A stretch of DNA of 33,791 nucleotides from a virus. Taxonomy: Duplodnaviria > Caudoviricetes. The notes under the pieces are model-generated. The model had not been told where the DNA came from, did no database searches, and worked only from the letters and a program-made list of their open reading frames with translations. Of the stretch, positions 1 through 33,791 are shown piece after piece. Each line of letters begins with the position of its first letter. Within the stretch, counting starts at the first letter, position 1. The stretch is from positions 1-33,791 of the IMG/VR virus record IMGVR_UViG_3300032216_000678; one strand, written 5' to 3'. The translations under genes and the position numbers were made by a program.

Positions 1-604
1 CATACACCCCATCAAACACTGCGGGGTTGTTCTGTTTAGCTTCCTGCTCTGAATGTGGGTCGTCAATGATCAGAAGGTCAGCACCTTTACCCGTCACAGC
101 ACCCCCAACACCAATAGCGAAGTAATCACCCCCTGCGTTGGTGTTCCATCGTCCTGCCGCCTTTGAGTCACTGGACAGCTTTGTACTGAATATCTTCTCG
201 TACTGCGGCGATTGAACCAAGTTCCTAACCTTCCGGCCAAAGCCGGTTGCAAGTTCTGCGGTGTGGGCAGTCTGGATGATCTTCTTCTCAGGGTATTTGC
301 CTAGAAACCAAGCCGGTAGTAAATAAGAGGCAAACTCAGACTTAGTGTGCCGGGGAGGCATATTGATGATCAAACGCTTGAGTTCGCCCTTGGCGACTCT
401 CTCAAAGGCGTCAGCCATGATCTGATGGTGTTTACCCGAGATAAAGCCTTCCCACATCTGGGAGACAAAGAAGATATAGGACTCACGGCACCTCTCGACC
501 TTATCCATCTCAAGGAGCGCCCTGATCTTGCGGCGCTCATCCAACCCAACCATAGGGATCAACGACTCATAGTCATCCATCTCCTGCTTGGTCAAGAGAG
601 TCAT
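1..604 (-). CDS. terL: Terminase large subunit, N-terminal ATPase part (runs off the window edge)
   Basis: Not in the ORF track. Manual translation from ATG at 604: MTLLTKQEMDDYE...KRLIINMPPRHTKSEFASYLLPAWFLG...FAIGVGGAVTGKGADLLIIDDPHSEQEA. Contains the Walker A variant (PPRHTKS) and Walker B (LLIIDD) typical of TerL. ATGA overlap with the upstream ORF. Confidence 0.95.
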   Translation of the reverse strand, partial: MTLLTKQEMDDYESLIPMVGLDERRKIRALLEMDKVERCRESYIFFVSQMWEGFISGKHHQIMADAFERVAKGELKRLIINMPPRHTKSEFASYLLPAWFLGKYPEKKIIQTAHTAELATGFGRKVRNLVQSPQYEKIFSTKLSSDSKAAGRWNTNAGGDYFAIGVGGAVTGKGADLLIIDDPHSEQEAKQNNPAVFDGVY

Positions 605-831
605 AAAGCCAACACCTCTTCATCACCCCTCTCAAGAATCCTGATCGAGGCAAACTTATGGGGTTTCAAGGTGAGTTTGCCCTCGTCCTGTAGGGAGTGG
701 ACGATCCTGTGGATATTGGCCTTGGATTTCAATCCAAGCCCTTTGGCAATAACTGCATAAGAGGGAGCCACATCATGCAACTTGATGTACGCCTTTATGA
801 AGTCCAAAACTAATTGATGTTTCTCTGACAT
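601..831 (-). CDS. LexA-type winged-helix DNA-binding domain protein (no peptidase domain)
   Basis: KHQLVLDFIKAYIKLHDVAPSYAVIAKGLGLKSKANIHRIVHSLQDEGKL fits the LexA N-terminal pattern; only 76 aa. Confidence 0.85.
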   Translation of the reverse strand: MSEKHQLVLDFIKAYIKLHDVAPSYAVIAKGLGLKSKANIHRIVHSLQDEGKLTLKPHKFASIRILERGDEEVLAL

Positions 832-972
832 GTGCGGAGTTTAAACGTAAATACAAACGTTCGCAAGTGTTTAAACAAAAATATATATACCCCCGGGGTG
901 TTACATTTAAACATGTGACGGGGGATGTTTACACAAGTGAATGTGTTGGATGGTGATGAGAACGTTTGTATA

Positions 973-1192
973 GGTAGGGGGGCATATAAATGTTGGAGTG
1001 GATTAGTGTGCAGGCATGGTAGGGGGACCCAACTGAGAATCTGGGGGGTAGGGGTCTCTCTCACACGCCCACACGTCACGCAACACCCATCTCCCCCTCA
1101 CGTTTACACGCCACGCCTCACACGCATACGTCACACGCACCATGCACACGCTACGCATAGGCACACGTCACGCATTAGCTCTTGGTCACACG
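973..1192. repeat. Low-complexity CACG/CACACG-rich tract with GGTAGGGG(G) tracts; candidate pac or terminus region
   Basis: About a dozen CACG within 1061-1192. G tracts at about 973-982, 1018-1026 and 1043-1054. Lies immediately downstream of terS. Confidence 0.55.
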
Positions 1193-1873
1193 CATTGGCT
1201 CTGCATTGATGACCGATATAGGCTCGATGACCTGTGCCTTGGTCAGTGGTCTCACGTTGTTCAGCAGTCGGACATGACCTGCCAACTCTTTCTTCAACTG
1301 CTCTGCCGTGAGCGAGACCTCATCTGGCTTTTCTTCTGCGCGTGTAAACATCCCGACTGTTTTGCCCATGAGTTCCAGTGCCTTTAAGCGAGAGCCTTCT
1401 TGTTTAGCTGTCTTTGCATAGTGCAACAACTGCTTCAGGACAAACCTCTTCGTTGCCGTTGCATCATCTGCCAACGCTTCCACTGTCTCTCCCCAGTGGT
1501 CGTTGAGCATCCCTTGTATACGTCTGTCCTGTGCCAACGCCCATGCGTTGGACTTGATCACTGTTGGTTTTGCCTTGGCGTCTGGATAGGCATCTCTGTA
1601 TGCCTGTTCCTGAGTCTTTCCCTCTATCAGTCCTCTGGCGAACTGGTACTGCTTTGGTGTTAATGGTCTCTGTCTCTCTGTTCCTACTGGTCTACCATCT
1701 ACCCTCATCCTTGGTGCATCTGCGAGAGCCGCAAGCCGTTCCGCTTCGCTCAAGTCCCCCGCGCCTTCTTCCTCGGAATCTTCCCCGTCTTCACTCGCCG
1801 CTTCAAGAGCGGCTAAGTACTCATCTTTTGTCGCCCTGCCCTGTTTCTCTTGATCCCCATACCGATACTTCAT
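1175..1873 (-). CDS. terS: Terminase small subunit
   Basis: LTPKQYQFARGLIEGKTQEQAYRDAYP HTH and RLKALELMGKTVGMF motif; AAGGAG RBS; upstream of terL. Confidence 0.8.
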   Translation of the reverse strand: MKYRYGDQEKQGRATKDEYLAALEAASEDGEDSEEEGAGDLSEAERLAALADAPRMRVDGRPVGTERQRPLTPKQYQFARGLIEGKTQEQAYRDAYPDAKAKPTVIKSNAWALAQDRRIQGMLNDHWGETVEALADDATATKRFVLKQLLHYAKTAKQEGSRLKALELMGKTVGMFTRAEEKPDEVSLTAEQLKKELAGHVRLLNNVRPLTKAQVIEPISVINAEPMRVTKS

Positions 1874-1932
1874 TTGGTCACTCCTTTACTGTATGTTTAA
1901 ACAGTTCGTTCGCATGATAACGCAAGCGGAGG

Positions 1933-2143
1933 TTATCCACAACCTGTTTACATCTTTGCACTTATCCACAGCCTGTGAATAACTTCTGTGAGTTTGGCGT
2001 TACAAGCCCTTACCCTCTCCAACCCCTTCACCCCGTCCCGTTCATCATGGAGTAAGGGTTTACCCTAGTAAACTTATCCACATATCCACAATATCCACAA
2101 CAGCCTGTGGACATCTCTAAGTTATCCACATCAGTGTGGATAA
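1933..2143. promoter_or_regulatory. Cluster of DnaA boxes
   Basis: Perfect TTATCCACA at 1933, 1962, 2074, 2122 (+) and 2135-2143 (-). TTATTCACA at 1974-1982 (-). Near matches at 2082, 2091 and 2106. Confidence 0.85.
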
Positions 2144-2165
2144 AAAACATAGGGTTTACCCTTAC
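2052..2165. repeat. Inverted pair of AGGGTTTACCCT quasi-palindromes flanking the inner DnaA boxes
   Basis: GTAAGGGTTTACCCTA at 2052-2067 and TAGGGTTTACCCTTAC at 2150-2165. Confidence 0.8.
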
Positions 2166-2300
2166 TGATTAGCAGTTGCCGCCCTGTTTACACCAGCACC
2201 GCATCACCCCCACAAAACGGCTTAGAACGCCTCAAGTACAGAGTCTTAGTTCCCTATATATAGACCCCGCCAACGAATACCCGACTGTTTTACTCAAGTG

Positions 2301-2330
2301 TTGACTTGCACGTTTACATTGTGCTACAGT
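2301..2330 (+). promoter_or_regulatory. Putative sigma70 early promoter
   Basis: TTGACT-18 nt-TACAGT with extended -10 (TGc), upstream of the plus-strand early operon. Confidence 0.6.
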
Positions 2331-2644
2331 GCTGGTATGCGCTAGTGATATTGCTCATTGAGTCGATATCACTAGGTGAGCAAAGGTGATCGAGCCTACA
2401 GGTGTACAGCCCTCAAGTCTGTAACCCTACTGATGGAATTCAGTGCTGAACTGCCCAGCATAAGGTAGGTCTGTGGCGATACCCTCGGGGAGCAATACAG
2501 GCAAGGGCAACGCCTTGCATCTGTCCACCGAGACGATAGAAAAAACATCCCCTATGAGATGCCAACTGACAACCTCAGTGCAAGCCCTCGCGGCTTGCGC
2601 GGACGCTGTCCGAAACCCCTTTAACTGTAATCGGAGAACAAACC

Positions 2645-2890
2645 ATGATCAAGTACAAAACCTACACTGACGAAATGCTCGCCTACGCACTGCTCGACTG
2701 CTACGAAACGCTATCGACTGGTCAATACAGCGCAGATCACACCTACGGGCGGAAAGTCTGGGCTGACATTGACGCCATCAGGGACGTTCAGATGTCCCGC
2801 CGCAACCGCCGCCTCACTGGTAGCCACTATGCCTACACCCCAAGTTGGCACACCCGTTCCAACGGGCAACCCTTGGACACAGAAGCCTGA
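2645..2890 (+). CDS. Hypothetical early protein
   Basis: GGAGA RBS, ATG start, 81 aa, first gene of the operon. Confidence 0.7.
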   Translation: MIKYKTYTDEMLAYALLDCYETLSTGQYSADHTYGRKVWADIDAIRDVQMSRRNRRLTGSHYAYTPSWHTRSNGQPLDTEA

Positions 2891-2962
2891 CATTTCAGCC
2901 ACTTGCCCCGCGAGTCGGGGCTTGTGAGTGCAATGTTGCACGTTTACAACTGGAGAATCAAC

Positions 2963-3541
2963 ATGACATTTTCAACCCGTGAGGAATGGCTCACCCAAGG
3001 CGTGGAAGAACTCCGCCCCATCTTTGCCCTGCATAACAAACCCTTGCCGCAAAAGATTCGGGTCGCCTGTGGTTTCCCTCTGGACGCCAAGCGATCCAAG
3101 GCTATCGGTCAATGCTGGGCAGACACTGCAAGCGCAGATCACACCATCGAAATTTTGATCAGCCCCACCCTTGACAACCCCGTAGAAGTTTTTGAAGTGC
3201 TGGTGCATGAGTTGTGCCACGCCACCGCAGGCGCGATGAACCACGGGGTTAACTTTCAGAAAATTGCTGGTTTGATGCACCTTGCACCAACGGGTACGGG
3301 ACGTGAGCCGTGGAAGTCAACTCGGGGTCACGTTCCCTTCTTCGCCAATGACTATGCCGCCATCATCGATTCGCTCGAGGCTTACCCGCACTCTGCGCTG
3401 ACGTTCGCCACCAAGAAAACGCAAGGCACTCGGATGTTCAAGGCTTTGTGCCCTTCCTGCGGTTATACAGTGCGGCTCACCCAAAAATGGGTCGCTGTTG
3501 GTATGCCTACCTGCCCCTGTGGCGACACCCTTGCCCTTTAA
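2963..3541 (+). CDS. SprT-like zincin metallopeptidase with C-terminal Zn ribbon
   Basis: HELCH (HExxH), downstream H-G-x-x-F, CPSC...CPC. Start moved to the ATG at 2963 after GGAGA. Confidence 0.85.
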   Translation: MTFSTREEWLTQGVEELRPIFALHNKPLPQKIRVACGFPLDAKRSKAIGQCWADTASADHTIEILISPTLDNPVEVFEVLVHELCHATAGAMNHGVNFQKIAGLMHLAPTGTGREPWKSTRGHVPFFANDYAAIIDSLEAYPHSALTFATKKTQGTRMFKALCPSCGYTVRLTQKWVAVGMPTCPCGDTLAL

Positions 3542-3564
3542 TTTTTTAACTCTGGAGAATCAAC

Positions 3565-4998
3565 ATGACTACACCTCACAACGTTCACTTTGAAATCAGC
3601 CGCATCCCCCTAAACTTGGTGATCTCGGCATACAACCGCCTGAACACCTCGCCGCTGGTTGGCGCGACTAAGACTGACGCCGTAAACTGGTTGGCTGAAG
3701 AGGTCGGCAAGGGCTTTTGTTCCATTGACGACATCCGCAACTCACCCATCATTGCCGCCGTTAACCGCACGGGTGACCCCGCCATTGCCGCCAAGATTGA
3801 TGCCGCTGGTGCTACCGCCGCCGCCGCCCATAATAATGCGCTCAACGCTTTGACTCGCCTCGACAATCACTCCACCATCATGGAACATCAAGAACAGGCA
3901 CTTGCGACACTGACCAAGGGCTTGGACAACTTGTCCGAGAAGATGGGGACATTCACCATCGACCCCGCCTTGGTGCGCGAGTCGGTTGCCAAGGCAGTGG
4001 CTGATGAGTTCGCACCATTTAAACGTGCAGTCAAAGCCGCCAAAGCTGAAGCCGTGGTTGCCGACCTGTCTGCTGTTCACGTTGTTGACACTAAGACCTG
4101 CGCGGAAGTGTTTGGCGTGGACGTCAAGGATACCAAGGGCAACCCCCTCAAAGTATCCATCTGGAATGATCCGACCGCCCCCGCCGTTGATCCTGATTTT
4201 ATTTGGACTGAGTCGATTCTCAAGCACCTGCTCTTGTCGGATGCCACGGGCGAAAACCTGTGGTTTGGCGGCGAGAAGGGTACGGGTAAGAGCGAGACCG
4301 CCCGTCAGTTTGCCGCCCGTACTGGACGCGCGTTTACACGCATCAACTTCCACAAGCACACCAGCGCAGAAGAGTACTTGGGTGCTACTGGTCTCAAGGG
4401 TGGGGAGACAGTGTTCGAGCCGCGAGACTTCCTCGCCGCCTACACACACCCGTCCAACGTGATCCTGCTCGATGAGGTGACCAACGCTGACGCTGGAGAA
4501 CTTGCCCCCCTGAACGGCTTCCTCGAGCCGAATGCCGCCGTGTCATTCGGCGGTCAGACATGGGGTCGCGCCTCGGGTGTGCTGGTGTTTGTTGCTGACA
4601 ATACCTTCGGTTCGGGTGATGACTCGGGACGCTACACGGGGACGCGCACCCAGAACGTGGCACTGGTTGACCGCTTCTCCCGTGTGATCCCCTTCACCTT
4701 CCTGCCCCAAGACTTTGAGATCGAGGCGATCACCAAGCGCACGGGTTGCACCAAGGCTCTGGCGGAACACGCGCACCAAGCCGTGCGAGTGGCGCGTATC
4801 AAGGTAGAAAAGGGTGAGATCGTGGACGCCCCATCGATTCGCTCGATCATGGCATTCGTTCGCGCCCTGACTGTACTTGACCCTGCCCAAGCTTGGGAGA
4901 CCGCCGTAGTTGCGCGTCAACCCTCCGAGAGCCACGCCATCCTGCGCGGCATCTTTGAGACCTGCATTAGCCAAGATCAAATTAACTCCAACCTGTGA
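3565..4998 (+). CDS. CobS/MoxR-like AAA+ ATPase
   Basis: Walker A GEKGTGKS, Walker B ILLDE, ADNT and ALVDRF motifs; adjacent to a VWA gene. Confidence 0.9.
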   Translation: MTTPHNVHFEISRIPLNLVISAYNRLNTSPLVGATKTDAVNWLAEEVGKGFCSIDDIRNSPIIAAVNRTGDPAIAAKIDAAGATAAAAHNNALNALTRLDNHSTIMEHQEQALATLTKGLDNLSEKMGTFTIDPALVRESVAKAVADEFAPFKRAVKAAKAEAVVADLSAVHVVDTKTCAEVFGVDVKDTKGNPLKVSIWNDPTAPAVDPDFIWTESILKHLLLSDATGENLWFGGEKGTGKSETARQFAARTGRAFTRINFHKHTSAEEYLGATGLKGGETVFEPRDFLAAYTHPSNVILLDEVTNADAGELAPLNGFLEPNAAVSFGGQTWGRASGVLVFVADNTFGSGDDSGRYTGTRTQNVALVDRFSRVIPFTFLPQDFEIEAITKRTGCTKALAEHAHQAVRVARIKVEKGEIVDAPSIRSIMAFVRALTVLDPAQAWETAVVARQPSESHAILRGIFETCISQDQINSNL

Positions 4999-5006
4999 GG
5001 TGCAAT

Positions 5007-6542
5007 ATGAAAACGTACAAAGGCTACACGTTTAAACCCGCCGTCCAAGAACTGATCCACAAGGTCGCCAAGGACTTGGGTAAGACTGTCAAGATTCGGT
5101 GGAATGCAGGTGTGCAGACCGCTGGAATCGACCAGTACAACAACATCTACTTGTCTGATGTTGCTGACGATGCAATTCTGAATCAGAATGACTTGATTAA
5201 GTATTGCGGATACGGGGTGCATGAGTTGCTCCACTCCCTGTACACCAACTTCAACTACTGCTCCGACATTGCCTATGTTCGCGCTCTGCACAACGGGATT
5301 GAGGACGCATGGATTGAGCACAAGGGAATTGCCAAGCTGGTAACTGGTAATGCAGGTGGCTTGCTGAGTGGGCTGGTTGAAATGATGACCGATGTTGCCT
5401 TGGTCGAGGTCAAGGATTGGTCAGACCCCAAGCAGTACCCCTACGCCCTCGCCGTCTATCTGCGGCGCCACGCCACAACTAAAGTGCCGTTGGCTAATGG
5501 TCTCGAGCCGATCTTTGCCCACGTTGCCGCCAAGCTGGACTCTTGTGTGGACAGTGGCGACACTCTTAAATTGGCTGAGTGGGTCTATGCCCAACTGAAA
5601 ACCCTACCAGAAGACAAGCCCAAGAAAGGCTCAGGAAAGCCATCAGATGGCTCTCAGAGCGGCGATCAGGGCGAGGGTAAGGGTGAGGGTGCGGGTCAGC
5701 AAGAAAACGGCTCAGGGAATGCCAGACAACCCAAGCCCAACACTGTCCCCGTCAACCCCGAGCCAACCCTCGGTGAGGGCAAGGCTGGTAACGGCGGGAG
5801 CTACAGCGAGGACGCAAGCCTGAAGCCAAATGGCTACCACGTTGAAGCTGGTGCTCTGTACGCCCCAAACGCATCTGTACCCGCCAAGCTTCGTTATAGC
5901 GTCAAGCGTTTGTTTGAGGACTCGGGACGTGATGAGTTCCAGCGCAACCGCAAGGCTGGTTCGGTTAACGTCCACGCCCTGCCAACCGCTGGTTTCAGCG
6001 ATAAGGTGTTTAAACGTAGACACGAGGCTGAAGGCATCGACTCTGCCGTGGCTATCGTGCTTGACGTGTCGGGGTCAATGAGTGATGCCGCTGGTTCGGG
6101 CAGTCGGATTGCAATTGCGGCTGAAGCTTGCATGGCTCTGGTCGATGTGCTCAACCGCGCAGGTGTAGCCACTACAGTGCTGACCTTCGCGGGAAATACA
6201 AGTGTTCTCAAGCCGTTCAATATGTCGGCGGCAACGGCGATCAAAGAACTTTGCAAGGTCAGAACCTCTGGCTCGACCAACGACTACTTTGCCGTGCGAT
6301 ATGCACACAAGGTTTTGTTCAACCGCCCCGAACAGCGCAAGGTCTGCCTTGTGCTGACTGATGGTGATGGTGATGAAATCAGCACGAGCGAACAGATCGC
6401 GGTGGGCGAACGCCTCGGCGTGACAACGATTGGGATCGGCATTGATCTGGACGTTAGCAGGGTTTATCCCAAGAACGCGACTGTCAAAAACTTGAGCGAG
6501 TTGGGTGCAGTGGCATTCGACAAGATCAAGTTGGCGGCTTAA
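5007..6542 (+). CDS. CobT-like protein: N-terminal HExxH domain, G/E/Q-rich linker, C-terminal VWA
   Basis: HELLH...NGIED; MIDAS motif DVSGSM...T...LTDG; GAGG RBS before the ATG at 5007. Confidence 0.9.
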   Translation: MKTYKGYTFKPAVQELIHKVAKDLGKTVKIRWNAGVQTAGIDQYNNIYLSDVADDAILNQNDLIKYCGYGVHELLHSLYTNFNYCSDIAYVRALHNGIEDAWIEHKGIAKLVTGNAGGLLSGLVEMMTDVALVEVKDWSDPKQYPYALAVYLRRHATTKVPLANGLEPIFAHVAAKLDSCVDSGDTLKLAEWVYAQLKTLPEDKPKKGSGKPSDGSQSGDQGEGKGEGAGQQENGSGNARQPKPNTVPVNPEPTLGEGKAGNGGSYSEDASLKPNGYHVEAGALYAPNASVPAKLRYSVKRLFEDSGRDEFQRNRKAGSVNVHALPTAGFSDKVFKRRHEAEGIDSAVAIVLDVSGSMSDAAGSGSRIAIAAEACMALVDVLNRAGVATTVLTFAGNTSVLKPFNMSAATAIKELCKVRTSGSTNDYFAVRYAHKVLFNRPEQRKVCLVLTDGDGDEISTSEQIAVGERLGVTTIGIGIDLDVSRVYPKNATVKNLSELGAVAFDKIKLAA

Positions 6543-6543
6543 C

Positions 6544-6561
6544 GGGGGTTCGCCCCCATTT
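6544..6561 (+). terminator. GC hairpin with UUCG loop after the CobT-like gene
   Basis: GGGGG-TTCG-CCCCC-ATTT; weak U tract. Confidence 0.55.
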
Positions 6562-6577
6562 AAACAGGAGAAAGCAA

Positions 6578-6817
6578 ATGAAAGCCAGAAAGCGTAAGCA
6601 CGAGATCATGCGGAGCATGGACAACCCTTCATGGGATTACTTCATTAGCCGCACCACCATGTACAAAACACGAGACATCAAACCCTGCAAGAGCTATTCA
6701 AAATGGTGTGCCGACTGCAATGCGGTTTTGTTCCGCAACCTGATGGGACGATTCCCGCACACCATGCAAGAGTTCGATGAGTTTGAAAACAATCAACAGG
6801 AGAAACGAAATGAATGA
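6578..6817 (+). CDS. Hypothetical protein (CxxC)
   Basis: AGGAGA RBS, 79 aa. Confidence 0.7.
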   Translation: MKARKRKHEIMRSMDNPSWDYFISRTTMYKTRDIKPCKSYSKWCADCNAVLFRNLMGRFPHTMQEFDEFENNQQEKRNE

Positions 6818-6905
6818 TTGGACTGATGTTGTGATGCTTATTGTGTTACCCCTGACGCTTGCGTTGGGATTAGTGGTCGCCATTGGCGCGGCTTTGTTTT
6901 TTTAA
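6810..6905 (+). CDS. Small single-pass membrane protein (31 aa)
   Basis: Manual translation MNDWTDVVMLIVLPLTLALGLVVAIGAALFF; AGGAGA RBS; below the ORF-track cutoff. Confidence 0.65.
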   Translation: MNDWTDVVMLIVLPLTLALGLVVAIGAALFF

Positions 6906-6919
6906 CTGAGGAAAATGAA

Positions 6920-7129
6920 ATGAAATATCTTGTAAAAACCTGTTCTGGCTATTGGAACGATGACCCAAGCCACACCTTTGCAGTGCGTATCAGCACCGAC
7001 ACATGGGATGGCATGGAGGACGCAGAGGATGAAAGCATCTTCTACTACACCGATGGCGAACCATTGGCAGTGGGGATGATTGTTTGTGAAGACTTTGTGC
7101 TGACTGAAGTTGAAGGAGAAACCAAATGA
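6920..7129 (+). CDS. Acidic hypothetical protein
   Basis: GAGG RBS, coupled to the next ORF. Confidence 0.7.
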   Translation: MKYLVKTCSGYWNDDPSHTFAVRISTDTWDGMEDAEDESIFYYTDGEPLAVGMIVCEDFVLTEVEGETK

Positions 7130-7293
7130 AAGAAGAACTAGTTGATGCCGTGCTTGCACAGGTAGAGATAGACCTGTTCAATGGTGACTACACTGTTTTG
7201 GAGGAACTGCTCAAGCACGTACCTAACGATATGCTGACGGCATATTTGCCAGAGGAAGTAGCCAACAAGATAACCAAAGGAGAAACCAAATGA
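7126..7293 (+). CDS. Hypothetical protein (55 aa)
   Basis: Manual translation MKEELVDAVLAQVEIDLFNGDYTVLEELL...YLPEE; AAGGAG RBS; ATGA overlaps at both ends. Confidence 0.75.
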   Translation: MKEELVDAVLAQVEIDLFNGDYTVLEELLKHVPNDMLTAYLPEEVANKITKGETK

Positions 7294-7559
7294 AACACTC
7301 TGAACGCTTTGCCCTCAACCAGTGGTTGAGTGACTACCCCGCCGACAAGACCTATGACGAGATCATTGATCTCATTCACGAGGAAGATGAGTCAGTGACC
7401 CTTTGGGAAAGGATCGATGGCTATGGGGCTAGGGCGGCTATTGAGGAGATTGAAAACACCCGTTATGCAGTGGAACGCATGATGGATAACCTCGAGCGCG
7501 GCTTACCTCTCGCGGAAAAGACCGAGGAAGAATCAATAGAAGAAGGGGCTATGCCATGA
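7290..7559 (+). CDS. Hypothetical protein, paralog A
   Basis: MKHSERFALNQWLSDYP shared with 7735..8019. Confidence 0.85.
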   Translation: MKHSERFALNQWLSDYPADKTYDEIIDLIHEEDESVTLWERIDGYGARAAIEEIENTRYAVERMMDNLERGLPLAEKTEEESIEEGAMP

Positions 7560-7738
7560 AGACGTATACCGCAACCCTTGTGACCAAGCAGTACCAGACA
7601 GTACAAGTTGTAGTTCCTGATGTTTACACGCAAGAGCAGATTGAACGTGTGATATGCGAGAACGCCAGCTTGTCAGATGGAGAATTTGAAAACGATGTGT
7701 ATGACTTGGAAGAAGTTAAAGAAGGAGAAAGCAAATGA
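7556..7738 (+). CDS. Hypothetical protein
   Basis: ATGA-coupled, 60 aa. Confidence 0.7.
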   Translation: MKTYTATLVTKQYQTVQVVVPDVYTQEQIERVICENASLSDGEFENDVYDLEEVKEGESK

Positions 7739-8019
7739 AACACTCAGAACGATTCGCCCTCAACCAATGGTTGAGCGATTACCCGCACGACAAGACCTAT
7801 GCCGAGATCATGGAGGCGTTAAACAATGGCGGCGGCGTGTGGACTGAGATCGGCATCAACCCTTGGTATGCGGTAGATGTTTTTGAACCCGACCAAGTGG
7901 CAGAGTTCATTGATGACACCCGCCGCCATGTCGAGGACATGATGGACGATCTGGCATTTGGCATTTGTCTCAGCGACAAGACAGAAGATCAATCACGCGC
8001 AGAAGGGATCATCGAATGA
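7735..8019 (+). CDS. Hypothetical protein, paralog B
   Basis: Homologous along its length to 7290..7559. Confidence 0.85.
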   Translation: MKHSERFALNQWLSDYPHDKTYAEIMEALNNGGGVWTEIGINPWYAVDVFEPDQVAEFIDDTRRHVEDMMDDLAFGICLSDKTEDQSRAEGIIE

Positions 8020-8213
8020 ACAACCTCATCGAGTGGACTAAAAAGATTTACCAGTTGCCAAGCCCACAGATCGTGGCGATGCGTGAACTGGAGGATGCCC
8101 AACGCAGGTTGCTTGCGTCTCAGTCAGCCTTAGAATACGCACAAGCCATGTGTCAGTATCGACAGGCTCAGATCAAGCGGCTCACCGCCGTGCTGAGAAA
8201 GACAGAAGATTAA
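8016..8213 (+). CDS. Hypothetical coiled-coil phage protein
   Basis: ATGA overlap at 8016; RELEDAQRRLLASQSALEYAQAM. Confidence 0.7.
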   Translation: MNNLIEWTKKIYQLPSPQIVAMRELEDAQRRLLASQSALEYAQAMCQYRQAQIKRLTAVLRKTED

Positions 8214-8220
8214 TTGGGGC

Positions 8221-8364
8221 TGTGCAGTTGCATTAGATTTGCGGATCGGGGGGCTGGTAGATGTGAACCCGAATTGCACAATGGAGGTATGCACAGCACA
8301 AGGTATCTGCCTCCATTGATCCAATGCCGCGAACGAGGGGGCGCGGAATCTACCTTACCCCCTC
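8221..8364 (+). ncRNA. Candidate multi-stem, pseudoknotted RNA
   Basis: Six complementary segment pairs in a 175-nt intergenic gap (see findings). Confidence 0.55.
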
Positions 8365-8388
8365 ACCCGTTTAAACATAGGAGAAATT

Positions 8389-8619
8389 ATGATTGCCTTA
8401 ACACCTGAAGAAGAAGCCAAGCTGTTGGAGTTACACGCTGGATTGCAAAATGTATTCGAGACAACCGCCGCACCACCCGAGATGATTTACCCCACCCTCA
8501 TTCGAGCGATGTGTGACTACGCCGTTATGTTTGAAAGCAAGACTGAATTTTTGGATCGAATGAGTTACTGCTTCGATGCGGTGAAGTTTCTTAACCCAAC
8601 ATCTGATGAGGTGCATTGA
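8389..8619 (+). CDS. Hypothetical protein
   Basis: AGGAGA RBS, 76 aa. Confidence 0.7.
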   Translation: MIALTPEEEAKLLELHAGLQNVFETTAAPPEMIYPTLIRAMCDYAVMFESKTEFLDRMSYCFDAVKFLNPTSDEVH

Positions 8620-8903
8620 TGGACACGATTACCCTGAAACCTATTACCCCTGTCTGCGATGTGATCAACCGCCTGAAAATTACAGGTTGGGAGGTCACAA
8701 TATTTGACACGGGGTTTGTCAACGTTGAGTTTGTACTTGCCATCAAGGTCAACCAGTACTTTGACCTATGGCATCTGAGGGGTTTGTTTGATGAGGCTGG
8801 CTTGTACGCTGGTCGATGCAACTACGACCCCCGCGCTGGTTTGGTCTACTTCCCAGACCTAACTGTTGATGGCAAGGCTTACGAACTGATCATCTGCAAA
8901 TGA
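8619..8903 (+). CDS. Hypothetical protein
   Basis: GAGG RBS, TGATG coupling. Confidence 0.65.
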   Translation: MDTITLKPITPVCDVINRLKITGWEVTIFDTGFVNVEFVLAIKVNQYFDLWHLRGLFDEAGLYAGRCNYDPRAGLVYFPDLTVDGKAYELIICK

Positions 8904-9136
8904 CACCCGTTGACGCCATCACCCACCACCACCATGTGTTCTTGAAACAGGCATACGCGCAGGGAGACCATATCAAACTGCACAATGACCTTCGCTTCGT
9001 TCCATTTGGCAAACGCTACATCACCTTCAACGTAATCAACAACCGCTTTGTTGTGTTTAAACATACATCAGTCGGCGAGCGATTCGTTCGATCTTTTGAC
9101 AACATCGCCAGTGCAATGCTGGCATCACGCAAATAA
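8900..9136 (+). CDS. Hypothetical protein
   Basis: ATGA coupling; last gene before the terminator. Confidence 0.6.
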   Translation: MTPVDAITHHHHVFLKQAYAQGDHIKLHNDLRFVPFGKRYITFNVINNRFVVFKHTSVGERFVRSFDNIASAMLASRK

Positions 9137-9164
9137 GAAGGGGGGCTGATGCCCCCCGTTCTTT
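9134..9164. terminator. Likely bidirectional intrinsic terminator
   Basis: GGGGGGC-TGAT-GCCCCCC (9140-9157) with purine-rich and T-rich flanks, between convergent genes. Confidence 0.8.
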
Positions 9165-10857
9165 AAAAGTTGTCCAAACACTCTGCATACGTTCCCGCTG
9201 TCTTGTTGTACAGCATGGTAGTTTCACCCTGAGTCCCAACCCACCGATACCTGCACTTCCACACCGCGACCTCAACAAGAGAGCCTTCCCCCCGATGGAC
9301 TGTAATACCGCAGTCGGTCTTAGCCCACCACGCCATAGAGCCGCTGATTGACATCCCGTCTGGGCGGGGTTGTTCATTGCCAGATCGTGCCATCTTGGAC
9401 GGGTGAGCCACAAACCATGTGTGAACATCATGGGACATACAGAACTTCTTTACCTTGGTCAGCATATTGCTGATTGCCTCGGTCTCTGTGCTGTCCCTGC
9501 GCTCCAGTTCGATGTAGTTGTAGGGGTCGATCAGAAGACCACGCACACCCATACGCTTCACTGCAACTCGAGCGCGGTCAAGGATGGACTCAAGGGTGTT
9601 AGGTTCTTCCCCGTTCGAGTCGATGAATAGGAAATGATCGTGTACCCATTTAAACGCCTTGTTCTTTTCTTCGGCAGTCATCTGATCCCTGCCCTCAAAG
9701 AAACGTTTACACAAGTAGAGTTCCATCAGGCGGGTGATGTGTATCTCTGGCTGATTCTCGAATGAACAGAGGGCGAACTTCCAATCATGCTGACGGGCGA
9801 GGTTGACCATGATCTGGTCAACAAAGTTGGACTTGCCCATCGATGGATAGCCTGTCACCACTGTGAGTTGACCTGTCGCAACTGTATATACCTCATCGAG
9901 GGTCGGGTAACCCGTGCTGAACCCCTTGCCTGTCCCCTTCGCATACAGATCATTGATCTTGTCGAGGTACGTCCCCGCCTCGCTTATGCCTGAAATGGGA
10001 TAGGCTTGGGCTTTGCTGATGACCTCTGCCACGCTATCTTGTGTGGGGTCATCGCTCATGTGGATTTCGTTTAAATCCTTCTTGTCAAACTTGGCGAGTC
10101 GACACTTCTCCTTGCCAATCCTTCTTGCCAGTTCCTCTGCGAGTGCTTGCCCAGCGGGGTCTTGATCTGTGGCTAAGACTACGTAGGGGGCGGCATCAAT
10201 GATCTCTCTGGCATTCCATACGTAGGAGAACTTCTTGTCCTCCGATGGCAGAACCTTTCCATCTGCCACCTTCACAGGTGCGCCCGACGGGACTGATACC
10301 ACGTTGTTTAAACCTAACTCAACTGCGGTCAGGTAATCCATCTCTCCCTCTACGATGATGAGGGGTTCGCCCTTGGCGACATTCTCTATACCAAAAAAGT
10401 CATGCGCCCCGCCCATCTCTTGTGTGAAGTCTTTGTCTTCGATGCTTCGGTACTTTGCTGAGACCAATGCGCCGCCTCGGTAGTAGGGGAAACCAATTGA
10501 CTCTGTCTCCCTGTCAAGCTTTCGGAAATACTTCCGAGCGGAAAACAATTTTGATTTGTCTGCTGTCTGGTTTGAAATGCCTCTGGAGTTTAGGAATGCG
10601 TAATGCTCTGGACGCAGGGCGTTACTTAGGATGACTGGGTTTGGTACTGCGGACAAGGGACGACCCTTCCTTTCAGTTTCTGGTTGAAGTGATCCACTGA
10701 TCTGGCAGTGGTGACAATGGTAGACAACAGCCCCGTCCGACTTGCGGGTGAGGGTCATGTCCTTCATGTTTTTCTTTCTGCGGTCGGGCAGACAGAAGGG
10801 ACATACTACCCGAGTTGTCTCATTGAAATAAGTAGATTCAATGAGTTCGGCAATCAT
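9163..10857 (-). CDS. T7 gp4/Twinkle-like bifunctional DNA primase-helicase
   Basis: Zn-binding CPFC...HCHHC; TOPRIM EGEMD and DQD; SF4 helicase Walker A TGYPSMGKS; IDPYN, VAHP and ISGS motifs. Confidence 0.95.
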   Translation of the reverse strand: MIAELIESTYFNETTRVVCPFCLPDRRKKNMKDMTLTRKSDGAVVYHCHHCQISGSLQPETERKGRPLSAVPNPVILSNALRPEHYAFLNSRGISNQTADKSKLFSARKYFRKLDRETESIGFPYYRGGALVSAKYRSIEDKDFTQEMGGAHDFFGIENVAKGEPLIIVEGEMDYLTAVELGLNNVVSVPSGAPVKVADGKVLPSEDKKFSYVWNAREIIDAAPYVVLATDQDPAGQALAEELARRIGKEKCRLAKFDKKDLNEIHMSDDPTQDSVAEVISKAQAYPISGISEAGTYLDKINDLYAKGTGKGFSTGYPTLDEVYTVATGQLTVVTGYPSMGKSNFVDQIMVNLARQHDWKFALCSFENQPEIHITRLMELYLCKRFFEGRDQMTAEEKNKAFKWVHDHFLFIDSNGEEPNTLESILDRARVAVKRMGVRGLLIDPYNYIELERRDSTETEAISNMLTKVKKFCMSHDVHTWFVAHPSKMARSGNEQPRPDGMSISGSMAWWAKTDCGITVHRGEGSLVEVAVWKCRYRWVGTQGETTMLYNKTAGTYAECLDNF

Positions 10858-11105
10858 TTGATGCTGCCATCTGGATTGCGTTTAAACGAACGATTCGCCG
10901 ATGCAGGCTTCGCTCGCAGGTTGGATCGAACTGTAGTTCCACCCTTGCTTAGAGGGGTCTTGTGATCCACATCTTTACCATCGCCTTTATGGACAACGCC
11001 TTCACGCTCCAGCATTCGCCGAGCCTTGTTACGCTGTGCTCTTTTTTTCTTGACGGCTTCAGTGCCATCGTAGTTTTCGTACTCTTTTTTGTAATCTCTT
11101 GCCAT
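10854..11105 (-). CDS. Small HNH endonuclease-family protein (T7 gp7.7-like)
   Basis: KKRAQRNKARR...GDGKDVDHKTPLSKGG...NL...NRS. Confidence 0.85.
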   Translation of the reverse strand: MARDYKKEYENYDGTEAVKKKRAQRNKARRMLEREGVVHKGDGKDVDHKTPLSKGGTTVRSNLRAKPASANRSFKRNPDGSIK

Positions 11106-11187
11106 GTTGTTTCCTATTGTGAGCGGGGTGTAAATAATACCTTCCGCAAGTTATTTCTACAACGCTTTCACTGCGTCTGCTCGTTCG

Positions 11188-11394
11188 CTATTCATTCGTC
11201 AATTCCAGCTGGTCTCCTCCCTTCACTGATTCGATTTGGACGCCTTTGCCGAGAAGGGTCACTAGGTCATTCTGATCGGCTACACGCACATTGAATGTAG
11301 TGTGCGCCGCATGGTGCATTGCCTGAGCGCGGCTTGATGACCGTACTAGACGGGCTTCAGTCCCGTGATACACGGCGTAAATTCTTTCTTTCAT
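11188..11394 (-). CDS. Hypothetical protein
   Basis: AGGAG RBS; RLVRSSSRAQA...VRVADQNDLV. Confidence 0.75.
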   Translation of the reverse strand: MKERIYAVYHGTEARLVRSSSRAQAMHHAAHTTFNVRVADQNDLVTLLGKGVQIESVKGGDQLELTNE

Positions 11395-11431
11395 GTTGAC
11401 TCCTGTAAATGCCCCCTTGAGGGGCTTTGTT

Positions 11432-11845
11432 AAATTTCACCCAAAGACCCCCCTACCCCAGTGAAGAAGTAGAAGGGAAGGTGCTTCACCCCACATACGT
11501 GGATCATCATGTGACGCATAGCGTCAACCCCTCGGCTTGATGATTCGACCAGCCGCACGGATTATTCGGGAACTGCCCCCTAGCCCATGTGATTGAAGGT
11601 TGGTTCTGTTCGGTGTGGACACATCGGGCACTACCCCTACCCGCCACTCCGTTTACGAATATCAGTGAAGCAATTTGATGTGTGGTTAGTAGCCACACAT
11701 ACCTGTCAACACGACTCGTCCCCCGTCCCACTAGGGTCTGCTCCTTCCAGAGCCAACCTTCAATCACACGGTTGCATACCGTGTACGCTTTCCTTCCGCG
11801 CCACCACGTTGAGGTGCTTGCTATCGTGCGGAGTACGGCTGGGAG
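11432..11845 (-). ncRNA. Candidate large structured RNA (or ssDNA element) upstream of the primase-helicase operon
   Basis: Nested long-range stems 11549-11558/11833-11842 and 11588-11608/11748-11768 plus many local hairpins. Confidence 0.6.
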
Positions 11846-11862
11846 ATAAGAATGTTGAGACG

Positions 11863-11983
11863 AAAAAAAACCGTTAGAACAGACCCCGGTGAGAAAACAT
11901 TGCCTTGTGGGCAACGCCACCCCATACGGGGTCGGAGTCTGATCTAACGGCTTTCGCTTCGCTCGGTTTCTCACGCCTAGCAA
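11863..11983 (-). ncRNA. About 120-nt leader or small RNA ending in a strong intrinsic terminator
   Basis: 22-bp stem 11867-11888/11933-11954 followed by U8 on the minus strand; directly after a consensus promoter. Confidence 0.7.
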
Positions 11984-11988
11984 AACAA

Positions 11989-12016
11989 ATTATACACACT
12001 CTTCAACAAGTGTCAA
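11989..12016 (-). promoter_or_regulatory. Consensus sigma70 promoter
   Basis: TTGACA-16 nt-TATAAT on the minus strand. Confidence 0.85.
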
Positions 12017-12021
12017 TAAGT

Positions 12022-12215
12022 TGTTGGTGGCTCACATGAAGCAGTGGTTATGTTCTTAACTCTTACGGGTTTCAACGGCGCTAACCCGTTGCACCACCAA
12101 CACGGCTGGGGACTATGTAGGGTTGCAAGCCAAAGCTCCCTAGTGTCAGGCTCCACAATCCCCATGCGTGTTGGCGCTGATGTTTACAGTCCATCAGCAC
12201 GACTTCTCGGAGACC
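12022..12215 (-). ncRNA. Candidate structured leader RNA
   Basis: Stems 12097-12114/12157-12174, 12022-12030/12094-12102 and 12176-12198; extended -10 TGgTATATT at 12228-12220. Confidence 0.45.
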
Positions 12216-12331
12216 GCAGAATATACCACAAGGGAGATCACGGCATCCTTTAGAGCCGCTGTATCTAGATTACAGCAAACACTTTTGTGATGTGTTGGTG
12301 TTGATCAGTCACCTAACGCCCATGATCTCTC

Positions 12332-12367
12332 TTGTTGATATGCTTGCCCACGCAAGCATATCAACAA
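12332..12367. repeat. Perfect 16-bp inverted repeat with a 4-nt loop
   Basis: TTGTTGATATGCTTGC-CCAC-GCAAGCATATCAACAA. Confidence 0.95.
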
Positions 12368-12383
12368 AGTCACAAGCTGTCAA
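12355..12383 (-). promoter_or_regulatory. Putative sigma70 promoter
   Basis: TTGACA-17 nt-TATGCT on the minus strand. Confidence 0.7.
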
Positions 12384-12410
12384 GTTCATATGTTTAAACG
12401 TTATGTTACT

Positions 12411-12440
12411 TGTATAGATTATGTATAGATTATGTACAAT
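12411..12440. repeat. 11-bp tandem repeat (about 2.5 copies)
   Basis: TGTATAGATTA TGTATAGATTA TGTACAAT. Confidence 0.8.
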
Positions 12441-12474
12441 ACGTTTACAGCTTTGCAGCTGTATGTTGTTTCTC

Positions 12475-12915
12475 CTATGGATTAGCCCCGACCTTGCGTT
12501 GGGGCTTTTTTTTGGGACTCACCTCTGGGATTTTGTCGATGATGATCTCAGCGCGTGGGTTCTCTGGATCAAGACCCCAGTAAACGTGCCTCTCCTTGAC
12601 CTGTCGGTCGTTCTCATAAATAAACCCCTGCATCAAATCCAAGATCAAAGACTCATCCAAGTCGGGTCTCCTTGATGCGTAGTGAATCCACATCGTCACC
12701 CGCAGATCACCAGACATCAGCACCGGCAGCTGCGTGCATTGCTGTTTAAACATGTCAGAGTAGTTAAGAGCCTTCTGCGACTTGATCAGCCTCGACACCC
12801 CTCCGTACCTGACCAGCTTGCGACTGTTCGCCTTGGATGCAGGTTCCCCATAAATAATTATTGATAGGGATTGCAACTCATCACTAATTGTAGTATCATT
12901 CACTTTGTCAGTCAT
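12475..12915 (-). CDS. rusA: RusA-like Holliday junction resolvase
   Basis: GEPASKANSR...RRPDLD...ILDLMQG..YENDRQV...NPRAEI. The start may instead be the TTG at 12876. Confidence 0.85.
   Translation of the reverse strand: MTDKVNDTTISDELQSLSIIIYGEPASKANSRKLVRYGGVSRLIKSQKALNYSDMFKQQCTQLPVLMSGDLRVTMWIHYASRRPDLDESLILDLMQGFIYENDRQVKERHVYWGLDPENPRAEIIIDKIPEVSPKKKPQRKVGANP
12871..12899 (+). promoter_or_regulatory. Putative sigma70 promoter for the recombination operon
   Basis: TTGCAA-17 nt-TATCAT, 35 nt upstream of the ATG at 12935. Confidence 0.65.
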
Positions 12916-12934
12916 AAAACACCTTGGAGAAAAC

Positions 12935-13789
12935 ATGAAAATTACGAACGTTCACGGGGTACCTGCACCGCTTGTTACTCTAGCAGAAGCCCAATACTAC
13001 AGCAAGGGGAAGAGTGACTACAGCGTCACTGAATTGATGTCTCCCCCTCGAGTACGCAGACTTCAAGAGAAGCACGACAACGAGGTTGTTCAGGACGTCA
13101 CAACCATGATGTGGTCGATGCTTGGCTCTGCGCTCCATGTGGTTATGGAGCGTGGGGAAACAAAGGGGTGGACGTCAGAGGAGCGTTTGTTTACCACGGT
13201 GGATGGGATGATCATCTCTGGCGCAATCGATCTCCAAGAGGACACCCCCGATGGGGTGATCATCCATGATTACAAGTTCACCTCTGCGTGGGCTGTGATG
13301 AATGAGAAGATTGAATGGGAACAGCAACTCAATGTGTACAAGTGGTTGGTTGAGACGGTCAAGAAGCGTAAGGTGGTTGGCCTTCGCATCTGTTCCCTGA
13401 TCCGTGACTTCAGCCGCCACGATGTTCGCCCAGACTATCCAGAGGCACCTATCCATATGTTGGATATCCCGATGTGGGATTCCTACAAAACCGAGGCTTA
13501 CATCAGGGAGCGTTTAAACATGCACCGTGATGCCAAGCTTGCCGCAGACTTCAACGAGGAACTACCCCAATGTTCCCCGCAGGAGAGGTGGATGTCGGAG
13601 ACGACATACGCCGTCAAAAGAGAGGGTCGCAAGACAGCGATCCGTGTTTATAAAACCATAGAAGAAGCCAATCAGTTGGCAGAAAAGGAAAAAGGCTATG
13701 TCGAAACCCGACTTGGAGAACCCAAGCGATGCACCGGAAATTATTGCGGTGTCGCCGAGTTCTGCGATCAGTATCACAAAGGAGAATAA
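12935..13789 (+). CDS. PD-(D/E)XK exonuclease (Cas4/RecB-like)
   Basis: GSALH...EERL...SGAID...HDYK...QLNVY and C-terminal Cys cluster; GGAGA RBS. Confidence 0.9.
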   Translation: MKITNVHGVPAPLVTLAEAQYYSKGKSDYSVTELMSPPRVRRLQEKHDNEVVQDVTTMMWSMLGSALHVVMERGETKGWTSEERLFTTVDGMIISGAIDLQEDTPDGVIIHDYKFTSAWAVMNEKIEWEQQLNVYKWLVETVKKRKVVGLRICSLIRDFSRHDVRPDYPEAPIHMLDIPMWDSYKTEAYIRERLNMHRDAKLAADFNEELPQCSPQERWMSETTYAVKREGRKTAIRVYKTIEEANQLAEKEKGYVETRLGEPKRCTGNYCGVAEFCDQYHKGE

Positions 13790-13790
13790 G

Positions 13791-14444
13791 ATGAACTCAT
13801 CTAACTTACTTGGCATCAATGTCAATGAACACGCCGAGAAAAAGAACGGCTTAACGTACCTGTCATGGGCGTGGGCGTGGGATCAAATCCTACGTGCTGA
13901 TCCTCAAGCTAACTACGAGGTGAAAACCTTCGGTGATCTCCCGTATATGCGGGTCGGCGAGTCTGCGATGGTGTGGGTCACTGTTACTGTGTTTGGCAAG
14001 CCCGTCACTGTGCAGTTGCCTGTGATTGACTACCGCAACAAATGCATTGCTACACCGAATGCTTTTGACATCAATACCTCCATCATGCGCTGTCTCACCA
14101 AAGGCATTGCAATGCATGGGCTGGGTCTGTACATCTATGCGGGAGAAGACCTGCCAATGGACACCGCACCGGACGAGCCTGTTCGGATAGTGGTGAACGA
14201 CAAGAAAGGGGAACCTGCCGCCTCAGTGGAATTGACCACAGGCAATGACCATGCAAACGCAGAGTTGTTTGCCGACTCAATGATTCAGTACACCAATACC
14301 TGCAAGACCCTAAAAGGTTTAAACAGCTATTGGAAGAGCAACCAAACCGAGTTGGACAAGCTGAAGGTTTCCCATCCCGACCTCTTTGCACAAGTGCGTG
14401 ACAAGTTTAGCGATCTGAAAAAACAATTTTCTTCACAGGAGTAA
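13791..14444 (+). CDS. Sak/Rad52-like single-strand annealing protein (DUF1071-like)
   Basis: EKKNGLTYLSWAWAW...INTSIMRCLTKGIAMHGLGLYIYAGEDLP. Confidence 0.9.
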   Translation: MNSSNLLGINVNEHAEKKNGLTYLSWAWAWDQILRADPQANYEVKTFGDLPYMRVGESAMVWVTVTVFGKPVTVQLPVIDYRNKCIATPNAFDINTSIMRCLTKGIAMHGLGLYIYAGEDLPMDTAPDEPVRIVVNDKKGEPAASVELTTGNDHANAELFADSMIQYTNTCKTLKGLNSYWKSNQTELDKLKVSHPDLFAQVRDKFSDLKKQFSSQE

Positions 14445-14447
14445 TTT

Positions 14448-14759
14448 ATGAACTATTCAAACAAACCAAAGACCTTCAAGCCCTACCCCGATGGCGGCAG
14501 TCTCAAGTCCACCGGAAGCAAAAAGACCCCAGTCTCCCCCGACTACTGGGGTGATATTGCCATCAACCTGAAAGACATGACCAACGTTCGCGTTGAAGAT
14601 GGCCTGACCATTATTAAGTTGAGCGGCTGGAAGAAGCTGGACAGCACTGGTAAGACCTACCTGTCTCTGGCTGTGAACCGATTTGTTCCCGAGAACACTG
14701 CCCCTGCGCCCAAGCAAAGTGACGACAGTGGCTTTGATGAAATGTCCTCTGACTTCTAA
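14448..14759 (+). CDS. Putative single-stranded DNA-binding protein
   Basis: PDYWG...LSGWKK...YLSL core and an acidic tail ending in DF; follows the annealing protein. Confidence 0.7.
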   Translation: MNYSNKPKTFKPYPDGGSLKSTGSKKTPVSPDYWGDIAINLKDMTNVRVEDGLTIIKLSGWKKLDSTGKTYLSLAVNRFVPENTAPAPKQSDDSGFDEMSSDF

Positions 14760-14768
14760 GGAGCAATC

Positions 14769-15296
14769 ATGGTTAAGAAGTTTATACGCACATACAAAGA
14801 GTATGTCCAACAGTACCCCAATGCTTCATATGAACAGTTCTTTGTTGACACGGGTGGCTCAAGGCAATGCTGGTACAGCGCACGTTACCTGCTGAAAAAG
14901 CAAAAGAAAGATGCAAGACAAACTCTTAAAGAGCATACGACCAAGAAAAAAGAAATGGCAAAAACACATCATGTTGATGAGGGTTTAAACGTTAAAAACA
15001 CTGCACAGCAATCCACAGAAGATCAGTTGGAATACACCCTCAAGAGCGCACCATACCTTGGCAAGAACGATGAGCGCACCTCTCTTGGGATTACGCCCGA
15101 CTTCATCTGGTACGAATCCACCAAGATTCGGAACGAGATCAATGATGTGATTGCACGTAACTCGGCTCGATTCGAGCATTTGGTTCGGGTCATGGAGGAA
15201 CGCTCACGCGAGAATCACATGATGATGAGTCAGTTGCTGGCTGAGAACGCCTCTCTTCGTCGCAGTCTGAAAGACAAAGATGGCACTCCAGTTTGA
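14769..15296 (+). CDS. Hypothetical protein
   Basis: TAAGGAG RBS, 175 aa, coiled-coil C terminus. Confidence 0.75.
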   Translation: MVKKFIRTYKEYVQQYPNASYEQFFVDTGGSRQCWYSARYLLKKQKKDARQTLKEHTTKKKEMAKTHHVDEGLNVKNTAQQSTEDQLEYTLKSAPYLGKNDERTSLGITPDFIWYESTKIRNEINDVIARNSARFEHLVRVMEERSRENHMMMSQLLAENASLRRSLKDKDGTPV

Positions 15297-15320
15297 CAAA
15301 ATACCGTTTTGATCTACAAT
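15293..15320 (+). promoter_or_regulatory. Putative promoter of the inserted endonuclease
   Basis: TTGACA-16 nt-TACAAT, overlapped by inverted repeat 15295-15308/15318-15331. Confidence 0.65.
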
Positions 15321-15342
15321 GGTATTTTGTTAAGGGGATTTT

Positions 15343-15885
15343 ATGAAATGTTATATATGCGGCGCTGACTCCATCAACCGGCATGGTCGTGCAAATCGGT
15401 GTGAAAAACATCATCGATTTGCTCAAATGCAAAAAACCGCCTCCGTTGACGGCAAGTACGTTCCAAGTTTTTATGAGCTGGAAAAGCTTGTTCGGGAGGA
15501 TATGACCTGTCCGGATTGTAGTGTACAGATGCATTGGATTGATGACAACAATCGTTCGTCTGGAGTGGTTCTTCAGCACTACAGAGATGGGACTATTGGT
15601 TTAGTTTGCCATTCATGCAATGTCAAACACGGACAAATGCCCGGAGATATGTATCGTCAGATTCCGAGGGGTCACAAGTTATGCACCGCATGTAAAACCA
15701 TAAAGCCACTGGGTGACTTCAATCTTAGACGTGATTCAAAAAAACCCTATCCGCTGAGCAAATGCAAATCATGCATGAACTCGGCGCAACTTGAATGGCG
15801 AAAAAGAAACCCAGAACAGTACAAAAAACTGACTCAAAAACACAATCAAAAAAGAAAGGAAGCACTTAATGGCACTTCAATTTGA
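15343..15885 (+). mobile_element. Free-standing His-Me finger (HNH/EndoVII-like) homing endonuclease gene
   Basis: CPDC...QHYRDG..GLVCHSCN plus CTAC...CKSC Zn finger; AT-richer than neighbours; flanked by a duplicated gene start. Confidence 0.7.
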
Positions 15886-16276
15886 AGCCAGAAAAGTTGC
15901 AATGAAACAAGACAGAACTGGTTTTGTTTTGACGATTTGCATTCATCCTGACGATCTGCCTGAAGAACTAATCAGGGATTTTGTTGGGGCAAGGTACGGC
16001 TGTGCGTTGGTTCGGATTAATGACGATGAGACGCCAGTCCCATACAACAACCGTGTCAAAAAGGCGGGGATGATTTGTAAGGACAAAAGCTTTCAAAAGT
16101 TTATGTCCTCCGAGATTGCTGGCTCTCCAATCAATGAAGACCAAGCCGCAACCTACCTGTGTGAACACTGCGGCATCGAGTCACGCTCTGAGTTAAACGG
16201 GAACGTTACCGCTCAAGTGTTGTTTGATGAATTAATACTTGATTACGAAAGTTGGAATAAAAATGATCCCTTCTAA
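15869..16276 (+). CDS. Hypothetical phage protein
   Basis: AAGGA RBS; 135 aa; CGIESRSEL motif. Confidence 0.8.
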   Translation: MALQFEARKVAMKQDRTGFVLTICIHPDDLPEELIRDFVGARYGCALVRINDDETPVPYNNRVKKAGMICKDKSFQKFMSSEIAGSPINEDQAATYLCEHCGIESRSELNGNVTAQVLFDELILDYESWNKNDPF

Positions 16277-16601
16277 AAACTACAAGCCGTTTATGACGTA
16301 CTTGTCTCCAAAAGAGCATGTAAACCTGAAGAAGTTTTCCAAGGCCAGCAAGGTACCAATGTCGCAGTTGGTGCGTGAGGGTGTTGCCGCTCGACTGTCT
16401 GGGGAAAATCCATACAACACAGGATTCAATGACGGGCTGAAGAAGTCGGTAGAGGTTACCAAGGGTCTCAAGGCTTCAGAGATGCGCTTCCCTTCAGGCA
16501 AATCATTTGGTGAGTTGGTCGAGGAGTCTGTGCTTGTTCACATTATCGTGGAGAAAAAACATGAAGCTATCCGGACAGAAGAACCAGTGCCAAGCGTGTA
16601 A
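16263..16601 (+). CDS. Ribbon-helix-helix-like DNA-binding protein
   Basis: KPFMTYLSPKEHVNLKKFSKASKVPMSQLVREGV beta-alpha-alpha pattern. Confidence 0.65.
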   Translation: MIPSKNYKPFMTYLSPKEHVNLKKFSKASKVPMSQLVREGVAARLSGENPYNTGFNDGLKKSVEVTKGLKASEMRFPSGKSFGELVEESVLVHIIVEKKHEAIRTEEPVPSV

Positions 16602-16785
16602 AGAGTACTTCAACAGTAATCTTTCATTTGATATGCACCGCACAGGAAAGCATGGCGTTAGCCGTAGATGCCGTACCCCTGATGAAATGACGGCAAAGGG
16701 TATGAGTGTAAACGCACTTGGGTTTTGGATTTCTGAATCCATGCCCGAAGAACTAAGGAAGAAACAAGAATCAACCAAAGCCTGA
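16561..16785 (+). CDS. Phage FDXHR-type zinc-binding protein
   Basis: CQAC..YF....SFDMHR....RRC. Confidence 0.75.
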   Translation: MKLSGQKNQCQACKEYFNSNLSFDMHRTGKHGVSRRCRTPDEMTAKGMSVNALGFWISESMPEELRKKQESTKA

Positions 16786-16897
16786 ACCAGTTCGCCCGTA
16801 CTTTAAAGATGTCAAGTACGTCAAAGCTGAATTTACAGATGTCACCCAAACATGGAAAAGGTTTGGATGGAAACCAGTAGAACCAAAGAAGGAATAA
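16766..16897 (+). pseudogene. Small ORF lacking a start codon (AAG where ATG is expected)
   Basis: TAAGGA RBS, then AAG-NQPKPEPVRPYFKDVKYVKAEFTDVTQTWKRFGWKPVEPKKE-stop, which fills the gap exactly. Confidence 0.5.
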
Positions 16898-16899
16898 AC

Positions 16900-17073
16900 A
16901 TGGCAGAGCATGAACAAGATTTATTTGACCTGTACGTTGGGCTAATTGTTAACGGCCTATTTTCAAAGGTTGGAGCCAACGTTAAAAAAGAAGACCTCGA
17001 TACAGCATTTGATGTCGCGGGATGGATGATTGAACGCCGCAGAAAGGAAATCCAAGATGTCAGTAATCAATAA
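16900..17073 (+). CDS. Hypothetical protein
   Basis: AAGGA RBS before the ATG at 16900. Confidence 0.7.
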   Translation: MAEHEQDLFDLYVGLIVNGLFSKVGANVKKEDLDTAFDVAGWMIERRRKEIQDVSNQ

Positions 17074-17251
17074 TCAATTGATCGACTATGCACACCCCTG
17101 CATGATGGCAGAGAAAGCCTTAAAGGATGTACACAACTCTGTACTGAAAAAGGATTTTGATGCGGCAATTAACCAAGCAGTCGAAGCCATTGTGCAAGCG
17201 AGGCTGATGTTGAATGCGCTTAACCATCAGCGCGAGGAGGCACAGAAATGA
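17057..17251 (+). CDS. Hypothetical protein
   Basis: AAGGA RBS; IDYAHPCMMAEKALK. Confidence 0.7.
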   Translation: MSVINNQLIDYAHPCMMAEKALKDVHNSVLKKDFDAAINQAVEAIVQARLMLNALNHQREEAQK

Positions 17252-17442
17252 CGCAAGAAGAATTCAGCGAATGGATTGAGCGGGTTGGGCAAATCCTGAG
17301 AGGGGTTGCTGTGTTCACTGCGTTTATTGGAGCCTGCATGGTGTCTGGATACTTTGTCACCAAGATGGAGCAAAGCGAAATGAAGAAGTCTGTCCCCGAC
17401 TGCGGCTCATGCCGCCTGTATAAACAAGGAGAAAAGAAATGA
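17248..17442 (+). CDS. Small membrane protein
   Basis: GAGGAGG RBS; one hydrophobic helix. Confidence 0.7.
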   Translation: MTQEEFSEWIERVGQILRGVAVFTAFIGACMVSGYFVTKMEQSEMKKSVPDCGSCRLYKQGEKK

Positions 17443-17759
17443 AACGCTTATTGGTTATCGCCGCCCTTGTGTGCGGCACTGCACACGCCGACTTTAAAAC
17501 TGGAAACGAGCTACTGTCTGATATGGAGTCAACTGTTGGCTACACAGAAGGCACAGTTATGGGCTATGTCAAAGGCGTGATTGATGCCTATGGTGGTTTA
17601 TTCCTTTGTCCACCTGCCACCCTTACCGGAGGACAATCGGTTGCAATCGTGCGCCTATATCTTGAACGCAATCCCTCTGAGCGGCACGAGGGTGCATCCG
17701 TGCTGATCTTCCGTTCAATGAAACAGTGGCCTTGCAAGAAGAGCGGGAGTTCGCTATGA
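17439..17759 (+). CDS. Secreted Rap1a/Tai-like immunity-family protein
   Basis: Signal peptide ending AHA; TGNELL...GYVKGVID...CPP..T..Q...IV..YL..NP..RH...WPC. Confidence 0.8.
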   Translation: MKRLLVIAALVCGTAHADFKTGNELLSDMESTVGYTEGTVMGYVKGVIDAYGGLFLCPPATLTGGQSVAIVRLYLERNPSERHEGASVLIFRSMKQWPCKKSGSSL

Positions 17760-17845
17760 CTTGGCCTTTCCCTACAGCGCCTATCCCAGTAGACCACAAG
17801 CCGCCGAAGTTCAATCCTAACAACTTTGAGGATGCACCGTTATGA
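17756..17845 (+). CDS. Small Pro-rich peptide (29 aa)
   Basis: Manual translation MTWPFPTAPIPVDHKPPKFNPNNFEDAPL; GGAG RBS; ATGA overlaps at both ends. Confidence 0.65.
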   Translation: MTWPFPTAPIPVDHKPPKFNPNNFEDAPL

Positions 17846-18024
17846 CTAAAGACACAGAACCCCAAGCGTTTCCAAGCAACCAAAACTGCGTTGGCATGAC
17901 CCTGCATGATTACTTTGCGGCGAAGGCGATGCAAGGTCTGCTTGCTGGCGGTGCAACAAGCGAACAGGTACTCAAGTATTCGTATAAATATGCAGATGAG
18001 ATGCTGAAAGCGAGGGAAGCATGA
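17842..18024 (+). CDS. Hypothetical phage protein (GMTLxDYFAAKAMQG family)
   Basis: Common small phage motif AFP...GMTLHDYFAAKAMQG...ADEMLKAR. Confidence 0.8.
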   Translation: MTKDTEPQAFPSNQNCVGMTLHDYFAAKAMQGLLAGGATSEQVLKYSYKYADEMLKAREA

Positions 18025-18272
18025 CCTACGAAGAATTTTTAGATTTTGTGCCAGCCAAGTGCCTATACGAAACCATTTACGACGACAGCGATGGCCGCAC
18101 CATTCTTGTTATTCGTATGCTGAATGCGTATGGCATGGTGAACGAAGCTGCCAAGCGTGAATGGGTTGGGCTGACGAAGGATGAAAAAGAGGCGCTGTCT
18201 TACAAAGCCGAAGGCAACACATGGACAGCGGTTGAACTGACCGAAGCCAAACTCAAGGAGAAGAACATATGA
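18021..18272 (+). CDS. Hypothetical phage protein (REWVGLT...EAKLKEKN C-terminal module)
   Basis: Recurrent C-terminal module of small phage ORFs; coupled. Confidence 0.75.
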   Translation: MTYEEFLDFVPAKCLYETIYDDSDGRTILVIRMLNAYGMVNEAAKREWVGLTKDEKEALSYKAEGNTWTAVELTEAKLKEKNI

Positions 18273-18538
18273 ACTTAACCAAACTGAACAAGCGCGACTA
18301 CCCCAAACTACAAGAGGAGCGGGTACTGCGTAGCAACCCCAAGACATCCCTGCACACCTTTGCCAAGAAGCTGGACGACAACAAGCTGGCTGAGAAGTAT
18401 CGCAAAGCTGTAGGAGGCGTTTACACGAAGCGTGTACGTGATCCTAACGAGGCTCTCCCAAGGACTGGAGACTGGCGCAGTGGGATTTATGAACCCAAGG
18501 ATTCAGAGGCAAGAGTTGGATTGGCACGTTATTCTTAA
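18269..18538 (+). CDS. Hypothetical basic protein
   Basis: AAGGAG RBS, ATGA coupling. Confidence 0.7.
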   Translation: MNLTKLNKRDYPKLQEERVLRSNPKTSLHTFAKKLDDNKLAEKYRKAVGGVYTKRVRDPNEALPRTGDWRSGIYEPKDSEARVGLARYS

Positions 18539-18550
18539 ATGGAGAACATT

Positions 18551-18865
18551 ATGAAATTTGGCACCGCATTTTTTAAGTTGTTTCGCAAGAATGATCCACA
18601 CACTTCAGCCGAAGCTGCGGGGAAGGTGGACACCACCAAGCTGGAGCAGATGGTTTATGAGACCATTAAGAAGTTCGGGGAGAAGGGATGCATCAGTGAT
18701 GATGTCTTGGCCGTTTATCCTTACCTTCCCTACTCCAGCGTCACTGCCCGATATAAGTCTTTGATGGACAAGGGTTTGATTGATGTGATTGGAGTCCGCA
18801 CCGGACGTTCAGGGCGTAACCAAAGGGTTATGGTTACCTGTGATCACAAAGAAAAGAAAACATGA
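18551..18865 (+). CDS. Winged-helix DNA-binding protein
   Basis: RKNDPHTSAEAA...SSVTARYKSLMDKGLI...GRSGRNQRV. Confidence 0.7.
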   Translation: MKFGTAFFKLFRKNDPHTSAEAAGKVDTTKLEQMVYETIKKFGEKGCISDDVLAVYPYLPYSSVTARYKSLMDKGLIDVIGVRTGRSGRNQRVMVTCDHKEKKT

Positions 18866-19083
18866 AAACCATTATTCATGTGAACCAACATGTGGTCAAA
18901 GCTAACCGTTTAAACAGGGAGAATAATCCTGTATTGACAGTCAAGACATACAAGGACAACAGGTATGTCCATGAGGTCGTGATCCACGGCATGAGCAAAG
19001 TTGTTTATAAGCCTGAGAAGCCGCTGTCCTGCGGCGCACATGTTTGGATTGAAACCCAAGAGGAAGTGGAGATTGTTAAATGA
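18862..19083 (+). CDS. Hypothetical phage protein
   Basis: IIHVNQH...PVLTVK...KPLSCGAHVWIET. Confidence 0.8.
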   Translation: MKTIIHVNQHVVKANRLNRENNPVLTVKTYKDNRYVHEVVIHGMSKVVYKPEKPLSCGAHVWIETQEEVEIVK

Positions 19084-19337
19084 TTTCCCGTCACCCAGAA
19101 CTACGGGCTTTGTTGCGTGAACACGCTGACGGCTTGACTATTGCACAGCTTGCGGTACAGCTGCGTTTAAAGGTGAAGGATATGAGGCCAAACAGTATCC
19201 AAACATCGTTAGCCACTATGCCAGACGCCTACATTGATCGCTGGGAAGGGCCAAACAGGGGCCAATATGCAGCGGTGTGGTGTGTGGTTGTGCCACCAGA
19301 GAACTGCCCTAAACCTACACTGAAGGAGGACACATGA
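19080..19337 (+). CDS. Hypothetical HTH-like protein
   Basis: DGLTIAQLA...MPDAYIDRW...VWCVVVPPENCPKP. Confidence 0.75.
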   Translation: MISRHPELRALLREHADGLTIAQLAVQLRLKVKDMRPNSIQTSLATMPDAYIDRWEGPNRGQYAAVWCVVVPPENCPKPTLKEDT

Positions 19338-19516
19338 GACTAGCCCTCATTTGTTTGTTTTTGTCGGGCTGTGGCCCCAGCTGTCAAGAGCAGGGCGGTA
19401 GATTAATTCAAGATGGTTACTACTATGTGTGGCAGTGGATAGATGCGACCAAAGGTATTGGTTACATGCAACCACACCCAAATTACGTTTGCATAAAGGA
19501 GAAGAACAATGGATAA
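19334..19516 (+). CDS. Putative small lipoprotein
   Basis: MRLALICLFLSGC lipobox; AGGAGG RBS. Confidence 0.65.
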   Translation: MRLALICLFLSGCGPSCQEQGGRLIQDGYYYVWQWIDATKGIGYMQPHPNYVCIKEKNNG

Positions 19517-19709
19517 ACCCATCGGCTGGCTCAGAATCATTGGGCGCAACGCTTACTTCAGCATGGAGGAACCTGTGGGCAAGATCGGGATTCGAGTCCC
19601 GCTTGCCGTCCATAAGGAACCTACACCGCAATCACCTGACCGCGAAACTCCACATGGTTCTCATCAAACTTGTGAACGATCTCCGGCCACAACAATTGTC
19701 CATCTTTAA
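19509..19709 (+). CDS. Hypothetical protein (overlaps a convergent gene)
   Basis: TAAAGGAG RBS; 89-nt tail-to-tail overlap. Confidence 0.45.
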   Translation: MDKPIGWLRIIGRNAYFSMEEPVGKIGIRVPLAVHKEPTPQSPDRETPHGSHQTCERSPATTIVHL

Positions 19710-20583
19710 ACGTTAAGACGGCAAAGCCCGACCGCCAGTTAGTTGGGCTGTCTTCAAGGTAGTTCACGAACTGGGGGCCATTTGGCTCTGCCAGTGTTCC
19801 GGTATCCACGCCAAAACGATTGCCCGTGTAATCTGAGAAGGGCGTTACCTTCAGAGAATGCAGATGCCCCGTAACCATTGAAACACCAGAGTTGACGGTG
19901 TTGTTGTGCGTCGCATGAATTCCCCCCTTGTAGCGGTGTTTAACCACTACTGTGTTGGTGGGCCAGCAAGCCCAGCAGGGCGTCCATGCAGGGAAATGAT
20001 CCTTTAAACTGAAGCCCTTGATTTGTTCATACTGAGGGGCATTTGCAGCTAGTCTGACCTCATAACGGGCGTCATGGTTACCCATCGGCCACACAAGTTT
20101 GACGTTGGAGTATGCCTTCTTAGCCGCCTCCTCAATCTCACCCATTGCGATTTCACAGGCTTTCAATTCTTGGATCACGGAGGGTGTGTTATCGAAGCCG
20201 ATTCTGGGGAACCTGCTGATGCTGGCTCCGTCAAAAATATCGCCGTTCGCGATGACGGCCTTGGGAGCCAGTTCGCTAATTGCCCACAGTAACCCACGAT
20301 AAGCGGTTGTATGAATCCCCGGCCAGAAATGTGCGTCGCTGAAAACGATGACCGTACCATTTTCGATGCCAAGGTTTACACGCGCAGCCGAAACAAAGGT
20401 TGATTCGCTGATACGCTTTTGCGGGGTGTCAACCTCAAAAACAATTCCAAGCTTATCTTGGACTCTGATCTTGCGCTTTTGCAAACTTCTGAGGTCCATT
20501 TTCAATTCACGGGCCATCACACCCAATGATTTGTATTTCCGCATCATCTGAATAAATTCGGACTCAGTTAATTTTTCGCGCAT
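19621..20583 (-). CDS. Calcineurin-like metallophosphoesterase with N-terminal HTH-like region
   Basis: SDAH, NGDIFD, GNHD, H and GHLH motifs. Confidence 0.9.
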   Translation of the reverse strand: MREKLTESEFIQMMRKYKSLGVMARELKMDLRSLQKRKIRVQDKLGIVFEVDTPQKRISESTFVSAARVNLGIENGTVIVFSDAHFWPGIHTTAYRGLLWAISELAPKAVIANGDIFDGASISRFPRIGFDNTPSVIQELKACEIAMGEIEEAAKKAYSNVKLVWPMGNHDARYEVRLAANAPQYEQIKGFSLKDHFPAWTPCWACWPTNTVVVKHRYKGGIHATHNNTVNSGVSMVTGHLHSLKVTPFSDYTGNRFGVDTGTLAEPNGPQFVNYLEDSPTNWRSGFAVLTFKDGQLLWPEIVHKFDENHVEFRGQVIAV

Positions 20584-20585
20584 GA

Positions 20586-21014
20586 TCAGTCTTTCAATTT
20601 AAGTCGCCAGTACAGGGTGCCTTTTGCACCCCAAGGTGATGAAGGCTCGAACAACTTGAATCCCATGCCTATCAGCGAGTTGCTTGATGCTGGGTTCTCG
20701 TATGTATCAGTGATTAACCATTGCCATCCGTTTGCTTTTGCTTGCCGGATTCTGACTTGAATAAGTTTCTTCTGAGTCCCTTTGCCTCTACAATTTGGGA
20801 CAACACCCGCTCGGCAGAGATAGCCAGTGTCAGACCAGCGAACAGAGGGAACAAGACCAGCAAAACCAATCGGATCACCGCCGTCATTAGAAGCCACCCA
20901 CCAATAACCAGAATTTGTTTTATGAGGTTTATCATATGGAAGACAAATTTGCTGAAGCGCAGACAATGTGTTTTGCGTTTCAAGGCTACGGAGGTTGACG
21001 CGCTTGATCTTCAT
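20586..21014 (-). CDS. GNAT acetyltransferase
   Basis: RAGVVPNCRGKGTQKKLI acetyl-CoA motif A; NPASSNSLIGMGF. Confidence 0.9.
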   Translation of the reverse strand: MKIKRVNLRSLETQNTLSALQQICLPYDKPHKTNSGYWWVASNDGGDPIGFAGLVPSVRWSDTGYLCRAGVVPNCRGKGTQKKLIQVRIRQAKANGWQWLITDTYENPASSNSLIGMGFKLFEPSSPWGAKGTLYWRLKLKD

Positions 21015-21049
21015 GCTACATATTTTAACAACGCGAACTTTACCATAAT

Positions 21050-21298
21050 ATGACAAAATTGAATGAAACACGTTTAAATGTTGAGTATTGGGAAGATAGT
21101 GACGTCATAAAAAGCACCGATAATGACTTCAATTGGCAGAGGTCTAGGCTTGTTGATGAGATACAAGAGGACATCAAAAAGTCTGGGTCAAGGAAGTTAA
21201 ACAGGGTTGGCAGAACTGCCAAAGGACAGCCATACTACACACAGCCTTTGGAAAAGGCTTATCAGAAAGCATTCTTTACTAAGCGAGGAAAAAGATGA
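21050..21298 (+). CDS. Hypothetical protein
   Basis: 82-aa ORF coupled to the next gene; start uncertain. Confidence 0.5.
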   Translation: MTKLNETRLNVEYWEDSDVIKSTDNDFNWQRSRLVDEIQEDIKKSGSRKLNRVGRTAKGQPYYTQPLEKAYQKAFFTKRGKR

Positions 21299-21501
21299 CA
21301 AAGGAAATTGAAGTTGTATTTGCGCCCGGCTGCTTTGATGATTTTGACGGCACACAAGAGGAGCTGGATGAGTTGATTGCAGAGATTCGTCAGATGGTCA
21401 AAGACGGCAGCTTTATGGACAATTCTGTTCCAGTGGATGAGCGAGATGAGGAAGAGATTATGGACATCCTGATTGCTCAGGAAAACAGAAACACACAATG
21501 A
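21295..21501 (+). CDS. Acidic hypothetical protein
   Basis: VVFAPGCFDDFDGTQEELDELIAEI; GAGG RBS. Confidence 0.75.
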   Translation: MTKEIEVVFAPGCFDDFDGTQEELDELIAEIRQMVKDGSFMDNSVPVDERDEEEIMDILIAQENRNTQ

Positions 21502-21788
21502 CCTATAGAAACAAGAAGCTTCTTGAGGCCGTTCGTGAGGCTCCTTGTATGCACTGTGGGGCGCAGGATGGCACTGTAGTCGCCGCCCACTCCAACCAAC
21601 AGCGTGACGGTAAAGGCATGGGCATCAAAGCCTCAGACTACCGCATCGCCGCCCTCTGCCACATCTGCCACTTCCAGTTGGATCAAGGGCTTCTGTGGAA
21701 CAAAGAGCAAAGGCGTGAGGTATGGGAAGACGCCCACCGCAAAACGATGGGCTGGCTCTTCGACAACGATATTATTTCAGTTCGCTGA
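21498..21788 (+). CDS. YbcO/DUF1364-like Zn-binding putative nuclease
   Basis: CMHC...VVAAHSN...GKGMGIKASD..IAALCHICH. Confidence 0.8.
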   Translation: MTYRNKKLLEAVREAPCMHCGAQDGTVVAAHSNQQRDGKGMGIKASDYRIAALCHICHFQLDQGLLWNKEQRREVWEDAHRKTMGWLFDNDIISVR

Positions 21789-24700
21789 TTGTCTTCTTCA
21801 GGGTCTGGATGTTGGCCGTCAGGTTCTTCTCCGCCCTTCCAATCGCAGTCAAAGCATCTCTCTTCTCTTCTGCGCTCATGGGTGAGTTTGTGATCTGGCG
21901 GCGCATGTCTCTCAATTGAGTCATGGTCTTGTCCATCTGGGAAACCATAGGTCTGACCGCCAGCGCCCCCACATTCTCCTGCAAGTACCTTGCGTAGTCC
22001 TCTGGCCTACTCGTCTTTTCCAAAAGGTTCATCGTTCGCACGGTTGTGTCAACGGTGTGCTTCAGGTCGTAGTAGGCCGTCACAGAGCCACGCGCCTCTG
22101 GGTCAATTGCAAAGCGTTTAATCACCGGCATCTGTTCAAACCGCTTAGCCGGTTTAGGGCTGTCGCTGTTTAAATCCATGATGGTGTCGATCAGGTCAAC
22201 TGCGTACATGCCCATCGTTCCGGTGTAGCCCTTGATGACGTGATCCGTCTTGAGTGGGGATAACCCTAACTTACCAAGGAACTCAGCCAGTGCTGACGTT
22301 CCCGGCCCGACTTGGAACTCAGGATCAATGTCCTTCATGCCAGCGCCAACGATCTCCCTCTGGGTGAAGAAGTTGTAGTTGGTCATGGACTCAAGGATAG
22401 GCTTCATGGTCTGCGGAATGTAGGCGGCAGGACTCAGCGGCACAAAGCTGTTAGCTGCTCTGTACATAGCCTTGCGGAAGTCTTCACCCGTATCTGTTCC
22501 GAAGAAGTAGGCAGCAATCCGCTCGGGTACCGTTTTAAACAGGGTACCCACCTCAAACGGGATTGGGATTCGTCCAACGCCCGGGATGATCCAGTTGTTG
22601 TCTTTGGTCTCTTGCTCCTGATCCTCGTAGTCTGGATTACCCGCCACTGCGAAGTAGTACATCATGGACAGGCCCAGCATGGTCATGCCGCGCACCCAGA
22701 ACTTACGCTGGATTTCCTTGGCGTCAGCTGTATTCATGTTGCCGGTGGAGGCGCGGTAGAACACATCCAGACCTTGGATACGTGCATTCAAGAATGGGAC
22801 TGCCGCAGTCAAAATGCGAACGACTGGAGAGCTACCCTTGCGGTTGAAGTTCATCACCTCTTGTGCGCGGTACAGGGCTTCAGCCTCGTCGCCTGTCTCC
22901 TTCAATACACGCTCGTAAACAGCCATACGGGTGGCTGCATCCGACGCCGTCGTGGCGTGCTCCAAACCGTCCCACACAGATTTAAACGGGGTAAGCAAAC
23001 TCTTGCCGTGGCCGGATTTCTTTTCCAAATCCTTGGCGAAGGTTTTGCCAGACTGCTCAACGTTGGCGCTGAACTCGTACCCACCAAGGATACCGGCGTC
23101 CATTAAAGCTTCAAAGGATGGATCAACACCCTTCATGGCCTTACCAAAGTTGATAATGGTTCCCGCAATTGGAGTCATGTTTGCACCGCTGGTCACGTAG
23201 GCCGACAGTGAGTCACGCAACAAGTTGGTCATAATGAAGCCCGGATCGCGTGTAACCACGTTACGCAGGAAGTTTGCCGGGGCCGACAGCAGGCCCATAA
23301 ATGGCAGCTCTGGCATGTTTAAACTCTTCACTGCGTCGATAAAGAGCTGATCGGTACACTGATACTGAACCTGTTTGCCGTTCTCCAGAACCGAAATAGT
23401 CTCCAGTGCCGAGACCTTCGACCCCGGCTGAATATCGTGAACAATCAGGACATCCTTACCCACCTTTACAGCCCTCTGTGCGGCGATGTTTTTCATGCCT
23501 GCACCGATGGCCGCATGGGTATTGCGGGTGATGGTTTCAAGGAAATCAGCCAGAGGTGCTTCACCACCCTTCAGCGCCTTGGGTGTCTTGACGCCGGAGA
23601 TAGCATTGTAAATCTTTGGTCCAAGGGTCTGCTCTCCGTCCATCTGGCGATAGAAGGGGATGTAGTCAGAGTACATGGTGAACTGACGGGCAGCTTCATC
23701 CGAAAGAACACCCGCCTTCTTCTGGTAATCCACCAGCGCATTGTTGAACTCCACCCACTCCTTGCGGATGTCTTCAAACTCAGGAAACTTCTGACCAATT
23801 TCCGCTGCGTGTTTGATGTCGGCTGGCGTGATTAAACGCTCACGGCCTTCCGAGAATAACCGGGCACCCCGTTTAACCGCAGAGTAAAACTGGAAGTACT
23901 GGTAAACCTTGGGATCGTTGTATTTTGCCAACGGTGCAAAGATGGCGGACACGCCTTTCTTGCTGTGATCCACGAGGGTTACACCATTCCTGATAACAGG
24001 CACACCGCCACGGCGGTTGCCCACACCCATCACAGATGCAACCACACCAGAATGGTTATCTGACATCAAGGCAGCAGCCTCCGCACTGTTGCGTGCAAGC
24101 AACGCCTCGCCGCCCATCTTTTCTGCGCGAAGCTTGTCTGCTTCACTTAGTCGGTTGTAGCGGTTGATTGCCGCCTGACGGTAGGATGAGAACTTTTCAG
24201 GAGCCAAGGTGCTAAGCAGACGCTCGGCCCAGCCCTTTTGCTCGCGGGTGGTTGTTACCCGGTCAACAGCAGCGTTTACATCTGCGGACATCGTTGGCAA
24301 GCTGTAGCGGATGTTTTTGGTCTCCATTCCATATTCACCAAGGTTTCCGGTGATGGACTTGACCTGATTGGGCTGGTACACCGCATAGGTCAATGGGGAG
24401 GTCTGGCTCTTGCGAGAAACAAAGCCATCAAAGCCGATCTTGCGAATGGCCTTCTGAACCAACTTGTCTTCAATCGCGGCTGTCAAGCCCTTCTGAAGCT
24501 GGCCCTTGAGGTTTCGCTCCCACTGCTCTTGGTATTTGCTGGACTCTGCGTTCTTGTACGTGTCAGATTTTAAGTACGCAACAGCGCCAAGAATCTGATC
24601 CACATGGTCAGGGTTCCTGAAGTCAAACGGCATCTCCGAACGGGCGTACAGCGGCATCACCTTCTTCTTGGAGGGTGACAAGTCCATGAGGATTTCATCC

Positions 24701-27700
24701 ATCTCGGGCTTGACCGACTTGTACTGATACATCCCGAACGCAGGGATGCTCTTGTTAACCTCTTTGATGATCTGAGCGCCACGCTCCTCGGTGATCCTGC
24801 CGCTTTCAACGGCTTTCTCGACCGCCTGTTCAAACAAGGGAATCTTCTCGCTCTTGTTCAGGGCGCGGTACATCTGCTCACGCAGACGATCTTCATCAAT
24901 GTCGGCAAACCTCTCGGACTCTTTGGCGGTGTCCGACAAATAGATGATCCCATCCTTGAACTCAACGAAGTCGCTGGTGGTGCCGTGGAACATCTTGATG
25001 GGGTCACCCCCCTCATCAAGCCACTTGCTGGCTCCAACATACTGTTTAAACTCTTCAGTGTCGGGCACGTTTGCTTTGTCTGCTGCTTCCTGAGCTTCTT
25101 CTGCGCTTGGGAAAGCAACGTTCTTCAGGCTGTAGCGGATGTCCGGGTTGTTAATGTCGTAAGTGCCAATGTTGCCGGTGGCAGACTTGATCTGAGACGG
25201 CTCATAGACGGCAAGGTTCTTTTGGCCGCCTTCTTTTACGTAGAAACCGTCAAAACCCAAATCCTTGGCCGCTTTTTGAACCGTCGAGTTTTCAATCTCT
25301 TCCCAGTTGCCAGTCTTTAAGGTTCCAGCAATCTTGTTACCAAGAGCGCGGCCATATGAGTCAAACTTTTTGTTCATCTCAGCGACAACAGCCGCCACAT
25401 GATCTGGGTTTTCGTAGTCAAAAGGATTCTCTGCGCGGACGTAAACGGGCAGGATGTTTGGCCCGGTGGGCATCATTGGTTTATACGCATTACGCAGGTA
25501 CTCTTGAGCCTCTGCGGTGGCGTCTTCGTACTTGCCTGACTTCAGGCTGTCGATCATCACCTTGCCCTCTGGGAGGGCTTTGTAATCCTTGCGGATCGCG
25601 GCAACCGCATCCTTCACGCCCTTCGCCAGTTCCTCTTTGGATAAGAACTCTTCTGGGTGTGCAGACATCCAAGCCGCACTGTCTTTTGAGAACATCTCGG
25701 CGAACTTTGGATTGTCCGTCAGGAAGATGGCACCAGCCTGCTTGCCTCTGAACTCAGTGATGTCACGGGCTGTGCCGTGGTACATAACCTTGGGTTCGCC
25801 ATCTGCGCCAACAATCTTGCTGTTACCAAACCAGCGTTTAAACTCAGGGGTGTTTGGAGCACGTAGGCTGAGCTTCTTCTCACCCATTGCAATCTCTGCT
25901 TGGGTGCCAACGTAGTTGACTGGCGCATTGTGGTTCAAGATGACCATCATTCCCATTGAGGGAACTGCGTAACCATCGTATCCAGCATCAACAACTTCAG
26001 TCTCAAACTGGTTGGAATCGCCTTGGGCCTGTGTAAACAACTTGTTCATCGCCGGGCCGGGGGCTAGGATGTTGTCGAACTGTTGCTTGTAAACGTGGTT
26101 ACCAACACCCGACTCAACGGCTGGCATGGTGCCGTCTTCTTTAGGAATGTAGAAGTAAACCCGCTTCTTGATGCGGTCGTCAAAGGCATCTTCCAAGCGG
26201 CGACGCTCTGCACCACGCAGACCTGTGCCGTACTTAGCGGCATTAAGTTCTTCTACCTTGGCGTTTCCGTAGTGAACGCCATTAAAACTGCTTGCGTCAG
26301 GCTGTTTTGTGCCAAGCACAATACCCTTTACCGGATTCTCTATGTTTTCAACACGGCCTTCTTTCCATGTCCATTCTGGCATTAGCCCAGTTTTTTGGTC
26401 TGCAAATACAGTATCCTCAACCTTAGCCGTTTGATTCTTTTCGCCGCTTGGGCCGTAGTTCAACCAGCTGTTTTGACCTCGAGTCTCAGAGGTGAGTGCG
26501 CCAAGCGCAGGGCCAGTAAAAAGCTTCGCATGAGCCTGCCATGCATTCTCTTCGCCTCGAGCACGGAATCCAGCGCCCTCAAGGCCGTGACCAAATGCGT
26601 CATGCACGGCGCGAAACAAATCGTTTGCCAGCACAGGCGCAAGGGGGCCATTGGGACCGCCAACAGGCCACTTAATGTTGGTTTTTGACAGCAGCGGGTT
26701 GGCTTCTGGGCTGAAGTCTGTTTCGTTTCCAAAACCTTCGTTGGTTGGGTATATGCCCATTTCCTTGTTGGCGCGGATATCCCGCATCGCATTCCAAGGA
26801 GAAGATAAGTATGTGAGGTTGTCGGGTTTGCTGGTGTCAATAAACCAAAACTTGTAGCCAGCATTTTCCAAAGCGCGATACTGATCAGTGGTTTGTTTGA
26901 TCAGGTCTTTGTATGCCGCCTTGACCTGTGGGTCTTGGGGTGCATGATCCATCCTGTCGTACTCTTCCGCAATACGGCGAGCACGATCTTCATCAACATC
27001 AACGTAACGCGCTTGGCGTTTTAACTCGATGCCTTTTTCTGCGGCATATTTTTCTGCGACCCCAACAAGTCTCGGGTCTGGGCCATGAAAGCCTTCGACT
27101 GATGGCGCATCTTCAAGAGGCGCAAGTCTGCGATCCTCTTCGAGTCTTCCTCGTTCTCCGATTGAGTACTTGGGTTGTTCGCCTCCTGCGCTGGGTCGAG
27201 CGGCAGGTTGTTCAGGTCTAGTGGTTTCACGCTTCTCTCCTTTTACTGGCCGTGCAGCCGACGGAGCAGCACCGCTGATACCCAGCTTACCGCCTTTTCC
27301 TCTTGACTCTGCGTATTTTCTTCCTCCATCACTGAATCCGTAGGATGGTGAGAGGACTCCCATTTTGGTGAAGAGCTTTTGCTCATAGAACCAGAGGAGG
27401 GACTGGGCTTGGTACGGCTTGATTCTTGCATTTTTTGCTACCTCATTAACAAGTGCTTTGACTGCTCTGCGTTGCGGCTCAGTTGGCGCATCAACAATTT
27501 TTCCATCCGGCCCCAGCATTTTGCCAAAGTACCGATTGAAGGTTCGGGTCATCCACTTGTCTACAGTGACATCGTGGATACCATTTAAATTGGATACAAA
27601 TGGTCCAACTTTTGGTCCAAAAGCGTAAAGCCCCGGCTTTATGTCGGCGAGTTTACCATCAATACCAGACTTCATATTGCCATACTGAAGACGGAATTGA

Positions 27701-30435
27701 TTAATTTCTCTTACGGTGTGATCACTGAACAGCCACTCCAGAGCCTTTTCCTGACCCATGTCTTTGACCATGTTGTTAAGAAAATCAAGCTGAGTTTTTT
27801 TGTTGGCAGATTGAGTCCCACCCTGCCATAAGCCTCCGGTCTCAGGATTGGTGCCCGGAATTTCTTTTGTGGCAATGTAGTGTTCAAACGCTTTAGCGGC
27901 AATAAACCAATTGTCGCGTGCGTTGGTCTGAGGCGACATGATCCCTGCGACAACGCTAAAGAGAAGACGATTTTTCTCTTCGCTTAACTGCGGAATAAAT
28001 TTTTCAGTTTGTTTAAAGGCTTCCTTGATGTCCTCTTCGTACCAATCAAGGCCAGATTTTTCTTGAGCCAGTTGGTACTCAACCTCTTTAGTTGCACTCT
28101 CTACCGCCTGATCAAAGCTTTGTTTGTCGTTGTAGTCAAGCCGGTCGCCACTGCGTTCTTTGACTTGATCATCAAAGTATTTGCCAACAGTATCGACAGT
28201 TGGCTTAATTTTGAAGTCAGGCTTTTCTTCGCCCATAACAATCGGAAGACTCAGCTTTTGTGTCTCCGCAGATTCTTTGGGAGCAGCTTTGAGCTGGCCC
28301 TTTTCAATCTTGCCGAAGATGTCGTCTGCGGTCTGGAACCCGGCACCGTTTAGATGGTTACGCAGCGCCTCAAAGAATGCCTTGATACGTTTAAATAGTG
28401 CAGCAATCATGCCGGGCGGAGGTTTAGCACCTTTGTCGTAGCTACCAAAGGCGTCGGCAATGGCTTCCTCTGTCAAGTTGTTGTTTACATAACTGTTCAG
28501 TTCGTTGCCGGAAAGACCCTTGGCTTCGCCCTGCTTAGTGAACATGTCAACGTAAGCATCGTGGCGGGACTGACCCTCTGCGTGGGGAGTCTCTTTAAGA
28601 ACATTGATCCACTCTTGGTTTGCCCGGTCATTCAAAACACGCCACTGATCGGGCGTGAAGAAGCCCAAGTCTTTCAGGGCGTGGACGGACTCATGGCGCA
28701 GGGTTTGAACCGGATTGCGTTCATCCAAGGCAATACTAATCAGGTTCTTTAGGTAGCTTCCGCCCTCGCCTTGGGGTAGCTTGGCTGCGACGTTTAGATC
28801 AACATCCTTCAGGCCAAACTGTTTCAACAGAGGCTGGAGCTGCTGCTTTAATTCCGTGCTGGCTTGAAGTTCTTGGGCTTGCTTTTGATACTCCTCCGGG
28901 CCAATCTGTTTGGCGATGTGGGATGCGGCTTGTTCTGGCGTTTTAAACGTGCCAAGCACCTCACCCTCACGCTCCTTGTGAGTTAGGTCGTATTCGTTCT
29001 GCACCCTAGTGACGGGAGCCATTGGTTTCATGGTCAAAGGCACTGAGAGGGACTGAGTCCGCTCCATCAGTTGGCTGACCTGCTCCTGAGCCTGCTGCTC
29101 TTGTAAACGCAGGTTCTCCTGAGCCTGCATGTACTGCTCGCTCTGGGTCTGGCCTGTGGCTTCCATCACTTCAACAGCGGTACGAGCCTTGGCAACGCCT
29201 TCGTTGATCTTGTCAATTTCCTGCAAAGACTTTTCAGTCTCTTGCTGCCGAATTGTGTTTAAACGCTCAATCTTTGGCTGTACTTCAGCTTCGGTAGTAA
29301 CCGTGGACAGAGGGGCATCAGAGCCTTCTGCAAAGATTTGGTAGCCCTCTGGCTCAATGGTTTCACCAACCTGACGGGCGGTAGCTTTAAATCCGCCGGG
29401 GAGTTCATGGGACTCGGGTTCAGGAGGACGGAGTGCCGCTTCCTCTTGTTCTTTTTTCAGCTGTTCATCAGCTTGTTGTTGTTGGAGCTGCTGATACTCT
29501 GCACGGGCACCGGGACGCTCAATGGTGCGTCCAGCAACACCAAATGGGCCACCAACTAAGGCTGCTCCGTAGGCGGCTTCGCCGTATTCCTTTTGAGCTT
29601 CTTCGTCAGTCAGCGGTAAGCCAGCCTGTAAACGCTCCAGCATCTGCTGTGCAACCTCGGTTGGGACTTCAGCCGCAAGACCTTTAATGCCACCCTTGGC
29701 AATAGACGCCATGATAGATTCTTTAGCGGCGGCTTCAACGGCTTCATTGGTCCCCTTCTTGAGAAGGGCTTCAGCTTGAGGGCCAAGCAACTTACCAATC
29801 GCTCCACGGCCAAGGGGCAGGACCTCAGAAAATACTTCCAAAGCTGCGCCGGGTAAGGCTGCACCAAGTGCGGCTGTACGGGAAACCTCTGGATTCTTTT
29901 CTTCAGCTTGGCGTTGAAGATTCTGGGCATACAACTGAGGAAGGGCGGACAGACCAGCGCCAGCCAAGCCGCCAACAATAGTTCCAATACCGGGCGCAAC
30001 TGCGCTACCGGCCATAGCTCCAAGACGAGCGCCGCCAATAGCTGTAGCCATGTTGGGGAACTGCTCCGCCAATGCGGCGGGGACTTGAGAAACAGCTTCG
30101 CCGACAGCGGGGAACAGTCCTCGCTCTTCGTATGCTTTCTTGACCTTTTCCAAGCTTGCGCCGGGGGCATACTGCTCACCCAGCTTTTTGCTTCGCTCTA
30201 CGCCACGCTCTGCGGCAGTCTGAGGATTAATGACAGACTCAAGCGCAGTCTCAATGTCTGAGCCAAAGCGTTTAATACCGCCAGTGAAAGCGGCACCAAT
30301 GCCCTCTTTGGGTTGAGGGGCTGGTTGACCAAGCTGACCCTGAACCAAAGACCAGACCTGATCATTGGTTAAGTCCTCGGGAGAATCCACCCGGTACTTG
30401 CCAGAACCGGGAACATCAACCATGTACTGGGGCAT
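21772..30435 (-). CDS. Giant polyvalent internal-virion (ejection) protein: zincin peptidase, HhH glycosylase-like domain, tandem ART-like domains, LPD38-like C terminus
   Basis: HESVH...EEAIA; SPQT...GPKV...VTVDKW; two [YF]HGT...GFDG...QxKS.TGN.G.Y domains; MNFNRKG...VPFLNARIQG...RIPIPFEVG C-terminal signature. Confidence 0.85.
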   Translation of the reverse strand: MPQYMVDVPGSGKYRVDSPEDLTNDQVWSLVQGQLGQPAPQPKEGIGAAFTGGIKRFGSDIETALESVINPQTAAERGVERSKKLGEQYAPGASLEKVKKAYEERGLFPAVGEAVSQVPAALAEQFPNMATAIGGARLGAMAGSAVAPGIGTIVGGLAGAGLSALPQLYAQNLQRQAEEKNPEVSRTAALGAALPGAALEVFSEVLPLGRGAIGKLLGPQAEALLKKGTNEAVEAAAKESIMASIAKGGIKGLAAEVPTEVAQQMLERLQAGLPLTDEEAQKEYGEAAYGAALVGGPFGVAGRTIERPGARAEYQQLQQQQADEQLKKEQEEAALRPPEPESHELPGGFKATARQVGETIEPEGYQIFAEGSDAPLSTVTTEAEVQPKIERLNTIRQQETEKSLQEIDKINEGVAKARTAVEVMEATGQTQSEQYMQAQENLRLQEQQAQEQVSQLMERTQSLSVPLTMKPMAPVTRVQNEYDLTHKEREGEVLGTFKTPEQAASHIAKQIGPEEYQKQAQELQASTELKQQLQPLLKQFGLKDVDLNVAAKLPQGEGGSYLKNLISIALDERNPVQTLRHESVHALKDLGFFTPDQWRVLNDRANQEWINVLKETPHAEGQSRHDAYVDMFTKQGEAKGLSGNELNSYVNNNLTEEAIADAFGSYDKGAKPPPGMIAALFKRIKAFFEALRNHLNGAGFQTADDIFGKIEKGQLKAAPKESAETQKLSLPIVMGEEKPDFKIKPTVDTVGKYFDDQVKERSGDRLDYNDKQSFDQAVESATKEVEYQLAQEKSGLDWYEEDIKEAFKQTEKFIPQLSEEKNRLLFSVVAGIMSPQTNARDNWFIAAKAFEHYIATKEIPGTNPETGGLWQGGTQSANKKTQLDFLNNMVKDMGQEKALEWLFSDHTVREINQFRLQYGNMKSGIDGKLADIKPGLYAFGPKVGPFVSNLNGIHDVTVDKWMTRTFNRYFGKMLGPDGKIVDAPTEPQRRAVKALVNEVAKNARIKPYQAQSLLWFYEQKLFTKMGVLSPSYGFSDGGRKYAESRGKGGKLGISGAAPSAARPVKGEKRETTRPEQPAARPSAGGEQPKYSIGERGRLEEDRRLAPLEDAPSVEGFHGPDPRLVGVAEKYAAEKGIELKRQARYVDVDEDRARRIAEEYDRMDHAPQDPQVKAAYKDLIKQTTDQYRALENAGYKFWFIDTSKPDNLTYLSSPWNAMRDIRANKEMGIYPTNEGFGNETDFSPEANPLLSKTNIKWPVGGPNGPLAPVLANDLFRAVHDAFGHGLEGAGFRARGEENAWQAHAKLFTGPALGALTSETRGQNSWLNYGPSGEKNQTAKVEDTVFADQKTGLMPEWTWKEGRVENIENPVKGIVLGTKQPDASSFNGVHYGNAKVEELNAAKYGTGLRGAERRRLEDAFDDRIKKRVYFYIPKEDGTMPAVESGVGNHVYKQQFDNILAPGPAMNKLFTQAQGDSNQFETEVVDAGYDGYAVPSMGMMVILNHNAPVNYVGTQAEIAMGEKKLSLRAPNTPEFKRWFGNSKIVGADGEPKVMYHGTARDITEFRGKQAGAIFLTDNPKFAEMFSKDSAAWMSAHPEEFLSKEELAKGVKDAVAAIRKDYKALPEGKVMIDSLKSGKYEDATAEAQEYLRNAYKPMMPTGPNILPVYVRAENPFDYENPDHVAAVVAEMNKKFDSYGRALGNKIAGTLKTGNWEEIENSTVQKAAKDLGFDGFYVKEGGQKNLAVYEPSQIKSATGNIGTYDINNPDIRYSLKNVAFPSAEEAQEAADKANVPDTEEFKQYVGASKWLDEGGDPIKMFHGTTSDFVEFKDGIIYLSDTAKESERFADIDEDRLREQMYRALNKSEKIPLFEQAVEKAVESGRITEERGAQIIKEVNKSIPAFGMYQYKSVKPEMDEILMDLSPSKKKVMPLYARSEMPFDFRNPDHVDQILGAVAYLKSDTYKNAESSKYQEQWERNLKGQLQKGLTAAIEDKLVQKAIRKIGFDGFVSRKSQTSPLTYAVYQPNQVKSITGNLGEYGMETKNIRYSLPTMSADVNAAVDRVTTTREQKGWAERLLSTLAPEKFSSYRQAAINRYNRLSEADKLRAEKMGGEALLARNSAEAAALMSDNHSGVVASVMGVGNRRGGVPVIRNGVTLVDHSKKGVSAIFAPLAKYNDPKVYQYFQFYSAVKRGARLFSEGRERLITPADIKHAAEIGQKFPEFEDIRKEWVEFNNALVDYQKKAGVLSDEAARQFTMYSDYIPFYRQMDGEQTLGPKIYNAISGVKTPKALKGGEAPLADFLETITRNTHAAIGAGMKNIAAQRAVKVGKDVLIVHDIQPGSKVSALETISVLENGKQVQYQCTDQLFIDAVKSLNMPELPFMGLLSAPANFLRNVVTRDPGFIMTNLLRDSLSAYVTSGANMTPIAGTIINFGKAMKGVDPSFEALMDAGILGGYEFSANVEQSGKTFAKDLEKKSGHGKSLLTPFKSVWDGLEHATTASDAATRMAVYERVLKETGDEAEALYRAQEVMNFNRKGSSPVVRILTAAVPFLNARIQGLDVFYRASTGNMNTADAKEIQRKFWVRGMTMLGLSMMYYFAVAGNPDYEDQEQETKDNNWIIPGVGRIPIPFEVGTLFKTVPERIAAYFFGTDTGEDFRKAMYRAANSFVPLSPAAYIPQTMKPILESMTNYNFFTQREIVGAGMKDIDPEFQVGPGTSALAEFLGKLGLSPLKTDHVIKGYTGTMGMYAVDLIDTIMDLNSDSPKPAKRFEQMPVIKRFAIDPEARGSVTAYYDLKHTVDTTVRTMNLLEKTSRPEDYARYLQENVGALAVRPMVSQMDKTMTQLRDMRRQITNSPMSAEEKRDALTAIGRAEKNLTANIQTLKKTISELK

Positions 30436-30437
30436 AT

Positions 30438-33155
30438 TTAGCTCCCCATTTTCGTAATTGTTACACCTTGAGGCATTGCCATCCCGCCAGATTGTGCTGG
30501 CTGTGCGCCGCCAAGTTCGTCCATTCTCTTTTGCTTATCGGCTTGCAGTTTTTGGTACAGAGGACTGCTTGGGTCCATGAACTTCATCATACCAAACTCA
30601 GCCTCAATCTTTTGTTTTTGCACGTCTTGTCTACCTTGCTGTGCGGCATCGGTACGGAACTTGTAGCCAGCAATCTCAGATGCACGATTAAGTGAATCCT
30701 CAACACTCAATTTGGGGTTAGATGCTTGCAACTGTGCGGCAATCTTTTGAATTGGAGAGGTAGCAGTTTGATTTGCCTGCTGGGCCAAGATACCAAGCTT
30801 CTTGTATTCCAGACCAAGCATCTCTTGATCGTGCTTCTGCTTCCGCAAGGCTTCCGCATGAGCCAGAGCATTTGACATGTCGCCCTTGGACACGGACAGG
30901 TTGAACTTGGCGTTCTCACGGTTCATGGCAAGCATGTTGTCCTGCATTGCATTCTCAATCTTCTTACTCTGAGCCAGAGCATCAGTGATAGAAGGTGCGG
31001 CTGCTGCTGCACTACCCAAGAATCGAGCGCCGGGCTTGGCAGCTTGAGCGGCCATCTGGAAGCCAAACTGTGCCAAAGCATCTGCGCCAGCGCCCTTGCG
31101 TTGTTCTGCGAGTCGAGCCTGCATGGCTTCTTGGTCAGCCTTTTGTTGCGCCCGGTACTCTTCATTCATTGCTTTGTTGTCTGCAAAGAATTTGGCATAC
31201 GGGTCTTCCGCAGGTGCGGCTTGAGCGGCAGGTGTGCGTGCGGCAGAGATAGAAGCTGGTGCAGGTTTGGCAACAGCAGAAGTGGCCTTAGCCTCGGCGG
31301 CTTGAGCAATTTCCATCTTCCTTGCGGCTTCGGCCAACAGTTTCTTTTCTTCATCAGAGTATTCACCCGGCTTGCGGGTTTTCTCTGCCTGAGCTTTACG
31401 TTGCTCAGATGCACCTTTTTCAAGGGCGCGACGATTTTCAGGATTAAAAATACCAAGGCGCTCCATCATGGTTAGATCGGAGGGGGTGGTGTCTTTTGTT
31501 TGAGCCATGATCTCTGACCCGCCAGTTCCCATCGGGTCACTAACCAAGTCACCATCGGCAAAAGCCACCATACCTCCAGCAGCCATCATTGCTTGCTGTT
31601 GATCATTGGGCAGACTATTGAAAGCGCCACCCATGCCATTACGCTCTGAGGCACGCATACTCTCCTCTTCCATGATGGCTTGGAGCTGCTCTGAGTCACC
31701 GCGAGCTTGAGCGGCCTTCTTGGCTTCTGCCAACTGTTGATCACTCAGGGTGTGGACAATGTTTTCAATGTTGCCTTGGGAGTCAACGCTACCACCTTCG
31801 GCAAATAGTCCAGCCTTGCTCAGGCCGTATGCACCCATACCCAAACCAGCAACTTGACCCGCCATGCTGCCCGGACCTTGATACATAGACGATGTTGACT
31901 GCTGACCCAGTGGTAAGCCACGGATCATGTCGGACATGAAGCCCATCTGTTTATACGGGAAGTTCTGCTGGTTCAGGAAGTCTTGGTAAGACTGAGACAG
32001 ACCCTGCTGTTGCAGAGCCTGCTGTTGAGAGCCATACTGGTTTTGCAACTGGTTAATGCCCATCTGCTGGCCGTACTGAGTCTGACCCAGATTACCCAAA
32101 GCATTTGCTGCGGACAGACCTAAGCCTGCGCCTTGCATACCGTAGTTGGCACCAAACTGGCGGGACTGCTCTCCCAGCTGTTGGGCAGACAAGCCATACT
32201 GAGCTGCGTTTTGAGCAGCGTTCATGCTTTGTCCGTAGCCATACTGGCGGGACTGTTCTGCGGCGTTCTGTGCGGCTTGGTTTGCAGATTGGTTTGCTAA
32301 CTGGGCTTGCATGTTCTGACCAGCGCCAAGTTGTTGCACGCCTAACAATGCGTTTAAATTCTGTCCGCCAACAGTCAGCCCGGCTTGTTGATTAGCTTGC
32401 TGCGCTTGCAGGTTAGCCTGTTGTTGTTGGTTAAACTGCTGTTGAGCATTCTGGAATGCGGCTTGACTCCCGGTAGCTTGAATGTTGCCTAACTGAGTAC
32501 CCAAGTTACGCTGACGCTCAGCCTCCAACAGACCCGCACGGGAACCACCAAAGGCACCCTGTTGAACTGCTTGGCCTGCCTGTTGAGTTCCAACGATGTC
32601 AGATTGGCGCTGTGCTTCTTTCTGTTGTGTATTTACAACATCTTGCATGTACGGAGACATGTACTGATCGACATTGTTTCCGGTGTAGTTTTGCGTTTGA
32701 ACTTGTTGGGCTGGACCCATCTGGAAGTTCTGCAACCCGGGTCCTTGAACTTGGTTGTATCCAAATTGACCTGCTTGATACTGCCCCGGCGCTTGGTATT
32801 GGTTACCATAGTTACCGGCTTGGTAGGCTGCGTTATTACCAAAGAGGCCAGCCTGTTGAGCCATCTGAGACGCAGTGTCCAGCTGACCAGAAGTTTGCAT
32901 CCCCGCAGCTTGATTCTGCGCTTGGGTCTGGAGATCGCTGAAACCTGCAATACGGGGCTGGTCGTAGGTCTGATAGCCTTGCTCCGTGATAGATTGCGCC
33001 TTGCCAAGCAACTGCTGGGCGTAGGGCCTTGCCCAAGCAGGAAGCTCGGTTGACGACGTTTGTTGTTGCTGGGGCTGGCTGGGATTTCCAAAATCAAGAT
33101 GATACTTGCGGACGCCGTCTTTGGAGTAGCCGGAAAACTTATTTGGGATCAACAT
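30438..33155 (-). CDS. Q/G/A-rich DNA pilot or ejection protein
   Basis: ELPAWARPY, YMSPYMQDVV, GAFGGSR, YQDFLNQQNFPY; low complexity; upstream of the giant protein. Confidence 0.75.
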   Translation of the reverse strand: MLIPNKFSGYSKDGVRKYHLDFGNPSQPQQQQTSSTELPAWARPYAQQLLGKAQSITEQGYQTYDQPRIAGFSDLQTQAQNQAAGMQTSGQLDTASQMAQQAGLFGNNAAYQAGNYGNQYQAPGQYQAGQFGYNQVQGPGLQNFQMGPAQQVQTQNYTGNNVDQYMSPYMQDVVNTQQKEAQRQSDIVGTQQAGQAVQQGAFGGSRAGLLEAERQRNLGTQLGNIQATGSQAAFQNAQQQFNQQQQANLQAQQANQQAGLTVGGQNLNALLGVQQLGAGQNMQAQLANQSANQAAQNAAEQSRQYGYGQSMNAAQNAAQYGLSAQQLGEQSRQFGANYGMQGAGLGLSAANALGNLGQTQYGQQMGINQLQNQYGSQQQALQQQGLSQSYQDFLNQQNFPYKQMGFMSDMIRGLPLGQQSTSSMYQGPGSMAGQVAGLGMGAYGLSKAGLFAEGGSVDSQGNIENIVHTLSDQQLAEAKKAAQARGDSEQLQAIMEEESMRASERNGMGGAFNSLPNDQQQAMMAAGGMVAFADGDLVSDPMGTGGSEIMAQTKDTTPSDLTMMERLGIFNPENRRALEKGASEQRKAQAEKTRKPGEYSDEEKKLLAEAARKMEIAQAAEAKATSAVAKPAPASISAARTPAAQAAPAEDPYAKFFADNKAMNEEYRAQQKADQEAMQARLAEQRKGAGADALAQFGFQMAAQAAKPGARFLGSAAAAAPSITDALAQSKKIENAMQDNMLAMNRENAKFNLSVSKGDMSNALAHAEALRKQKHDQEMLGLEYKKLGILAQQANQTATSPIQKIAAQLQASNPKLSVEDSLNRASEIAGYKFRTDAAQQGRQDVQKQKIEAEFGMMKFMDPSSPLYQKLQADKQKRMDELGGAQPAQSGGMAMPQGVTITKMGS

Positions 33156-33594
33156 TTAAATGCTCCTTGCGGTAATCATCAAACCGCTCGTAAAAAATTG
33201 ACTTCCACATCTCTGGAAGCACTTCTTTGGCTTTCTCCGGCCCAACACAAACATACACGGCGTATGCCACGATGTTGCCAGCGGCGTACCGCAAACCATG
33301 TGCAATCTCAAGTCCATGCTCATCCTTGGACTGTTCAAACATGTTGGCAGTTTCATACGCAGACACAACCGTTAGCCACATGGGCAAAATCTGGTCTTGA
33401 ATCGCCCGGTAGAACGGGTTGGCTGGCAAGTAAACCAAACAAGTTAAGAAAGCTTGATTGATCTTTTCTTGCGGAACAGGCACATCGCGATCTACCAGAT
33501 CGTCCCAGATGTGGGCCAAATCCGAAAAGGCGCGGTACATGTTGAGGGCATCTTGATTCCCCCCAAACCACTCAAGCTTTCCTACTTCTTTCAT
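33139..33594 (-). CDS. All-helical DDxxD-motif protein (isoprenoid-synthase-like, function unknown)
   Basis: LAHIWDDLVDRD; coupled to both neighbours. Confidence 0.7.
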   Translation of the reverse strand: MKEVGKLEWFGGNQDALNMYRAFSDLAHIWDDLVDRDVPVPQEKINQAFLTCLVYLPANPFYRAIQDQILPMWLTVVSAYETANMFEQSKDEHGLEIAHGLRYAAGNIVAYAVYVCVGPEKAKEVLPEMWKSIFYERFDDYRKEHLNVDPK

Positions 33595-33791
33595 GCTGGT
33601 AGATGCCGTTCTGCTTTGGTGTTGGTGGCAATCCGGCCTTTGCCCACCGTCTTACCACGGGCTTTCTGCACACGATCCATCATCGCGTAGAGCTTACGTG
33701 CGCCAGCTTCAGTCGAGCCATTACCCAGTTCAGAGACAATCCGTGCTGGAACCACAAACTCACCATCTGCGAGTCGGGCAGGCTGTTTACC
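33591..33791 (-). CDS. C terminus of a putative virion protein (partial)
   Basis: Manual translation GKQPARLADGEFVVPARIVSELGNGSTEAGARKLYAMMDRVQKAR...-stop; ATGA overlap with the next gene. Confidence 0.8.
   Translation of the reverse strand, partial: GKQPARLADGEFVVPARIVSELGNGSTEAGARKLYAMMDRVQKARGKTVGKGRIATNTKAERHLPA

What the first reader, a model, noticed from the sequence alone, without database searches (positions are those of the whole stretch)
839..29264. Window-wide enrichment of the palindrome GTTTAAAC
Seen: at least 19 exact copies counted by eye, starting at 839, 869, 1895, 5030, 6008, 8369, 9055, 10306, 10880, 12392, 12744, 13512, 14317, 14983, 18908, 23317, 25044, 25836 and 29257. 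There are many one-mismatch variants (GTTTACAC, ATTTAAAC, GTTTAAAT). A rough independence estimate at about 50% GC gives under one copy in 34 kb. Sites occur inside CDSs on both strands and at regulatory spots (before RBSs, beside or within promoters). Phages usually deplete palindromes. Inference: a selected protein-binding or modification code, such as genome-organising or ejection sites, a methylation target, a decoy for a host nuclease or repressor, or a HIP1-like iterated palindrome.
Basis: partly seen in the sequence, partly recalled or inferred. Interest (0 to 1): 0.8.

Follow-up and report, generated by a model that had tools for sequence, protein, structure and literature searches.

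The report
Phage self-tag for SprT-like protein
This phage carries the eight-letter word GTTTAAAC about 40 times more often than chance, keeps it by choosing unusual codons, and shares it with unrelated phages and plasmids that encode one small SprT-like protein, whose zinc-ribbon tail likely binds the word and likely acts as a previously unrecognised repressor of the element's own genes.

Summary
All 19 copies are real (0.5 expected). The 14 in genes survive codon shuffling (0 of 1000) and stay conserved where synonymous sites are near saturation. The word is not host-derived: it is rare in 61 betaproteobacterial genomes. It does not follow the nearby LexA-like gene. It follows a 192-aa SprT-like zincin with a zinc-ribbon tail (2963-3541) across unrelated actinophages, proteobacterial phages and plasmids; the scan noted this pairing before on other DNA. 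Added here: the word tracks the tail, not the protease. Of 96 representative proteins, 73 of 85 with a canonical tail are enriched, against 4 of 11 with an altered tail. 17 of 18 HExxH-dead versions keep the word, and tail substitutions go with a changed word. A site lies just upstream of the gene in 13 of 15 named elements and over promoter cores here. A preprint reports that a frameshift in this gene accompanies clear plaques in a temperate phage group with no known repressor. Binding is inferred, not shown. Best reading: a stoperator-like, autoregulated repressor of a new fold (0.5). Main rival: a protease tethered to self DNA (0.27).

The parts
2963..3541 (+). SprT-like gene, 192 aa: zincin domain plus C-terminal zinc-ribbon tail; inferred reader of the word
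   Evidence: PF10263 E 8e-5 below cut-off; phrog_6361 E 1.7e-38; model pLDDT 92; co-occurrence
2963..3397 (+). Zincin domain (residues 1-145); H82-E83-x-x-H86 and H94 intact in this phage
   Evidence: VIA-align: Wss1 Z 7.7, SPRTN Z 7.6, abylysin Z 7.6; residues
3398..3538 (+). Basic zinc-ribbon tail (Q154, T156, R157, K160, C163, C166, Y168, R171, K175, W176, C184); predicted DNA-reading module
   Evidence: invariant or nearly invariant columns in a 20-sequence alignment of 40% mean identity; covariation with the word
839..846 (.). GTTTAAAC forming part of the -10 hexamer of a promoter-like TTGCGA-17-TAAACT (minus strand) upstream of the LexA-like and terL genes
   Evidence: read by eye; same element in 38 of 49 related loci; not called by the scanner
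869..876 (.). GTTTAAAC 2 bp upstream of the -35 hexamer of the same promoter-like element
1895..1902 (.). GTTTAAAC just before a TACAGT hexamer and the RBS of terS (minus strand)
   Evidence: read by eye
2301..2330 (+). Promoter-like TTGACT-18-TACAGT of the operon holding the SprT-like gene, with variant GTTTACAT (2312-2319) in its spacer
2942..2949 (+). Near-match GTTTACAA just before the RBS of the SprT-like gene
8369..8376 (.). GTTTAAAC just before the RBS of the ORF at 8389
12392..12399 (.). GTTTAAAC about 9 bp upstream of promoter-like TTGACA-17-TATGCT (minus strand, 12383-12355)
5030..6015 (.). Two coding copies (5030, 6008) in the vWA gene, as x-Phe-Lys-x
9055..10887 (.). Three coding copies (9055, 10306 in primase/helicase, 10880)
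12744..14990 (.). Four coding copies (12744, 13512 exonuclease, 14317 Sak, 14983)
18908..18915 (.). Coding copy in a 73-aa ORF
23317..29264 (.). Four coding copies (23317, 25044, 25836, 29257) in the 2887-aa polyvalent protein gene
601..831 (-).
   Evidence: PF01726 E 8.4e-9; absent from distant word-bearing elements

Best explanation
GTTTAAAC (consensus GTTTA[A/C]A[C/T]) is a selected word spread over this phage's DNA, and it is likely the binding site of the zinc-ribbon tail of the phage's own SprT-like protein (2963-3541), which likely works as an autoregulated, genome-wide repressor. Shown: enrichment, conservation, rarity in bacterial chromosomes, co-occurrence with the gene, covariation with the tail, placement at promoter-like elements. 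Inferred: the protein, an early product and probably a dimer, binds the word. Copies over -35/spacer/-10 would block host RNA polymerase at its own operon and at the packaging genes. The many coding copies would hold the protein along the genome as roadblocks or a titrating sink. The zincin domain would serve as a dimerisation or switch module whose catalysis is optional.
For: (1) Selection: 0 of 1000 codon shuffles reach 14. The word is kept at 30 of 41 homologous positions with unchanged amino acids, against 15% for other octamers (13-23% degeneracy-matched), while four-fold sites are only 29-43% identical. (2) Gene link: the word is enriched in 8 of 12 named carriers of the gene, e.g. LazerLemon 35/0.0, Yang 20/0.1, Magnetospira plasmid 18/0.4. 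Ten related phages lacking the gene have 0-5 sites, nine carriers with an intact tail have 4-20 (P 2e-4). On one host strain Emotion (gene) has 17 and BaileyBlu (no gene) 0. (3) Tail, not protease: 73 of 85 canonical tails enriched against 4 of 11 altered (P 8e-4). Dismas, Eden, CN1 and Epa5 keep HExxH, have a degenerate tail and 0-1 sites. 17 of 18 HExxH-dead proteins keep the word, and the dead copy is the only copy in complete genomes G004, G007, G019 with 46-54 sites. (4) Covariation: Gly155-to-Pro occurs in three separate places on a quick tree, each with GTTTAAAT exceeding GTTTAAAC. Arg157-to-Asn (G011) goes with loss of the outer G/C preference (2 exact sites against 1.3 expected; ATTTAAAT 9, CTTTAAAG 14). 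Homologous positions switch word accordingly. (5) Operator geometry: a site within 80 bp upstream of the gene in 13 of 15 named intact-tail elements, and non-coding excess in 5 of 5 annotated elements. (6) bioRxiv 10.1101/2025.05.26.655371, Lysogeny section read: AZ phages have no identified repressor; Liebe, with a one-base insertion in this gene, forms clear plaques and Maureen turbid ones.
Against: No binding or repression was measured. 12 of 85 canonical-tail loci are not enriched, e.g. two Bryobacterales loci with one site each. ECOO78 and Alux-21 lack the gene yet hold 3 and 5 sites, as many as carriers ECO1230-10 (5) and Persinger (4); recent gene loss would explain this but was not shown. 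This phage's clade showed no integrase among 126 ORFs of two complete genomes, so classical lysogeny is not evident. Most sites are inside genes (14 of 19) and show no consistent orientation (8 of 14, 14 of 20, 13 of 35), unlike stoperators. In 10 of 11 named elements the spacing CV is below the random mean, 7 at P<0.05, which fits coverage better than promoter control. HExxH is intact in 78 of 96 proteins. Within this clade the LexA-like and SprT-like genes always co-occur (14 of 14), so they are separated only by distant elements. The window's promoter-overlap test is partly circular because the word supplies TAAAC. Liebe and Maureen also differ at three other bases. Relatives are not independent, so the P values overstate support.
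Confidence: 0.5

Rival explanations
1. The tail reads the word, but the purpose is to tether a protease (or, in dead forms, a substrate trap) to the element's own DNA, where it removes trapped or hostile DNA-bound proteins such as recombinase or topoisomerase adducts, silencers or translocating defence complexes.
For: Fold closest to Wss1 and SPRTN; HExxH intact in 78 of 96; even spacing in named elements; the gene often lies near an integrase; the word is rare in hosts, so it marks self DNA. ArdC, another zincin of a mobile element, counters restriction even when its active site is mutated (PMC7213743, passages).
Against: Catalytic residues were lost repeatedly (at least 5 changes on a quick tree) while the word stayed as dense or denser (median 14.6 against 11.9 per 10 kb). 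Even spacing is absent in this window (CV 0.83, P 0.28) and its clade. Promoter-core placement is not needed by this model.
Confidence: 0.27
2. The protein is a phage nucleoid or timing factor: it coats, compacts or counts genomes, or helps DNA entry or packaging, and any repression is a side effect.
For: Sites run genome-wide in both orientations. Density falls from 41-52 per 5-kb bin near the gene to 4-16 at the far side, summed over 8 complete relatives. Many sites sit in cheap places such as RBS-ATG spacers and stop codons.
Against: The same system occurs on plasmids, which are not packaged or ejected. In phage contig L221 the terL/portal operon has 0 sites in 9.2 kb and the early operon 26 in 8 kb.
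Confidence: 0.1
3. The word is host-derived or mutational: a HIP1-like chromosome word, a methylation target, or a site for a host DNA-binding protein.
For: It is a perfect palindrome with HIP1-like density and conservation; this phage's host was not identified, so its own chromosome is untested.
Against: In 61 genomes of one betaproteobacterial order the word reaches at most about 31 per Mb against 562 per Mb here, and is rarer than its reversed control in 52 of 61; the same holds for 5 genomes carrying the gene. It appears in phages of Actinomycetota and several proteobacterial classes only with the gene. No methyltransferase Pfam hit in 126 ORFs.
Confidence: 0.05
4. The LexA-type winged-helix protein at 601-831 is the reader and the two sites upstream are its autoregulatory operators.
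For: Two exact sites lie directly upstream; all 49 loci with this gene carry the word, 318 against 5.2 expected.
Against: Only 3 weak hits among 50,697 named phages and none in the 12 named elements, 8 of which are enriched. Its promoter holds a different palindrome, GAACGTTC, near the gene in several relatives, a likelier operator.
Confidence: 0.04

Closest known systems
Operators and stoperators of Cluster A mycobacteriophages (L5 gp71, TipsytheTRex; PMC9283540, abstract and passages)
   Same: More than twenty copies of a short site for one phage-encoded protein spread over the genome, some at promoters.
   Different: Those sites are 13 bp, asymmetric, oriented with transcription and mainly intergenic, and the repressor is an HTH plus Stoperator-domain monomer. 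Here the site is an 8-bp palindrome or near-palindrome, mostly in genes, not consistently oriented, and the inferred reader is a zincin with a zinc ribbon.
SPRTN/Spartan and Wss1 DNA-dependent metalloproteases
   Same: Zincin fold with HExxH and a third His, followed by a small zinc-binding module.
   Different: They act on DNA-protein crosslinks without a sequence tag (recalled). Here a fixed word tracks the tail and the active site is often lost.
SprT-like protease of Cluster AZ, EH, EB actinophages (Lizalica gp46; bioRxiv 10.1101/2025.05.26.655371, one section and passages)
   Same: Same protein family (37-43% identity); the authors list it as a repressor candidate with a predicted C-terminal DNA-binding domain.
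   Different: They predict SPRTN-like function and report no binding site; GTTTAC and GTGTAAAC occur 0 times in the main text.
HIP1 of cyanobacteria (PMC5861425, PMC4390886, abstract starts only)
   Same: 8-bp palindrome, tens-fold over-represented, under selection, in some elements evenly spaced.
   Different: HIP1 is chromosomal and tied to orphan methyltransferases; this word is confined to mobile elements and tied to an element-encoded protein.
ArdC of plasmid R388 (PMC7213743, passages)
   Same: Mobile-element protein joining a DNA-binding domain to a zincin whose catalysis is dispensable for the tested function.
   Different: ArdC binds ssDNA through an N-terminal domain with no dispersed word; domain order and DNA-binding fold differ.

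Membership tests
Cluster A stoperator system | More than twenty sites across the genome | tested here: met
   19 in 34 kb; 23-54 in 13 of 14 near-complete relatives
Cluster A stoperator system | 13-bp asymmetric site | tested here: not met
   8-bp palindrome with only a weak Y/R flank preference
Cluster A stoperator system | Sites oriented with transcription | tested here: not met
   Undefined for the palindrome; GTTTACAC in sense 8 of 14, 14 of 20, 13 of 35; Emotion 15 of 17 on one strand is an exception
Cluster A stoperator system | Sites in promoters and short intergenic gaps | tested here: not met
   Non-coding excess exists, but 14 of 19 are in CDS
Cluster A stoperator system | Repressor confers superinfection immunity | not testable with these tools
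   Only the Liebe/Maureen plaque difference
SPRTN/Wss1 proteases | Zincin fold with HExxH and third His | tested here: met
   Z 7.6-7.7, no Foldseek hit at E 0.001
SPRTN/Wss1 proteases | DNA-activated cleavage of crosslinked proteins | not testable with these tools
   needs biochemistry
SPRTN/Wss1 proteases | SprT-type zinc ribbon (PF17283) | tested here: inconclusive
   1 of 11 tails at E 0.26; Atlas score 0.78; tail-only model pLDDT 62 with no fold hit
HIP1-type palindromes | Over-represented across the host chromosome | tested here: not met
   the true host is unknown
HIP1-type palindromes | Cognate methyltransferase | tested here: inconclusive
   none among 126 ORFs of at least 90 aa in G002 and G004; Yang has one next to the gene, Gretchen's annotation lists none
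HIP1-type palindromes | Conserved beyond synonymous background | tested here: met
HIP1-type palindromes | Quasi-periodic spacing | tested here: inconclusive
   even in most named elements, not in the window or its clade

The most novel reading that the evidence does not exclude
A widespread, horizontally moving two-part module: a Spartan-fold protein whose zinc ribbon reads an 8-bp self-tag that the element writes into its own genes. It would be a sequence-addressed protease or repressor that marks phage and plasmid DNA as self, rewrites codon choice genome-wide, changes tag when single tail residues change, and is the missing immunity factor of AZ- and EH-type temperate phages.
Probability: 0.4. 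Interest if true: 0.9.

Novelty: new variant of a known kind. Interest (0 to 1): 0.76.

Why it matters
It gives a concrete binding site and function to a gene annotated only as 'SprT-like protease' in 164 named phage records and 74 plasmid records. It offers a candidate for the unidentified immunity repressor of Cluster AZ phages, testable in cultured phage-host pairs such as Maureen/Liebe, Yang and HeidiAbel_Bas97. It would be a case of a Spartan-fold protein gaining sequence specificity, with natural specificity switches and natural catalytic knockouts already present in the data.

Tried and rejected
LexA-like reader: my first guess, dropped. GTWWAC methylation motif (recalled from Burkholderiaceae): GTTTAC and GTAAAC are barely above codon shuffles and GTTAAC, GTATAC are not enriched. 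Host word. Even spacing as a universal rule: fails in the window and its clade. A stand-alone tail or a tail on another domain: none among loci held and one fragment-like hit among shorter proteins; these searches are biased to close relatives. Fold of the tail: single-sequence model too weak (pLDDT 62), no Foldseek hit. Solved structures by sequence: nothing better than E 0.25. A gene-free complete member of this clade as a control: none found, 14 of 14 carry the gene. One-clade tests for the dead and Pro-type proteins did not finish, so the origin counts rest on a quick tree. No homodimer prediction and no expression data were obtained, so dimerisation and expression are open. Literature searches for a link between the word and phages or SprT found none; the library lacks most subscription papers, and the preprint's supplements (Fig. 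S3) were not seen.
Full report
Observation. The window is a 33.8-kb fragment of a tailed phage: terL and terS, a primase/helicase, Sak, an exonuclease, a MoxR-type AAA/vWA pair and a 2887-aa polyvalent protein. GTTTAAAC occurs 19 times at the listed positions against about 0.5 expected. Fourteen copies are in coding sequence, always as x-Phe-Lys-x or x-Leu-Asn. Synonymous shuffles never reach 14 (0 of 1000, means 0.97 and 1.29), and the variants GTTTACAC, GTGTAAAC, GTTTAAAT and ATTTAAAC are each reached in at most 1 of 1000. The signal is a graded word, GTTTA[A/C]A[C/T].

Conservation. I mapped the 14 coding sites onto 17 related genomes by tblastn of 28 window proteins and scored the 13 genomes whose main word is GTTTAAAC. 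The exact word was present at 53 of 127 aligned positions (other octamers about 4%) and at 30 of 41 positions with identical amino acids (other octamers 15%; degeneracy-matched 364 of 1554 and 58 of 449). Four-fold degenerate sites were only 29-43% identical. The genomes are related, so these counts are not independent. Thirteen of 14 near-complete relatives carry 23-54 copies; reversed-word controls give 0-4.

Which gene goes with it. My first guess was the LexA-type wHTH gene at 601-831, because two sites lie upstream and 49 loci with that gene hold 318 copies against 5.2 expected. Earlier notes of this scan (unchecked AI notes) pointed to a SprT-like gene, and the window has one at 2963-3541. 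Within this clade both genes occur in 14 of 14 near-complete genomes, so they cannot be separated there. Outside it they can. The wHTH protein has 3 weak hits among 50,697 named phages; the SprT-like protein has 164 phage and 74 plasmid records. I fetched 12 carriers, 4 of them as 50-kb parts. Eight are enriched: LazerLemon GTTTACAC 35/0.0, Yang 20/0.1, Gretchen 14/0.0, a Magnetospira plasmid GTTTAAAC 18/0.4, Alexa 8/1.0, ECO1230-10 5/1.0, Mano 4/0.1, a Sphingobium plasmid 3/0.0. Four are not: Dismas, CN1, Epa5 and a Ralstonia insidiosa plasmid. None has the wHTH gene. Ten hand-picked relatives without the gene hold 0, 1, 0, 0, 2, 3, 2, 3, 5 and 0 sites; nine intact-tail carriers in the same call hold 4-20. 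The overlap is in the Jilinvirus-like group, where ECOO78 and Alux-21 lack the gene but keep 3 and 5 sites; their terL is 97-98% identical to that of a carrier, so recent loss is plausible but not shown.

Host. The host of this phage was not identified. As a candidate group I counted the word in 61 genomes of one betaproteobacterial order: at most about 31 per Mb against 562 per Mb in the window, and below the reversed control in 52 of 61, equal in 3, above in 6. Five genomes that carry the gene are not enriched overall. Emotion and BaileyBlu share a host strain and have 17 and 0 sites. No methyltransferase or integrase was hit among 126 ORFs of two complete relatives (ORFs under 90 aa and a few cut at stretch ends were not scanned).

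The tail, not the protease. The model (pLDDT 92) has a zincin domain most like Wss1, SPRTN and abylysin (Z 7.6-7.7; no Foldseek hit at E 0.001) and a basic C-terminal zinc ribbon of unassigned fold. From all loci of at least 8 kb with a near-complete protein I took 138 distinct proteins and 96 representatives under 85% identity. With the canonical tail (Q154, T156, R157, R171, W176), 73 of 85 loci are enriched at Poisson P<0.001 for three pooled words; with an altered tail, 4 of 11. Many loci were found through the tail pattern, which biases the sample. Dismas, Eden, CN1 and Epa5 keep HExxH, have a degenerate tail and 0-1 sites. Conversely 18 of 96 proteins have lost catalytic residues and 17 of these keep the word; a quick tree needs at least 5 changes for this state, and one dead group is nested in well-supported active clades. 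In G004, G007 and G019 the dead protein is the only copy found, with 54, 49 and 46 sites. Tail changes go with word changes. The four Pro155 proteins, in three separate places on the tree, have GTTTAAAC fractions of 0, 0.13, 0.37 and 0.41 relative to GTTTAAAT, against a median of 0.83 in 66 others, 3 of which are also below 0.5. G011, with Asn for Arg157, has 2 exact sites but CTTTAAAG 14 and ATTTAAAT 9. At homologous coding positions these genomes carry their own variant. Host restriction of the palindrome could contribute to such shifts and was not tested.

Where the sites sit. Non-coding excess holds in five annotated elements: 6 of 16, 8 of 20, 13 of 36, 12 of 19, 3 of 9. A site lies within 80 bp upstream of the SprT-like gene in 13 of 15 named intact-tail elements; R5C has it one gene further up and the Sphingobium plasmid has none. 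In Gretchen and Yang 3 of 16 and 2 of 20 sites fall within rare sigma-70-like promoters. In the window a variant lies in the spacer of the promoter-like element of the gene's own operon, one exact site forms the -10 and another abuts the -35 of the element before the wHTH and terL genes (present in 38 of 49 loci), and others precede terS and a minus-strand promoter at 12383. Orientation is not consistent. Spacing CV is below the random mean in 10 of 11 named elements (7 at P<0.05) but not in the window or its clade, where density falls three- to four-fold away from the early region; in contig L221 all 26 sites are in the early operon.

Mechanism. That the tail reads the word is inferred, at about 0.87. 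What binding does is less certain. I favour repression with autoregulation (0.5) because of the upstream site, promoter-core placement, repeated loss of catalysis, and a published natural mutant: in the Cluster AZ preprint (10.1101/2025.05.26.655371; Lysogeny section and passages read) no immunity repressor is known, this gene is conserved in all members, and Liebe, with a one-base insertion in it, makes clear plaques while Maureen makes turbid ones. Maureen has 17 sites, one 31 bp before the gene. Against this, the window's clade shows no integrase, most sites are intragenic and unoriented, and HExxH is usually intact. These points keep the tethered-protease model alive (0.27); ArdC shows that a mobile-element zincin can act without catalysis (PMC7213743, passages).

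Comparison and novelty. It works like the stoperator system (PMC9283540, passages) in having many sites for one phage protein, but it fails that family's site length, asymmetry, orientation and location. It resembles HIP1 (abstract starts) in form but is not chromosomal. The protein belongs structurally with SPRTN/Wss1. Six searches found no paper linking the word to phages or to SprT-like proteins; the Microbacterium phage survey PMC7302621 (passages) lists other motifs but not this one. The scan has reported the word on other DNA in seven notes, six of which tie it to this gene. The tail-versus-protease dissection, the specificity switches and the repressor link are not in the lines of those notes that I saw, and a word search for them returned nothing. 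Verdict: real, selected, and a new variant of a dispersed-operator system with an unexpected reader; categorically new if the protease is shown to be addressed by the tag.

Noticed in passing
window 1933-2143: Cluster of DnaA-box-like TTATCCACA sites (five exact, label recalled) between terS and the early promoter, interleaved with GTTTA[A/C]A[C/T] sites; at least one exact box lies within about 2 kb of the SprT-like gene in 15 of 17 relatives, up to six. Possible DnaA-dependent origin or DnaA sink.
   Followed up: partly
window 854-863: Near-palindrome CGAACGTT(T/C)G overlapping the -35 of the wHTH gene's promoter; perfect CGAACGTTCG in many relatives. Likely the operator of the peptidase-less LexA-type protein.
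   Followed up: partly
window 877-900: Conserved element CCCCGGGGG-TATATATA-TTTTT between terS and the wHTH/terL genes in most of 49 loci; candidate packaging start or genome end.
   Followed up: no
window 601-831: Stand-alone 76-aa LexA DNA-binding domain without the peptidase domain, 187 relatives of similar length, inserted between terS and terL.
   Followed up: partly
window 3565-6542: MoxR/CobS-like AAA ATPase and vWA/CobT-like pair directly downstream of the SprT-like gene; a similar trio occurs in the unrelated phage contig L221.
   Followed up: no
window 21772-30435: 2887-aa polyvalent protein with three ART-PolyVal stretches and LPD38; relatives have one ART stretch.
   Followed up: no
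window 7290-7559 and 7735-8019: Two tandem paralogous ORFs starting with the same 15 residues.
   Followed up: no
L076:3219-3289 (Ralstonia insidiosa plasmid): Altered tail (Q-T-R-R), no GTTTAAAC, but GTGTACAC just upstream of the gene (2 copies, 0.3 expected): a possible further specificity variant.
   Followed up: partly
L115, L117, L315, L328: Clade members whose main word is GTTTACAC (9-15 copies, 0-1 GTTTAAAC); L115 and L117 have Val for Lys175.
   Followed up: partly
L221:9247-17165 (G036:C42): Phage contig binned in a betaproteobacterial MAG with 26 sites in 8 kb; contigs C8 and C27 of the same bin also show dense clusters, so the word could flag phage contigs in MAGs.
   Followed up: partly
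window 11989-12016: Perfect TTGACA-16-TATAAT promoter on the minus strand upstream of the primase operon, followed by a long region without a convincing ORF.
   Followed up: no

Follow-up and report, generated by a model that had tools for sequence, protein, structure and literature searches.

A phage RNA family with a predicted triple-pseudoknot fold and a covarying self-repeat as a candidate R-loop replication origin

The window, a linear virus record of 33.8 kb (33,791 nt) that is 56% complete, carries on its minus strand a conserved, single-copy, non-coding phage element whose ~225-nt core is predicted to be a triple-pseudoknot RNA. Judging from the comparative evidence, this element, which we call family A, is a real and new RNA family, and its self-repeat design is common to the families with which it is interchangeable. 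On balance, the sequences suggest that family A probably acts in cis as a transcription-activated, ColE1-like R-loop replication origin. The 410-nt stretch delimited in a preliminary description of this DNA consists of the core (11838-11435, minus strand) and an optional insertion of ~190 nt; the whole 414-nt stretch had a fold z of -4.6, with 0/100 shuffles as low. The element and its surroundings comprise the following features:

12475-12936, minus strand: RusA-like gene, the upstream border of the ~1-kb gap that holds the element
12023-12101, minus strand: accessory structured module (GGGTTAGCGCC ... CACTGCTTCATGTGAGC), here upstream of the promoter
11989-12016, minus strand: sigma70-like promoter TTGACA-16-TATAAT, 12/12 consensus, predicted to drive leader and core
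11863-11981, minus strand: leader (module 1), a 5' hairpin and a long U-tailed hairpin (11954-11863), fold z = -6.8
11785-11838, minus strand: 5' domain of the core, a double pseudoknot (P1, PK1, P3, PK2 and a lone long-range pair); helices 1-5, 94.8-100% paired, with two-sided changes
11556-11783, minus strand: three-way junction closed by CACGG/CCGTG; helices 6-8
11583-11775, minus strand: optional ~190-nt insertion in the variable hairpin, i.e., the 21-bp stem of the preliminary description and its interior; 14/123 usable unique cores
11503-11555, minus strand: third, H-type pseudoknot, CGGCT/AGCCG crossed by ATCATCA/TGATGAT; helices 9-10
11485-11491, minus strand: repeat copy 1, GGGTGAA, covarying with copy 2 and predicted to anchor the template strand at copy 2
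11448-11483, minus strand: predicted terminal hairpin, in which the invariant G4-TA-G6 tract (11459-11448) pairs with a variable C/U strand (11483-11466)
11436-11442, minus strand: repeat copy 2, GGGTGAA, closing the conserved stretch on its 3' side and predicted to be where the RNA-DNA hybrid begins; at 11435, contigs from other runs part from the window
11411-11428, plus strand: GC hairpin, terminator-like on this strand and facing into the element; in many, not all, helicase-lineage homologues
9163-10857, minus strand: T7 gp4-like primase-helicase (phrog_239, E 6.5e-87; Toprim and DnaB_C)

A search on the G-tract pattern returned 120 further viral loci, 110 of them with the core, and the motif is estimated to occur in ~260 IMG/VR stretches. 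The 163 complete cores reduced to 124 unique sequences and, once a 49-nt artefact had been dropped, to 123 usable ones; 109 measured 208-255 nt, and 14, the window included, carried an insertion of 110-200 nt. Of the 109 short unique cores, L022, L036, and L113 were excluded as near-duplicates and the other 106 aligned with MAFFT; the fold modeled from these sequences has 42 pairs, in which a double pseudoknot at the 5' end is followed by a three-way junction and then by the third pseudoknot, which is of the H type. Covariation across relatives, which the preliminary description had proposed as a check, proved strong: over 106 homologues, 97.6% of 4417 cells paired and 33/42 pairs showed a two-sided change, with 0/500 shuffles as good and slid controls 29-41% paired, the model being derived from the same sequences that it scores and the shuffle ignoring relatedness. 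A mutual-information scan without structure input ranked the base-paired columns top, and each helix displayed several independent pair types (e.g., CG:62, GC:36, AU:5, and UA:3 in the second pseudoknot). The three-way junction holds the variable hairpin and a conserved GGGGGCAGTTCCC hairpin (11580-11568). Helices 9 and 10 of the H-type pseudoknot were 99.4% and 97.6% paired, with two-sided change in 3/5 and 5/7 pairs, and their linkers GGTCGA and AGGGG are single-stranded in the model.

The minus strand is the sense strand. GNRA loops closed 58/93 and 27/102 hairpins on this strand vs 0 and 1 on the other, the sense strand folded better in 58/60 cases, and G-U pairs were common. Family A combines compensatory covariation with strand-specific RNA features, the mark of a structured noncoding RNA. 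Its borders are sharp, since contigs from four other runs cover 11435-11841 and then diverge at both edges; some of the contigs from other runs span 11583-11775, and some skip this insertion.

Several helices proposed from the single sequence take on a different meaning in this model. The near-perfect 21-bp stem 11588-11608/11748-11768 exists, and its arms extend to 24 nt with 92% complementarity (11585-11608/11748-11771), but it belongs to the optional insertion and not to the core. The insertions have a terminal stem common to all and interiors that are largely unrelated; in L095, L102, and L046, the interior holds tRNA T-arm-like strings such as GGTTCGATTCC inside the shared terminal stem. 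The outer stem 11549-11558/11833-11842 appears in the single-sequence fold but is not supported, being only 65.1% paired (493/500 shuffles as high), because its arms belong to other, covarying helices. All three pairings described for the 3' domain (ATCATCA/TGATGAT, TGACGC/GCGTCA, and CCAC/GTGG) were found in place, but the first is no nested stem: it crosses CGGCT/AGCCG and thus forms a pseudoknot.

A 158-aa ORF overlaps the element, and its protein-level conservation had been named as evidence that would speak against an RNA. We found no such conservation. The ORF's register is open in 32/123 cores, core lengths modulo 3 are distributed 46/34/43, nine protein matches cover only 13-35% of it, and neither Pfam nor PHROG gave a match. 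Because core lengths fall in all three frames, the register is mostly closed, and the protein matches are partial, we regard this ORF as a shadow. The suggestion of an undescribed large phage noncoding RNA is thus supported by the covariation, the strand-specific G-U pairs and GNRA loops, the unconserved ORF, and the lack of an Rfam family. A comparison with Rfam 15, also proposed in the preliminary description, gave 0 matches in the window at gathering score and none on the cores in 16 loci scanned; below threshold, 11000-13000 gave weak, short terminator-like matches only.

With one core as the query, plasmids yielded a single chance match and cultured phages chance matches only. Phage MW202545 matches the accessory and leader modules and not the core. 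Among bacterial genomes, the core was present in 2/120 pattern matches, both on short MAG contigs (a beta-proteobacterium and a member of the Burkholderiales), a weak hint that the phages with family A may have a beta-proteobacterial host. None of the 120 metagenome loci was a small circular contig. Full-text literature searches returned no description of family A, although an unnamed listing in the supplements of PMC10690425 or PMC5737381 is possible; the motif strings themselves were matched in full text only by a paper on a fish mitogenome (PMC3739747). ARAGORN found no tRNA or tmRNA in the window.

The primase-helicase lies downstream of the element in the same orientation, separated from it by a 68-aa ORF and an 83-aa small HNH-like ORF, while an exonuclease gene and a Sak annealing gene in the window point the opposite way. 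This helicase is one of three replication modules that we found beside family A. Of the 33 metagenome loci that reached 5 kb or more, 30 had a gene of one of three kinds next to the element: the gp4-like gene in 12, an SF2 helicase and/or a Toprim primase in 13, and a small initiator-domain gene in 5; the other 3 had no gene of these kinds. The proposal of an origin for the adjacent Twinkle-like helicase was therefore too narrow, only 12/33 of these independently found loci having that helicase; an exclusive link to gp4-like helicases was likewise rejected on the pattern-found cores, with only 24/110 (80 of 120 loci had long flanks). Family A usually heads a rightward operon, with recombination genes opposite, and each of 10/10 records searched whole, 8 of them at least 90% complete, contained one match. 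Lambdoid-like loci showed the order cro-like gene, promoter, leader, element, and then a gene of ~118 aa for an initiator C-domain. In 6 genomes, four-fold-site skew did not switch at the element (GC4 -0.11 to -0.17, all four classes), and skew in the window follows gene strand. Mobilization by the HNH-like gene was considered and rejected, since the small HNH-like gene occurred in only 18 of the pattern-found loci that were examined, alongside the gp4-like helicase. Elsewhere, the window encodes a 2887-aa polyvalent protein (21772-30435) with ART-PolyVal (three stretches) and LPD38 domains, a gene trio of SprT-like, CobS-like AAA, and CobT/VWA (2903-6542), and, in a phage, a Rap1a immunity-like protein (17439-17759).

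The slot occupied by family A is also filled by the unrelated families B and C and by the Rfam motif Betaproteobacteria-1, and never by two whole elements together. Families B and C are located as follows:

L343:4720-5000 and 28 other loci: family B, with family A's 5' double pseudoknot (variant 5' domains) and a different middle
L346:4600-4830 and 26 other loci, and 111 of L547-L666: family C, a ~220-nt structured element whose 3' end repeats a freely variable segment of 7-10 nt

The 5' domain of the core is common to families A and B, as shown by family B 5' matches, and the 3' end of family B reads TGGAG-hairpin-TGGAG and CCTATGG. Family C had no Rfam match in the loci scanned. In L393, Betaproteobacteria-1 occupies the slot (3517-3641), with TGGGAT present twice around a downstream hairpin, and the full element may be longer than the stretch that its Rfam model describes. 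The near-identical stretches L463:3785-4400 and L479:2506-3100 contain a family A element cut off before the repeat and the G hairpin, followed by a B-like element, which looks like a replacement caught in place. On a quick protein tree, the slot families swap repeatedly, with 30 label changes, and identical C-domains stand beside B or C.

The match of the ~118-aa stand-alone gene beside the slot to a PHROG initiator family is confined to the C-terminal portion of the latter (178-261 of 288). The lambda O initiator has a two-domain layout. With the C-domain as bait, the best 80 of 394 loci comprised 68 stand-alone and 12 full-length genes. Among the stand-alone loci of this set with at least 1 kb upstream, 26 carried B, 20 carried C, 3 carried A, and 12 carried none, never two. 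Exactly one of A, B, and C thus accompanied 49/61 C-domain-only genes vs 0/12 full-length initiators, a contrast that does not represent many independent observations because the N-terminus was lost in one or a few events (2 changes, 1 forced, on a quick tree). Iteron-like arrays of at least 3 copies preceded the C-domain in 12/12 full-length genes vs 6/62 among the others, and the full-length genes matched initiator families (8 scanned). Stand-alone C-domains (~118 aa, L326-L393) had no Pfam match (5 scanned), and a fold search gave nothing clear, the best being VIA (Z 4.3) and SPP1 G39P (Z 4.2), with Foldseek E above 6. A scan of 41 ORFs, the longer ones, of one complete 39.3-kb genome left the C-domain gene and the element as the only replication candidates, with no recognizable polymerase, primase, helicase, integrase, or full initiator among these ORFs. 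One of the 12 stand-alone loci without A, B, or C is L393. Further, unclassified occupants of the slot upstream of the C-domain gene are present in L363, L365, L369, L375, L383, L338, L339, L347, and L389, and L339 and L347 match the family A model in part.

The helicase used as bait gave a similar picture of exclusive occupancy. Among the best 80 of 190 loci, the 3' part of family A was present in 55, sharing the strand of the helicase and lying 417-3497 nt upstream of it. The remaining 25 comprised 8 with C, 8 with <1.2 kb of upstream flank, and 9 with enough flank but none of A, B, and C (L019, L030, L031, L051, L052, L057, L058, L062, and L074); A and C never occurred together in this set.

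The G4-TA-G6 tract reported in the preliminary description is present at the 3' end of the core. It was kept in 91/92 unique tails selected on a different motif, while its partner strand toggles between C and U; 1197/1227 G residues of the tract were predicted to be paired, 402 of them via G-U. The tract is invariant while its partner varies, which indicates a sequence constraint beyond pairing, and the modeled pairing makes it probably no free quadruplex-forming run.

A covarying direct repeat, GGGTGAA, which the preliminary description had missed, stands on both sides of the terminal hairpin, its two copies ~45 nt apart. Families A and C both repeat an internal 7-9-mer at their own 3' end, and the two copies covary. 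In family A, copy 1 matched a minority-class copy 2 in 29/31 cores (2.4 expected; maximum of 9 in 2000 shuffles), and the two nonmatching cores both have GATGGC. A set selected independently of the G tract confirmed the repeat, with 7.3 vs 5.6 nt shuffled (n = 91). The repeat of family C comprised 7-10 identical nt in 27/27 loci, and a separate set, from which 9 pattern matches were left out as chance or incomplete, contained 35 different sequences among 54 unique pairs (7.7 vs 4.3 nt shuffled). Within family C, the longest Watson-Crick complement inside the element was at most 5 nt in 17/27. Identity of the copies without an RNA complement suggests that their partner is most simply the other DNA strand, and on this sequence evidence family C is the cleanest case for anchoring. 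For family A, the segment between the copies usually offers a complement to 4-6 nt of the repeat, so that a switch within the RNA accounts for part of the repeat there. A wobble-direction test, which is weak, gave 3 compatible, 0 reverse, and 3 other changes internally and 41 vs 30 at the 3' boundary for family A, and 21 vs 2, mainly from one fixed position, for family C.

The consensus promoter and the terminator-like hairpin between it and the core, both noted previously, were confirmed as the 12/12 site (12016-11989) and the U-tailed hairpin of the leader. The 5' loop of the leader (11974-11967) is complementary to 11896-11889 inside that hairpin. In alignment A4, the two segments can be seen by eye to change in concert, and the complementarity across homologues averaged 7.4 vs 5.2 nt; the leader is predicted to be a pseudoknotted attenuator or a separate small RNA. 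Leaders of several unrelated sequence families are built alike, the interior of a long U-tailed hairpin being complementary to a 5' loop. A U-tailed hairpin preceded 86/97 cores, within 25 nt in 69, and 39 of those 86 also had a promoter by a strict rule. In other loci and phages, the GGGTTAGCGCC module is found between leader and core. Further upstream in the window are a structured module at 12092-12179 and a second promoter at 12383-12355. We found no plus-strand promoter-like site in 10800-12870 and no RNA I-like antisense promoter within the element, nor did the sense strand of the window show a dedicated 3' U-tract after the core. At L116:4047-4119, the Rfam int-alpA motif (36.6 bits) lies just 3' of the core and 5' of the C-domain gene.

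We favor an R-loop origin because of the covarying internal and terminal repeat, the exclusive occupancy of the slot, and the neighboring initiator that lacks its N-terminal half and iterons. Host RNA polymerase would start at the promoter, and a fraction of the transcripts would read through the leader, which would meter firing. The scaffold would then fold and hold copy 1 beside the base of the terminal hairpin. As this hairpin forms, it would pull copy 2 off the template, and copy 1, being identical, could take its place and block rewinding of the DNA. The RNA-DNA hybrid inside RNA polymerase measures 8-9 bp, and the length of copy 1 would roughly equal it. The persistent hybrid would displace the G-rich nontemplate strand, which might serve as a loading site for the phage primase-helicase or for a host helicase that the C-terminal-only initiator brings in; after RNase H cleavage, the RNA may in addition provide a leading-strand primer. 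A wider and more tentative proposal is that in several phage lineages the DNA-binding half of initiators, along with the iterons, gave way to interchangeable self-anchoring RNAs, at least A, B, C, and Betaproteobacteria-1; each of these RNAs would carry a freely variable 7-9-nt guide invading the template at its own 3' end and would amount to a reprogrammable RNA-guided origin opener for three unrelated replisome types. Counting against an R-loop origin are the 12 C-domain-only loci (among the best 80 of 394) and the 9 helicase loci (among the best 80 of 190) without A, B, or C, as well as the position of the core behind a terminator-like hairpin in 86/97.

The slot is also simply the start of the early operon, where a transcription regulator would equally sit. 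Just after promoter and leader at the head of a rightward early operon, family A might be a cis regulator of that operon, i.e., a put-like or hybrid-forming antiterminator or a pause or attenuation element, whose repeat would anchor or refold the RNA and alter downstream termination. A single copy and interchangeable families would also fit an essential regulator, and HK022 put sets the example of an RNA-only phage antiterminator (PMC9378689, in extract). However, put as described in that extract has ~70 nt and two stems and occurs at both early promoters, whereas family A has ~225 nt, is present once, and follows a U-tailed hairpin; moreover, a regulator leaves the missing initiator N-terminus and iterons unexplained, and we consider this reading rather unlikely. 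We think it still less probable, and quite improbable overall, that the RNA acts in trans or processes itself (as a scaffold, decoy, or ribozyme), with the two copies alternating on one RNA partner or marking cleavage or ligation sites. The ornate tertiary fold with A-rich linkers, the tolerance of large insertions, and the partial pairing of both family A copies with the strand between them would suit such an RNA, but the repeat of family C is freely variable and mostly without an RNA complement, the fixed position and exclusive occupancy argue for a role in cis, and the dedicated 3' U-tract is missing after the core in the window.

Covariation alone cannot separate RNA from single-stranded DNA (PMC5737381, in extract), and the fold could in principle act as DNA, as a structured single-stranded origin or a primase or helicase loading site unwound by transcription. 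We judge this very unlikely given the GNRA and UUCG loops and the abundant G-U pairs on the transcribed strand. The trinucleotide GTC is the T7 primase signal. It occurs in both GCTGGTC and GGGGTC, which would agree with primase loading, but the idea of T7 primase sites is weakened by the loss of the second GTC in 6/91 tails and by the presence of the element beside non-T7 primases as well. Lastly, the free swapping of families on the protein tree and the sharp edges at 11435 and 11841 might reflect an RNA cassette, selfish or mobile, directed to a hotspot by the repeat as its targeting tag. Against this stand the single match per record, the absence of reverse transcriptase, transposase, and integrase from the annotated flanking gene clusters, and the repeat itself, which is internal and terminal and not a flanking duplication; such a cassette appears extremely unlikely.

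If the R-loop origin is true, RNA-initiated replication would extend beyond ColE1, T4/T7, and mitochondria and be a common modular strategy in uncultured phages, and an RNA fold would substitute for the origin-binding domain of a protein initiator, with no origin-binding protein needed. It would also give a function to the orphan Rfam motif Betaproteobacteria-1, make such origins recognizable by an internal segment that recurs where the element ends on its 3' side, and suggest compact, re-addressable origins for synthetic replicons. The natural variation of the repeat gives a direct handle on the Masukata-Tomizawa anchoring model. Were the element a transcription regulator instead, the RNA family with its three pseudoknots would be new all the same, and its self-targeting design unusual.

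Structured motifs have been found in other replication regions. ARRPOF, GEBRO, and PAGEV are 223-349-nt motifs in plasmid replication regions, ARRPOF in a rep-independent replicon (PMC5737381, in extract); family A, in contrast, is phage-borne and has no Rfam 15 match at gathering score, and no self-repeat is described for these motifs in the sections available of that paper. Betaproteobacteria-1 (RF02932) does not match family A either, but in L393 (72.9 bits) it fills the slot of these families, flanked by the leader and the C-domain-only initiator. HK022 put resembles family A as an RNA-only cis element downstream of an early phage promoter (PMC9378689, in extract), family A being 3 times larger in addition to the differences given above. 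The T4 origins oriF and oriG share with our proposal a phage promoter and a persistent hybrid (PMC4412123, in extract), but they have a DNA-unwinding element where family A has a conserved fold and a repeat; the 50 nt downstream of family A average 60% purine and 47% G+C and thus contain no marked AT-rich element. Mitochondrial CSB II has a similar string of G run, TA, and G run. A free G tract or G-quadruplex in the manner of CSB II, as envisaged in the preliminary description, is nevertheless not favored, since the family A tract is predicted to lie in a G-U-rich hairpin within the 225-nt fold and no such tract is present in the family C alignment.

The closest parallel is ColE1 RNA II. In ColE1, a persistent hybrid needs an rG stretch of the RNA meeting a dC stretch of the template, and this hybrid primes synthesis and exposes the other strand to helicase and primase (PMC4412123, in extract). 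The ColE1 record NC_001371.1 has G6 at 928-933 and at 1175-1180, the latter followed by an A5 run. We take the upstream G6 run to be the active one and A5 to be the junction. Like RNA II, family A would be a promoter-driven folded RNA, G-rich near its 3' end, with a sequence present twice for pairing with the template, and family B ends in CCTATGG and purines like the ColE1 origin string. A repeat that could pair with the template near the putative origin, as in ColE1-type replicons, is found in A and C as a sequence feature. The differences are equally clear: there is no homology (model R1 on NC_001371.1 gave a best E of 0.38, outside the origin); family A occurs in phages alongside phage replication proteins and was not found in plasmids with one core as the query; it has three pseudoknots, and its repeats are ~45 nt apart and variable in sequence; and it comes without RNA I, as neither an Rfam RNAI match nor an antisense promoter-like site was found. 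To judge from these comparisons, family A most likely works like ColE1 RNA II, yet it is no member of that class.
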